Of a DNA stretch of 64,000 bases, positions 1 through 64,000 are shown in pieces (position 1 is the first letter of the stretch; each line of letters opens with the position of its first letter). The translations under genes and the position numbers were made by a program. Source of the stretch: Negaprion brevirostris (Eukaryota); contig JARDVH010000025.1 in assembly GCA_030324005.1 (NCBI GenBank), positions 118,553,169 to 118,617,168 on the forward strand. The letters are read 5' to 3'. The notes under the pieces are model-generated. The model had not been told where the DNA came from. It saw only the letters and a list, made by a program, of their open reading frames with translations, and searched no databases.

Positions 1-187
1 TTTAGTCTTTTGTAAATCGTTTAGTCAGTTACATGGGTAAGATGGATAAAGAGGAATACGGGCCAAATGTGAGCAATTGGGACTAACTTAGTGATTAAAA
101 GAATGGGTGGCATGGACAAGTTGGGCCGAAGGGTCTTTTTTCCATGCTGTAAACCTCTATGATTCTACGACTCTCTGACTCTATGAT
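1..187 (+). mobile_element. CR1 LINE 3' tail fragment
   Basis: ggcatggacaagttgggccgaaggg...ccatgctgtaaacctctatga followed by (ctctatga)-like terminal microrepeats, typical of shark CR1 3' ends. Confidence 0.7.
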
Positions 188-784
188 TTACTTCATTAAT
201 CTCTTTTAAGAATGTATATAGCGTTTATGCAGATTATGCAGATGCTTAAGGAGACTTTAGGAAACTAATGTGGTGTTTCACCAATGGCACTGGTGGAATG
301 ACAGAACTTTCCCCAATGAGAGCTTTCACACATATGGACTCAAATTGAATTCAAAATGGAGACGAAAGTAAAATCAATTAAGAAAATATCATTGAAAATA
401 CCTCAGAAATTTATAGTTTAATGGTCATAACATTTAGAATAGACAGCTAACTGGAATGAAGCAAACAAGTATAGAAATGGCCGCAGCAAATATTATTTCC
501 AATGGGCAAAACCATCAGCATCACAGCTACTTCATGTTGCCAAAATACAATCCCTCAAAACTTCAGTTGAGGGTAATCAGTTAAACTGTCAATGAAAATG
601 TCAGTTTAATTGAAACAGCAAATATGTTTTTGAAAGATCGGCGAACATATCATTTTAATGAAATAAATTAGGGGCCTTATGGTTACATCAAAAGAATAGC
701 AAGCAAAGTGAACAGAGTAATTGGAACCTACAACCACCACAGCACACCTCACTTAAACATGTAGGCAACAGCAGCAGAGTTATA

Positions 785-890
785 TACAGACAGAAACTGT
801 TCGAAAATCTCAGCAGGTCCGACATGATCTGTGGAGACAGAATAGACTCAACATTTCCAAAGTGGATGACTCTCAGAGTTTTGTCTGAAA
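785..890 (+). mobile_element. Penelope pLTR-derived short repeat
   Basis: gaaaatctcagcaggtccgacatgatctgtggagacagaatagactcaacatttc; same motif recurs at ~25350 and ~49375. Confidence 0.5.
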
Positions 891-3339
891 AATATGATAA
901 TATTTGACAGCACCTGACATATTTCTGATCGGAGGTTAGGAACAGTCTGATATTTAAATACACAACGTCCGCCTGTTCCTCAACGAAGGCAATTGCTTTA
1001 AATAATTAATGGACAGATCATCTATTTCAGATTAACTAAAGTTTGCGGCGGTGGATACACGATGCAAAATATCGGAACTACCTGTATCAATATTTCATTT
1101 CTTCATCACGGATGTTGCATTGTGTTTGGCCAGTCGGTTCCATATGTGAGGGCCGATCCCCACTCAGAAAACAGGACAGGAATTCTGTAGAATGAAACTA
1201 GAATTTTGGTCATTGACGTAATAAGAAATGTACGAATTAATCAGATTCCCATTTCACATCGTTCTTACAGACCAATCCAGTCTTAACATCCAAATACCCA
1301 ACTGCAATTCAAATAAAAAGCATAGCTGCGTATGAAACATGTTGTCGTATAAAAATAACTTGGACTGAAAAGTTTTAATGCTTCCGTTCATTGACTAACT
1401 AATGTTATTCAGCTTGAAAACTCAATACTGATGTCTCTTTTATCCTTACAGTCGAAGGAACCGATTTAGATTATTTTTAATTAAGATGAATACGATCACA
1501 GAATGTCCTTTAACAAATACCACAAACAAATTCTGAAGGGAAAACAACAAGACAATCCCTACCAATTGTTATCATTTTCACTCACTGCGTGAAGTCGTCA
1601 GCATCTCTGGGAATTTAATTTCTATTGTTTAACGCTCATATGCAGGTTGACTGATCTTGTGTGGGGCAGGGTCATCTCCTTGTTAGAATATTGCAAACAA
1701 TAACAATTTGTGAGGGATACTCATTTCTGCAGTATACATTTCTTTCCCCATATGACATCAATAGCAATCTTCAGCAAGTTTAATTTATTTACTTTACCCA
1801 GGCATTCTAAACATAAAGAAGAAACTGTGCGCAATTATTTCATTAAAATTCTAAAGTGTTTAACGTGTTTTACAAAGAGCTGAAGGAGTATGACACCATC
1901 TATTTGAACAGGGTGTTGGAAGGGGAACCCGAATGTGTTATTAAGATTTTTAAACATTAGACATTAAGTAATTTATAAAATTACCAACATTACGTTAAAC
2001 AGTATTGAAAACAATCCTTTTTTAGCTAACAAGTGAACAATTTACACACTTGACATTGCAGTGAGAGATCTAAATAAGTGATTGCGATTGTAAAACGCAT
2101 ATAGTGATATTTTCGATGTATTGAGGTGTTTTTAAGATTTCTGGTTCATTTTAGCTGACAGCAGTTTACTACAACATATCATGGTAAAAGACATTAGAGT
2201 GAAGTCATATTGCAAAAGAGTGTTTAAATCTTGAGAATAAACCAGATTTATCAGTAAAGTTTTGGATGTAGGGAACACTCAAAACACTAAATCACATTTC
2301 ATGAATAAAGTTTATTCACTGTCCAGACATGATAGATACACGCCCAGACGTGGAGTCATGTGTTAATTTGATTCAACAGCGACATTTAAGGGAACCCATG
2401 GGAACGTTCATTTGCAATTTGGGCTAGCGCCTGATGGCACTAGGCAACACAAGAAGTCTGGCCAGCCAAGACAGGGGTTAGCTTCCAGATTTTCCAGACA
2501 ATTAAATATAATTATATCAGAGGGTGAGATGCAGTTGACTGAGATTTGTTGAAGTATGCATGTGAAAGATGATTGGTTTAAAGCTAATGAAAGACAAGAT
2601 TCATTGATAAGAAAGAACTATATTTGATCTGTTGTAATTGTATACATCAGATTCCATCGGAGAAGTCTAGCTACTCTATCAGGGGGCTACACTGACCCTT
2701 TGATGTTCTCCAAGCAGCTGCTGGTTAAATAAAATTTCATCTTTAGATGGAGGCACTGGCTTTGTGGATGTGTATTGTCTGAGGTTTAGGCAGTACTGAT
2801 CACCTTGCACATCATGCCAACAGATGAAATGGAAGATCTGCATTCGGATAGCACAAGTGGCACGTGACAATTTAAGTGAAGCTGTCTTGGCAACATTGAC
2901 CTTACAGTATCGGAAGGAAACGTGCTTCATACAGAAGACATATGGCATTTTAATGGATGGTTTTGGAATGGCAGTTCAGACAAAAGTTTGCACGTTGCAC
3001 CGTGCAGTCCCTAACGTTGGAAATATTAATAAGAATCATAATTTACAGTGTCCTCATGTTGCACGCAGAAAAAAAGGCTCAGATTGTGGATCAGTGCAGA
3101 ACAATGCCTTTTGCAGTGTGAACTGTAAATGGAACATTGCAAACTGTCCATTAGTTTGCATGAAACTCCATGCCTTACCTGCCCCATGTGTGTTTCAAAG
3201 GGACAATATTGGCACATCGTATCTGTCCTCGAACTGAGTGTCACCCATAAGCGAATGTTTACAGGCAATATACAGGGAGCTCAGAATTGTTTTTAATATT
3301 GTGGTACACATACACTCGACTTGTTGGTGGAAATGTCTA

Positions 3340-3800
3340 CAGGAGATCTCCAGTTAATGTCACTGTGTGCTACACCATTGCTTGAATTCTTCAAGGGTCA
3401 GTGTAGATTTTTTGTGTGCCTCCCCTTGTGCTACAACTGCATTGGAGTTCTAGATAGGACAATATAGAGAAAATTCCCTGTGCATTTCACCCCATGCTAC
3501 ATCTGTACAGGAGACCTTGATAGGAAAGTGTAGAGGAGTATGCATGTGCATCTTTGTTGCATACCGTCAATGGGCTTCTTGATGGGATAGTATAGATTGA
3601 GATTTCTCTCTGATACAGCTGCACTGGGGTTCATTGATGGGATAGTGCAGAGGGATATTGACTCTGCATCTCACCCTGTGGCACACCTGCACTGGAGTTT
3701 ATTGATGAGGCAGTGTATAAGGAGATTTTCTGCGTCTCAGCCTGTACCAGACCTGCACTTGGGATATTTGATGGAACACGGTAGGGAGAATTTAACCTTG
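3340..3800 (+). repeat. Degenerate ~59-bp shark minisatellite/satellite array
   Basis: Recurring unit resembling acctgcactgggagt..ttgatgggacagtgtagagggag..t.actctgcatctcacc.tgtg.t, about 7-8 diverged copies. Confidence 0.65.
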
Positions 3801-4789
3801 TAAACGACATTGCATTGATCTGAACGTTGGAATGTTTTGTAGGCACTGGATTGCAGACTGTCGAGGTGGATTACAAAACTATTATATTCTTTATACCCAA
3901 CTTGTGTTTCGGCAGCCACTGGGCTGCTTAATGTCAAAATTTAGTTTGGAGGGGTGTGGGGAGGTGAGGTGGTGGGCATGTGTATTCTCCTGACTATGTA
4001 TTTCTGCAGCTAAAATTAATGGGTTTGGTGTGATAGTGCAGCTCAGGTTTTCTCTTTGGTTAATCGTGATGTCTCTGCTCTCCTCACTTCAGATGTTCTA
4101 CTGAAGAGACAAATTTACTTGCACCTCATCGCTCCTACAAATATCCTGGGTGTGTTTGGTCTTTGGCGACATAACTCCCTGTTATCTGTGGTTTGCGCAC
4201 TTGGTGTTTGAGGAATCTTTGTGTATGAAAACTCACAACCACCACTTCTTCAAAGTGCCTTGCATAAAGCAGCTAGAAAGTGAGGAATAGGTCTATTTTC
4301 AGGTTCTCTCAGAGCAGTTTGGTGATGCTGTCTGTGCTTCACGGGCGGACTCCACAACACACTGCAATAGAAACATCAACAACTGCTGAAGGATCGACAA
4401 CTCTGTGAAAGGTGCAATTCAGCTTCCACAAAACTTATTCATCTTCCAGTGCAAAGAGCTGTCCAGGACCCTGTTTTACAGCGTGTCACATTCCAGTATC
4501 CAGCACTATTTGTTGAGGACACACTAAATTTAATCTTTTGTGAAGGAAAAAAATAGATATTGGTTTGTTGTAAAGCAGCATTTCCTACTGTTCTGTCATT
4601 CATTGTTGAATAAAAATTGCATGGTATCCAGGGAAAGCATTTCAGTATTAGAATTATTTATTCAGAAAGCCCACTTTCCACAGTGGATGAAAACATTGAA
4701 TACTCTGCACCAATCCAAATTACGATCTCAAATGGGCATCTCCAGTAAGTTTTCTTCCAGGCAACCTTCAAGACAACAACCTGGAATGT

Positions 4790-5165
4790 GATCAGAAACT
4801 CGGTTTCGCACATGAGGACAGCTTCAACCGAAATATTGAGTTCATGTGTAAACCGCACCATTTGGCCTGGGCTTGCAAAATACTGCTAACCATCCTGGCT
4901 TGAGGCAATTCACCCTACCTTAACCACTCTCCACTCGCATTACCTGCATCTGTAAAGGCTTGATTATCTGTAAAGGCTCGCATTCTGACCATCATCTTGG
5001 AATTTAAACTTTGTCTATTATGCTCTGTTTGTGAACGGAACTCTCCACTCACCTGATGAAAGAGCAGCGCTCTGAAAGATTGTGATACCACATACACCTG
5101 TTTGTCTCTAACCTGGTGATATGAAACTTCTTACTGTGTTCACCCAAGTCCAACACCACATCGCC
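4790..5165 (+). mobile_element. Penelope-like element 3' end (end of GIY-YIG ORF plus pLTR with hammerhead motif)
   Basis: Homologous to 46620-46800 (catgaggacagcttcaacc / gcctgggcttgcaa / tcctggcttgaggcaat), followed by cacctgatgaaagagcagcgctctgaaag...aacctggtg...cccaagtccaacacc. Confidence 0.7.
5049..5085 (+). ncRNA. Minimal hammerhead ribozyme-like motif (Penelope type), probably inactivated
   Basis: TCAC-CTGATGA-A-AGAGC-AGC-GCTCT-GAAA-GATT-GTGA: both core boxes, perfect 5-bp stem II, 4-bp stem I; stem III position mismatched. Confidence 0.55.
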
Positions 5166-5432
5166 TGAAAGGAAAACCCAGCTCTGGCTGTATTGGCTAC
5201 TTGTCCAAAAGTTATGGTGCAATAACCAAAACATTATCCACCTCATTAGCAGGACATTGTTACAAAGGGCTCATGCAAGTGTCTGGATGTAATCAAAACA
5301 TCCAGACACATCTTTCTTCTTGCAAAGGAGGCNNNNNNNNNNNNNNNNNNNNNNNNNNNNNNNNNNNNNNNNNNNNNNNNNNNNNNNNNNNNNNNNNNNN
5401 NNNNNNNNNNNNNNNNNNNNNNNNNNNNNNNN

Positions 5433-6280
5433 GCCGAGGAAGATGTGGGCTCACTAGATGTATCACCAGCTATCTAATAGCGATAGCAACAACAGATCTA
5501 CTGGTCATCTTCTTCAGTGTAGTGATAAGCTTCATCTTAATGCAATTTACAGCTTCATGCCTCACATTGTGTCTTGTATATTTCAGAAAGTGATGACATT
5601 TATAAGCCTTGACTGTTCTGCCTGGTTAACAGTCACTTCCACTTTTGATCGCATTATTTCCATTTGTTGCCAGCAGTTTAAAATCAAATTTTCCACATTG
5701 AAAACTGCGAGGATGGTGATAGGAAGCTTGCATATGTTAAGTTTATTAACTATCATCCCCTATTACTTTGCATTTGTATCTTATGAATTATGTATGCCTA
5801 TTGGTTGTGTGAAAATGGAAGAGTGTGAAGAAAATGGCTGGCATTCATCTGGTATCTCAACCCCACTTCTGCCTTTCTTTCTGATAGTGTTGCCTCATTT
5901 TCTGACCGCCAGGTATGCTTTAGTGTCCAATAAAGCCCGGAGGAAACTCTGCCCCTCAAGGCAATGCTGAGAAACATGAAGATCCAGAAATGGAAAGTCG
6001 GAAGCAGTCTATGATTTTACTTTTCTGTATGTCTGGGAGCTTTATTTTATTGTGGCTGACAGAAGTGATCATGCTATTCTATATGAATATTTCCAACTCT
6101 GACAATGTCCTGAGTTGGGCCCACCTTCTGAAAATGGTTTAACGCGCAGGGAATATGTTAAGACTTCTCAGTTCGTCTACAAACATGTTTATTTACACTC
6201 TGATTCAAAGTAAGATCAGAGAAGAACTGAAGATGGGAATAAAGTTTCTGTTAACCTTAATTGGAAAGTTGGTTACTTAA
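5433..6280 (+). pseudogene. GPR139/GPR142-like class A GPCR pseudogene (locus A), main coding exon
   Basis: Three frames together give RGRCGLTRCITSYLIAIATTDLL / DCSAWLTVTSTFDRIISICCQ...TPLLPFFLIVL / DPEMESRKQSMILLF...SSSTNMFIYTLIQSKIREELK...VT*; frameshifts near 5530 and 5955, in-frame TAA at 6140-6142; 5' end lies in the N gap 5333-5432. Confidence 0.9.
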
Positions 6281-6530
6281 ACAAAGTTTTCCATAACTTC
6301 TTAGTCGTCCAATGCAGCAAGTGACTCAAACGGATTGTACTGACAATGTGTCTATGTGGATCCGGACAATTGATGGTATTTGAGTGGGCGGCATTATTTG
6401 CTTTGTGAATACAGCTTCTGATTTTATTCGTTAACTAATATAAGTAATGCAAAGAATTGCCCCTTTTTTGGGTGTTGGTAAATTGATCACAAAAGGCATA
6501 TTCTAGCTCTCAATTCAATTTCGCAATCTA

Positions 6531-6611
6531 TTTGTCCAATTAATCAAGTAAACCAAGCTGAATAATATTTCAACTTCAATATCCCTGGGGTAATCCCATA
6601 ACATATAAATA
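6531..6611 (+). promoter_or_regulatory. Putative proximal promoter of GPCR gene B (homeodomain site, O/E-like site, TATA box)
   Basis: CAATTAAT 6537-6544, TCCCTGGGG 6582-6590, TAATCC 6591-6596, TATAAATA 6604-6611; ATG at 6695; same spacing as upstream of genes C and E. Confidence 0.65.
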
Positions 6612-6694
6612 ATGACTTTTGGAATATATCACATCAGACTTTAATACAGAACGATAACACACAACGCAAGCTGCCAGATCTCCTCATACTGAAA

Positions 6695-6761
6695 ATGCTG
6701 GAAACGTATCATGTGGTTGCTAAAATATACTACGTGTCTCTTGCCATTATTGGTGTTCCTG
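6695..6761 (+). CDS. GPR139-like GPCR gene B, coding exon 1 (MLETYHVVAKIYYVSLAIIGVP, phase-1 donor)
   Basis: ATG at 6695, YY-x-x-L-x-x-x-G-V-P TM1 motif, donor G|GTAGGT at 6761/6762; joins in frame to 12627. Confidence 0.85.
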
Positions 6762-7324
6762 GTAGGTAAAAACTGCAGCTCTATAAATATGTTTGTGAGA
6801 CACATTCTGATTTCACTTTGTGAATTATTTTGTTGCATGGTGTTTGTAATTGACAACCATGACACAGGCACAAGAGCAAAGATATTCTTTGTTTAGTGCA
6901 CATTTCTTAAATTCTCCCTTTGAGTTAATTTTATCAATTGGTAATGAAACTAATTGTAAGTTGCAAGCTCTCAGGATGATCATGTTGCTGCATTTTGTGT
7001 ACTACCATGTGATACCCTATCAGAGTGCAACTAATGCAAACTGTCCCAAGGAAGATATTCAGGGGAGGGATGGCAAATTCACAATGACTCCAGATGATCA
7101 TCCAAACTGGAATTCCTCACTGCAAAGCTAGTATATTAAAGTCAAAATAGAATTAGGCGAATTGTGTCATGAAGCAGTATGCACTACCGATTCCATGTCA
7201 CTTTGTATTATTGGGAGTATCTGAGACTATATGTATTTAAGGTGTGCAGGTCACTAATTATTCTGTGTATTAGTGGGGCTATCTGTCAGTGTAATATTGT
7301 ACAGAGTGTGGGTCACTTGGTGTG

Positions 7325-7381
7325 GGGGGGAGGGGAGGGTGGGGGGGCCCGGGGGGGGGGGGGGGGGGGGGGGGGGGTGGG
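7325..7381. repeat. Poly-G tract
   Basis: Nearly pure G run. Confidence 0.9.
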
Positions 7382-7976
7382 CACTGAAGGCAGCGGATGC
7401 ATGAACACAACGTTCAGTTAATACTAAGAGGATCTTTGTGCCGAGTTATCTTGAGTGCAGGCCACTGACAGAAATCTTATCAGTCAATTTTATTTCAATA
7501 ACATTTCTTCTGATGATTGTTTTTTTTAAAGGAAACTGTGTGACTACATCAAATGCCTATGTGTTTCACGGAAGGAAATGAGATACAACTAGAAGTTTTG
7601 CTTTTGTTTGACAACGTTTAGTGATGAGTTTGTCAAGAGAAAAGTCTTGATACTTCTGTTTTTTCAGTTCACCTGCGACAAAGACCTGTATATAATTTAG
7701 CAGCTAGTCTTTACTGTAAGTAATTAAAATTTACCAGTGAAACATGCATTATAGATGTTTATTAATTCCTATCATTGCAATCAGGTAATTTGTTTTATTT
7801 TTCTTTGGGGTAGACGGCTCTCACAATTTGAATATGTCTTTTTTTTGCATCCTTCTTTCCCAATTTCTTAACCTTTAATGACCGATGAAGAACATAGATA
7901 CCAGCGTTCCTACTTGCGCAACTTCCCAACTTTCCCTTATTTTAGCAAATCTCTTTTCCCTCTACTCCATATTTCT

Positions 7977-7977
<1 letters not shown>

Positions 7978-8007
<30 letters not shown>
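7978..8007. repeat. (GTT)n microsatellite
   Basis: tgttgttgtcgttgttgttgttgttgttgt. Confidence 0.9.
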
Positions 8008-8299
8008 GACCTTGCTGTCCATTCCAATTGGAATGATTCATTTGTGTTGTAATTGACATAAATCATTTAGAATATCAAAATTCTGGATATCAACCGGATT
8101 AGCTGATCTAAAGTGCCTGACTGTAATGCAAGTAATTCAAGGAACTTGATGAATGCGATCTTACTTTTGGTTTGGCTGCTGACTGTTCTACGTAAGAGGC
8201 CAAACAGAGAAATTAATCGATCAGTTAGCTGAGTGTCTTTCTTTGAGGAAATGATATAATTGATTATTAAGGCGGTTAAAGATATGCATTGAGACAAAA

Positions 8300-8640
8300 T
8301 TCAAGATCATTAGACAGAGTCAGCCTGATGTTATGATGCAGATTCAATCTTCAACAATTCGTTGGAATTGTTGATAGAGTGGAGAAAAGGGAGATCATCG
8401 AGATGCAGTAATTATAAAGCTGGGCAATAGTAATTAAATGCAGGTCGGCTACAACCTTTGGCGTTGCATGGAGATCTAGTTGTTCTTCTGCATCAGCCAA
8501 ATCATATTTGTGTGCAGGTACAGCAAGTAATTAAGAAATTTGGTATCATGCCATCCTTTGTAACGAGATAAACTGACCATTGCATTGAGGTTGTTATGCT
8601 TCAAAGATACAGGACTTGGGCAAAAATAATACATTACGAA
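8300..8640 (+). mobile_element. Old CR1 LINE ORF2 fragment
   Basis: Degenerate cagagtcagc..g..tt / gtgcaggtacagcaagtaattaagaa / gttatgcttcaa..tacagg motifs of CR1 RT region. Confidence 0.5.
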
Positions 8641-9212
8641 TTAAAAAAGACAACGCATTACTGGGAGTACCTGGCAGTATTTGAATTTATACTTGAAAAT
8701 TACGTACATCCTTCTGAGATCTGATCATGAGTACGGGCTAGGAAAAGGTCTAATCCTCAGGGTGTTTGGACGTGAGGTTCATCCGAGCCAAAGACGTGCC
8801 CTGGATCCTGATGGGATCTAACTTTGATGCCAAAGAATCAGAAAATTCTCCAGGGCGTAGGCAGTTCAGGCAGCCCCTGTGGGGAGAATAGCAGTGTTCA
8901 TGTTTCAAGTCTGAAAGAGAGATAATCAAAGCCGAGCTTGCGTCAAATCTCAGGGTTTCTCATCCTTTAGTGGGAATCCAGATTCTGGCAGGTGTTTTGG
9001 TCCCAGGGGGAGTCTGATTCTTGGTAAATTATAGCAGTATGGTAACCTGTACTTGGCAATGGGTCATTTCCCATAGTGTGTGATGTTTAAGCGAATAAGA
9101 GTTAGGAAAAGGGTAGTGCATTTGATCACTCAAGATCAGCTCGCAATGTAAACCGATGGTGGTTGATCATTTACCTCTTTTTATTCTTCCAGCACTCTCA
9201 CCATCAACTCTT

Positions 9213-9536
9213 GCGGTGGCATGGTGACAGAATGGTCACCACTGCAGTCCCACAGTGCCACGGATCCGGGTTTGATTCCCGGCTTAGGTCACAGTCTGTG
9301 TGATGTCTCCACATTCACGCCATGGCTGTGTGGATTTCCCCTGGGTGCTCCCTTTTCCTCCCACAGTCCTCAGATGTGGGGGTTAGTTGCACTGGCCATG
9401 CTAAATTGTCCCTTAGTGCTAGGGGACAAGATAGGGTAAATGCTTGTGGTTATGGAGATATGCCTGGGTTAGATTGTGGTCGGTGTAGACTCGATGTAGA
9501 GAATGGCCTCCTTCTGCACTGTCGGTATTCTATGAT
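9213..9536 (+). mobile_element. tRNA-derived HE1/V-SINE-type SINE, near full length
   Basis: tRNA-like head with B-box gggtttgattccc, core gtggatttcc...ttcctcccacagtcc, CR1-derived tail aatggcctccttctgcactgt. Confidence 0.85.
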
Positions 9537-10479
9537 ATTTAAGTCATTATACACATCATCATTTCTGTTTCTAAATCGAAAATGCGCAGTGATTGAACTT
9601 CCATAATCACTTTGTACAGAATTCAAAATATTCACCACCTTCTGAGTGTCCAAACTCCTCTTTGTCTCTTTTATTTACCTCCTTCCTTCGTTCCGTGCTG
9701 ATATGGGGATGGGCCAGAGGGGTGGACGGGGATGGAAGTGGGGGCTTTGTAAAATCCTGTCAGAGGTTTAGTGCAGACTCGATTGGCCGAATGCCCTCTG
9801 TCTAGATGGAGGGATGTCCTGGTTCATCTGCTTAACTGTCGGATGAAAGATCCGACCAAAATTTATCCCATCGAGGCCAAAAGTTGCAAGGAGATATAAA
9901 CCTCAATCGCAGGTGCAGCAAGAAACAATGTCGCAGTTTCCTCAAAAGTTCCTAATCGGTATTTCGACCAATTAAGCTGGTGTATCCCGATGGCATTCAC
10001 TCAATATCAAGTGCAGCCATCTTTCGATCAGGATACAAAAGCTTTTAAAAAAATCTACACTTGCGACCTCACATAAACTTCAATCAATTGAAGAAATATC
10101 TCCTTTTTTTCAATTGTACTCCTCTTACAAGAAATACCAACTTAATAAACGTTTAATTGTTTGCTGCAACTGCAAATTTCACTTTTAGTGGATCATGTAC
10201 CGTGGCGCCCAAATCTGTTTGTTCACAAATGTCAGTGAAAGAAGTAACCCTTTCCAAACTCTCAGTATTCAGGCACGGTTTCTGATTATTTTCTACAAAG
10301 TGTTAACACAGTACAAAATCACTCAAGTTTCCTTCCACTCACTTCGCCTGTTCAAATTGCTCTGATTTTCCACAAACATCTTGGCACATTTGACAGTCCT
10401 GCCTAGCTCTCTTCCGTCAGCAGATCTGATTCACACATCCAAGTCACCCATGTAGATTATCATCAGCTGTGGTTCAAAC

Positions 10480-10960
10480 GCTGATCTTTGCTATAGCTCA
10501 GTATGAAGAGACTGCAGTACGAGAATAAAATCTTTATTCCTGATCTCTGATTTACGTTTGTTAACCAATTCACAATCAATTGGAGCCTATATTCTCCAAT
10601 CCCATGTACTAAAGTCTCTTGTTACAATCCATTCCAGGACCTCATTCAAAGCATGTAAAATCTTCCACGTCCACTATTTTAATTTCATATATTCTCAAAT
10701 AATGTGCTCAGAAACCCCAATGTGTTTGTCAAAAATGGTTTCCTTTCCATCGTCATGTTGACTCTGTCAAACCATATCATTATTTTCAAAGTGTCCGGTT
10801 ATCAATGCTTTATAATATATAGAAATACGTTCTCTCCTACTGATTCTATAATAGCAGATTTCTTTTTCAATCTTCTCTCTACTGTGTCCATAGCATACAA
10901 ACTAATGGGACTAAATGCACATTTGTTTATTCGCCCCCATGGCTTCCATCCTAGGTCCTA
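10480..10960 (-). mobile_element. Old CR1 LINE fragment, reverse orientation
   Basis: Degenerate ttaaccaattc.caatc / tcccatgt / ctcagaaacccc..tg..tttgtcaaa..tg.tttcc motifs of reverse CR1 ORF2. Confidence 0.45.
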
Positions 10961-10964
10961 AATA

Positions 10965-12452
10965 AATGGTCATGGAGATAATGGATGCATTGGTTTTAAT
11001 TTCCCCGAAATCCTGGAACTAGAAAAGTACCAGAGGTTTGGAAAACTGCCAATGTGACATCCCAATGAAAAATGGAGTGGGACAAAAAGCGTACAACTAT
11101 TAGCCGATTAGCTAACATATGCTATTTGAAAAAAAAATGTTGTAATTAATTATTATAGAGGTAACCACAGCATATTTGGAAAATCACAAATTAATCAGTC
11201 AGAGTGAGCTTGGCTTCTTAGAAGGGAAATCCCGTCTGCCAAATTGATTAGTCATTAACAAAGAAGTATTAACCAGAGTCTTCAACGGGAACCTGGACTT
11301 GTGCTACATTTGGATTTCCAGACGACGTTCGAAAAGGTGTCTCACAAAAGTTGGAGTCATAAGAACCCATGATGTTGGCATTTTTATATTGGCATCGATA
11401 AAGAACTGACCAATTGGGCAGGGAGCAGTGGGTGGAGACATGAGGTTTTTTTTCAATTGGTGACAAACGAGATTCCACTAGGATAGCTGTTTGTGATATA
11501 TATTAATGACTTGGAGGAAGGATACAACTGTACTGTTTCCAAATTTGCAGCGACAGAAAACATATTGGCAGGCAACTGGAAAATGGGATATACACAGTAT
11601 ACAAAACAAAAAAAAGTCATTTAATGAAATGGGCAAAGCAGTGGCAATTGCAGTGAAATTTGATCGAATGCAAAGTGTCGATTTTTCAAAAGGAAACAAA
11701 ATAACCCTGTATTAATTAAAATGAAAAAGTGCATAAAGTGGAAACAACAAGGAATTTGGTAGGCCTTCTGCACGAAACACAAGGTAGTACACAGGCTCAG
11801 CATCTAATCAGGATGGCTAATGAAATACTGGCCCTAATTTCAAGAAGGCTGAGTTATGAGTAGTGATAACTTGCTGAAATTGTTCAATGGGCAGGGAAGG
11901 CTATATCTATACAATCGTGAGCAGTTTTGGCACCTCATTTAGGTCAATATATTATCTGATTCAAGGTGGCTCTGGGAAGGTTCATTTGGATAATCCTCAA
12001 TTTTCTGGATTTGTTTTATGGGGAAAGGTTCACCAGGTTGGAACTCTATCATTCAAAGTCAGAAGAATGAGAGGTATTGGCATTGAAACATATTTGATTC
12101 TTAAGGGGCTTGACAAAGTAAATCTGAGGGGATGTTTCCACACATGGGAGATTCTAGGACCAGAAAGCAGAGTCTCAGAATAAAGTGGCGCCAATTTAGT
12201 ACTAAGGAGAGGAGCAATATATTCTCCCTGAGGCCCGAAAGTCTTTGGAACTCCTGTCTTAAGGGGATGTGGGGACAGAGTCCCTGTGCATATTTATGGT
12301 TGAGACAGATAGATTTTTGATCAGTAAGAAAATTAACGGTTAAGTAGAAAGGACAGCAAAGTGGACGTGAGGAAGGTCGGATCGAGCATTAGTCCATTCA
12401 ATGGTGGAGCAAGCTTGCACGGCTGAAAGTCCTCCCATTGTTCTGATTTCTT
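10965..12452 (+). mobile_element. CR1 LINE ORF2 3' part and 3' UTR (degenerate)
   Basis: Remnants of WKTANVTP, SQHGF..GKSCLTNL, LDFQKAFDKV, IYINDL, SKFA(D)D motifs; 3' tail aatggtggagcaagcttg...ttctgatttcttat. Confidence 0.8.
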
Positions 12453-12626
12453 ATCGTCGTCTGGTATTAGGTATGGAGGAAAGACTAACACTTACATGCC
12501 TTGCACCACAACACCCCTCTCCACCGCTTACCATTTTGCTCTGAAATCCGCTCCTTACAGTCAATTTCAGACGAGTAGAATATGTGGTATTTAATTCTCT
12601 AAATGTTCCCCTCCTCTTTCTTACAG

Positions 12627-13540
12627 TTAATTTAATTGGAATTGCCATCCTGTGCCGAGGAAAGTGCGGTCTCTCTCTCTGTACAACATGCTACCTGGTG
12701 GCCATGGCAACTGCGGATCTTCTCCTCATTATTACTGACGTCATATTAAATCAGATCAAATATTATTATTTCCCATTATGCTTCCTTCACATGTATGCAG
12801 TATGTAGCGTGCAAGGTGTCCTGGTCTGCGTTGCCAGAGACTGTTCTGTCTGGTTCACTGTCACTTTCTCCTTTGATCGATTTGTTGCAATTTGTTGCCA
12901 GAAGTTGAGATCCCAATATTGCACCGGCAAAACGGCGGCTGTGGTCCTAGCAACAACGGGAATTCTCCTCTGTCTAAAGAACATCCCCTGGTACTTTACA
13001 TTTCGACCATATGCAATAATCAACAATGTACTGTGGTTCTGTTATACAAGGGTAAACACCTTAACTGATCCCGGATGGCTAGCTTTTGGCTGGTTTGAAA
13101 AAATTTTAACGCCGCTATTCCCATTCATTTTAGTTCTGCTGCTCAACGCTCTGACAGTGAGACATGTTTTAGTGAGTAGCCACGTCCGGAAGGGCCTGAG
13201 GGGTCAGAATAGAGGAAAAGCGAGAGACCCAGAGATGGAGAACAGGAGAAAGTCTATGATTTTACTTTTTGCAATATGTGGCACCTTCATAGTTCTGTGG
13301 TTCGTAAATGTTATATTCTTCTTATATTCTAAAGTTAGAGGCATCGTTCATTCCACAGATTCGGAAGTTGTGTTTCAATATGTAGGATGGATGCTGCGGA
13401 ATTTAAGTTGCTGCACAAATACATTTATTTATGGAGTGACTCAGTCTAAGTTCAGAGAGCAGCTCAAGCAGGCTGTGAAATATCTGCTAACACCAATTGT
13501 CCGACTGATTAATAAATGCTTATCGATATCAAAGAATTAA
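12627..13540 (+). CDS. GPR139-like class A GPCR gene B, coding exon 2 (326 aa spliced protein)
   Basis: Polypyrimidine tract and ttacAG acceptor at 12626; open frame VNLIGIAILCRGKCGLS..AMATADLL..DCSVWFTVTFSFDRFVAICCQK..TPLFPF..DPEMENRRKSMILLF..SCCTNTFIYGVTQSKFRE; seven hydrophobic segments when exon 1 is added. Confidence 0.93.
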
Positions 13541-14180
13541 GTACATTATCAGGATCCCGGATAGCCATTTCAGCCAATGCGGCAGCTTGAGATTTGAATG
13601 AGAGCTCCTTAATACTATCAGCGGAGTTGCCTGTGTGAAATGACAGCCAGTCAGCCAAACAGTGAACTCATGCCGTGATTGAGAGTCGGCCATTGGGCTA
13701 ATGTTTCTACAGTCTGTGCCGTGTACTGATTATTTGACATTCCCACACCTGTTTTCATGCAACTATAGTTTTATTCTGGGCCATAACCAAGGGCAGATAA
13801 GAGTAAATCATCTTGTTGTGAGCCGGTAGTTACATATGGTTCAGATGAATAATGACAAAAGACATGTCAAATCATCCTCGAAATTTGAGAAAATATTTCA
13901 CTAGTTTTTCCAGTTACTTGCAGTACCTGCACACTCAATGTTGGATCTCTGAAAACGCCGTCCATGTATATAATTCGTTTTCATTTAATGTTCTCTGTAT
14001 TGTGAAGTTAGCGTTTGTAAAATTCTAAACATTATGAATACTGGTAAAATGCTCAGCGTTATAAAACATTGACTGTTAAGAAAAAGTCGTTTAGTTTTGT
14101 CTTTGTGCAGGGAAGTTTCAAGCGAAAGAATCCAGTACAAATTTAAACGCTGTATTGAGGGAGAAAGCAAATAGGGTGGC

Positions 14181-14442
14181 TGTGGCAACAGGCTTTAACA
14201 CTTGAATCAAAACATGTTTTGAATGTTAACCAATCAATTTAAAATAAGCATTTGAATCGTATCAGCCTATTGCATTTGAACTTTGATGTTTTGATAATTT
14301 GTATATCAAAGATATTGTTCGAAATTTGCTATGTCGTCTAGACTATAAATGACAACACTTCCAGTTCTAAAGCAGCAGAATCCAAAAGACCACCTGCTTG
14401 CAGCTTGCTCACGGCCCTCTTAGACACACACATACACACACA

Positions 14443-14493
<51 letters not shown>

Positions 14494-14896
14494 ACAACGT
14501 TATGCCATTGCAGCAGCCAGGTTTTATGTCTTAGGATCTCATTTTATTTCTTAGGGGAACAGAAGAAAGCAGCATTAGGGAAGACGGCAATCCACATTGC
14601 ATTTTGAGTGTGCCTAAAATGCTATTTTTTAAAATTGTTATTAAGTGAGAATTGTAATTTTCTAAACATCATTCAATTAGAATAGTATTTTATTCGCTTC
14701 TGTTAATAGTTTAGTTAACCTGTTTACTACTGGTTAGAAAATAAAGTGTTCCTTGTTTCTTTTAAAGAATGAGCCTCAAGTAGTGATTTGCGATTCAACC
14801 ACTAAAAATTGCTGTAGGCAGATTATTCAATTTCTTACATACTTTTAAAAAAGGAACGTAATTATCTTTGAGTGGTTGAGTGTTAGTTCTCCAACA
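14181..14896 (+). mobile_element. Possible solo LTR
   Basis: Starts TGT, ends ACA, has CCAAT, TATAAA (~14344) and AATAAA (~14740) in LTR order; no coding remnants. Confidence 0.4.
14424..14495. repeat. (CA)n(CT)n(CA)n compound microsatellite
   Basis: Directly visible. Confidence 0.95.
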
Positions 14897-15360
14897 GGAG
14901 ATTGCCGTCCCCTGTGTAAAACTTCGAAAGCGGATAGAAGTACTTTTGCCCACATGTCAACCACCTCCTAAAATTTTGTCCAGTCACTCAAACTACCTGT
15001 GCACTTTGAAGTCTTGTGTGATAATTTTTCACAACATCGTTTCACAGCAAGCATTGGACCATCAGCACACTTCTGAACAGGAAATCAGTCCCATTTATCA
15101 GTCCCGTCTAATTGAATGAAACGGCCATCATTCACCAGGGAGAGCTCACTGAATGTCACAAACTGCTTTCAGGCAGCGGGAAGGGCTGGTAGGACAGTTA
15201 CATGACAAGTCGCACGGTTAATTGATGCATCTGTGAGTTCCCGTATGAAGCTCCCTGAATNNNNNNNNNNNNNNNNNNNNNNNNNNNNNNNNNNNNNNNN
15301 NNNNNNNNNNNNNNNNNNNNNNNNNNNNNNNNNNNNNNNNNNNNNNNNNNNNNNNNNNNN

Positions 15361-15780
15361 CTGCTGCTTAATGACGCCAGAGGTATATCTGCAGTTGTGC
15401 AGGAATTTGGTGAGACCGCATATTTATTATTGCGCACAAAATACAACTCCTCGTTAATGGAGCCGTGCCAGCGCCTCAGCGGCAGTTTGGCGAAAGTTTC
15501 GCAGAATAACTCAAGGAATGGGCCAGACAAGGGCAATAGCCATCAGCGTTGAGAGCAGTAAGAAGATGGAAAACTTCAGGATACTAAGAGATCTTGATCA
15601 TGTGGAGGTGGGGAACGGATTTGCTCGACTGGGGAAGTATTGACTGAGGGTTGACTGTTTAAGATAAATTATCGTCAATTATTAGAAGGGCGAGGAGTTG
15701 ACTTCTTTCAGAATTTAGTGATTTATTGAAATGTTCTTTCTGAGAAGGCATTGGGGGAGAGTGTTCGAGTATTTTATAGG
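15361..15780 (+). mobile_element. Old CR1 LINE 3' fragment
   Basis: EVYLQLCRNLVRPHIYYCAQ resembles the CR1 ORF2 C-terminal LVRPHLEYCVQFW motif. Confidence 0.65.
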
Positions 15781-16208
15781 AAAAGTTACGGAGAATCAAC
15801 ATAGGTGTGCGTACGTTTGGGCGTGTTGTTGTGCGTGTTTGGCAGTGGTGGTGGGTTATGCTTGTCGGAGAGGAAGATGAAGACAGAATCCCACAGAATT
15901 ATACTGATAAAGATTAAAATGTTTGCATATGCTTTTGAACGTCGCGACTCTCTGTATTTCCATCTGCGTGTGTGTATGTATCTTTGTGTGATGAAGAGAG
16001 AGTCTAGCATCGGGAGATTTTGAAATTTGAAGATGTCAGTTTGTGCATGCATGTTTATAAGTATGTTTTTTTAAAATATGTAGATAAAGAAATAAAGGTT
16101 GATAATCCTGGAAATCTGCATTTGTGCTTACATGCGTCTATGACTGTCAAAGTGTATCTAATGCTTATCGTGTACAGCAAGTGCAGATCTTTTAGCAGTT
16201 GAACAATT

Positions 16209-16894
16209 TGTCATAAGCCAGGTCAGAAATTCCAAGATATTTTATCAAGCCAGCCTAGACCATACGTTTTGCTATTTGAATTTGACGAGGGTGAGCATGA
16301 GATGAATCAATAAAGGTACAAATTTTATTTAAGAATAGAGTTGACACATAGGAAGAACATTAACAGTACATTTTACTGATTACAAAGAAAAAAACCCATA
16401 TTATTGTATTAAACCTGATAACTAGATGCGCTGCTCCAATACGGTAAACCTCCTTAAAAATATACATCTGGTACAGGTTTAACACAGAAACGAAGAATAC
16501 TCAATTAATGCTGTTGGATTTTGCAGCGCTCTTGACACACATTCAGGCAAGCTTGAAGGTAGAATTGCTTCTCAAAACACCAAGAAGAGAGAGAAAAAAG
16601 AACTTGAAAACCAGGACGGCCTCGAAATTGGAACGAAACTGAAAGTAGAACAAAAAATCCGTCCCATCTGATCTATCAATCATTTTTGACGCAATAATTC
16701 AAAAAGCCACAAATGCCCAGAAAGTGCGTTAGGGCCAGGGTAAGAATAAACAAATACACATTTACCATTAAAGCAGCAACATAACTACATTGAATCAAGC
16801 AGCTCTGTGCCAATAACAATAACAAAAGGCTTGCTTACAAAGTGTGGAGAACTTAATTAAAAATATATATTTTTAAAGGCACAGTACCATCATA
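16209..16894 (-). mobile_element. Solo LTR-like element, same family as 61709-62580 in opposite orientation
   Basis: tgtcataagccaggtcagaaattccaag...gaatttgacgagggtga matches the reverse complement of 62490-62580; other end (tttttaaaggcacagtaccatca) matches 61709-61735. Confidence 0.55.
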
Positions 16895-17261
16895 ATGTTT
16901 CACTCTGTGTATTTGTGGATGTTTCACGTTGTGGGTGAGACACGAATAGTGTACAGCAGGTGCAGATTTTATTAATTGAATTTATCTCCTTATGAGTGCG
17001 TGTTTCATGATCAGCGTGAGACCGAGGGAGTACATAATGGGTGCAGATGTTAAAAAGCGAACATTGCCCTTGCATATCTGCATGAGTGTGCTTTTGCAAA
17101 CTTCAGCCAGTTTGTGCGCCTGAATGTTTTTTTTAGATAAAGCACCAAAACATAACTTTATAGAAGCAGGGGAACAAATTTAAGACCGAAATGAGAAGGT
17201 ATTTTTCTCCCTCAGTTCGTTCTGAGTCTTCTTGCTACAGTTTTTGATGGGGCAGAGTCCC

Positions 17262-17472
17262 TAGGTGCACTGTGGAAGAATTTAACATGACCATTGCATC
17301 TAAACCGCACGTCTTTTGGACTATGGAAGGATAGCAGAGCACCCCGATAAAACACCCGGGGACACAGAAAGAAATTGTGAGCACCACACAAGCAGTGAGC
17401 CGAGGCTGGAATTGAACTCTGGTTCCTGGTGCTATAAGGAAGCATCGCTAACCACTGTGCCACCTGACACCC
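17262..17472 (-). mobile_element. HE1/V-SINE-type SINE
   Basis: Reverse tRNA head (ctaaccactgtgccacc) and core (gcacccc.gataaaacacc, gtcttttggactatggaagg). Confidence 0.8.
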
Positions 17473-18184
17473 ACTAGAAGTCAGTCAAAAGAATGTTAAG
17501 AAAAAAGTAATATATGATCTTAATATCTACTCCTCAGAAAATGTGTTCAGTGTTTGGAAAGATAATTCAGGAAAACACGTAGGAATATTGTAGCATCAGC
17601 TATTCAGCACGAGATGCACGTGGAAGACAGCATTTGAAGAACGGTAATATGTTTGATCAACGACAATTAGCAATCGTGGATACACCTCAGGAGTAGATGC
17701 ATTTAACATTGACTTTCAACTTGACATACGAGACTGCCAAACAAACTGATGACCCATGTCAATGCCGGTACGGGATAAAGAACAGAATGAATCTTATGAT
17801 TAATACGAACGCAAGTAGCAAGTATGCTCATGACATAAAAGTGGGCATGGGGTAGGTCACAATGCACTGGACAGGAAACTATACGCTCACCAGTCGCAAA
17901 AGAATGGCAATTAGGGATGAGGATTAGAACTGCTAATCTAAGAGCATGTTTTATAACTCCCCCCCGCAATGCGCCCTAAATGCAATTCATTAATGCGTAC
18001 TACAATCCAAAAATATCCTAAGTACTGAATTTTGATTAACTTCGCCATATATCTCCACTTAAAAAAAAAACCTTGCCCGCTCAAGATTATTGAATCTTAA
18101 AGCAAATGCTTCGAACACTACCAATAAAACTCAGGTCAGACGCTACTGAAAGCCTTCTCTTCCAGGGCAAAACAGTTTAACTTT

Positions 18185-18474
18185 ATTTTATTGGCGTCAC
18201 ATGTAGCCTTACGTTAACACGGCAATGAAGTTACTGTGAAAATCCCCTAGTTGCCACCCTCCAGCGTCTGTTCGGATACACTGAGGTAGAATTTAGCATG
18301 GTTAATTCACCTAACCAGCGCATCTTTCGGAGCTTGGGAGGAAACCGGATCACTGGAGGACACCCACGCAGATACGGGAGAGCATGCAGTCTCTGCACAG
18401 ACAGTGACCCAAGCTGGGAATCAAACCTGGTGCAGTGAGATAGTAACATTAGCCACTGTGCCACTGTGCTGCCC
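18185..18474 (-). mobile_element. HE1-type SINE, variant with ggggattttcacagtaacttcattgc tail
   Basis: Reverse head agccactgtgccactgtgctgccc, core gggaggaaaccgga, tail caatgaagttactgtgaaaatcccctag. Confidence 0.85.
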
Positions 18475-18482
18475 ACAGCACA

Positions 18483-18722
18483 GGGTTTCCTCCGGGTTCT
18501 CTGAATGCCTTCAGTTGTCCAAAGGTGCACAGGTCAAGTGGATTGGTCATGCTAATTTGTCCCTTGGTGTCCCAAGATATGTTGGTTCGATGGATTAGCC
18601 GTGCTAAGTGTGTGGGCTTGCAGGAATAGGGTGGGGGAGAAGTCTGTGCAAGATACCCTGTCGGAGAGTTAGTGTAGACCTGACAGGCCAAATAGCCATT
18701 TTTTCACTGTAGAAATTTGATG
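18483..18722 (+). mobile_element. 5'-truncated HE1-type SINE
   Basis: gggtttcctccggg...gtggattggtcatgctaatttgtcccttggtgtcc, CR1-like tail. Confidence 0.75.
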
Positions 18723-18883
18723 ATTCATTTACTTTACCATGGAAATCCCTATCGTTTCAATCTCCACCATGAATTTGAAAGCATCTTCTATTGAAAAGAT
18801 TGAGTCTGCCATGTCCTGATCAATTATCTAAAACTCATCACATTTAGAAGAAATCTCTTAATCTTTATCAGGTATTCATAATT

Positions 18884-19390
18884 CATAGAATCCCTAAAGT
18901 GCAGAGGAGATGATTTGGTGCGTCGAATCTGCATCGACTCTCCGACAGAGCATCTTACCGTCACCCGTAAACACACGCATTTACCCAGCTATTGCCCCGA
19001 ACATATTTGGACACTAAGGGGCAACTCACCATGGCCAAAGCACTTAATGACGTCTTTGGACACGAAGAGGCAATTTAGCACGGTTAATACACCTAACCAC
19101 ATCTTTGCACATTAAGGAGCAATTTAGCATGGCCAATGCATTTAACCACATCTTTGACACTAAGTGACAATTTGTGATGGCTAATCTACCTAATCTCCAC
19201 ATTTATGGACAGTAAGGGGCAATTTAGAATGGTCAATCCACCTAGCCACATTTAAAAGGTCATCCTCCTCATCTGCACATCTTTGGACACTAAGGGGCAA
19301 TTTAGCATGGTGGATCCTCGTAACCTTTATATCTTTGGGCAGTAAGGGACAACTTAACAAGGCAAATCCAACCAACCGGCACATCTTTGT
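18884..19390 (-). repeat. SINE tail followed by a tandem array (~7 units of ~49 bp) amplified from the SINE core
   Basis: Unit catctttggacactaaggggcaatttagcatggccaatccacctaacc repeated from ~19001 to ~19390. Confidence 0.85.
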
Positions 19391-19497
19391 CAAATTGTTT
19401 AATATTGATATTTAATGATGTGAGAATCGTAAGGAGTGAGTCATGTTTGAAACTAAGATAGGAGCTGAAACAGAATTCCAGTATGCCAGACTGAATT

Positions 19498-20417
19498 CTA
19501 GACTGGTTTTGCTTTACTGTCGAACAATCTCCTGATCAATGTCCATGGAGAGTTCAGCACCTTCTTTAGCTCTTCCCTGAATTTCCTCTGGGTCGTTGCA
19601 TAAATACATGTGTTTGTGCAGGAATTCACAAGTTTTATTATAGCTCCGGTTTCAGTGGCGATATATGCAGGCGTTGTGCGGTCCCCTCGGTAGTAAGTTG
19701 TGTTTGTCAGTCTTGTGGTTAAAAAGCTCACATTGGCTGTCAGCCACAGCAATATAAAACTGCCCGAGATAGTGAAGAGTAAAATGATGGATTTCCTTCT
19801 GCTCTCCATCTCGGAATCACTCCGATTCTCAGTGTTGTGACCCCGGAGTCCTCTACGGGCTCTGCTGGCCATCAAAACATGTCTGACTGTCAAAGAATTA
19901 AACAGGACAATGACAGTAAACGGGAGCCAAAGGCGCCAGATGGCATGAAACCAGAAGCTCACTGCACCTAAAGGTGATGAAAAAAATGCCAGATTTGCCC
20001 GGCAGCCCCACCATAATTTGTTAATGATCTGTTCAGACTCATAGGCAAAAAATACGGGGATGTTCTTTATAAGGATTAAGATATAGATCAGTGTTATAAC
20101 CAGAGCCGCAGTTCTCTGGGTGCAATATTTCGTTTTAAATTTCTGGGAGCAGATGATTATAAAACGGTCAAATGTGAAGGAGACGGTGAACCAGACGGAC
20201 AAGTCGAGGGTAACAACAGTCGTGTACAGAATGAACTTGCACACGGGAGTGTGGGACAGGAAAGAAAATGGGAAATGGTAACTGAAAATATAATACATCA
20301 TTACATTGATGATCAAGACCAATAGATCTGCCGATGCCATGTTTACCATATAGACAGTGATACATTTGGAGAGGCCACAGTTTCCTCGGAAAAGGATCAC
20401 AATCGTCATTAGGTTTG
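19498..20417 (-). CDS. GPR139-like class A GPCR gene C, coding exon 2 (329 aa spliced protein)
   Basis: Acceptor tttataacAG at 20418; ANLMTIVILFRGNCGLSKC..NMASADLL..DLSVWFTVSFTFDRFIIICSQK..DSEMESRRKSIILLF..NSCTNTCIYATTQRKFRE; uninterrupted frame to TAG. Confidence 0.93.
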
Positions 20418-20573
20418 CTGTTATAAACAGAGATGTAAACACATAAGTACTACAATCTAATGGATACATACAGAGTTCCTGCTTGACAGCCACTAACTGT
20501 GGTTAATGTGATTATCCACACAAAGCCACATGAGACAGCACTTATATTGGAGCCATTAAGATTTTTTTCTTAA

Positions 20574-20840
20574 TTTAGTTTATTAGACTCACAAGTAGGC
20601 TTACATTAACAATGCCACACTCCAGCTCCTGCTTGATTACACTGAGGCAGTGTTTAGCACGGCCAATGTACCTAACCAGCACGTCTTTCAGACTGTGGGA
20701 TGAAACCAGAGCACCCGGAAGAAACCCACGCAGACACGGGGAGAATATGCAGACCTCACACAGATAGTCACCCAAGCCGGGAATCGAACCCGTGTCCCTG
20801 GCACTGTGAGGTACCAGTGCCACTCCTGGGAAACCTGCCG
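20574..20840 (-). mobile_element. HE1-type SINE inside the intron of gene C
   Basis: agcacccggaagaaacccacgcagacacggggagaa, gggaatcgaaccc B-box in reverse. Confidence 0.85.
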
Positions 20841-21119
20841 ACACCATCTCATAAACCACTGCAGCCCCGAAGTCTGCATCGGATAGCAAGGTGGTTCAGA
20901 AATCCACTAACACCCCTGTGTGCAAACTTGAAAAAATGTTGCAACAATCAGTGAGAATTTTGGGTGAGAGGAAGCTGCCAAGTACAGGCAAAGAGTTCAC
21001 GAGTTGGTTTCAGCAACCATTGGCAGAGTCACACAGGAAATAGCATCCCCATTGAATAAGCAGGAAGAACAGGGAGGGGATTAATACAGGTCAACAACAT
21101 GTAAATTACAATAACTCAC

Positions 21120-21189
21120 CGGGAACACCAAAAGATACGAGAATCGGGTAGTAAATCTCCCTTATCTGCAGAATAGTAAGTTGTCCCAT
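21120..21189 (-). CDS. GPR139-like GPCR gene C, coding exon 1 (MGQLTILQIREIYYPILVSFGVP, phase-1 donor)
   Basis: ATG at 21189, YYP-x-L..GVP motif, donor G|GTGAGT at 21120/21119; 702-nt intron; in frame with exon 2. Confidence 0.9.
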
Positions 21190-21272
21190 TTTCTGAGGGA
21201 GTGAATGAACATTGACTGACAAAGCTGAAAGTCTGTGATTAGTGCACGGCTTGAGGTACTGGGAGTGAACTC

Positions 21273-21349
21273 TATTTTTATGTACAAAGTAATCCTCCAG
21301 GGAGCAGTCAGGTTTCATTAGTATACATTAGTTACATCCATTTAACACA
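21273..21349 (-). promoter_or_regulatory. Putative proximal promoter of gene C
   Basis: Sense strand: TAACTAATG (21334-21326), TAATGA (21320-21315), CTCCCTGGAGGA (O/E-like, T at 21303), CATAAAAATA (21282-21273); 93 nt to ATG. Confidence 0.65.
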
Positions 21350-21539
21350 TAGACTGGATTAGCTCATTTATTTATTTGATGCCCCAGAACAAGAGAAGCT
21401 GGTGATTTGTTTAATGGACAATGTAATGCAAACACCCCCAATATAGTATTTACTTCACAAACGGAGAGTAGAATCTGTCAGTATTGGTGCTGCCTGTTTT
21501 AATTCAACACAGCTGGAGACAATTCCGCTTAGAGTCATC

Positions 21540-21830
21540 ACACAGTGGCACAGCGGTTAGCACTTCTGCCTCACGGTACGAGAGATCTGAGTTCAATTCC
21601 CAGCTTGAGTCACTGTATGCGCAGAGTCAGCACGTTCCCCCGCATCTGTGTGGGTTTCCTCCGGATGCTCCGGCTTCTTCCCACAGTCCAAGCGATGTAT
21701 TGTTTAGGTGCATTGGCCAGGCTAAATTCTCCTTCAGTGTGCCTGAACAGGCGCTGAAGTGTGGTTCTTGGGGATTTTCACACTAACTTCAATGCAGTGT
21801 TAATTTAAGCTCACTCGTAATACTGTAACA
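21540..21830 (+). mobile_element. HE1-type SINE
   Basis: cagtggcacagcggttagcact head, gtgggtttcctccggatgctccgg core, ggggattttcacac tail. Confidence 0.85.
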
Positions 21831-21869
21831 TAATATGATGGAATTTTTTTGTTAGGGTGGATAGTTATG

Positions 21870-22830
21870 TAGCTGATTCTGAAACCAGGATCCCGAATCT
21901 CAATAAAGATAACTATGATGGTCTGAGACATGAATTGGTTATGATGGACTGGGAAACATTAGTGAAAGGAAGGACAACGGACAGGCAATGACAGGCATTT
22001 AGAGAATGAATAGATGAACTCCAAAAGTTGTTTATTTCTGTTTAGCACAAGACCATTGTGGGAACTGTTACCAAACCATGGCTTACAAGGGAAATTAGAG
22101 ATAGTTTAGGTTCAAAGTTGAAACGTACAAATTTTCGACAAAAAAGCAATAGACCTGAAAATTGGTAGCAGTTTCACATTCAGCAAAGAAGGAACAAGGA
22201 ATTGCTTAAGAAGGCGAAAATAGAGTATTAAAATTAGATGGCAGGAAGCATAAAGACTGACTGTAAAATGTATTTGAGTACATGAAGAAAAAAAGACTGG
22301 TAAACACAAATGTGTGTCTCTTACAGGAAAGTGGTTGTGGATTTAAATTTGTACTTTGTTTCTCTCTTCACGAGGGAGGACATGGATAATGTATTGGAAG
22401 TTCTGAGAGAAAAAAACAAAGTAAGGAGCTGAAGGAAACCAGCATCGTTGGAGAAATCATTTTCGGGAAATCGATTTGATTGAAGATGGTTAAATCTCAA
22501 GGTCCTGATAATTTCATCACAGAGCACTTACAGAGGTGGCCCTGAAAATAGTAGATCCATTGTGCTAATTGTCCGAAAATCTTTGGATTCTGGGCTTGTT
22601 TCTACCGATTGGAGGGTAGCTAATGGACAAAAGTTGATTCAGAAAGAATGTTCCAAACGGTGGGATAGTCCAAAACTAGGAGTCCTAATTTGAAGGTAAG
22701 GGATGAACCTTTAAGGACTGAGATGAGTAGATTTTTTTTCACCCACAGAGTGGTGAATGTGTGAGATTGACAACCAGAGAAATTAGTTGAGGCTGGAGGA
22801 TTGTGTGATTTTAAGAAGAAATGACATGAG
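21870..22830 (+). mobile_element. CR1 LINE ORF2 fragment with internal deletion joined to its 3' end
   Basis: LNLNK.NYDG.R.EL...DW, PWLTREI, GL..DKS.GPD..H.R.L.EVA, DWRVAN motifs, then abrupt jump to 3' region (ttcacccacagagtggtgaat). Confidence 0.8.
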
Positions 22831-24369
22831 TTGATTTTGATTTGACTTATTATTGTCACGTGCATTAGTATATAGTGAAAAGTATTCTTTCTTGTGCATT
22901 ATAAAGGCAAAGCATACCGTCCATAGAGAAAGAAACAAGAGAGTGCAGAAAGTAGCGTTATGGCCATAGCTCGGGAAAGGTCAACTTAATGCGAGGTTAG
23001 TGCATTCATAAATATGTTGGCAGCAGGGAAGAAACTGTTCTTGAGTCAGTTGGTATGTGACCTCAGACTTCTGTGTTTTTCCTGATGGAAGAAGGTGGAA
23101 GGGAGAATGTCCAAGATGCCTGGGATCCTTAATTATGCTGGCTGCTTTGCCAAGGCAGCGGGAAGTGTAGACAGAGTTAATGCTTGGGATGCTGGCTTGC
23201 ATGATGGATTAGATTAAATTCACAACCTTTTGTTGTTTCTTGCAGTCTTGGGCAGAACAGCAGTCATACCAAGTTGAGATACAACCAGATAGAATGCTTC
23301 CTATGGTGCATCTGTGAAATTTGGTGAGATTCATAGTTTACATGCCAAATTTCCTTAGTCTTCTGAGAAAGTAGAGGTATTGGTGGGATTTTTTAACCAT
23401 AGTGTCGGCATGGGAGGACTCGGACAGGTTGTTGGTGATCTGGACACCGAAAAGCTTGACGCGCTTGACCCTTTCTACATTGTCCCCATTGATGAAGACA
23501 GGGGCATTTTCTCCTCTACGCTTCCTGAAGTCAATGACGATCTTCTTCATTTTGCTGACATTAAGGGAGGAATTATTATTCTTGCACCAGTTCATCAGAT
23601 TCCCTATCTCATTCTTGTACTCTGTCTTGTCATTGTTGGAGATCCGACCCACTACAGAGGTGTCATCAGCAAACTTGAAAATTGGATTGGAAGGGGATTT
23701 GGCCGCAGAGTCATAGGTATATAAGGAGTATGGTAGGGGGCTGAGAACACAGCCTTGTGGGGCACCAGTGTTGAGGATGACTGTGGAGGAAGTGTTGTTG
23801 TCTATCCTTCCTGATTGTGGTCTGAGAGTTCGGAAGTTCAGGATCCAGCTGCAGAGGGAGGAGACAAAGTCTAGGCCACAGATGTTAAAGATGAGTTTCA
23901 TAGGAATATTGGTGTTGAAGGCCGAGCTGTAGTCAATAAATAGGAGTCTGACATAGGTGTCTTTGTTATCTAGGTGTTCCAGGGTTGAGTGGAGGGCCAG
24001 GAAAATGGCGTCTGCTGTGCACCTGTTGCGGCTGTAGGCAAACCGTAGTGGATCCAGACAATCAGATAATTGATTCATGCCATGACTAACCTTTCAAAGC
24101 ACTTCACAATGATGGATGTCAGAGCCACCGGCTGATAGTCATCAAGGCACAATGCTTGGCTTTTCTTTGGTACCAGGATGATGGTCATCTTATTGAAGCA
24201 GATAGGACCTCAGATTGTTATAAAGAGAGATCAAAGATGTCTGTGAATACCCCCACCAGCTGATCCGCACAGGATCTAAGTGCACGTCCAGGTATTCAAT
24301 CCAGGCCAGTTGTTTTCCCTGGGTTGACCTTCAAGAAAGCTGCTTTGACATCTGCAATAGTCACCTCAG
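22830..24369 (-). mobile_element. Rex1/Babar-clade non-LTR retrotransposon, RT region and 3' end
   Basis: ORF 23338-24078: [51 protein letters not shown]; (aaatc)n-like 3' tail at ~22830. Confidence 0.9.
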
Positions 24370-24469
24370 NNNNNNNNNNNNNNNNNNNNNNNNNNNNNNN
24401 NNNNNNNNNNNNNNNNNNNNNNNNNNNNNNNNNNNNNNNNNNNNNNNNNNNNNNNNNNNNNNNNNNNNN

Positions 24470-25140
24470 TCAGACTTCTGTATCTTTTCCCGATGGAAGA
24501 AGGTGGAAGAGAATATGTCTGGGATGCGTGGTGTCCTTAATTGTGCTAGCTGCTTTGCTGAGTCAGTGGTAATTGAGTCAATGGATGGAAGGATGGTTTT
24601 GGTGATGGATTGTGCTACATTATTGACATTTTGGAGTTTCTTGCGGTCTTGGGCAGACTAAGAGCCGTAACAAACTGTGATGCATCCAGAAAGATTGCTT
24701 TCAATGGCTCATCTGGAAAAGTTGGTGAGAGTAGTAGCTGTTGTGCCAATTTTCCTTAGTCTCCTGAGGGTGTAGAGGCTTTCTTATCTATAGTGTCGGC
24801 ATGTCTGGGGCCAGGAAAGATTGTGTGTGATCTGGGCACATAAACGCTTGAAGCTTTCGACCGTTTTACTTCATCTCTGTTAATGTAGACAGAGACATGT
24901 TCTCCACTGTCCTTCTGAGCACGATGACAACCTCCTTCGTTTTGTTGACATTGAAAGACAGAAAATTTCCATCGCACCAGTTCACCAGATTCTCTATCTT
25001 CTTTTCCTGTATTCTGTCTCTTCGTTGTCTGAGATCCGACCCACAATTGTGGTGTCATCAGCAAACTTGAAAATCGGGGCAAAGGAAAATTTGGCCACAC
25101 GTGTATAAGGAGTATAGTAAAGGGCTGTGGGTCCAGCCTC
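24470..25140 (-). mobile_element. Second, diverged Rex1/Babar fragment
   Basis: Collinear with 23064-23760 (gatggaagaaggtggaag, gtgtcatcagcaaacttgaaaat) but with many substitutions and indels. Confidence 0.85.
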
Positions 25141-25829
25141 GGAAAGTGCTCTGTACAGTCATTCCAGGTTTGGGAGCTGACGGTAGAATGTTAACATTTC
25201 TATCACGGAGGCTGTGAACAGTGTCGGCCCAGTTAAACCATATTAGCTTAGTGCAAAGGCATGGAACTTTCTCTAGTACACTACCAATTAATTGTCCTTA
25301 AAATCACGCCCAAACTAATTGCAATATAATACCCATTCAAAAACAAAACCTAAACATTAGAGATGTTAGAAATCCTGAGCAGGTCAGGAAGCATCTGTGA
25401 AGACAAACTGAATGAACGGTTTGCGCTGCTGACTTTGCCTCAGAACTGAGTAAGAATATGCATACAACAGTCTATAAACCAAAGAAGGGCGGGATGGTAC
25501 AGGATGCACAAAATTGAACCTCTGTGCGGGAGGAAGGAAGGGTAGAAAATTATTCATGATGCACAAAAATCTAGAGTTGTAATGTTTACGGTAAAGGAAA
25601 AAAAATCCCGATAAATTTGTAAGCGGCTGCATAGCAACTATCCGAATGCAACATTCGGGATGAAAAATAAAGAGTAGTGGAAAAATCACACCAATAAAAA
25701 AAAACAACCTGGAGAATGTTATGAAGAATAAATCATTGTAACAGAGTCCGAATGAAGCATCTGAATTAGCGTGATTGTGAGCTGTGAGGAGGATGCATAG
25801 ATGGTTCATTGTGATTTGGACAGACTGAG

Positions 25830-27000
25830 AGTGTAGCAACTGCATGACAGGGGTAGTATAAAATGGATCAATGTGAGGTTATCCGCATTGGTAGCAATAA
25901 TAAGATCACAGATTATCATTTATATGGATGAAAATTGAGAGAGATGGAAACTCAGTGAGACATGATGTTATTGTGCATCAGTCACTAGAAGTAAGCACGG
26001 AGGTACAGCAGGCAGGAAAGAAGGCAAATGGCATTTCAGCCTTCATAGCGAAAGGATTTGAGACGTTTTACTGCAATCTCATACAGCATTGGTGAGGCCA
26101 CACCTGAAGTATTGTGCACAGTTTTCAGGTTCTTATCTGAGAATCGATGTTCTTGCCATAGAAGGAGTGCAGCTAATGTTTATCAGACTGATTACTGCCC
26201 AGTGTCGCTGCGCTGAGAGGTGGCAAGTGGAGTTCAATGCGGAAAAGTGTGAAGTGAATCACTTTGGATGGAGTAACAGGAATAAAGTGCACTGGGCTAA
26301 TGGTAAGATATTTGGTAGTGTGGATGAGCAGAGAAATCTCGCTGTCCATGTGCAAAGATCCCTGAAAGTTGGCGCTCAGGTTGATAGGGTTGTTAAGAAG
26401 GCATGTTAGCTTTTATTGGTAGAGGGATTGAGTTTCGGAACCGTGAGGTCATGTTGCACTGTACAAAGCTCTGGTGCTGCGTTCTTGGAGTGTTGTGTAC
26501 AGTTCTGGTCGCCACATTTTCAGAACGATGTGGAAGCATTGGAAAGGGTGCAGAGAAGAATTACCAGGATGTTGCTGGGTATGGTGGCAAGGTCTGATGA
26601 GGAAAGGCTGACGGACTTGAGGCTGATTTTGTTAGAGAGAAGGTTAAGAGCTGACTTAATAGAGGCATATAAGACTATAAGAGGATTAGATACGGAGGAC
26701 AATGAGAGCCTGTTTCCTCAGATGGAGATGGCTAGCACAAGGGCACATAGCTTGAAATGGAGGGGTGATAGGTATAGGATGTCAGAGGCACGGTCTTTAC
26801 TCAGAGTAGTAAGGGTGTAGAATGCCTTGCCTGCAACTGTAGTGGACTCACCAACTTTGAGGGCATTAAAATGGTCATTGGATAAACATATGGAGGATAT
26901 TGGAGTACTGTAGGTTAGATGGGCTTTAGATTGTTTTCACAGGTCGATGCAACATGGAGGGCCGAAGGGCCGGTACTGCACTGTAAAGTTCTATGTTCTA
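25830..27000 (+). mobile_element. Two nested/adjacent CR1 LINE 3' fragments (junction ~26200)
   Basis: VRPHLKYCAQF then restart at WAERWQVEFNAEKCEV..LECCVQFWSP..LERVQRRITRM..RLRADLIEAYK; 3' tail gggccgaagggcc...ttctatgttcta. Confidence 0.85.
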
Positions 27001-28509
27001 TAACTCTGTGGCCGGAAATATGAAGTGTTATACTACTTTATAAAATAAAAAATAAATACATCTTTCCTTCCGTCTGCAGTACGCTGCATTTATCATCTGC
27101 CTCTCCTCATCTTCCTTTTTGTCCCAGACAATATTCATTTTCCAACCATCCACTCACTGCCCTTCATCATATTCCCCCTCTTTCCATTTCCATTCACTCA
27201 TCCCCTTTCCTTTTGTCAGAATTTCTATCCTCCCATCTCCTGTTCACCTCTTTAACTCACGTTTCTCTGGCCTTACTTTCTTAGTTTGTTTGAAATTACT
27301 TGAAATTGACGCTGAATATCCGTGGTGGTGGTTGGATTAATTTTACGTTTGGATTGTGGAAGTAGACTTAATGGATTGCACAAATTTGGAAAGTATCGCA
27401 CATGAACGCTTGTAAACAAATAGGCTGTGACAACGTGAAATAAAAAAAAAGTCACATGCAGTTATAAGTACTTTCTCCTCGTCTTGGATTAATTTTGCAG
27501 CGCCCCCCCTCCCCGCCCCCAGGTGGCAGCATTAGCAGTTGTAAAGATGAAGTATGTGTAAATATGAGAATCAATGAGGAACATAGTAACAGACTCCAGG
27601 AAGACATGGACAAACGTGTGGAAGTCAGTTAATATTTAATATGTGGTGGTGTAGAGTGATGAATTTGATCAGCAGGCTGAAAAAGGCAACATAAACCAAA
27701 CGGTTCAAAATTAAATTGGTGTTTCCGACGAAAATAGCTACATCGACCTCGGAAATGTAAGAATTAGGCGCAAAATAGGCAAATTCAGACTTTCGAGTCT
27801 GCTCCGCCATTCAGTCAGATCATGACTGATATTCCACTCGTTCAAATGCACCGCCGAGCCTGTTCCCCGTTTCGCATAACTAGTGATGACTTTGAAATTG
27901 ACTATAAAATTCAAAAGTGTGAATTCTATCTGAGATTCATTTAAAATACAGCAATCGGGATTTTACTTCACAGTTAACTTTGAAATGTCGCAATTTCGTG
28001 ACTTATTAAAGTACAAAAATCAATTACATTGAACCCAATATTTTCTTAATTACAATCCATCAGTTATAAAAATCAGATAATTCTTGATTTACAGTACAGC
28101 CAAATCATCAGTTATATTCATCTTCCCTTCGTCATGCTGCACGTCAATTAACTCTGACACTGGGTTAAACTATAGGAAAACTGGTCTGCACATTGCACCA
28201 AAAGCTCAAATTTTCCATCACGAATATTGGGAGAGAACGAAATGCTCTCCAGCTCCTGAATGGTCGTGCTGACTATTGTTTTCAAGTTTCAGATGCTGAA
28301 ACAAATGCTGAAACTAAAACAGCAGTATATTGCCAGAATCGTTCACATTTCCCTATTTTATTCATTTTATCCATTGTTCCTGAAAGCAACTAGTCTTAAA
28401 GCCCAGGAAATCAGCATTTTTAAATATATTAGGAAAATAATTAGGCTTTGGCCTTTCATAAATGACATTTTGAACAAAGATGGTCCGTGAGTTGCACATA
28501 CAAGAACAT

Positions 28510-28980
28510 AACTGTTAGGACAATCTTTCAGCGGGTTTCACTAAGTGGTATTGAAGAAACTGTGATATATTTCCAATCCGGGCGATGAGTAGCTTGGTTG
28601 GGAAATTCCAGCTGGTGTATTTCCATGTGCCTGTTGCCTTTGTCTTTCTAGGTGGTTCTGTGCTGCAAGGGATATTGATGTGTTATTGCACTGATTCTTG
28701 AAATTGTAATTTGATCGTCACTGTGCATCGGTGGTGGTTGGAGTCAATGAAGGATAGAATGTCAATCAAGTAAGCTGCTTAATTCTTTAGAGGCCAATGA
28801 CATGAAATGTTTTTGGAGTTGTACTCACACCGGTAACAGGACAATTACTATTATTTGTGTGCTAGAGATTGTGGAGTGGTTTTGCCGAATCAGGTGCTGT
28901 TTCGTTTATCAGATGATGCTGAACACCGCAGCTGCTGTTCAGCACACTATTTATATGGCCAATGAATTCTTTATTTGGCC
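28510..28980 (-). mobile_element. Old LINE (L2/CR1-group) fragment, reverse
   Basis: gatatatttccaa.c.gg..gatg, ttccatgtgcctgttgcc.ttgtctttctaggtgg, caatcaagt..gctgct motifs of a common shark LINE. Confidence 0.5.
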
Positions 28981-31399
28981 TATGCCATATCCCTCAAAAC
29001 GTTTAGATTTAAGTTGATTCTGCTAAAAAAAAATGTTATCCCACTGGCTTGTTGCACAGAATGGAGATCGAGGAAATAATCACAAAAAAATTGCGACAAA
29101 TACTTTGTAGAAAAATATCTCTCAGAAAAAAAATGGCAATTTGGTTGTCCTGTTCACAAGAGGAATGCAGTCCACGGCATTTTCCAGCGACAACCATGCC
29201 TTGTTTAATGGCATTCACAGTGAATTAATTCACGTTACTAAGCATATCAATTACGCTTATCCAANNNNNNNNNNNNNNNNNNNNNNNNNNNNNNNNNNNN
29301 NNNNNNNCCACCTGCTGCACCTGCAGGCTGGGTTTTTGCGACTCATGCACAAGGACCCCGAGGTCCCTCTGCACCGTCGCCTGCAGCAGTTTTTCGCCAC
29401 GTAAGGAATATCATCTGCTAAATTTTCATCCCTCCCAGCAGCTGAGGCAGTTTACAAAATTCTGCTTCAGGATCAATAGTCCAGGTCGTTTAGTTAGAAG
29501 AAAATTCATTGCTCAGAGAGCGGATGTAGCGACCGATCAGTTTTCGCAACTGCACAATAGGAATGTTTTGAAATCTGTGAGGTCCAGGCTGTTGTAGCTG
29601 TAGGTTTGTCTGGTAGATTGCTTTTAGATTTGACTTTTACATGTGTTGTCTGCAGATGTTCGGCGAAGTACGTGATGTGATCTGAAGTCATTACCAAGAG
29701 TGTCAGATCGGCAGTCCTTGACCACGATCCCAATTCATTTACTATTAGATAATTACGTCACAGAATGGACCCCGGACTCATCAGCCATCAACTTCTATTA
29801 GACGTGGGTATAACTATTAACAAAACAAACAAAAACATGGAAAATGACTATAATAATGCACCCCTTCACCCTACGCATATTTTCAAAGAGATACCCAGAG
29901 TTTCAAAGTAACAGAAGTTACAATTTATAGTCTCATATGTTATTTGTAAACACACAGTCGACGTCGTTGAAAAGGCAAAGTGAGGTTTGAAACGAAATGG
30001 CTGATGCCACTCAAAACAACCTCAATGTGAGTTTTCATCAAATCCTACAGCAAACCTGTCACATGGTCTCACTGGAACTCTAGTTTCCACGCGACCATTT
30101 CCAAAATTGGCTGTTTTCAAGTACACGCATTTCAAATAATAGAGAAAAGCAAAATAATTTGATGAATTGAGGGCACAGATATGAAGGTGACAGGATGGGG
30201 AACTGAACAATTCTGCCGATGCCGTTGTCAGATCACATTGAAAGTGAGGTACATCGAAAGGATACACAATTTTCTTTGCTCAATCAATTGCTTGGGTGGG
30301 GAGGTGAGGGGAGCGGTGTGGAAAATGTTCGCTGCTGAAGTGTCAAGAGGATAGAAAATTAATCATCTGTGGCCATATGCATTAAATACTGAGCGAAAAA
30401 CAACAGTCACAGGAGCAAGATAGACCCCCAAAGCTTCAAACATATATCGAAGAACAAACGTAAAATATGAATCCCAGGAAACAGAAACATAGCAACGTAG
30501 CCGTGGAACATTCCAACTATGGGAATATCAACTCTGCTAGTTGGGAGAAAAAGGGTGGAAGATGATAGAACTCCGAATGTGCCGTCAGGAGAGGAAATTA
30601 AAGCGGCCATTTGCAGCAAGGCATACAAGGCAGGCTATGGTGCTGGTCTTCGTTTTTTTTTCAAATGAAGCAAAGCAGTCAAAAAGATAGAACATTTTGT
30701 TAGTCGTGTCCGTAAATCAGTTAGTGATAGCATAATTACAGGAATGGACGATGAAAAACGAATAGTTCAAATTCTACTTAGTTCAAAGCCAATTCTGCTT
30801 AATGGAAGAACGGTTCAGCAAACGTGGACAGAAAATATTACTTGGATTCAGGCCAGCGTCAGATCAGTCTGAAATATTCAAGTGGGAAATGAGACTGAGA
30901 GGGGGCGCATATGGAGCGGCCACTCCATTCGTTACACACCTAATCTCAATGGATTTACAGAGTGAGACAAGTAGAAGAAGTTTTCTGATGGAGAACAAAA
31001 ATTCAATTANNNNNNNNNNAATTACGTAAAACGTTGGTGAGAGCATAGGACTGGATACGTGATCTCCGAAAGGACACTATTAAAGTAAATAGACGTCAGG
31101 AAACAGATTTGTTAAAATAAATAAACGAAAGAACAAATAAGTTCTGTCAATATTTTACAAGTAAGAGAATCAGTAAGTAGTATCGCCTAGCAAAAAAGGA
31201 CAATAAAAGTAACCAAAAGTAGAGGGAGATTGTTCTGATTCGTCGTGAATAATGCCATCCGCCTCACAAGAGTGTGTACGTGCTTGTTTGTGTGTGTGTG
31301 TGTGTGTTTATGTTTCGGGTAGTCAGGTCTGCCATGGATGTTGTAAATGAACTTGTCTCTAAAATGTTGGGTGCAACGCGGGCAGTGTTAAAGGGACAA

Positions 31400-32420
31400 T
31401 TATGCTACAGTAAAGAGGACCAATAACCAGGGCGAGCTGAAATGTATTTCTGGCCATTAAAATATGCAAGGCAGGAAATAGCTCAGGGTCTGTCGAGCAT
31501 TTTCCAAGTCTGACTAGATAGAGGTGAGGGTCTAGGCAATTGGATGTTTGCAAGTGTTGCAGCTTAATTCAAATTGGGAGCCTTGGACAGAGAGGATAAT
31601 GAAAGGCCTGTTCGACTGACCTTGGTAGTTGGAAAACTATCAGCACCAATTTGAAGTGACAGCAGACCCCTTCAATTGAGAGTTCTGAGCTAAATAAGGA
31701 CAGTCAGCAAGGCTTTTTTTAAAGGTAAGTTCTTGTGTGTATAGATTGTACTAATTAAATGTGCAAATAGCTAGTAGGACTTGGTGAAGGTAATGCAGTT
31801 GATGTGATGGTCGAAACGGATTTTGTTGAGTTCTTTGGTGATTTCCAGTATCAAAGTCTGGATTCAAATCGTAAGTCCATATATCCCCGGGGAATGCCGT
31901 TAGCTGATGACAAAAGTAGCTTAATGAACAAATGCATGGTTACTTTTCGTTGTACTTTTTTTTGAACAAGAAAGCTGTTTGTAATGAGATTAATATTAGC
32001 TCAGCACCAGATTGCTTGATTTACTCTCAGGTTGCACTAAGGATTAGTAGTTTGAATGAAATTTAAGGGGGGGAAGTCAAGTATTTTGCGGACGTCGCAG
32101 TCATTGGTCCCATGTTTGATAGCGAAGTGGATGCTGTAAACTTCATGAAGATGTCAATGTACGGATCATGTACGCAGCCAAATGGCAAATGGTAATCAAC
32201 GCAAAGCATTGTCAGTTGTTAAATTTAGAGAGTTCAAAAAGGCAAAATTATTCACTATCGGCATGTAAATACTGTGAGATAAAAGGCAAGTGAACAACAT
32301 CGAACGGGAAGTTGATAGATCGCTGAGTCTCAAACATTGCCAAGTTTGAAACAGAGGTTGCGCAGTGCGAAGTCTTTGCAAAGTTTACGACATGGCTTAC
32401 ATACAGTAATATACTGGGGC
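31400..32420 (+). mobile_element. Very old CR1-like LINE RT fragment
   Basis: Remnants gacagtcagcaaggctttt..aaaggtaagttcttg (SQ.GF.KGKSC), aagtattttgcggacg (K.FAD), aaatggcaaatgg (KWQM). Confidence 0.55.
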
Positions 32421-32474
32421 TTCACTAATCCAAGGAGCAGAGCCTGAAATTATGCATAATCAACAAGCAGACGA

Positions 32475-32680
32475 TGTGGGTTTCCTCCGGTAGTTTTCTC
32501 CCAGAGCCCAAAGATTTGCGGTTTAGGTGGATTGGCCGTGTTAAGTTTTCCCTTAGACTCAAGGGGAATAGATAGAGAAAATACATGGGGTTATGGGGAT
32601 GGGGTTTGGTTGGGATTGGGATTGGTGCAGACTCGATGGACCGAATGGCCTGCTTCTAAGCTGTAGGTATCTAAGTCTAT
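32475..32680 (+). mobile_element. 5'-truncated HE1-type SINE
   Basis: gtgggtttctcc...ccaaagatttgcggtttaggtggattggcc...ggtgcagactcgatggaccgaatggcct. Confidence 0.75.
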
Positions 32681-32886
32681 GCCACCATACTGTATCACCT
32701 TTGAAAATCTCAATATGTCCAGCATTGAAGTAATACTGTTCAGCTAGCTTGACAGATAGCGATCTGTCAGCATGTTGAGGAGGCAGGAGTCTTCTGCCAC
32801 TATGGTAACAGAGGTAGGAAGCGTGTGAAACTATAATGATGTTGAACGTAGGAAAGTTTATTGTTGAATAATTATGCGCCTTACAA

Positions 32887-33737
32887 CTAACCTGCTGACG
32901 ACTGTCACCCTGAAACCTGAAGAATGTGGTATTTCCAAATATGTCGTTTGTTTCTTCGTGGCGATGGCAATGGCGGATCCATTGATCATTGTATTCGACC
33001 TGATATTGAGACCTATGCCGATTGTTTATAAGAGGGAGTTTCTGGTTCTGGACTTCACTGATGTGTAAAGTATCCACTGTTGTTCTCTTTTATACAGTGG
33101 CTGACTGTTCTACTTCGTTCACCCTGACTTTCATCCACGACATTTGTTCCCAGAAATTAATAAATAAGTGCTGCATCAAAAGAAGTTGGGTCTAATTTTG
33201 GAAAGAACGACTGTGCTGAGCATTAAAAAAAATCTGATACTTAATGTTCACAGATCGCTATTGTCTGCAAAGCCTCCCCTGGTTTGTTATGTAAAGTTTA
33301 CTGTTCAGAAATCTATGGCCTATGTAACAATCGAGTTCCTTCAGCACATTCTAACCCCTTGTGTTCCATTTGTATTGATGCTGCTTCTCAGTGTTTTCAC
33401 GGTCAGACATATTTTAATGACCAACAGAGTCCAGAGGTGACACTTGATTCTTAGCCGCCTCAGTAATTTTACTCTTTTCTTTTATCTCGGCGAACTTCAT
33501 TCTGTTATGGGCAATGTTAAGGTTCTATTCTATTTGGAAGGGGATGTTAAACGTGGGATACTATTCTGCTTGCCTACATGGATTTGCTGTAGAATTGGGC
33601 TTCTTGTTGTAACTGAAGCATTGAGACAAGAATACCCCATTTATACCATAATCCACAGCAATCTCCGAGAGCAATTGAAAATTCCTCAAATATCCTGTTA
33701 CTTGTATCATTCAATTATTTCAATGACGAGTAATTAA
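32887..33737 (+). pseudogene. Heavily decayed GPR139-like GPCR pseudogene (locus D), exon 2
   Basis: TNLLTTVTLKPEECGISKYVVCFFVAMAMADPLIIVFDLILRPMPIVY; ADCS.SFTLTF; TIEFLQHILTPCVPFVLMLLLSVFTVRHILMTNRVQR; SNLREQLK; multiple stops, frameshifts, deletions; acceptor ttacAG changed to ttacAA. Confidence 0.88.
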
Positions 33738-34308
33738 CTCTATTATACATGTTCCCGAGCATCTCGTTTTATTTAATGGTTATGAGCGTGTGAATGGAGC
33801 TACGGTTACAAAACAATTGGCGACTAGATTACTCACGCGAATGAGAGATAGTGCGATCTGTCAGTGTAGTGAGGGACAGACGTTTTCTGCCACGATGGTA
33901 ACAGAGCCGGGCAGCTTGTGAAACTGCAATGATGGTGAATGTAAGAATTGACAATCAAAACTTTAACATCTCGCATACCAATTGGACATTGAGCAAAACC
34001 ATTCCCCATTCTGAGTACGCTTTTATTGGCTGGTCTACCGATCCTTGACCCCCAATCATTACACAGATTGGACAGGGCGTGTTGTCACCCAACTCAAACA
34101 ATCATTCAACAGCATAATGCCCTCATTTAAGTTCCTTGCACAGCCAAATCAGAAATTATCCTCACCCTGCATCATTGCATTCCTGGAAACACTTCTCCTC
34201 GGTTTCTTATCAATGTTGTGTCTGCATTCAATTGACATAAAATATTAACGTTGCTTGATGCTTCATGAGTATTTGTTTTGCTATTCCAATCTCTCCTCTC
34301 AACCTTAC

Positions 34309-36838
34309 GTTGCTGCTCGCCACAAACTGTAACCGGGATTACAATCCACAGAAGACAGTGACAGGTAAGGATAAGAGTGTTCAGAGTATATCTGAAATAG
34401 AAGAGAACAAATAAGTTGTCGCAAATGGTCCGAAGATGCGCTTGACCTACAACTGGCTTTGCACCTCTTAATGATAGCGCATTGGAAAAGCATTAGAGTT
34501 ACTGCGACAGTTAAATGTAGCTAATTGTCCAATTCATTTCTTCTTTTACACTTCACTGCAATTAAGACATTACATATATGATTATGTCTTGAATGATAAA
34601 AGTTTCAAGTCAATAAGTTTGTCATTGCGTTAACTGCGGTTGCTTCGATGTTAATGGAGAGGGAGCAGGTTGCCTATTCAGGACACTATTTCTTAGCTCC
34701 TTAGCATTTTAACCAGGAATCGGCAGACGGATGGATTGAGACAGAACAGCAGGAAAAGTTAATGGGACAGAGCGTAATATATTTAAGGAAGGAATCAACT
34801 CGTGAGAGAGAGAGAGACAGAGAGAGGAGGGTTGGAGAGACAACAAGTGTTGGGTTTTCGATTGTGTGTACCTGTCTGTTGCATGGGTGCCTGTGAGTGC
34901 TTAAGAGAGACTGTATGTTTCTTTGTCTGTACACTTTAATCTGAGCATCAGTATTCCATGGCCACAACTAAGTTTAGACGCCAATTGCGGGTTGCAGAAC
35001 GATTGCAATTGGAACTGCACAGGGTGATATCTTGTTGCTTCATTTCTAAGGGTGACGGAGGATTTTCACTCTAGCGACGGGTGCTGGTTGGGCGTCAGGT
35101 TCGGAGCAATGGTGAAAGAGTTTGTGTAAGACCCTACCAGTGTTATTTTACTTCTATCACAAAAACATCGAGAAAGGTAAAATCACTCGCATATTTTGGA
35201 TTAGGAGTTCTGTGACACCCCACTACATGGAATCTAACCGACATCCCACCCCACTGCCCGCCACCTGACCTGGAATGACGCATCTCCCTTTGCATTCTCC
35301 AGTTCACATGTCCACCAGACTGCTCCCTGAAAACACTTAGACAGCAAGCACTGCATCAAGACCTTAACTTTTGCTCCTTCAGCCCTCCCCCTCCTTTGGT
35401 GAATAATCGCAATGCATTCTGTAGATGATAAATTTTGCATTTGATATGATCCGGCAGTGGAGTCAGTTTCTTTGGTGTGTGGGATGTTATTGAGTCATGC
35501 TGTTGATTCTTGTGTGATGCCAACATTCAAGAGTGTTGTTAAGACATCAATCATCCAGTAAATATTAAAAATAACTCGGTGAGTTTTTGAATTGTTGTTA
35601 ATAGATGCAGAGGAGGCATGGAGATACAGAATGATGGGTTTCCCTTCAGATTTTCCAGTTTGCGACCTCTTCGAGTATTTATATGGATGGATAACTTATT
35701 TTTCTTCGAAAATCATAATTTCCAGAATATTAATTGGAATAAAATAATCAATGGCAATGACATTGAATGTCAAGGGGAGATTATTGTGTTGATTTATAGT
35801 TGAGGTGATTGTTTCCTGGTAATTATGTGTGCAGACGTTGCCACATATCAGCCCCAGCCTGAGTACTGTTCAAGTATTGTCTGCTGTGGCCTTATGCTAC
35901 TTTAACATGAATGGTGCAGAACTTTATGAAATCAGCAGGGAACAAACAGTTGTTACAGGAGTAGTTAACTGGCCGAATCATCTGACCTTGCTTGTGCCTC
36001 AGAGACTGCCACAAGGAACATCTGCAGCGAATTCCAGGAATTTAGATATTCGATGTCCAACAACAAGAAACATCTGATACTCTGCTAACAGTGACATCAA
36101 ACACTCGAGTGTTTATGCTTGTTTCTCACCAGCTCAGTTTTTCCTGAATCACAAATACAATTTACTGAAATCTGGTATACGTGATATGCAGCTCTTCAGC
36201 AGTCGGCTGAGATGTAATGTCACGTTGACGGGGGTTTTCCCTCGTGGCGATGTATTGCTTAGCTTAAGTTAATACAGAGATTCATGAAATCCAGTGTACT
36301 AATTTTAAGTCGTGCCTTTATTAACAAACGATCGACTGGGAGAATGGTATATAATATCCCAGCACTCAAGGTATAGAATGCAGGCATCCCAATATCAATT
36401 TGAAAAGCAACGCCTCCGTGAGGCCAATTTTACATTTCCAGAATCATATTTCCCACTTACCTGATGGACATTGTCCAGTGAACATGAATACAAATCAATC
36501 AATATTCATCACTTTTGTTAACTCCAGCCAATGGCAATATGCATGCTGATCTCTTGGGATCTAATTTGTCATTAATTACCGACGTTACCTCCCTTATGTT
36601 GCCTAACAGCACAGAACACTGGACAGTGAGAAGGGAGAATGATTCCCACCGACTCGAACTCGAATGATTCCAACCGACCCTGAGGAATACGTTATATCTG
36701 TATACCAACCGTATTATCAGTTTGGAGTTGTACACTTATATTCATCAAACTGGCATGGGTAGCCATCGTGTTCCCAATAACTGCTGTTAACATAGCCACA
36801 TCCAGTAGGACTATTGTCCTCAGGAATGTCTGTCTCAT
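34309..36838 (-). pseudogene. Candidate decayed Ig-superfamily gene (leader plus V-like exon 36838-36461; TM-like exon 34391-34309)
   Basis: MRQTFLRTIVLLDVAMLTAVIG leader; ..LRVGWNH..; ILPLAGVNKSDE-[8-nt GATT duplication]-x-LYSC; CAG|GTAAGT donor; downstream ttctatttcAG..|GTAAGG exon encoding hydrophobic stretch. Confidence 0.4.
35440..36150 (-). mobile_element. Old LINE fragment, reverse
   Basis: caatggcaatgacattgaatgtcaaggggaga, gccacatatcagccccagcctga, gactgccacaaggaacatctgcagc motifs. Confidence 0.5.
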
Positions 36839-38399
36839 ACCTCATCCTATCAGCCCTGCTATATTTTCTCGTGGCTGTTCTCAAAGCATCACTAAATTCA
36901 AACTGCANNNNNNNNNNNNNNNNNNNNNNNNNNNNNNNNNNNNNNNNNNNNNNNNNNNNNNNNNNNNNNNNNNNNNNNNNNNNNNNNNNNNNNNNNNNNN
37001 NNNNNNNTTCCTCCTCAACTCCGTTCTAAACCGCCCCCCCTTTATCTTGAGGCTGTGCCCTCTAGTCCTACTGTCCTTTCTGAGAGGGTCTATGTCTTCA
37101 CGAAGGGGAAGTTTCTACACTTTCCAGTCCACTTCACTAATGCTATGTGGGTTGCATGGGAAGCAGTAAATGGCATTTTGCATGCATGAAAATAAACCTT
37201 TATAACTCCAGCAGAAGCAATGTTATGGAACTGGATTTCACGCCCACAGTGTTGCAAAAAAACAAGCTCATGTAGTTTCCCAGAGGAATTGCACATTTGT
37301 AAGTTTTAATTTACCATTTAATTGTGCATTTTCAATCAGGGGAAAATGGTTCGAGAGGGCGAGTGCTGCCTTTTTTACATCTGGGGCTTGAATTTATATC
37401 CAGTTCAATCTCTAAATATGGTGCCAAATGAATTAAGTCTTGGCAGTGTCGAGCCAGTTATTAATGAGGCCTGCCTACAGTACCCCAATTTGGCACTAAT
37501 TGACACTAACCTAGCAATTTCCATTTGAGAAGGTATAATTAACCTTGCTGGAACAATCATATGGTTGAGATAATGGACTATTTTCAAAGATAGTAAACAT
37601 ATTCTTTGTCCAGAATAGGTGAAATTTTGCACTGTGTCAGACTGAACACCACCACTGCAATTCATACCATTTGCATTCAGGTAGCATCTTAAATGTACAA
37701 AAAACATTGCAAGGTACTTCACAGAAGTATAAAAAAATGCACACACTATAACAAAGATGGAGGTTTTCAATGGGGTGAAAGTTGAAATAATTACGGATCT
37801 CAAAGGAAGAGAGGGAGCAAGGTGGAAGAGACGAGAGGTTTCAGGAGGGAATTCTGGACACTAAAATTATGTTGTGGGCATACGGATCGGTGGGAACAAA
37901 TAGTTGTAGTGGAGTAATTAGCTTTTATAAGGTCTCATTGGGTGACATGGTTATAATTACGTTTTTGCTTCATAAAGATGCAAGCTGTAAATAGCACCAG
38001 GTTTCTGTAACTGTGCTCTGTGTATATGCATATAAGCCAAAATGGATTAACTGGTTTTCACTCAGGCATCATACACTATGCTGCACACAATGTTTTAGGC
38101 TGCAAAGATATCAGAGTCTGCTGACTGAGGATGAGAGTGCGGATTCGTTAATTGAACAAATTTGGGTTGGAGAAGCTTCCAGCAAACTGATAGGGATTTT
38201 TGTTTCCCTCGGTGAGAAATAGACTTTAAAATGTGATTTTAGAGAAAAGGCTTTTGATACATGATACTGATCTTCAAAGGTGGTTGCATAAGCAAACATT
38301 AGTGGGCGACTGGGGGAGTACAGCTGTGACTCAGAGTCTTTCAGTGCAGATGTGGAGTAGTTAGAGATAATTTTCACTGCTAGTAATACCACAAAGATC

Positions 38400-38820
38400 C
38401 TAATAATCCAGTTGATAATCAGGAAGTGAGGAAAGGAAAAGGGTAATGTTTTTGATTGAATTAGACCCAGAAGCATATGAAATGTTCAAGAATTTGCTTG
38501 CCCTGATAAGCCAAATGACACACTGCTGTTGGACATTTTATGTAATCTTGAGTGGCAGTACAATCCCAAGCCATCGGAGACTTCAGGAAGCCGTCAATTT
38601 TGAACAAGGAATTAGTTGCCCAGTACATGAGGATGTTGAAGAGTTGAAGAGGGAGCATTGCGGGACAGATTTCTGTGTTGGATAATGGTGAGGAGAGGCT
38701 GATTGCATTTGCCTCATGCATGCTCAGTGTCAGTTAGTGAAATTATTTTCCAATAAAACATGAAGCATCTTCATTGATTTTTGGAGTAAGGCTCGAATTC
38801 AAAACTGATCAGAAACCATT
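38400..38820 (+). mobile_element. Internally deleted Ty3/Gypsy LTR-retrotransposon relic (gag plus RNase H pieces)
   Basis: FLIELDPEAYEMFKNLLA/PDKPNDT..LEWQYNPKP; RALRDRF.C.G; NGEERLIAFASCMLS...EASSLIFGV...TDQKP. Confidence 0.65.
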
Positions 38821-39276
38821 TTGAATTCAACATCTGCAGTATTATTCTTAAGTCAGTGTAGTCTTAGTGTACTTCAGCCCATGATGATGTGTTTTATTAC
38901 CCTAATTTTGCCCCCCTCCGGACATTACGTCACTTTCTCGATTCTTATCAATATGACTTGGGATCCTTCAGCGTTGCATATTTCACTGATGTGCTAACAT
39001 CCTCCATCATTGCAGATGTAGATATTTGTCGATTTTAGTCCACATGCTATATCCGTGGTGATCAATCACTGCTGAATCATGCATGATTGCCAGGTTTAAA
39101 GCAGTTTTTTTGGGGTTGTTAATACTCTATCTCACGCTTTGCCCTTTCTGTTTTTGACACAAAATGATCCTGTACTGAAGCTGCAGAAGATTGACAACAC
39201 ATTCCTAACAGAGTTGATGGTGGTCCTCACGTGCTCTGCTTTACTTCTTGTTAAATTTGTAGACATGATGTCCTAC

Positions 39277-39625
39277 TGGTATTGTCACTGGAGTAGTTAG
39301 TAATCCAGAGCCCCAGTAATCCAGGCTGAGGAGGCCCAGAATTGCAATTCCATGACGTGAGATGGTGAAATTTGAATTGAATGAAAACATGGAATTAAAA
39401 AGTATAATGACGACAAAAAAATTGCCGATTGTTGTTAAAAGGTCATATTGTTCAGTAACGTCGTTTTGAAAAGGAAATCTGGCGTTCTGACCTTGTATAG
39501 CCAGAAGTCACTCCAGATTCATAGCAACGTGATTGCACTGAAATGATAAGCCACATAGTTCAAGGACATTTAGGAGTGGAGAATAAATAATGACCCAGTC
39601 ATTGACGTCCATTTTCCCTTTTTTT
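39277..39625 (+). mobile_element. Second shark tRNA-SINE family copy
   Basis: ggtattgtcactgga..agtaatccagag, gatggtgaaatttgaatt, aaggaaatctg.cgt.ct.acct motifs. Confidence 0.65.
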
Positions 39626-40549
39626 TCTTTAAAGTCCCCAATCCCCTAATTTGAAGATAATGCTGACCTCTAAGATATGTCAGACATCAAGATTACAGAT
39701 TGTAGTTGATCATAACTCTGCTGCTGCGTCTCGTGTATGCACAGTTTTTAATTGCCAGAACTGCATAATATCCACCCATTTCGCACACAGCAAATGACAC
39801 ACAAATGTATGAATCCATCCTCACTGTGATGTCCTACTTCGATTCCTATTAAAACTGTCATGGATAGATGTACCTATGGCAAAGAGATTAATGAGGGTGA
39901 GGACAAATAGGTCTTCCCAACTCATCTATGTCATCAAGAACTGATACTAATGGTTGTGCCCTTCATGACTCGCCCAGTTCAGCCAGCAATGGTTATATCG
40001 AGCCACTTTTGCTGATGGTCATTAGTGATGAAACCTAAAAGACACTGTGGCCTCTTGCCACGGATTTTTTTCCACAAAATATGTTCAACATGGAGGATTA
40101 CTGATTAACCAGATGAGGTGATAGAGGAAGCTGTAGTAGTCTGCGGGTGATTACCTTGTCCTGATGAAACGTTCCTTCATTCATGAGAGAAAAGCAGATT
40201 TTTGTAGCTCTAAGATCCTGTTTCCAGAAGGTATACCATTGTGCAGTCACTGCTGATGAATCTATCCATTCGTAGTATATCATATCCGCAGTGATATTGA
40301 TGGCGGCCTCTGGAATATAGTCAGTTGTTTGTTAAAAAAAAGGTAAGAGTGAAATCATTAATTTGCTGATTGACTCGACAAAGAACCAGAATTCTTAGAC
40401 TTTGTCCAAGCTTCCAGATATTAGTAAAGCATATCTTTTGCGCTACCAATAGGGCTTAGCTTACTATCGTCGAGCCTGGTACAAATGTAAAATACGGTGG
40501 TCCATCCTGTTTTGTCACTTTCCTGATACAGCTGAACAACATTCGAGGG

Positions 40550-40820
40550 CAACCACGTTACTGTTGTTCTACTGTTTCATGCAGAGCCAACAGGTAAGGA
40601 TGGTAAACTCCGTTTATAAATGCCGTCAGTGGGACAAGATGTGTTTTAATGAATCAACAGTAGTTTTCTGGTCCCTCTTGATGTAACAAAATGTTGATTG
40701 CAGTTGTTATATTAACTCAGTTTAAATACCATAAGCTGCCATGATTGATCTCGAAGCCATTGTGCCAGCTTATTAGTCTTTCATTACCGGTCCAGCAACA
40801 TGACCACTTTTTCACCCCCT
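40550..40820 (-). mobile_element. Reverse, older copy of the same second SINE family
   Basis: caggtaaggatggtaaactcc, tttaaatacc..agctgccatg, ttacc.gtccag..acatgaccact. Confidence 0.5.
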
Positions 40821-41359
40821 AACCAACAGTAATATTTTCCTAGTATTAATCATTTTTCAACCCTGCAGAATATTTGAATGCCATCTCCTTCATCTAGAAC
40901 AGTGTGAAATATTAATCTGCTGAAATTTGGGATTTTTTAATATAAGGTTTTAATATCTCACTCTTCTCGCTCAGTCATTTCCTTTTTTTTGCATTCTGTT
41001 CTCTCTTTCTCATGTTCTGGACTTTCTCACATCTTTTCTCCTTCTTTCTACCCTTCAGCCCGGTGTCAATCTATTTCTATCCGTCTGTTTTTATTAACTC
41101 TTTCTCTACCTCCTGTTGTAATCAATTTTCCTTCCTGATTTCATTTTGTGCAACTTTCTGTGACACCCTGTCTCTACCTTCCCCCTCCCCATCTCTATCT
41201 TTGTCTCTCCCTCTGTCACAATTATTCTTTCTCTCTCACTATGAAGGTGCCACTCTGAACCTCCATGTGACTGCCTCAGGTTGCATGCCCTGCTGGGATT
41301 ATGAAATGAAGCTGGGGAAAACTGAGAAATTTTGGGCACTCTGAGTCATTGCATTCCTC

Positions 41360-42261
41360 TCAGCCCCTAATGCATTGTAGAACTTTAGTAATGGGGTATT
41401 TGAGCATACTCTTCAAATGCTGTCTGAATTTATTCTGTGTCACTGCGTAAATAACTGTGTTTGTACAACAACTCAGAAGCTGCATCATGAAGGCCAAGTC
41501 ATAAACGAAATCATCTATCCAGATAGTCTCAAACCCCAACCAATCCATCCGGCTGTGTATCGAACAAACCATTATCAAAGACCATAACATGAAGAAATTT
41601 CCTGAGATAACAAATAGTAAAATGATGGATTTTCTTCGGCTTTCCATCTCTTGATCCCTGGTGCTCTCCCCACTGATGTGAGCTTGGAGCCTCCTGCGCG
41701 CTCTGCTGTTCACAACAATGTGTCGAACGGTGAAAATATTCAACAGCAAAATCAGGAGAAATGCAACTCCTGGGGTTATAATGTGATGGAGAAACTCGAT
41801 TCCTGTCCACACAGGCGAATGCAGAACATCGAATGAATAATCACAAAACAAGGGGTCATTCCACAGCATATACCCGCCATTTAACATAAAGTACCAGAAC
41901 AAGTTCTTTAGACAGCTCAGCACAGAGACGGTTCCCAGAACGATGACCACGGNNNNNNNNNNNNNNNNNNNNNNNNNNNNNNNNNNNNNNNNNNTGGCCA
42001 CACACCTATCAAAGGTGAAGGCAACGGTAAACCAGACAGAACAGTCAGCGGCTGCATAAAGCAGCACAGCATGGATATTACATACGCTGCTGGTTAGCAG
42101 GAACTGAAAACTCTCTTCATATACAATCGGAATGTGTCTCAAAATCACGTCGAGTATAATGACCAGTAGATCTGCTCCTGCCATCGCTATCAGGTAATGA
42201 GTGACACATTTGGAGAGGCCACAGTTTTTGCTCTTGAGGATCACAATCGTGACTATGTTCA
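41360..42261 (-). CDS. GPR139-like class A GPCR gene E, coding exon 2 (42-nt N gap at 41953-41994)
   Basis: Acceptor ttccttccactcctcacAG at 42262; VNIVTIVILKSKNCGLSKC..AMAGADLL..DCSVWFTVAFTFDRCVA..DQEMESRRKSIILLF..SCCTNTVIYAVTQNKFRQ; gap length matches the missing ICL2 length of paralogues. Confidence 0.88.
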
Positions 42262-42956
42262 CTGTGAGGAGTGGAAGGAAACAATTAACTAATAATCCAG
42301 AATCCTGGAAAAAGGATCAATTTTCATGAATAATTGGTATCATTCCGCAATGTGCTGCAGCACTCCGTGGTGTAATGAAATGCATGCATCACAAGAACAA
42401 CCTAGAAGATCTGCAAAACAGCAAATGGAAGACAAGACTGTATAAGCAAAGCTGAAAGCTGGGATGGGAGGTGTTATGGGATAGCTGAAGGGTATGCAAG
42501 AGCTAATGATCTCAGTTAGAATCAAGAGGTGAAAGTTGTGTTACAGACAGAGGAGAGATGTGTAATTGCCCCCACTTCCGCACTCACTGCAACATATCTT
42601 TCTGCAAAGAGTTAACTTAAATCCCCCCAGTGTTTTTGTTTTTAAGTATAATAAAAAGAGTTGTTTTCCTTTAAATAAAAAAAGGAAAGTAGACATATAT
42701 TTATTAGAAAACATCAAATGCATGGCTTAGAGATCACTCGCTCCTCTGCACTCAATCACATTCTTTTTTTTTAATGTAATATGTGCTTCACTTAATCACA
42801 GTGCAGTCCATCAACGGGTCACTTATTTACCCACCTGAGCTGATGTTCAATCAGTCCAAAGTTCTGATAGCTGTCATTGTTGTTTCTTGAAGAAAGTTCA
42901 TGTTTCTTATTTTGGTCCCTTAGTACTGATTGCCATTGAGCCAGCGGAGTGAACTG

Positions 42957-43250
42957 GGCAGCAAGGTAGCACAATGGTTAGCAATGCTGTTTCATAGCAC
43001 CAGGGACGAAGATTCCATTCCCAGCTTGGATCATGTCCTGTCTGTGTAGAATTTGCACGTTCTCCCCATTCAACTGGGTTTCCTCCGGATACTCCGGATT
43101 CCTCTCACCGTCTGACAGATGTGCTGGTTATGCACATTGGCCATGTTAAATTCTCCCTCATTGTACCCGAACCGGCGCCGGAGTGTGGGGACAGGGGAAT
43201 TTTCACATTGACCTTATTACCGTGTAAGGCTACGTGTGATTACAATGACA
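42957..43250 (+). mobile_element. HE1-type SINE
   Basis: ggcagcaaggtagcacaatggttagca head; gtacccgaaccggcgccggagtgtgg tail. Confidence 0.85.
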
Positions 43251-43989
43251 CTCTGAAGAGTAACGGCTGTTACATCATATTAACCTCTTCCATTGACTCT
43301 TATTTGGAAATAATTACCTTTTTTTGCTGGAGTGTTATCTATTGCCTCAGAATCTCCTTTATTTCCTCCATTAACTGAATTCTAACATTTCTAAAAAACA
43401 TACCAGATTAGAGAATGCAAATCGTGAAAAATGACCTGAGTTCCAAGTTCAGGTGACAATACTTCCATCACCAGATGACAATCTTTCCTCCTCGATAGTG
43501 CCGGTTCTCCATTGTGTACACCTTTTCAATATGCAGTCACCGAATCACTCCTTGCACAAAGAGACTGTCAAAAAAGGATCAAGGTGTCATTGTGATCCCA
43601 CAATGTGCTGACAGGAAGAAGAAGCAGGAGTGATGTAAGAGCCACAAGTGAAGGCGGGAGCTGGGTGACACTTACCTTCAATACCCCAGGCACAGAGAAG
43701 CAAGGTATTTGTGCACGCATTTTTGCAGAAGGCAGATAAACGACACATCCACTCCTGTGGATGCAGCTTTTACATTGATTCACCGACTTTCACTTCCCAA
43801 TTAAACATGGAGGAAGTGAGTAGCAGGCAGGGTATTCCAGACTGCCCCCATTCTCTGGGTTAAAGATGTTTTTCGCCACATTACCCCTAAACCTAATGTC
43901 CCTCACTGTGAACCTTTCTCTCCTCACCTGACCTAATTAGCATGCTCCCACTTACCGATTTGTTTTGAGCACGTTACCAAGTGTGTGGA

Positions 43990-44540
43990 AACGGTCGTGC
44001 CGTTCATATAGTTCACACGGATTTCAATAAAGACTTTGACAAAGCCCCACATGGAATATTTATTAAGAAGGCTAATGCACATGAGATGCAGGGTAATCTG
44101 ACAAGGTGGACTCCAAATTGGCTTAGCGGTAGGTGACAGACTATGGTGACAAACGGTTGCTTTAGTAACTGGAGGCCATTGACCAGTGGCGCACCCCAGG
44201 GATCCGTGCTGGGCCCCCTATTTTTCGTCATTTGTATAAATGGCGTGGATTAAACGCTGGGAGCAGGAGGTTTAGGGGGCCATTTGCGGATTTTGTTTTA
44301 TACTCACAGAACGTTCACGGTCTGGAATGTACTGCCTGGGATGGGTGGTAGAGGCAGGAAGCCTGACATCCTTTTAAAAAAGTACCTGGATGAATACTTC
44401 GCGCAACGAAGCATTAAAGGCTATGGGCCATAAGATGGCATGTGGGATTATATGGGCAGAACAGGACATGTCAAGCATCGGTGCAGACTCGATGGGCCGA
44501 AGGGTTTCTTCTGCACTGTGGTATTCTGTGATTCTGTGAT
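43990..44540 (+). mobile_element. CR1 LINE fragment with internal deletion and 3' tail
   Basis: [32 protein letters not shown], then 3' UTR ggtgcagactcgatgggccgaaggg..(attctgtg)n. Confidence 0.8.
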
Positions 44541-44929
44541 ACTCGTTTCTATGCTCCACACACTCCAGCTCCTCCTCAAGACTGATGGTTGCCACATCTG
44601 ATCACCATCTAATATCTCGCAACTCCCACCAACAGTCTCTATATTTCTGTCATTGCACGAGAAAAACATCCATCAAAATTGTGAGCCGGCAAAACCAGCT
44701 GGAGACATGCCAGAGCTCTCAATCCTCACACCATTTTAGGAGTGAACCCCGAAGCTTGCTCGGGAGGATTAAAATCCCGCCTGCACTTCTGGTGAATTGG
44801 AAGGAACAGTCAAACGTCAGAAGCGTCAAGATATGTTTTCACTAATCAAGTCTCCAGTGTTCCTTCCTTTACCTCATGTGATGGATTGATGACATCTCAC
44901 TTCTCTTCCAGGCAAAATGCGTATCGTCC

Positions 44930-45900
44930 TCATCCCCCTCACCTATTGAACACGAGCAGCTCTGTGGGAGACTTTTCAATGCCCAACGAGGAATAGGCGT
45001 CACAACCGTCACCCACACCTGGCACTGGCATAGATGCTCCCACCACGGTGGATTCATTAAGTAGACAGACTGCTGCGTCACTCACCGGCGAACACCTCAC
45101 AGCTGAAGATCTACAGCAGATCGAGGTAAGGAGGTCGCAGGGAGACGGCATTTAAAGTTATGTCGGATGTCAGGAATCTGCTGGGTCCCTGTCCCTGATG
45201 ATGTTCCCTTGGGTATGGCCATCCTAGAACTGCTGGAGCTGCAAAGGCAAGGCCACGAGCAACAGGAGGGGATGACAGTTTTCCTCCTCAAACTCAAGGT
45301 TGGCTAGAAGATTCATATCGCCTTCTTTACGGGCAGAGTGTGCAATCACTGCAGTGCAGCTGGGCCAAAACAGCGAGGTTAGTGTCAGCAGCGGCAATCT
45401 TGCCACAAGGCATGCACTGCATGGCAGATGTTCACAGCATGGTTCACCTCATGGCGTCCATACCTGACGGCTTCAACTGCATGGTGCAGGCATTAGTGGA
45501 AATCCATGGTGTCTGCATCAGAGTATGGTGGGGCTTCTGGACTTCACTTCAGTAGTTCCTCTCTGACATGGAGGAGCGTTGGGCCGATCGAGCATGGAGA
45601 CGGAGACGGATCGTGTTGGCCCTCCAGCTGAGACGCTGAGGCTACGCAACGTAATTAAGTTCCACTTCTTGTGAGGAAAACAATTCCAGCCCCACACACC
45701 GATGGGTGCAGCATTAAAACACCCAGGCTGCCCAAAGGCAGCCCAGAGAACTCAAGTTTCCGACCTCCCAGATTACGTCTGCCGATGTAATCTCAGACAA
45801 CAGGGAGTATAAAACAGCCGCCCTCCTTAAACTCAGCTGAAGGTCCTCGGGAAGCAGCTGGACATACAGGGAGGGTGAGCAAGATTAAGATGTGATAGAC
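44930..45900 (+). mobile_element. Decayed ORF resembling the accessory (Myb/SANT-type) ORF of PIF/Harbinger-like elements in sharks
   Basis: ASQPSPTPGTGIDAPTTVDS..TGEHLTAEDLQQIEV and AILELLELQRQGHEQQEGM pieces with stops; assignment from recollection of a repetitive shark protein family. Confidence 0.4.
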
Positions 45901-46330
45901 GCCTTAATAAAAAGTTTGAAATCGGATACAAGTGTTCGAAAGGTCAACACTGCATATAGTAACAAATAATAAACGACTCTGTTCACACACTGTCATCCCA
46001 CGCTCAGCTGACCCACGCACACTTGTGAAGTGTGCGAATGGCTGCGCTATGTCTCTCCTATACCGATGACGGAGGGAAGAGCCCTGCTGCAGGAAAACAA
46101 CCTCCCCCTCCCCCACCATCACCACATCACCACCACCCTCCCCCACCCCACCCCCCACCCCCAACACACACACACACACACACACAAACTGTCCACCTTC
46201 CTGAGAGCCATTCATAGAATGCGCAACTACNNNNNNNNNNNNNNNNNNNNNNNNNNNNNNNNNNNNNNNNNNNNNNNNNNNNNNNNNNNNNNNNNNNNNN
46301 NNNNNNNNNNNNNNNNNNNNNNNNNNNNNN

Positions 46331-46845
46331 ATGCCATCATCTCACGTGAGAGCACCATCCACCAGGTACACGGTACATAGCCTTGCAACTCAGCCAATGT
46401 TGGCTACCTGATACACTGCATGAAAGGATATCCCGGGTGCATTGGGAAAGCCATGCAGATGCTATGATAACGGACGAATGAACACCGCTCGATAATGATT
46501 AGGCAAGAGTGTTCTCTTCCTGTTGAGAAATACTTCAGCAGTCACGGGCATTCAGCCTCTGGTCTTCGGGTCAGCGTTCTCCAAGGCGGCCTTCACGACA
46601 CAGGACAACGCAGAATCACTGAGCGGAAACTGATAGCCAAGTTCCGCTCACAGGAGGACGGCCTCAACTGGGTTCATGTCACACTATCTGTCACCCACAC
46701 AACTTGCCTGGGCTTGCAACATGTCACTAACTGTCCTGGCTGGAGACAATACACAACTCTTTAACCTGTGCTTAACCCTCTCCCCATTCACATTGTATAT
46801 TCAAGACGTGATTACCTGTTAGTCCTCGCATTCCAACCATTGGAA
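46331..46845 (+). mobile_element. Penelope-like element, GIY-YIG endonuclease remnant and 3' region
   Basis: CNSANVGYLIHC..CIGKAMQML**RTNEHRS..SLPVEKYFSSHGHS..RRITERKLIAKFRSQEDGLN. Confidence 0.85.
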
Positions 46846-49334
46846 TGGTCAAAACTAATCAATAGAAATACTATCTCAACTGGTTCAGTAACTATGCGCT
46901 GAAAGAGTAAAAACACCATCGTGAGTGCAAAGGAATTGTGAAAGAGCCCTAACGTTCATTACTCTGTGCATCTGTCATTTTCATCTAGGTTCTTCACATT
47001 ATCTGCCTGAATGTCTGCCCTCCCTCAAGGCTCCCCCTCTGACATATCCCATGCAGCTTTCTCTGTCCTCCAGCAGGATGAAGAGTTCGAACCTCAGTTT
47101 CCTCATTGCGGCTGATTCGCATGTTCAGCACCGACCCTTCTCTCACACTCCCAAGTCAAAAAAAAACATAAGCCCCGACCTTGTGTAGCGACAGAATGCA
47201 TTAGAGAAGGTACTTGACAAGAAGATCTTATCATGACCGGGCGTGTCAAAATTGTACCAGTCGTGGTATTGAATAGGTTGACTGGGGCCACTTATCGCCA
47301 TTCTACCTTTTCCAAGGATTCCTCACAGAGAGACTTGTGTACTGATAAGTTTTGAGTTGATAAGTGTGTCTACATTATTGGGGTTTGGTGTTTCAGATAG
47401 TTAGCCTTTGTCCTTAGAGTGTGCTGTAGCTCTCGATGTTAAACTGGCACACTGGACCCTCAAAGATTCATCCATTAGTCGTTCTGGCAACCGCATTACG
47501 TCGACATAACACCGCTGATTTTCTGAGGTTTTCAATTAGCTTTTGATGCAATTCCATAGAGGGCAGCCTAATTATTCCGAGCTGTCAATGCTTTGCAGTC
47601 AACTAGCTTTACGAGAGAGAAATCAACATTCTCACTGCTGGACCTGAGTTAAGCTTTTGAGAGAAGTGGACTTGAACTAGTTGCACATTATGCCTCTCCA
47701 GCCGAACACCATTGACAGAATGGAGGTTACATCTTACACTGCATATGCCCTTCCGAAAGTGAGAGAATCTTTATGCATGATAAAGCAAGGTTGCTCCCCA
47801 TCACTGAAACTCCCCAATTGTCCTTTTGCCAGGCCTCTCTCAAAGCAGGGCAAAGGGCCACATATGTTCACCCAGTTATGTCACTCTACATCCAGTTTGC
47901 TTTTCCAAAATTGAATGGCGCTCGGAGATCTTGTTTTAACACAAATCCAGTATGGAGGAATCGGGTTTTTCAGCTGGTACATATCTTCAGAGCAAGTGGT
48001 GGGCTAAATTAAAGGGAAGGCAAGGCCTCACAAACACCCCCTTCCTCCATGGTGATAGTGACCCTCAGATCCAGGCCCGAAGATGTGCTTGTGTGTGTCC
48101 CCAGTATGCTCCCTCATGCTTGTACGTTGTGCTGCTAGGGAACTAATGGCTGCCTAAGTGCTCACTTCCGATATCCTCTTGGAGGTGAAGGTGTCAGGTT
48201 GACCCTTGTGTAGAGCTGTTGTAAACGGCACTGATACGATGGTCACAGGCACCAGCTGAATAGTCGGTGTAGGCTCAATGCAGGGTGTGACTGATAGCTA
48301 ATGATATGCTATTGCATTCAAAAATGTTTTGTGCCCGTCCCCGGTGTGTTCCACATTATTCAACAGCGAGGTTATCTCAAAATTGGAAAACACCATCTCG
48401 CTTGCGAGCAATATGCTTTTCCGACCTCTCCACACTGTGTGCCATTTCACCGATGGTGAACATGGTGACAAGATCCTGCCCGTAGATGTTGTCCTTTTAA
48501 CAGGAGCAGCGATGCTGGAAATTTGAATTAGATATTGATGTACACAGATCACTCTCTATCCCAAGCATGCACAACCGCCGACGTCACTTCCTCGCATCGT
48601 CACGCCTCTCTCATGTTTGTACACACTCCCTCGCACACATTCACCTCGGCTCCTTTGGCACACCCTCATGTTTATTTTACGTACAAAAACAGAGATACAT
48701 AGAAATTGCTCACCCACAAACTCACCTAGTTCCTCACACAAACATCATTCATTTTTAAGAAAACAAAGATTATTTCAAATGACATATTTATATTGCTAAA
48801 ATTTCTAAATAATATAGAATTTCATGTGGTTCTCAAGTGGTGTTTCTCTGGAAGAAAGGATAAAGCTTATAGTTAGATTCATAGTGGACAACAGTGAATG
48901 CAAGCATGGAGGTGGCTGGTTTCAAAGGGCTATGGCGTGAAGCGAAAATAAAGTAGGAATAGTTACCTAGCAAATGGGAGCCTTACAAGGTGGAAATTGT
49001 AAGTTTTAGTTTTAGCTACATGCATTGCAGCTGAAAAAGAACAGCAGGAATCGATCGTCTCTCAACTCTGCCAGAAGGAAGAATGAACAGAAAGGGAGCT
49101 GCAAAAGTTTTCCAAATATCCTAGTACGCCCAGATAACCAAGAAACTGGAATAGAAAATATGTCTTAACGTGACTGAAGGTAAGAGGACAAACATCAAGG
49201 TACCTTCCTGAAGAATTCAAGGTAAAACAAATGAGTTTCTTGCTTTGAAGACACAACGGCATTAACGACACTCAAGAAAAAAGAGAAAGCAGTTTCCAGT
49301 GGTAAGTCAAATGTTTGATACCATTTTAGTTGAC

Positions 49335-49535
49335 AAAATCAAAATATCGCCGATGCTGGAATATGAAACAGAAACAGAAAATGCCGGAAAATCTCAGCAG
49401 ATTTCACAGCTTCCGTGAAGAGAGAATAGAGCCAACATTTTATGCCAGAAATGTCCCTACTCGAATCGTTGGCTCTATTCTCGCTGCACAGATGCATTGG
49501 ACTTGCTGAGATTTTCCAGCATGTTCCTCAATTTT
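49335..49535. mobile_element. Fold-back element made of two inverted Penelope pLTR-derived arms
   Basis: ggaaaatctcagcag...gagaatagagccaac (to 49436) versus gttggctctattctc...ttgctgagattttcc (from 49468). Confidence 0.7.
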
Positions 49536-50379
49536 TAAAGAGTCTGGGTATCGAGAGTTAAAACAATTGTGAATGGTCTGTACAGCAATCAAGGGACGTG
49601 AATCCTGAAAAGGTTGGTTTAATACCCGTATATCTGTTACCAGAAGTGGAACAGAAGCTATGTTTAAAAAGAATGAAAACCTAGACTGAAGTTTGGAATG
49701 AAATTCCGAATGGAATTCAGTTTTCTCAATGAATTTTTGAAGAGTGTTTTCAGGAGCGAAGCGTGACAATTCCCATCTCACAATAATCTGGGGGGCATTC
49801 TGAGGAGAAGTTCACACACACTAACTTGGGGTCAGTGCAGAGAGTGTGTAATCGACCTCAACCAATCTGTATTATTAAAGAGATTTTTGTGTGGACGTGT
49901 GAACGGGAGAAATGAAGTCTAAAATGTATTTTTATTATCCGTATTAATCATGAAATCTGTCTAAATGCTGCGTCGGCAGAGTAAGGAACATTATTTCATA
50001 GTCCAATTATTTCAGATAACACAAGTTTGTTTTCTGATGGTTAAAGCTAATCACCGGTCCTACGAATCTCTTACTCCACGTTTTATAAAGGAAAGTACAA
50101 GTGACGGTTTTTTTTGCGCCAGTGTTCGATTCTGGGCTCCTTCCAGCCAGTTATAACATCAACTGTGATCATAGAATCACAGAAACTTAGAATCACAGAA
50201 ACGCTACAGTGCAGAAGGAGCCTAATTCAGCACATCGGACCTGTACCGGAATCAATCCCACCAAGGTCCTATCCCCTTAACTCAACGAATTTATCCTGCT
50301 CGTCTCTCCAACATTAAGTGGCAAATCGAAATTACCTTGCAACCTAACTCTTACATCTTTGGATCGAAAAACATGAACA

Positions 50380-51770
50380 CGCAGAACACACACCCCCAAT
50401 CTCGTACGCAAACTGACTTTTTCTCTCACACTCAATGACCTGTCTCATACACACGGGCATCACTCCCTCAAAAATATGCAGTTACCTCGATGTCTCACAC
50501 AAACTCAAGCTTCTTGGCATAAAATCATCACTTTTTCACACACACGTTTATTCACACACGCACACCCGTCCTAACACAATCAGAAACGCACTAACAAACT
50601 ACATAGAAATATATACACGCATACACACACACGGACGCATCTCTCTCTCACACACACGCATCTCTCACACACAACGTACTCATCCTGACATGCAAAAACT
50701 CATTATCACACACATTGTGACACACACACGCGCATTGATCCTCACATTGACATACTCTTCCTCACACGCACTTATCTTCATCAACACACCCATTCTCACA
50801 CATACAAACATTCATCCTCTCACATGCATTCACTCATCCTCACAAACAAACCTTCATCCTCACACAGGCTCATCATCAGCACTCATCCAAAACATGCGTA
50901 GAAACATCCTCACACACACGTACACACTTATCCTCACAGAGAAATTCTTCCACACATGCTAACACTCATCCACACACGCACATTCACCCACAGTCATCCT
51001 GTCATTTTCCCTCTTTCATACCGACAGTCTTCCTCGCATGCACACATGCACTCATCGTCAAAATCACACAGCACACCAATGCACATTTTCAACTGTGCAT
51101 GTTTATCCCCATATGCACAAACTCCCGATTAGACACTTTCAGAAGCACAAAACCACACATGTTTTCTCTCTCAAACATACACACTTACAGTCATATGCAA
51201 ACACATATATCTTCACACAGGTACGCTCATCCCTGCAAGTACACAGACAATCCTGTCTCATGCAAGTGCACTTAGCGTCACACAAAAACTCTCATTCTCT
51301 CTCTCTCTCTCTCACACACACACTCATCGACACGCACTCATCCTCACACTTACACACACATCGTCACACACAGGCACATTCATCCTCACTGATTAAACCC
51401 TCCTCTCATACAAACACCCATCGTTACAGAGACAAACACTCATCCATCTGTGCTTGCAGATATACAATCGTCCTCAATCTTTCTCCATCAACACACACAC
51501 ACACACACACGCACACACACAACTTCCTCACACTCACGTTCATTTATCATCTAAGAATCTCAAAGTCGCAATCATTGTTCTGAGACACAACCTCATCCAC
51601 ACACAGTGCATTCATCTTCATAAACATTCATCTCATACATGCATACTCATCCTCTCACACAGGCATACACACACACATTATCACACAGACACACACCCTC
51701 AGATTGTCTCGCTCGCACACATTCCATCCTCACACAGAAATCACGTTCAGACACATACACAAATACTAAA
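50380..51770. repeat. Long CA-rich low-complexity tract (ctcatcctcacaca-like units)
   Basis: Degenerate (CA)n and catcctcaca repeats; source of the spurious His/Thr-rich ORFs. Confidence 0.85.
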
Positions 51771-51771
51771 C

Positions 51772-52021
51772 CGGTAGACAGAGGGGAACCTGTGGATGTG
51801 GTGTTTCTGCGGTAGACAGAGGGGAACCGGTGGATGTGGGGTTTCTCGATTTTCAAAAGGTGTTTGACAAGGTGCTGCACAAAAGGTTGCTTCAGAAGGA
51901 TAAGGGGCATGGAGTTGGGGGTAAGGTATTAGCGTGGATAGAGGATTGGTTGTCTAATAGGAGACAGAGAGTTGGTATCAATGGGTGCTATTCTGATTGG
52001 CAGTTGGTGACTAGTGGAGTG
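51772..52021 (+). mobile_element. CR1 LINE RT fragment (runs into N gap), 38-bp tandem duplication at its 5' end
   Basis: VDRGEPVDVGFLDFQKVFDKVLHKRLL..WIEDWLSNRRQRVGING..TSGVLQGSVL. Confidence 0.9.
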
Positions 52022-53679
52022 CTGCAGGGATCGGTGCTGGGNNNNNNNNNNNNNNNNNNNNNNNNNNNNNNNNNNNNNNNNNNNNNNNNNNNNNNNNNNN
52101 NNNNNNNNNNNNNNNNNNNNNNNNNNNNNNNNNNNNNNNNNCTTATTCTGGCGCATAACCATCTTCCAAAACACACGACCAATTCTCTCACTCTCACACA
52201 TAAAAAATATATCCTCACTCACAAACACACAAAGGAAGGGGAGTGGGGTGGGGTGTGGGGACGACGTGAAGTAAAAACGGGTGAGGGGAAATGGGGAGGG
52301 AGAAAGGTGTTTGGATAAGGGTGAAGGAAGTGGTTGGATGTTACAGGCAACCTTAATCTTCCCTGCATACATCAAACGCACAAAAATAACATGTGTAAAA
52401 CTTCAAACAAAAAGCACAATGTTCAAGCTGTGGTGGAAATTGACTCATGATTTTCAATCTGCTTTTGATCCTGTAATGCCTATCAAAGCAATTGTTCACG
52501 TCACCTTGCAGGAGACGTGTATCTGACGTCTGAAGGGACAGACGTTCCGAAAGCATTTAAACTAGCCATGTTTCATAAGAATCAATGGCACACTCAGGGA
52601 GCCTTAAAATTGAGATAAACGTTATCGAAGACTTGCATGCAATACCTTAAGTAATACACTTCCATGAAATATTTGAATCAGCGAAATGACACGAGGAGAA
52701 ATATTGCGTTAGGGACACTCTTAAAATATTAACTCAAGTGACGGAAGTTTTGGTACCATTGTTGGTCAGTGCTTCAAATAACGGCAGGTTGCATAACAGT
52801 ACATAAGAGGCACACAACAGTGCATGTGGCTCTCTTTCAGCGCACATGTGCATGTACCAGGACTTCAGTGTTGCACAACCGACGTAAGGTAGCATTCCAA
52901 TCACAAGTAGTAGACCAGAGGCACGCACACATGGAAACACACACATGCGTCCTGAAACGCACACAACGGTACACACACACACAGACGCACACACTCGTTC
53001 ACAAACACACACACATAGTGATCTTCATAGCACCGCAGTTCCGAGAGTTGTTCAAGAATATGCTGAATTGTATCTTCATTCTATCAGAGCAAAGAATGTA
53101 ACAACCCAACAGGAGAAAGTCTGCATGTGGTCGAGTGATGTGATTCTATCTTTCTTTACAAGCAAAGAGTTCTGTGGATTTGATGAGAGCATGTGAAGTG
53201 ATCAGCTCTGCCATTTTATTGTTGTTATCAATAGGTTGTTACATGGAATAGTCATGCCATTTGGGGCATCCAGGAAAATAATGGCTGTGGTGAAAGTCCT
53301 CTTTCCCCTTTAGAACAAATGCAAGTTTTAGAGCCAAGTTTTCATGTTGAGAAATGCCCTTCTCAATTCATGGTTGGCGAGCAAATGTCTTAACAATCAC
53401 ATGTTTACCTGTCTTGCCTGTACTGCATATTCCAATTGTTGCCAATAATGGTACAGACCACGTTGCTCCAGAATGTTCCAAGTCTTTGTAATTTGCCAAG
53501 CCACCTGCATCTTGTGGAATAGATTAAGCAGAGAAAATTCCTTTGACGTCAAGTTTATCAGAACGACTTGAATGTTTGTGTTGGGGATAGGATTAGTAGG
53601 TTTGAGAATGGCAGAAGGACTGGCCGGGTCGTTAGAGTGAGGTTGTGTGTCTTGAGCTACTAGAAGACATACGCAATGG

Positions 53680-54485
53680 TCAAATTGGAGATACGTGGCA
53701 GATGAATTTTAACCCTGAAACGTTTGAGACGATATACTTTGGAAGGATTTGACAAGAACGCATTTAATGAATGGTATGACTCTCGTGTGTTCTATGAAAC
53801 GAAGTGATCTTGATGTGTTTGTCCTCAGATCCCAAAAGGCAGAAAGGCAGGCTAGAAGGGTGGTGAAAAGGGCATAGGGAACAGTTTCCCACATTGGTCG
53901 AGGCATACAAAAACAGGGAAGTCACGTTGAAATTGTATAGACCTTTGGTGAGACAACAGCTAGAGTACGGTGCACTGTCCTGTCTCCACATTATAAGAAA
54001 GATGTGATTTCACTGGAGGAGGTGCAGACGCTCCCTGGAATGGAACGCTTAAGTTATGAAGAGAGGTTGGCTTTGTTTTTTTTTGCAACAGGGAAGGCTG
54101 AGGGGCAACGTTATCCAGGTGTGCAAGATTATCAGAGACATGGACAGAGTGGAAAAGCAGAAACTGTTCCCCTTTGTCGAAGGGTCAGCCAAGGTATGAC
54201 ATAGGGTTACGTTACAGGGCAAGGGGTTCGGGGGATATGAATAATTTTCCCAGAGAGTCCTGAAGGTCTGGAATACGTGCGTGGGAGGTTAGGGGGAGAG
54301 GAGCGGATTTCTTCCCATCCTTCAAAACATACCTGGATAAGCACATGGCACGTCGTGACATTCAAGGCTATGGACCATGTGGTGCTCGATAGGATTAAGT
54401 AGGAGTGCAGGTATTCCTCGTGTTTTGGTGCAGACTCGATTGGTCGAATGGCCTCTTCTGCGCTGAATGACTCGATGATTCTAAT
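53680..54485 (+). mobile_element. CR1 LINE 3' fragment
   Basis: WQMNFNPE, LKLYRPLVRQQLEYG, LSYEERL motifs; tail ggtgcagactcgattggtcgaatggcctcttctg. Confidence 0.8.
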
Positions 54486-54764
54486 TTCCTCAGCTACTTA
54501 TCTGCCTGTAAACTGCTTGAGACCCTTCACAGCAAGCAATCAAATTGTCTGTTCTGTTCCAGAAGCTTTCCTATGTAGATTGCAAATGCCAACTGACAAT
54601 GCCGCGTCACCAAAGTTTTAAGTGAGTACTAAAAATTTATCTGGAATTCTGCCGAGAAAGATTTCCACCATATTATCCCCAAATCCACTCAATGTCACCT
54701 CCTCCAGACATTTCAGGTGCGGTAGCTGTGCTGGGGATGAGGAAGCTTTTCACATCATAACAAT

Positions 54765-55062
54765 TTTTTGTTAGTAGTGTTACAAGTATGCTTACACTAA
54801 CACTGCAATGAAGTTACTCTGATAATGCTACAGTCGGCACACTCTGGTGCCTGTTTGGATAAACGGAGGGATAATTTAGCATGGCCACATCTAACAAGCA
54901 CAACTTTTGAACTGTGGGGGGAAGCCGGAACACCCGGAGGAAACCCACGCAAACATGGGGGAAACGTACAAACTCCACACTGATAGTGATCCAAGCTGTG
55001 AATCTAACCCGGGTCCCTGGTGCTGTGAGGCAGCAGTGCTTACCGCTGTGCCACGGTGCCGC
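54765..55062 (-). mobile_element. HE1-type SINE
   Basis: cacccggaggaaacccacgca, cccgggtccctggtgctgtgaggcagcagtgct..ctgtgccac. Confidence 0.85.
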
Positions 55063-57902
55063 CACACTGAATGTTCCTTTCCAACGAATGTCTGGAGACA
55101 TTTGCAATTTTATTGCGTGTATTTCATTGAGAGCAGTTCCATTTCATATTTTTTTCTCTGCTCTATGTTCTTTTCCCAGGGATGCACAGCGTGTTATGGT
55201 TCAACTGCTGCACTACCCTTAACTCTGTGAAAGGAGTTTTTTGGTCTGCCACCGGACTTCTGGCCACCCACTGAAAAGAGCTGGACTAGCAACTTCCAGG
55301 ATCCTGGATTACCTGATGAGGGGCGAATTCAGGCGAAGCACAGAGGCCGCAGAGTGGCAGCTCAGAACGTTCACCAGTTGGTGTTCAAGCGCAACATAGT
55401 CAGGGCCTGGAAACTTTGTCGAGGCCCTCAGGCTGCAGACCCAGTATATGATGTATCTTGTAAATGTTAACTTGTTACAACTATATTGTGCGAACTTCAA
55501 GTGGATTCTGCATGATGATAGGTTGAATGTTCCACTCTTCTGCAATGGGCAATTTGAAATGATGGTAATGTAATATTGCAAATTTAATGAATAATGTATT
55601 AATTTCGTAACAAGAAAAAAATGAAACGGGATCTGGGGCGCTTTTGTCCATAAAGATTAGAAAATTCATTAGGGTTTNNNNNNNNNNNNNNNNNNNNNNN
55701 NNNNNNNNNNNNNNNNNNNNNNNNNNNTGATTGAAGAAAAGCACAGTAGAATGGCTTGAATCGATTTGTTTGTAATGCACAGTTTTGGAGTAATGGGCAA
55801 AGCCAAGTAGCACACTGGCGAAAATGATCGGAAATCTTGAGATATCGGTACCTGGAATTCACTGCCTATAAATATGATGAAAGTAAATTCACGAATAACT
55901 TTCAAAAGATAATATTGCAAATAGCTAAAATGTAAACTCGTAACAGTCGGTCGAAGGGAAGTGGTAACACAGGGACAAATTACATAGCTCTTGCAAAGAG
56001 GCAGTGCGGACAAAATGGGTTAAGTATTCTTATTATTTTCGTCCTCAGTCTCTGATTCAAAATTGAGGGCAGGGAGTGAAACTCGAGATACAGTCAATGA
56101 GAGAGCCAAAGAGCCAGAGAGAGGGAAACATAAATTACAAGACTGATAAGTCGCCACAAGCTCAAATATTTGCATTTCATCCAAATCTGAGGCTGATAAT
56201 GAGTCACAATCATTACGCAATGAATTGTGGAGTGCCAGGCATACTGTAACTTGGACAGAGCGGGAAGCATAGTTCATGGTAGATTTGGACAAGGCTAATT
56301 GATATTTTCACAGTTCACATGACAGTACTAGCGGAAATAGCTGCACTACAAGATTTGCTACCTTTCCTGCTTCAGATTCTACCTCAATCCATTTGCTGCA
56401 GTGGAAGCTTCGACTGAGGTCAGGAGAAACACGTAGGCTACAATGTATACCCAGACTTCTGTCCCCATCGGTAAGCACCTCATTCTCGGGGGCACAGAAG
56501 GACTATTTCATCAATCTGTGTTCAAACTGATTAATAGACTTGCTGAGCATCTGCCCGGTGTGAGCGAAGGTGACTTCCTCCATTATGAAGCAGCTGGATT
56601 CTTTATCAGGATAACGCATTTGCATTCCTGGTACTGCTAACCCTCAGTGTCCATTCTTTTTGTCCATTAGCAATGAAATGATGCTATTGTGTACATATAT
56701 GTTTTGCAGTCAGCATTTGGGCACTCAGGTGCAAAAGATTGACCAGAAATTCAATCTGTCTCCGTTGCAAGTGACAATCAGAACCTCTCTATCAATATAA
56801 CTTCTGTCACTAAGGGGGAAGAGCCTCTGAGCTGGAGTATTTGGGGGTAGTCCAAAGGGCAGATTGATATACTAAATTGATATACTGAAATGCATAGATC
56901 ATCTCTTACTTGAATAGTTGAATGCTATGTTTGTTAAAATGTTTACCTCGTTTTTTAAAAAAAAATTCAAATAGATGATTTATGTCCAAGGGGATGTTGT
57001 CATATGTCTCAGGTGAAACTAAAGGGAAACTTGGCATCCAAGTTGAAGGGATGTTGAACTCTGCAGAACAGGCCCTAAAAGACATTTATCTACAACCTCT
57101 CACGGTTACAGGCTTCCAGGATATATTCATTGATGCCTGGTTGCTGTAATATGAAACAAAATGATATCTTCTGTGTGGTCAAACACAAGATTCTGCTTAA
57201 TGCATTGAGAGTTTATTTTTTAGTTCCTGAATCTTTCTGCATTTACAGGCTGGCCCACGTTTCATTTCGACAATCCTCCTAGCTGCATAAACTCATTCCA
57301 TTTCATGCTTTATGTACTTGGTAACATCTGTGACCTTTACTTTCGGGAGCCTAAGATCAAAGCCACCTAGAGGCACAGAGTGAAAAACGAAACCTGAAAA
57401 AAGGGGTCAGGTAAATATTTACAGTGAGTAGATCTCAGGGACAAATAACATTGTGGTGAGCTAAATAAAAGTCCGAGGTCATGGAGAGTTTGGCGATTAA
57501 CACGATCTGGACTCAGAAATCAGGCCTGAGTTCACAGCATTTGTGAACATTCCAGTTTGCAGAGGTGGTGAACAGACTGGCTCAGTTTCAGAGATTGGCC
57601 AGATAAAGGTGTAGGATTAACAGTTAGGTTACAGAGACCGTGGCTTTCCAATAATCTAATTGATAAGAGAAGTAATGCACTGGATGATGATTCACAGACA
57701 GAAAAGCACCAGGAAAATCACCAGAAACAACACCAAGCAAGTGCAGTGTGAAAATAAAAGTCTAACACAATTAGTAATATTCAATCGAGTTAATGTGGAC
57801 TCAACAAAATCAAGGAGAGTAGCAACAGAGCAAAGCAATTGACAGTAACATAATGCATTAAAACATACTTTATAAAATTCAGAACTTGATGAAGAGACTT
57901 AC

Positions 57903-58104
57903 CAGGCGCAGCAACAATAGCCAAGGTTGGATAGTAAAAAAACTGTATCGCTAACAATGCATAATAGACCCGATCAGCAAATGTTGTCCACCGATCATCT
58001 GCAGAAATTTTGTTAATTACCGAATACAAACTTCTGTCCATCCTTGTAGCGTTCCAACTTATTTTTCTCAAATTTCGATTCATCATTCTATAATTCCAAT
58101 CCAT
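57903..58104 (-). CDS. GPR139-like GPCR coding exon 1 with long N-terminus (67 aa), most likely exon 1 of gene E
   Basis: MDWNYRM...ALLAIQFFYYPTLAIVAAP, donor G|GTAAGT at 57903/57902, phase 1, compatible with acceptor at 42262 (15.6-kb intron, 367 aa); N gaps in between could hide another exon 2. Confidence 0.8.
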
Positions 58105-58250
58105 TGTTCACAGATAGTTTTATAATATTCCAATCTATTGCTCTCAATACTGATCAATCCTCTTCCCCCTTCTAAAGCTGCTGAAGCTCGCCAGTGCCTG
58201 AGTTGATGCTCACATGGGCTTTATGGGGCAACAATTAGGAACAAGTCCCT

Positions 58251-58328
58251 TATTCATAGAAAAATTAACCCCCCAGTGATACAATTAAGACCCGTTGAGA
58301 CTGGCATTAGTTATAGTCACTGAACAAA
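58251..58328 (-). promoter_or_regulatory. Putative proximal promoter of gene E
   Basis: Sense strand: TAACTAATG (58313-58305), TAATTG (58287-58282), TCACTGGGGGG (O/E-like, T at 58279), TATGAATA (58258-58251); alignable with 21273-21349. Confidence 0.6.
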
Positions 58329-59089
58329 CAAGTTGTGTTAACTCCTTTCCGTCCACATTTTTAAATCCCAATAAAAGTGAATAGGTTTGCTAATCAGGAT
58401 AATGGGGAAAATCCGTTGGCCGGGATTGTTTTAACCTCCTTGTGTATGAGATAAGGAACAAACTACATGAGGTTGTAAATGATCCATCCCGTTAAAAATG
58501 ATAGATGATCAAACCTGGATCTACAAAGCAGTCAAAATAACGTCTCTGGTCAGAAATATATGACAATCAGTCGGGATCACTTACTGTCACATCGTGCCTA
58601 ATTCATTAGACGGATTAACTAATTAATTAATTACTGGAGAATGGTAAGTACGAAATTTGCTTAATACATGATCTGAGATACTTTGCAAGTACATTTGCCT
58701 TGAAGTAAGCCACATGTGTCGGATCATGCATCATTGAATGGACTTGTCATAGAATTGCAAACCTGGGATTAAATACATCAGCAGCGTTTATANNNNNNNN
58801 NNTGAGGAGGAAGACAAACGTGAAAAAATTGTGACCCATGGTTCTTCAGGGAGCAGGAGAGATAGGCAACATTTCCTATTGGGGTAGCATGATGATCAAA
58901 GCAGCAGTAAATTGGCTAAAGGGAAAATGTCATCAGCAGAGGATGGCTACTTTAGCTCACCTTCCATAGTGAAATAATCTTCAACTGAAAAGATTGAGCT
59001 AATGTAACACACATTAGGACTCACAAAGACAATAAAATAATCAAAGTAAACGTTGGACAAGTCCAAGGTCCGAGGGCTTTCAACCACGT

Positions 59090-59810
59090 CCGACGAATGC
59101 ACCTGTTCACTGCTCTCACTGCTCTCAACCACTACCTTCGCACTCATAAACAGTCACCTATAAATGTTCTCCCATAAATGTACACCTCCCCCCACAAGTC
59201 TCCATGTTGAAATGATCATCCTCTGCCATTACTGCCTACTCCACATGGTGCCACCGCCAAACAGATCTTCCTCTCTCTCCCCTTGTCAGCAGTCTGCAGA
59301 GAGCATTCTGTACATGACACACTGGTTCAAAACTCCAACGCACCCAGCATCTCACCGCTTGCCCACAGTACCTTCCCGTGCGATCCTGCAAACTTCAACA
59401 CCTGCCCCTTCACCTCTTCCCTGCTCACTATGCCAGGCCCAAAACACTCTTTTCAGGTGAAGCAGTGCTCTTTCAACACAGCATCCTGCTGTCCTTGCGA
59501 CATGTCCATTTTTGGTCTGCTACAGTGTTTCAGTGAATACTAAACGAAACTGATTGTAAAACACCTCATTTTCTGACTGGGAACTGTGCAATCTCCTGGA
59601 CTGAGCATTGACGACAAGTTAAAGCAGGGTTTCTACTTAATCTCCATGCTATTTCTACTTATTCTGACTTATGTCATTCATTTTTGTATTTTATTAATCA
59701 ATTATCATTACTTTGTATTATCTGCATTTTTTTTTGTAAAACATTCTATCTTTATATATTTCTCCATTTCCATCTTGTCCCCACCCCTCTCTCCTCCCAC
59801 TCCGGTAAGG
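59090..59810 (+). mobile_element. Penelope-like element remnant (RT-endonuclease linker), different subfamily
   Basis: PTSLHVEMIILCHY..PLSAVCREHSVHDTLVQ..STFPC....NTCPFTSSLLTMPGPKHSFQVKQ..KHLIF*LGTVQSPGLSI. Confidence 0.75.
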
Positions 59811-59999
59811 CCATCAAAACAAAAACGATGCCGCGTTTGTCTCTATCACGTCTAATCTCAGTGTGGATATCAGAGAATATAAATGGCGACTCTAATGCCC
59901 AATCAGGAATTCCACTCTATAACTTTATTATGAACTCACTGATAAGGTGATTCCACTGTTTGCCTGTGACTTGACTAGCCTCAAGGAACACAGAAAAAA

Positions 60000-61330
60000 T
60001 AATAATCACAGCACAGGAACAGATGCTTCGACCCACCGAGCCTGTGCCAACTCATTACTTCTTTCTCAGCAAAAGACTTTTGCCAGTATGCAATCTATAA
60101 TTTTTCTATTCCTTGTCTATCAAAGTGTCTGTCAACGTGCTTTTTAAACATTGTTGTTGCGTCTAGTGCTCCCAGTTCATCTGGCACCATATTCCAAGTA
60201 TTTTTCACTTCTTTGTTAAAAACTTGCATCTCATAGCTCCTTTAAACTGTTTCTCTCTTTCTGTAAGCCTATATGCTTTAGTAATTGATATGTCTACCCC
60301 GGGGTAAAATATTCCAACAATCCATTCTCTCTATGTTTCTCATTATTTTGTAAACAGTTGCCAGTCCCTTCCTAGACTTCGAATTTCAAGTGAAATCAAA
60401 TCAAATTTATCCTATTGCTCCTCATAGGTGATAACCTCCAAACTAGGTAACATTTTGTTATAAGGGTTCAGCAATTGATTTTACACATTTCCCTCCTGTA
60501 TTAGAACTTCTAAATGCATAATCTTACATTTGTCTGAATTAAATTCCAATAATAATTTCTCCACTCGAATACATACCTATAAACTGCTGTATCCTCTTGA
60601 GATCCTCCACACTATCCGCAGCTCTCCCAATGTTTGTGTCACCTGCAAATAAAATGTGTCATCTGCAAACAAAATGATCAGGCCACCTGCATTCTCTTCC
60701 AAATTGTTCTGCCTCTGCCTGCGGTCTATGACCAAATCTGTCATTCATACATTTTGGCAGCTCACTGTTGCTTCCATGCGACTTCACCCCTTCACCAGCT
60801 TGCCATGGGAATCATTGTCAATGAATTTGCTGAAGTCCATGTAGACAACATCAAACACATGCCCCTCATCAGTCTTCTTTATAACTTCCTCAAACAAATC
60901 AATCGAGATTATAAAAAGGTTTTTGCCCGCATTAAACGTTGCTGTTTCTCACTAGTAAGTCATATTACTTCCAATTGTTGGTAAACTCTGGCCCAAAGAA
61001 TTATCTCCAAAATGTTTTTCTGCCACTGACGTACGGCTTACCAGCCTGGAGTTTCCCAGAATTTTCCTGTTACGCATCTTTTAAAACAATGAAAATCAAT
61101 GACTGTTCTCCAGTTCTCTGGTATGTTTCCTGTGACTAAACAGGATACCATGATTTTATCCAAGCCCCCAACAATTTCCTATCTCGTTTCCCTCAGCATC
61201 ATATGATTGATCCCATCAGGCCGTAGTGATTTGTTTCAACGCTTTTCAAAACACCCAACATATATTTCTTTTTTTATATAAATTGACATGCACTACAATA
61301 TCAACATGCTTCTCTATAGACTCAACCATC
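60000..61330 (-). mobile_element. Old CR1 LINE, reverse orientation
   Basis: tttgtgtcacctgcaaat (reverse FADDT), ttgtcaatg..tttgctgaagtccatgtagacaacatc (reverse DVVYMDFSKAFDK), tcccatcaggcc (reverse GPDG). Confidence 0.8.
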
Positions 61331-61708
61331 TGTATGCTCTTTTCATTTGTACACGGATGCAAGGTATTCATTAACGACCTCACACACTTCACCAAACTCC
61401 ACGAATAAACTCCTTCTTTTGTCATTTAATTGTGAAGAGGTTGAATGGCCATTGGGTGAAGCAATCATGGCATGAAATGCTTTTACAGAAACAACCATGC
61501 ATATATTGCACAGAAGGGTTTTCATTTGTTCTGGACAGTAGATGTTATTCGAAATATAATTCTGGAAAGAAATTCTACTACAACCAAAGCTATCGTCCTC
61601 AAATAGCAAATTGCCATCTGCAAACTTATCAAACATAAAGGAAATTTGACATTGGGGAATTATGAAATGGCCGTTGGTGAGGTTTCAAAAGGATACCATG
61701 CTGGGCAC

Positions 61709-62580
61709 TCTGATGTTAGCATATCTTTAAAAAGTGTTTTTTTAAATGAAATACTGATTTCTGCAGTTGTAAGCATGTCTTCTTAGTTTTTCTTTTCCTC
61801 TCTCAGTGTTGCAGAGTTCTCTGAAGAAGTCATATTATTGTTATTTAAATATGATTTTGTTTATTTTTACGATGGGCTTCAAGAACTTTCTGAGATTATT
61901 TGTTTGACCCTACATTTTCGGAGGAACTTTGGTGGCGGATGATGTGTTCTTGACAGATTTTGTTTTGTTTCCTCGGGGTTTCATTTTCTGTTTTGGCTGG
62001 CTGCATTTTTTTATCTTTAGAAGAGACATCAAGCTGAAAGTACGTGGATCTGTCTCTCCATCGTTTGGGATACTTTGCTGGTTTGCTGAAGGCAAGGCTT
62101 CTTGATTTCCTGGAGTAGAGAATCTGCTGTGTGTAGTTCAGTCATATTCTCTCCCTCGTCTTCTGGGAAGCTATTCTGACTCCAAACGTATGTTTGTGTT
62201 CCTCAGCAGAACTGTAGCATCCATCCAAAGGACTCACTTCTAGTATCACATGAGCAATAGTATTTGCTGTGTTATACATGTGAACGGGATTTGTGTATGG
62301 GTTTTGTTTGATTGGAACATTTTAGATATCCTTGTTAAGGATTATACATTATCGTGATTGTTTTGTTCTTGTCTGTAATTGATGAAAGTTATTGCTAAAT
62401 TTCTTTGAATACATGTCACCTATATTGAAAAATAAATCTGTTTGATAAAAGTTCCCTCGTGTTTCATTTGAATCAAACCTGAGTTGAAACATATCCTGAT
62501 TACCCTGGCCAAATTCTGTGTGTAAATCTGATGATCCACGTGGGATCCATAAAACGCTTGGAGTTTCTGACCTTGTTACA
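61709..62580 (+). mobile_element. Solo LTR-like element
   Basis: Ends ttggagtttctgaccttgttACA, AATAAA at ~62431; both ends homologous to 16209-16894. Confidence 0.55.
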
Positions 62581-63229
62581 GGGGTCCCCCATGCCAGTAC
62601 AGAGAGATGCAAACAGCTGGGAATTCTGATGACCCCGGCTTTTGATTTGAGTTACGTGGACATGGGCTGTTTGAGTGTGCTAAGTGCTTAGCTTAATGCG
62701 AATTCCACTTATTACTAAAATATGCAAGAAGGTATGTGAGTTTCAGTTCTTGTGTGCGGCCAGAATTTTTGTGGTACAGTTGAATGAGTGGTGCATTGTA
62801 TCAAGGAGCACGTCGCCGCCTTGTGGACTGTGATTGCATATATTCGTTGGTCAAATCCAGATTCCCAAGACACAGGTATTTATTCTTGAAAAAATCAACA
62901 ACAGATGAGGGCATGTACCTACTATATAGTAGTCCCTTGCCTCGTAATCACTGCATACAGGATTCTGGCATTTAGCCAAAACAAATTTTCCACTTATNNN
63001 NAAAATATGCAAGAAAACATGTGAATTTCAGTTTCTGTGGACGGCCAGAATGCTAGTGGTACATTTGAATGAGTGGTGGATTGTATGAAGGAGCACGTCG
63101 TTAGACGTTCGCATTAAGCTCAGCACTAAGCACACTCAAACAGCCCATGTCCACGTAACTCAAATCAAAGGCCGGGGTTATCAGAATTTCCAGCTGTTTG
63201 CATCTTTCTGTACCGGCATGGGGGACCCC
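62581..63229. repeat. 122-bp inverted repeat pair enclosing a ~112-bp direct repeat pair
   Basis: 62581-62702 versus reverse complement of 63108-63229 (7 mismatches by eye); 62704-62815 repeated at 62988-63100. Confidence 0.9.
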
Positions 63230-64000
63230 CTCGACAAGACGGACAATTACATAATATGAGACACGTGCCGGTAGGAACGGAACTCCCTGTGGCGAACCTT
63301 GATGACAATATGTCGCCTTGGATGATGGGTACAATTGCAGGGTGTGAAAAATCCCACCGATAGGCTCCTATATTCGAAATGATCGGCGATTGGTTGCAAT
63401 TGCTAAAATAATAATAAAATGTTTTTCGTAACTCAAACTAATTTTATCAGGTCGTCTCGCAGTCTTTCCCACTAACATATGCTAAAAGGGACTTATATTT
63501 AAAAACGGCGCTTTCAATTGCTGACAAACTGAGTTTTTTTTCCGCCATTGCGTCATAAATTAACATCAAACACTTGCGGGATAGTGATACCCTGACCATA
63601 CCCCGAGCCAAATACGAGAACATTCAGTGTCGACCTGTCTGATTACCTTTGGAACAACAGCTTAACGTTTAACTATCCCCGATGCACCTAACTATCACGG
63701 GTATCTTTCCAAACAATCAACACTTTCCGGACAATGTGAATGCTTGATCCCCCATTACTGTTGGAAACGTAATGCAAGCAATACTGATGAGTGCAAGCCG
63801 AACAGTGACAAAAGCCTATCCTTTTTTACCTGTCCATCTGTTTCGTTATAACCAACGCTCTTCATGAATCCAAAAATCTTCCATGCATTTTTCACAATCT
63901 TATTAAATTGTTCTCCTAGTGAGAGTTAAAGTGTACATATTGGCGCCCCCATTTTAAAATGACTGACTTAATTTGTGAAGTTTTTGGACATTCCTCTTCC

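Follow-up and report, generated by a model that had tools for sequence, protein, structure and literature searches.

Vertebrate OR, TAAR, V1R and V2R genes lie in clusters, evolve by birth and death, leave pseudogenes behind and present a variable ligand pocket on a fixed G-protein-facing surface. Nematode Srw and Srx receptors, and related invertebrate expansions, also have a chemosensory role. In the catshark, 8 OR, 3 ORA, 3 TAAR and 32 V2R genes make up the canonical repertoire (PMC11979771). Sharks thus have very few canonical receptors despite their large olfactory organs, and the current explanation is a trade-off in which sensitivity is gained at the cost of discrimination (PMC10116579). 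These surveys covered only the four known families. GPR139 is a two-exon gene with human and zebrafish orthologues that are 70% identical, and its pocket for L-Trp and L-Phe is formed by E3.32, F3.33, H5x43, W6.48, R6.51 and N7x38 (PMC7318219). Databases wrongly apply the name of this brain receptor, as 'probable GPR139', to the family described below.

Within the window, the whole 64-kb stretch of Negaprion brevirostris DNA analysed here, we found exactly five class A GPCR loci. Searches with tblastn, with nhmmer and, in six-frame translation, with a protein profile of the family agreed on these loci and on their orientations (A, B and D on the + strand, C and E on the − strand), in line with the original prediction. 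Each locus matched at E ≤1e-182 in nhmmer, the five being the model's own building set, and the next match reached only E 0.015, which rules out a sixth copy in the window. Weak profile matches at ~2.1–2.3 kb (−), 16.0–16.3 kb (+) and 22.6–22.9 kb (−) had no blastp or nhmmer support and were rejected. The loci share 47–60% DNA identity and 38–44% protein identity; judged by sequence, they are old paralogues and not recent tandem copies of each other. In our tree, B, C and E represent three separate old subfamilies and D alone groups with E, which rules out recent tandem duplication from one parent for B, C and E. LINE and SINE fragments sit between the genes, and an Rfam search returned zero matches.

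Genes B, C and E have uninterrupted spliced open reading frames of 326, 329 and 361 amino acids, respectively, each divided over two coding exons by a GT/AG, phase 1 intron at the identical TM1 codon. Exon 1 of gene B (6695..6761, +) contains 22 codons plus 1 nt before a GT donor and resembles the N-termini of B-type homologues; following an intron of 5,865 nt, exon 2 (12627..13540, +) extends from the second half of TM1 to the stop. Gene C is encoded by exons at 21120..21189 and 19498..20417 (both −), separated by 702 nt. Exon 1 of gene E (57903..58086, −) encodes the long N-terminus typical of E, which bears an N-glycosylation sequon, and is joined across ~15.6 kb to exon 2 (41360..42261, −). 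A gap of 42 Ns at 41953–41994 in this exon keeps the frame and affects 15 codons, and the intactness of E is therefore only partly shown. All three proteins exceed the Pfam 7tm_1 cut-off, and the predicted model of gene C is an intact 7TM structure with a pLDDT of 90.

The other two loci are pseudogenes, as had been proposed. Locus A (5433..6280, +) is a remnant of exon 2 with two frameshifts (~5530–5575 and ~5950–5965, against 4/4 references) and an in-frame stop at ~6140, seen by tblastn and positioned by two of the four references in the profile comparison; its 5′ end falls inside an N gap at 5333–5432. Locus D (32887..33730, +), of the E-type subfamily, has accumulated seven frameshifts and at least three stops (3/3 references), and its acceptor reads CAA in place of CAG. 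Subfamily exon-1 profiles matched B, C and E alone within the window and found no exon 1 for A or D. We discounted a 'WNIPTM' match at 30.5 kb and others as chance. The predicted common gene structure is consequently shown only for the three two-exon genes.

The original prediction also tied these loci to the pharmacology of GPR139 and GPR142 and to amino-acid sensing, and neither link was supported. Human GPR139 scores 80.2 bits on the family profile, ahead of the next solved relative at 63.4, and a phmmer search with C gives GPR139 33 bits, level with AT2R and CCR1. Its identity to the family is ~21% in structural alignment, and its Foldseek rank of 2 is inseparable from other class A receptors, among which the fold search did not discriminate. 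By comparison, scores of 142–227 bits go to a 'GPR139-like' gene present as a single copy in sharks, bony fish, amphibians and reptiles. Together with the separate branch of the family in the tree and the loss of pocket residues, these profile scores, which stand in for a tree with true GPR139 and GPR142, argue strongly against orthology to GPR139/142. E3.32 occurs in 0, F3.33 in 33, R6.51 in 3 and N7.39 in 5 of the 267 members; W6.48 is retained in 264 and H5.42, often kept, in 185, and no member carries more than three of the six L-Trp/L-Phe residues. With that pocket gone, the inferred amino-acid ligands are unsupported, and the receptors probably do not bind L-Trp or L-Phe in the manner of GPR139. 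GPR139 is a two-exon gene and B, C and E have two coding exons. GPR139 lacks C3.25 in alignments and its orthologues are single-copy, whereas the family has C3.25 and is multi-copy.

The single-copy GPR139-like gene forms the sister clade of the family (SH-aLRT 99; family plus P0353, SH-aLRT 98); P0353, like P0313, is a basal 50%-cluster representative. Among the best 120 of 145 matches, each named species, from sharks through to reptiles, contributes one or two entries, and mammals and birds contribute none. Its pocket is kept, with R6.51 in 115/115 sequences and seven positions invariant in 47, and includes E2.61, Y3.33, N3.37, Q5.42, R6.51 and Q6.55. Sharks still carry this gene separately from the expanded family, and family members neither sit inside the sister clade nor keep its pocket. 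The two have in common a TM3 S-V-W stretch, C3.25 and N5.58; the family's loop motifs are present in 0/115 sister sequences. Mis-started models of the sister gene break at the same TM1 position, which suggests a common intron. The gene, an orphan of jawed vertebrates (for example, coelacanth P0364), probably corresponds to one of the 'GPR210A/B' sets in PMC6504862 or, in PMC5207463, to the 'Orphan 139-like' row. In the tree, the family nests with this vertebrate gene and sequences that we read as 'amphioxus-like'.

Two database searches returned 1,804 of 2,707 and 1,731 of 2,282 candidates passing E 1e-3, although some of these candidates may not belong to the family; no entry is common to the two top-120 lists. 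Among these best 240 homologues, 239 are named from 13 elasmobranch species and one is unnamed, with 85 entries from horn shark, 50 from sevengill and 35 from sawshark. The family is thus large and, among the best 240 homologues, seen only in elasmobranchs (sharks and a ray) where the species is named. The nearest neighbour comes from the same species in 169 of 226 members, and single-species clades reach 44 and 16 members in horn shark, 23 and 11 in sevengill, and 10 and 8 in sawshark. Old subfamilies are nevertheless present across shark orders and in a sawfish. All 12 C-type matches in catshark lie on records of one identical length, which we take as clustering; the E-type copies of horn shark lie on records of 35 different lengths, counted by eye. 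The family grew by birth and death from one ancient, still single-copy gene. The predicted lineage-specific expansion is borne out by these counts and bursts, and the alternative outcome, a small family with stable one-to-one orthologues, was not found. A large, clustered repertoire with pseudogenes is what chemoreceptor families show; our literature search found no description of this one.

We compared variability across 56 non-redundant members at 30 pocket positions taken from a standard class A list. Mean entropy was 2.58 bits at these positions, 1.99 at 64 other outer positions and 1.23 at 115 inner TM positions; the values in 47 sister sequences were 0.76, 1.12 and 0.98. The pocket is the most variable class in the family but the most conserved in the sister gene (permutation p 1.5e-4). 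Pocket positions are better conserved than other outer positions between close cross-species pairs (0.77 versus 0.68) and less well conserved between distant pairs (0.21 versus 0.32). The inner loop motifs are present in 249/267 and 227/267 members, and N1.50, D2.50, C3.25, D/E-R3.50, P5.50, N7.49 and Y7.53 are found in 91–100% of the non-redundant set. A variable pocket combined with a fixed G-protein face argues for a diversified ligand repertoire, and it is in this form, a hypervariable pocket above a conserved intracellular face, that the predicted chemoreceptor-like character is upheld.

Several class A residues are not kept: W4.50 is replaced by S, C, T or G, position 6.50 is T in 61% and P in 12%, and 7.50 is T in 80% and P in 11%. 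We regard these deviations as typical of the clade and not as decay, because they recur at these positions in the single-copy sister gene. Fold and Pfam matches place the receptors in class A (rhodopsin-like): 43/43 members match 7tm_1, four also match Srx weakly, and none of the 43 matches OR, V1R or V2R models. The aminergic D3.32 is likewise absent from the four commonest residues at this position. The family is therefore not homologous to OR, TAAR, V1R or V2R at family level, although it resembles these families in its short coding structure and possibly in its promoters. Nematode Srw/Srx receptors and expansions in the invertebrate FMRFamide/MIP-receptor clade belong to the same parent clade, and Atlas neighbours of the family carry Srw/Srx Pfam labels, but they are independent expansions.

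We propose, with a probability of roughly 55%, that the window holds a cluster piece of an elasmobranch GPCR family forming a pocket-diversified, most likely chemosensory repertoire for external ligands. An ancestral GPR139-like gene expanded by birth and death into class A receptors with the same G-protein-facing surface and a different pocket in each member. These would serve as sensors for many different small molecules or peptides, with their signals converging on a single pathway, and would be placed in olfactory microvillous neurons or in other sensory or solitary chemosensory cells. Transcription might start from O/E, homeodomain and TATA promoters, and signalling might run through Go/Gq–PLC–TRPC2; shark olfactory neurons are all Go+/TRPC2+ (PMC10116579).

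The upstream regions of B, C and E bear a weak resemblance to odorant-receptor promoters. In mouse OR promoters, a conserved O/E site is found in 78% and TATA boxes are enriched (PMC3247239), and V1R promoters also carry O/E-like motifs (PMC3247230). An O/E (Ebf)-like site followed 22 nt on by a TATA-like box lies 113 nt before the ATG of B (6582..6609, +). The same arrangement, with 21-nt spacing, lies 114 nt before the ATG of C (21277..21303, −), with a TAATGA homeodomain-type core just 5′, and, with a degenerate site, 193 nt before that of E (58253..58279, −), with a TAATTG core 2 nt 5′. This composite occurs five times in total over both strands of the 64 kb, three of them at these genes (p ~0.03 after correction for pattern choice, with only three genes, to which the pattern was partly fitted), and one as rare as the best observed arose in 11/400 random triplets. 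The O/E-like site alone, with two mismatches allowed, was not significant, being present in all three regions of 44/400 random triplets; compared with the published core, the sites of B and C show one mismatch (9% of sequence windows) and that of E shows two (56%). The 8-mer TAACTAAT is common to the three promoters (p 0.026), which have no 9-mer in common, and their best common 30-nt ungapped block was not significant (equalled by 2/60 random triplets).

Ebf acts in B cells and in neurons generally as well, and immune and nociceptor GPCR families have likewise expanded with diversified pockets. The receptors could instead sit on leukocytes, on B cells or in mucosal epithelia as immune or barrier sensors of microbial or damage-derived peptides and metabolites, in the style of formyl-peptide or Mas-related receptors; the variable pocket and birth and death would be equally expected, and a promoter motif for Ebf, which is reported to be needed for B-cell differentiation, would fit B cells. 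In the catshark, expression beyond the nose, in spleen, ampullae, testis and rectal gland, is seen even for ORs and for some V2Rs, two ORs being spleen-specific (PMC11979771). We consider this reading unlikely: the nearest solved relative by profile is GPR139, with chemoattractant receptors at ≤60 bits, and TAAT cores stand beside the O/E-like site in 3/3 promoters, a pairing known from olfactory regulatory DNA (PMC5608512) that weighs weakly against it.

Somewhat less probable still, the receptors would recognise peptides or metabolites made by the animal itself, as neuroendocrine, gut, gonadal or pheromone-like reproductive signals, and would have subfunctionalised after duplication. The wider clade includes MIP/sex-peptide, FMRFamide, proctolin and myosuppressin receptors (PMC8514136), Atlas neighbours are FMRFamide-receptor-like, the fold search returns peptide receptors, the TM3–ECL2 cysteines are retained (C3.25 in 95% of members) and old subfamilies persist across shark orders and the sawfish. 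The pockets of such receptors, however, stay conserved, as seen in the sister gene, and dozens of species-specific copies with frequent pseudogenes sit poorly with a fixed ligand set. A further reading, in which segmental duplication in repeat-rich shark chromosomes multiplied the genes more or less neutrally and each copy does little, might account for the two dead loci, the intervening LINE/SINE fragments, the scattered horn shark records and the canonical exon-1 motif missing from 71/240 database models, but is improbable given open frames and near-invariant core residues despite 40–50% overall identity, variation concentrated in the pocket instead of spread evenly, and pockets kept between close cross-species pairs.

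Returning to the chemosensory repertoire, a narrower version that we advance only tentatively is a fifth, elasmobranch-specific olfactory receptor family from the GPR139-like branch, with tens to >100 members per genome, O/E–homeodomain promoters and expression in olfactory neurons. If so, it would equal or outnumber the V2Rs, of which the catshark has 32 canonical genes, and the view that sharks smell with a very small, V2R-only repertoire would fall. The label 'probable GPR139' merges three things: true GPR139, the single-copy sister gene and the elasmobranch expansion. Even in an immune or endocrine role, the receptors would amount to an uncharacterised GPCR expansion in vertebrates, and a very large one. 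With at least 85 database entries from horn shark alone and a signature of pocket diversification, this hidden family could bear on shark smell, and because their pockets have diversified as in smell receptors, these receptors may contribute to chemical sensing in sharks in a way that has been overlooked.

The window is an AT-rich vertebrate scaffold with 12 N gaps, in which three long open reading frames matched Pfam 7tm_1 at 64, 79 and 47 bits (cut-off 30.5). Using these frames as tblastn queries, we uncovered two more copies in the window, both broken, and the order and strands of the five loci are those of the original prediction: A +, B +, C −, D + and E −. We found no sixth copy: with a DNA profile of the five loci the next match in the window reached only E 0.015, and a 43-member protein profile run on its six frames gave weak matches only, unsupported by blastp. 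In B, C and E, a short first coding exon stops mid-TM1 at a phase-1 GT donor, and a single large second exon is preceded by a pyrimidine-rich AG acceptor; the introns measure 5,865 nt (B), 702 nt (C) and about 15,600 nt (E). Exon 1 of C resembles the N termini of its own subfamily (C-type), a comparison that backs the exon pairing; that of E, distant from exon 2, matches E-type N termini (E 3e-20), and the 22-residue leader of B is also present in B-type proteins. The spliced frames encode 326 (B), 329 (C) and 361 (E) amino acids with no internal stops, 15 codons of E lying inside a 42-N gap of the length predicted by homologues. AlphaFold2 modelled C exon 2 with seven helices and helix 8 (mean pLDDT 90.4). 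Locus A carries two frameshifts and one stop; in locus D there are seven frameshifts and three or more stops, and the acceptor reads CAA. Because the lesions are so many, assembly error is an unlikely source of them. We searched for exon 1 of A and of D and found neither.

Only about 410 nt separate the start of gene B from the stop codon of pseudogene A (window 6280-6695), so that the proximal promoter of B probably lies wholly within this spacer, a handy reporter construct. The rest of the window holds LINE reverse-transcriptase fragments at 23063-25127, 26410-26820 and 51770-52040 (Pfam RVT_1 at 23341-24093; the copies at 23063-23743 and 24470-25127 are related and 72% identical) and six copies, 200-300 nt long and 71-75% identical, of a SINE-like repeat (9212-9413, 18179-18473, 20616-20820, 21541-21836, 42957-43228 and 54761-55066), one within the C intron and one just upstream of the C promoter. 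Immediately beyond the C stop is a 49-nt tandem array (19001-19251), and the E intron includes a long, low-complexity CA-rich stretch (50400-53000) that yields spurious His/Thr-rich open reading frames. An inverted repeat at 62581-63229 (122-nt arms, 94% identity, internal direct duplication) adjoins a 4-N gap and is either a MITE of recent origin or an artefact of the assembly.

In database searches, 1804 of 2707 candidates passed E 1e-3 for query C and 1731 of 2282 for query E; these are not family counts, because only the best 120 matches of each query are visible for composition. The two lists share no entry, and 239 of the 240 matches listed belong to 12 shark species and one sawfish, almost always under the name 'probable GPR139'. 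Among the matches listed, which are 90%-identity clusters and possibly include isoforms or haplotypes, horn shark has at least 85, sevengill at least 50, sawshark at least 35, and small-spotted catshark and whale shark at least 17 each; no chimaera appeared among the best 120 for C or for E. All 12 listed catshark C-type matches fall on one record length and the listed horn shark E-type matches on 35 (counted by eye), and therefore the family has both clusters and dispersal. The nearest neighbour was from the same species for 169 of 226 full-length named proteins (13 were excluded for length or coverage), and in a fast tree clades made up of one species alone reached 44, 23 and 10 members, which bears out the prediction of a lineage-specific expansion. 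Six database models (P0121, P0122, P0241, P0253, P0257 and P0119) fuse between 1.5 and 2 receptor units and are apparently mis-joined neighbours from tandem clusters. The canonical exon 1 is missing from 71 of 240 models, a hint that transcripts from the tissues usually sampled support the models poorly. E-type N termini contain 1 to about 5 tandem copies of a 14-residue repeat, every copy with its own N-glycosylation sequon (P0184, P0199 and P0205); gene E has one clear copy (58086-58040).

Query B returned 569 matches, 109 of them below 1e-30, with a gap in identity between family members (at least 38%) and a small number of full-length proteins at 23-30%. Among the latter is the coelacanth protein P0364, a member of the conserved clade of a single-copy GPR139-like orphan, in which each named species has one or two rows; the best 120 of its 145 matches include three sharks, sturgeon, bowfin, bichir, teleosts, amphibians, turtles and squamates, and no mammal or bird. 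Two of its entries, from zebra shark and a frog, are annotated as TMEM183A isoforms, which suggests that TMEM183A is a conserved neighbour gene. We rejected P0364 as GPR139 itself, as it scored only 70 bits against the human receptor; true GPR139 orthologues are reported to be 70% identical from human to zebrafish (PMC7318219). The family profile scored full-length members at 293-664 bits, the single-copy clade at 142-227 (116 sequences), three amphioxus-like proteins at 141-155 and two invertebrate-like proteins at 121-127, versus 80 for human GPR139 and 63 for the next solved receptor (same alignment and E-value scale). By these scores, the family is not part of GPR139/142. In a maximum-likelihood analysis of 89 rows (LG+G4, quick mode), which omitted 8 fused or partial representatives and had no true GPR139 among its rows, the family plus P0353 was supported at SH-aLRT 98 and the single-copy clade at 99; their union against the amphioxus-like rows reached only 83. 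P0353, a 339-residue receptor (255 bits, K6.51, Q5.42) basal to the shark family, is intermediate between this sister gene and the expansion. B, C and E each belong to a different subfamily (97, 98 and 100), and a sawfish sequence lies within that of C, which is therefore older than the shark-ray split. Two earlier surveys, neither covering sharks, already note unnamed orphans beside GPR139/142, as GPR210A/B (PMC6504862) and 'Orphan 139-like' (PMC5207463). We found no description of the expansion in the full-text literature covered, outside which most subscription papers and supplements lie; the large family is real and, apparently, undescribed.

We searched the promoters for Ebf-like (O/E) and homeodomain sites because both mark olfactory receptor promoters: a conserved O/E site is reported in 78% of 314 mouse OR promoters, with TATA enriched (PMC3247239), O/E-like motifs in V1R promoters (PMC3247230) and Lhx2/Ebf co-binding in an olfactory regulatory context (PMC5608512). 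An O/E-like decamer lies 113 nt before the ATG of B, 114 nt before that of C and, in weaker form, 193 nt before that of E, each followed after 21-22 nt by a TATA-like hexamer. This composite occurs only five times on both strands of the window; its spacing and TATA pattern were picked after data inspection, and 11 of 400 random triplets equalled it when given the same freedom. Taken alone, the O/E-like site turned up in every region of 44 of 400 random triplets, looser fixed patterns had per-region backgrounds of 6.8% (O/E plus TATA) and 2.5% (with TAAT added), and the E site has two mismatches to the published core, a level reached by 56% of windows. The signal is a candidate olfactory-type signature, a lead and not proof, and we only tentatively suggest that the receptor-bearing cells may be olfactory neurons, which in catshark are reported to be all Go- and TRPC2-positive (PMC10116579). 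Ebf sites fit B cells and other neurons as well. We judge a role in immune or barrier sensing unlikely. Catshark ORs and several V2Rs are reportedly expressed in spleen, ampullae, stomach, testis and rectal gland (PMC11979771), and therefore a chemoreceptor-like mode of evolution does not settle which organ is involved. Signalling by endogenous peptides or in reproduction seems to us quite improbable. In the same catshark study, GPCRs are absent from the 50 most specific brain and olfactory genes, which is uninformative because V2Rs are absent too.

The original prediction also proposed amino-acid or peptide sensing, by comparison with GPR139 and GPR142. GPR139 contacts L-Trp and L-Phe through E3.32, F3.33, H5x43, W6.48, R6.51 and N7x38 (PMC7318219). 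Among 267 family sequences these residues occur in 0, 33, 185, 264, 3 and 5, respectively, with at most three of the six in any one sequence, and the proposed amino-acid ligands are therefore without structural support. The sister gene has R6.51 in 115 of 115 sequences and few of the others; its invariant pocket (E2.61, Y3.33, Q5.42, R6.51 and Q6.55) points to what may be one fixed ligand. Across 30 positions that we took to form the pocket from the standard class A list, family entropy (56 non-redundant sequences) was 2.58 bits, compared with 1.99 bits for the remaining outer-half TM positions and 1.23 bits for those of the inner half; in the sister clade (47 sequences) the values were 0.76, 1.12 and 0.98, and the shift in pocket rank among outer-half positions was significant (p 1.5e-4). 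In cross-species pairs at 70-80% TM identity the pocket was more conserved than the positions around it (0.77 vs 0.68), and in pairs at 40-50% it was less conserved (0.21 vs 0.32). B, C and E have in common 17-30% of the pocket and 54-61% of inner positions. Neutral proliferation, set beside these values, is a very poor explanation. Pockets alike within subfamilies and unlike between them, on one shared G-protein face, form the pattern expected of a multi-ligand sensor repertoire such as that of the odorant receptors. The family belongs to none of the four known olfactory families, but it evolves like a chemoreceptor repertoire: it is intact, old and still expanding, with a diversified pocket and a fixed inner face. 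Each subfamily probably recognises its own ligands, and one G protein probably serves them all. Less certain is that the receptors sense external ligands on chemosensory cells, a probability that we put, from sequence, at roughly 0.55.

Follow-up and report, generated by a model that had tools for sequence, protein, structure and literature searches.

A 64,000-nt stretch of Negaprion brevirostris DNA (the window), which carries three class A GPCR genes labelled 'probable GPR139' behind what the initial annotation called an olfactory-receptor-like promoter, raises the question of whether sharks possess olfactory receptors outside the recognised families. Among vertebrates, cartilaginous fish have the smallest known olfactory repertoires (mean 43.8, range 20-62; PMC10869828), a finding put down to sensitivity gained at the expense of discrimination (PMC10869828, PMC10116579), and a 'paucity' of GPCRs is noted in one genome paper (PMC8455134). 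In catshark, labelled-cell densities summed over all tested probes amount to about 13 per mm, while the neuronal layer is an 'almost continuous' monolayer (PMC10116579 Table 1); many of these olfactory neurons may lack an assigned receptor, an estimate that is sensitive to in situ efficiency. If the promoters at this locus are driven by EBF and homeodomain factors, the 'probable GPR139' family becomes a candidate for the missing repertoire and would represent one more independent origin of olfactory receptors in vertebrates on the same regulatory code.

Gene structures and promoter elements

Receptor genes B (plus strand), C and E (both minus strand) have two coding exons each, and two of the five copies in the window, A and D (both plus strand), are pseudogenes (Table 1). 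The description of three intact genes holds for the open frames of B and C but is uncertain for E, whose exon 2 contains a 42-N gap (frame kept) and whose 15.6-kb intron crosses three assembly gaps. Exon-1 HMMs in six frames and blastn found neither exon 1 nor a promoter for A or D in this window, and a weak HMM match at 30483 (E 1.6), tried as an exon-1 candidate, was rejected as it comes with neither an exon end nor the module.

All motif positions given in the initial annotation were confirmed. Relative to the O/E-like site, the box at +21/22 has 0, 1 and 1 mismatches to TATAAAWR in B, C and E, a T(T/G)TGT(T/C) block starts at -51, -46 and -49, and TAACTAATG starts at -31 in C and -34 in E. 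The ATGs of B and C lie 113 and 114 nt past their O/E sites (91 and 93 nt from the TATA), and in E a decayed copy of the N-terminal repeat, its homology judged by eye and by a weak HMM match (E 8), begins 121 nt past the site. The 8-mer TAACTAAT occurs upstream of B, C and E, which account for three of its six copies in 128 kb (a post hoc observation), and TAATGCAAA, with three copies in 128 kb, is common to the B and C upstream regions at about -130. The promoter regions have a GC content of 35-41% with 2-5 CpG per 320 nt, but most of the window is already at 36-45% GC. No interspersed repeat lies within 240 nt of the three O/E sites, and Rfam returned zero matches. By eye only, TAACTAATG resembles an H/P core.

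Table 1. Receptor genes, pseudogenes and promoter elements, numbered from the first letter of the window
Feature	Position	Strand	Description
Pseudogene A	5435..6274	+	exon-2 remnant, frame breaks
Gene B upstream elements TAACTAAT and TAATGCAAA	6432..6453	+	TAACTAAT at -150
Gene B core promoter module	6531..6611	+	TTTGTC 6531, CAATTAAT 6537, TAATCC 6591; start predicted near 6632
Gene B O/E-like site TCCCTGGGGT	6582-6591	+	1 mismatch to V$NOLF core; TCCCTGGGG at 6582
Gene B TATA box TATAAATA	6604-6611	+	+22 from O/E-like site; ATG 6695
Gene B coding exon 1	6695..6761	+	22 codons + 1 nt; N-terminus and first half of TM1; ends at phase-1 GT donor; exon-1 HMM from relatives, E 8e-7
Gene B coding exon 2	12627..13540	+	remainder of 7TM receptor; open frame
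Gene C coding exon 2	19498..20417	-	open frame
Gene C coding exon 1	21120..21189	-	phase-1 GT donor
Gene C core promoter module	21273..21361	-	TAATCC 21361, TGTGTT 21349, TAACTAATG 21334, TAATGA 21320; pair of TAATG spaced 10 nt apart; start predicted near 21254
Gene C O/E-like site TCCCTGGAGG	21303-21294	-	1 mismatch; TCCCTGGAG at 21303
Gene C TATA-like box CATAAAAATA	21282	-	+21 from O/E-like site; ATG 21189
Pseudogene D	32880..33723	+	exon-2 remnant; nearest to E
Gene E coding exon 2	41360..42261	-	frame open through 42-N gap at 41953-41994
Gene E coding exon 1	57903..58104	-	long E-subfamily-type N-terminus; exon-1 HMM E 4e-22; candidate starts 58104, 58086/58083 or 58041
Decayed, frameshifted copy of E-subfamily N-terminal repeat	58105..58158	-	in presumed 5' UTR
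Gene E alternative TATA candidate CATAAAG	58225	-	at +54
Gene E core promoter module	58251..58328	-	TTTGTT 58328, TAACTAATG 58313, TAATTG 58287 (2 nt ahead of O/E-like site); start predicted near 58230
Gene E O/E-like site TCACTGGGGG	58279-58270	-	2 mismatches; TCACTGGGG at 58279
Gene E TATA-like box TATGAATA	58258	-	+21 from O/E-like site

Joint arrangement and common descent of the promoters

Taken singly, the sites could be short degenerate motifs picked post hoc from pure chance: O/E-like sites are not enriched window-wide (38 with at most one mismatch vs 32.8 expected), shuffles match the single O/E site of E, C and B in 81%, 10% and 6% of cases, and the O/E and TATA of gene E alone are weak (free-spacing p 0.16). 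The joint evidence makes the chance explanation negligible. With the O/E (TCCCYNGRGA) and TATA (TATAAAWR) consensus of MatBase, as given in Table 1 of PMC3247239, and the O/E-TATA spacing left free from 12 to 60 in three 300-nt upstream regions, B, C and E together have 6 summed mismatches at a common spacing of 21-22 nt, a score reached by 6/200,000 random window triples (p≈3e-5) and by 0/200,000 dinucleotide-shuffle triples; with 500 and 1000 nt upstream, p was 4e-5 and 8e-5. The claim of an O/E-TATA pair at fixed spacing in all three genes is thus borne out, and three of the four O/E+TATA composites in 128 kb are the B, C and E promoters. Moreover, a motif-blind search of the window with the C upstream region recovered the E promoter at the homologous offset (E 0.25). 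For B and C, chance is effectively refuted. TAAT cores in -70..+20 are only mildly enriched (4, 4 and 3 in B, C and E vs a mean of 1.03; p 0.04, 0.04 and 0.12). All three promoters appear to place an O/E site no more than 200 bp upstream of the predicted start with TAAT sites nearby, as OR/VR-type promoters do.

Motif-blind local alignment was colinear for C-E (equalled by 0/800 controls) and for B-C (p 0.014), and not colinear for B-E (p 0.33). Similarity is restricted to -70..+33 around the O/E site, with distal, mid and UTR blocks at background. The upstream regions of C-E and B-C thus align better than the initial annotation supposed. Judged from their sequences, the three promoters are homologous, one ancestral module having apparently been retained in three deep subfamilies, and since they come from one ancestor they amount to one observation under constraint rather than three independent cases. 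Fourfold-degenerate sites are identical at 22/48, 14/47 and 23/42 positions vs about 26% expected, so that saturation is incomplete and part of the promoter similarity may be passive. The fixed spacing is real, but shared descent is a better reading of it than an OR hallmark, as in mouse OR promoters the O/E, homeodomain and TATA elements are enriched near the start (within 200 bp), TATA being called in 39%, and show no fixed spacing (PMC3247239).

Relatives and expansion of the receptor family

The B, C and E proteins share 40-45% identity and belong to separate subfamilies. Because the B clade includes rays (SH-aLRT 99, quick tree without true GPR139), the B/E divergence is older than the shark-ray split. 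Family clusters at 90% identity number 2215 and 1309; named shark or ray proteins account for 236 of the 240 clusters listed, and the horn shark has at least 122 (hand count). Entropy in the B subfamily is 1.7 bits in the pocket vs 0.21 intracellularly, and among divergent members 2.6 vs 0.73 bits, while the single-copy vertebrate relative shows 0.72 vs 0.46 bits (p 0.15). The E-subfamily pocket is conserved (0.60 bits), unlike that of a broadly tuned repertoire. With this exception, the family looks like a multigene chemoreceptor family: clustered, lineage-expanded, shaped by birth and death, and variable in its pocket.

Pfam gave 7tm_1 as the sole domain match, and an AlphaFold model (pLDDT 78) searched with Foldseek indicated a generic class A GPCR without discriminating between receptor types. 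No OR-type protein occurs among the 60 best solved-structure profile matches, and the coding region is interrupted by a phase-1 intron in TM1. OR genes typically have an intronless coding region. By profile and gene structure, B, C and E are not ORs. The best solved relative is human GPR139 (PDB 7VUG; 70 bits, E 1.8e-18), and since another single-copy vertebrate gene, coelacanth P0353, scores higher with the same profile (193 bits), the shark genes do not appear to be GPR139/GPR142 orthologues either. The P0353 group comprises coelacanth, sturgeon, teleosts, amphibians, turtles, squamates and sharks at about one cluster per species, with mammals and birds absent among the 120 entries listed.

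The family, with more than 2000 90%-identity clusters in shark and ray annotations, may be undescribed: nothing on it was found in the openly searchable literature on GPR139/GPR142-like or novel GPCR families in sharks, so that an earlier description may still exist elsewhere. The accessible part of the whale-shark paper supplements has one GPR142 orthogroup line and no GPR139.

Factor identity, site of expression and known systems

Among 12 motifs compared (O/E and 11 rivals), the EBF motif fits best (1, 1 and 2 mismatches in B, C and E), with an NF-kB-like consensus as runner-up (1, 2 and 3). Permuted motifs fit equally well in 10/4000 cases (0.25%), which, over the ~177 matrix families back-calculated from the Bonferroni threshold in PMC3247239, leads one to expect about 0.4 chance matches; the EBF label is significant solely as a prior hypothesis and fails a full look-elsewhere correction. 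The mouse enhancer matrices viewed in PMC6744719 are mostly built on few sites and were left out of the comparison. Of the promoter likeness first proposed, a conserved core with O/E-like, TAAT and TATA-like elements survives, but its fixed spacing is less likely to be an OR feature. The perfect palindrome TCCCCGGGGA at 31884, considered as the promoter of D or as an enhancer, is likely due to chance: TATA (at most one mismatch) is absent at the module spacing, its similarity to the promoters is under the 99th background percentile, and it sits in an apparent decayed LINE (by eye; weak tblastn match, E 4.6).

Our preferred reading, to which we assign a probability of about 0.5, is that an EBF, homeodomain and TATA core promoter drives B, C and E in olfactory neurons and that the family consists of unrecognised chemoreceptors. 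The three genes would have inherited one core promoter of ~100 bp, retained by selection since the subfamilies split. In it, homeodomain TAAT sites would accompany an EBF (O/E) site and a TATA-like box, located about 50 and about 28 nt ahead of the predicted start. Binding of Lhx2/Emx-type and EBF factors to the module would activate the gene in olfactory sensory neurons, which in sharks are microvillous, probably with one or few family members expressed per cell, and this elasmobranch expansion of a GPR139/142-related class A GPCR branch would provide a chemoreceptor repertoire for water-soluble cues. The proposal that an olfactory-neuron transcriptional programme may drive these receptors thus gains from the O/E motif being the best fit of the 12, together with TAAT and TATA-like elements, and from a chemoreceptor-like family, but it draws on three homologous promoters.

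A real EBF and homeodomain promoter might instead have been inherited from a neuronal ancestor and serve neurons or sensory cells elsewhere, be it in habenula or striatum (as for GPR139), in the ampullae or lateral line, in taste or solitary chemosensory cells or in the gut, which we regard as less likely. EBF factors are active in brain neurons and B cells, Lhx factors are likewise used in brain, and the TAATGCAAA common to B and C, which we take to be POU-like, would suit such cells. True GPR139, the nearest solved relative, is a habenula receptor, high in medial habenula and also present in nucleus accumbens (PMC12287315), and shark OR genes are expressed outside the nose too (PMC11979771). 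Against the olfactory reading, the catshark top-50 brain and nose list is without GPCRs, though known V2Rs are likewise missing from it (PMC11979771). On the other hand, a receptor of an internal ligand would not be expected to come in hundreds of clustered copies with pseudogenes and a variable pocket, an argument that counts against brain and not against non-nasal chemosensory cells.

It is more doubtful still that the block binds a non-EBF factor or is in part passively left over from duplication or gene conversion, with the OR likeness as a labelling coincidence. Homologous promoters, unsaturated synonymous sites, the expected chance matches, the NF-kB-like runner-up and the final A of the O/E palindrome, missing from all three sites, would fit such an origin, yet the core is kept while flanks and UTRs are at background, the letters conserved in the three sites are the TCCC-YR-GRG core, and within each gene's 300-nt upstream region no other match beats the site. 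Expression driven by EBF1 in B-lineage or other immune cells, with the family as expanded immune-sensing receptors, is improbable. EBF1 is a B-cell factor, immunoglobulin promoters typically combine a TATA box with an octamer-like site, and TAATGCAAA in B and C is presumably octamer-like. Some shark OR genes moreover peak in spleen (PMC11979771). However, the exact octamer is absent, no octamer lies at a fixed position in all three genes, several TAAT sites are found instead, and profiles do not single out chemokine or formyl-peptide receptors as relatives.

Extending the olfactory reading, sharks and rays may possess an olfactory receptor family that has gone unrecognised, with >100 genes in some species and possibly the largest they have. 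Its origin would be separate from those of OR, TAAR, V1R and V2R and lie in a GPR139-related single-copy gene, and it would have acquired an EBF/homeodomain promoter before the shark-ray split, a proposal we hold tentatively, at slightly less than even odds. If true, large neuron numbers would no longer stand against tiny known repertoires, and the V2R-only view of the shark nose would be overturned.

GPR139 is not known to be expanded. GPR139/GPR142 resemble the shark receptors as best solved relative, source of the automatic label and bearers of a short N-terminus, but are distant from them. The P0353 group is the top-scoring named full-length relative outside the expansion, with a similar N-terminus and TM1, but has about one cluster per species and a conserved pocket. 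Possibly as in the Lhx2/Ebf composite of Greek Island enhancers (PMC5608512), TAAT adjoins the O/E-like site in B and, across a 2 nt gap, in E; unlike these intergenic enhancers, the shark elements are promoters, and the side and spacing of TAAT vary among B, C and E. Mouse V1R promoters also contain O/E-like sites, in a non-OR family of TRPC2-type neurons, conserved among paralogues (PMC3247230); their homology is described within subfamilies, whereas that of the shark promoters spans deep subfamilies, and the V1R CNTCTGG motif is unmatched in the latter (2 mismatches each). Mouse OR proximal promoters, 78% of 314 with a conserved O/E site (PMC3247239), differ in that the shark genes are non-OR, their spacing is fixed via shared descent and their start, bound factors and site of expression are putative; both systems have O/E-like and TAAT elements, and perhaps a TATA box, in a short, apparently AT-rich and CpG-poor stretch before clustered GPCR genes.

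Genes and their upstream regions

Judged by its proteins, the window is elasmobranch DNA, and it holds a single class A GPCR family in five copies, with open frames in B, C and E and broken ones in A and D. In the complete genes, coding exon 1 is short, ends in TM1 and is followed by a phase-1 intron. Profiles of the N-terminal regions of related proteins (32/120 and 86/120 models passing the filter) recovered exon 1 of B, C and E and gave no convincing match to a further exon 1; therefore, the regions singled out by the initial annotation truly lie upstream of the first coding exons. The integrity and exon pairing of gene E are only likely, because its exon 2 holds a 42-N gap and its intron crosses three gaps.

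Coordinates of genes, repeats and short elements in the window
Feature	Position	Strand	Remark
Gene B coding exons	6695-6761, 12627-13540	+	open frame
Gene C coding exons	21189-21120, 20417-19498	-	open frame
Gene E coding exons	about 58104-57903, 42261-41360	-	open frame
Gene E N-terminal repeat region	57903-58158	-	includes one decayed repeat in leader
Ordinary shark repeats	19001-19251, 23338-25190, 26062-26820, 51770-52041		49-nt tandem array, SINE copies (presumably tRNA-type), LINE reverse-transcriptase fragments
TCCCCGGGGA	31884-31893		sole perfect EBF palindrome in window; lies 1 kb upstream of exon 2 of pseudogene D
TAATGCAAA	6445-6453	+	about 130 nt upstream of O/E in B
TAATGCAAA	21424-21432	+	about 130 nt upstream of O/E in C, reversed
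TAACTAATG, third copy	1396-1404	+	4 kb upstream of pseudogene A
(ATCAC..)CAGACTTT	6647-6654	+	leader of B
(ATCAC..)CAGACTTT	about 21240-21228	-	leader of C

Every motif named in that annotation is present at its position in all three genes, and the named O/E (EBF)-like site is the best match to the annotation's own consensus in each 300-nt region, with 2, 2 and 3 mismatches in B, C and E (background 7%, 7% and 44%). Against the MatBase core (PMC3247239) the mismatches number 1, 1 and 2, the E site being tied best in its region. When this core was combined with TATAAAWR in a joint test, the spacing left free from 12 to 60, the claimed common O/E-TATA spacing of 21-22 nt re-emerged with 6 mismatches in total, a result stable to lengthening of the upstream regions and rarely matched by controls (6 of 200,000 random triples from 1500 window pieces, none of 200,000 shuffle triples); chance is a most improbable account of it. 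By a post hoc count, the composite at the observed spacing occurs four times in 128 kb, three of them at the promoters of B, C and E. O/E-like sites are not enriched across the whole window, TAAT enrichment at the promoters is mild, and the gene E site alone is unremarkable (equalled by 81% of shuffles; E composite p 0.16, free spacing).

Descent of the module and identity of the O/E-like site

In motif-blind alignment the upstream regions of C and E are colinear over about 200 nt, with 0/800 controls as good; B-C reaches p 0.014 and B-E is not significant. Anchored-block alignment gave signal at -70..-1 from the O/E site (p 0.01, 0.13 and 0.002) and in the O/E-TATA block, where it is circular since the anchor lies there; distal, mid and UTR blocks showed background-level similarity only. 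On these alignments the predicted promoters of B, C and E are one module, not three separate cases: the sequence signal is solid, but its base is a single ancestral module shared by three genes. The longer leader of gene E is accounted for by its N-terminal repeat, one decayed copy of which begins 121 nt past the O/E site, close to the corresponding distances in B (113) and C (114).

The three proteins are 40-45% identical, each in a separate subfamily, and the B clade takes in rays in a quick IQ-TREE tree (midpoint root; 59 rows picked out of 388 proteins, together with the window genes). That a 100-bp block has persisted so long between decaying flanks suggests selection on it. Fourfold sites of the B/C/E pairs are 46, 30 and 55% identical versus about 26% expected, and decay is therefore incomplete; some of the similarity may be passive. 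That the block is a passive residue or serves a factor other than EBF is an unlikely reading. EBF is the best fit among 12 motifs scored on the three sites (EBF and 11 rivals), and 10 of 4000 permuted O/E cores fitted as well. This match is significant as a prior hypothesis, but not once corrected for about 177 families, and the palindrome's final A is absent from all three sites. We consider a functional EBF site in the module quite probable.

The sequence around the TCCCCGGGGA palindrome looks by eye like decayed CR1 reverse transcriptase, with no TATA at module spacing from it. TAATGCAAA, which we take to be POU/octamer-like, has three copies in the window; neither an O/E site nor an exon 1 was found around the TAACTAATG copy near pseudogene A. 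In both B and C leaders, AAA directly precedes the ATG.

The receptor family and its pocket

Searches returned 2215 clusters for B exon 2 and 1309 for E exon 2. Named shark or ray proteins, almost all labelled 'probable GPR139', make up 236 of the 240 matches listed, and at least 122 (65 + 57, counted by hand with partial models) come from horn shark. Clustering at 50% leaves 137 representatives that reach E 1e-30. Of the proteins with solved structures, human GPR139 comes closest yet scores only 70 bits; no odorant receptor (OR) is among the top 60 solved-structure matches, and atlas look-alikes outside the family are FMRFamide-receptor/Srw-type clusters (leads only). Family exon 1 is missing from 64/120 B-type and 26/120 E-type public models listed (P0001-P0240; regular-expression test). 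Annotation often skips this exon, which is consistent with little transcript support and would distort expression counts. In the E subfamily (P0121-P0240) the N-termini contain repeats of about 14 residues, which vary in number and bear WNVT-type N-glycosylation sequons.

Set apart from the expansion is the P0353 group (193 bits), with about one cluster per species among 120 listed of 145; these come from sharks, coelacanth, ray-finned fishes, amphibians, turtles and squamates, and none of them is from a mammal or bird. The models (P0353, P0389-P0506) represent a conserved single-copy orphan GPCR that sharks share with bony fishes, amphibians and reptiles and that is wrongly annotated as GPR139. 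Two carry TMEM183A isoform names (zebra shark, tree frog), which suggests that the gene adjoins TMEM183A.

Entropy was compared between 26 pocket and 26 intracellular positions (motif-anchor numbering, rows outside length limits dropped). It was 1.7 versus 0.21 in B-type proteins (n=90), 0.60 versus 0.20 in E-type (n=109), 2.6 versus 0.73 in divergent members (n=61) and 0.72 versus 0.46 in the single-copy relative (n=93). This is the pattern of a putative sensory repertoire, except in the E subfamily, which retains a charged pocket. Its nearly invariant, charged or polar TM2-TM7 pocket (D2.57, R2.61, H3.28, D3.37, E5.39, H5.42, E7.36) suggests a single shared ligand class. D3.37 is common throughout the expansion.

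Proposed activity and comparison with known promoters

In the most likely reading, to which we give roughly even odds (about 0.5), homeodomain and EBF factors would bind the module, TBP would fix the start about 28 nt beyond the TATA-like box, and the gene would be chosen sparsely in olfactory neurons. Activity in other neurons or sensory cells is clearly less probable. The top-50 nose list contains no GPCR, and shark ORs are expressed elsewhere (PMC11979771). GPR139, activated by Trp/Phe and dynorphin, is a habenula receptor (PMC12287315). Immune-cell expression is improbable. Expression data that bear on the biological claim probably exist already.

Work on shark olfaction describes an exclusively microvillous neuron population in which V2Rs dominate and labelled cells occur at low density (PMC10116579), a mean olfactory repertoire of 43.8 in cartilaginous fishes (PMC10869828) and a paucity of shark GPCRs (PMC8455134). 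Mouse OR promoters carry O/E sites in 78% of 314 cases, homeodomain sites and TATA (39%) also being enriched (PMC3247239); O/E-like sites occur in V1R promoters too (PMC3247230), and adjacent Lhx2/Ebf sites in OR enhancers (PMC5608512). B, C and E fall outside the OR genes; their module resembles OR and vomeronasal receptor promoters on sequence criteria and would work like one, binding and expression being predictions. The promoter type is already known; what is new is its presence on an apparently undescribed, expanded receptor family.
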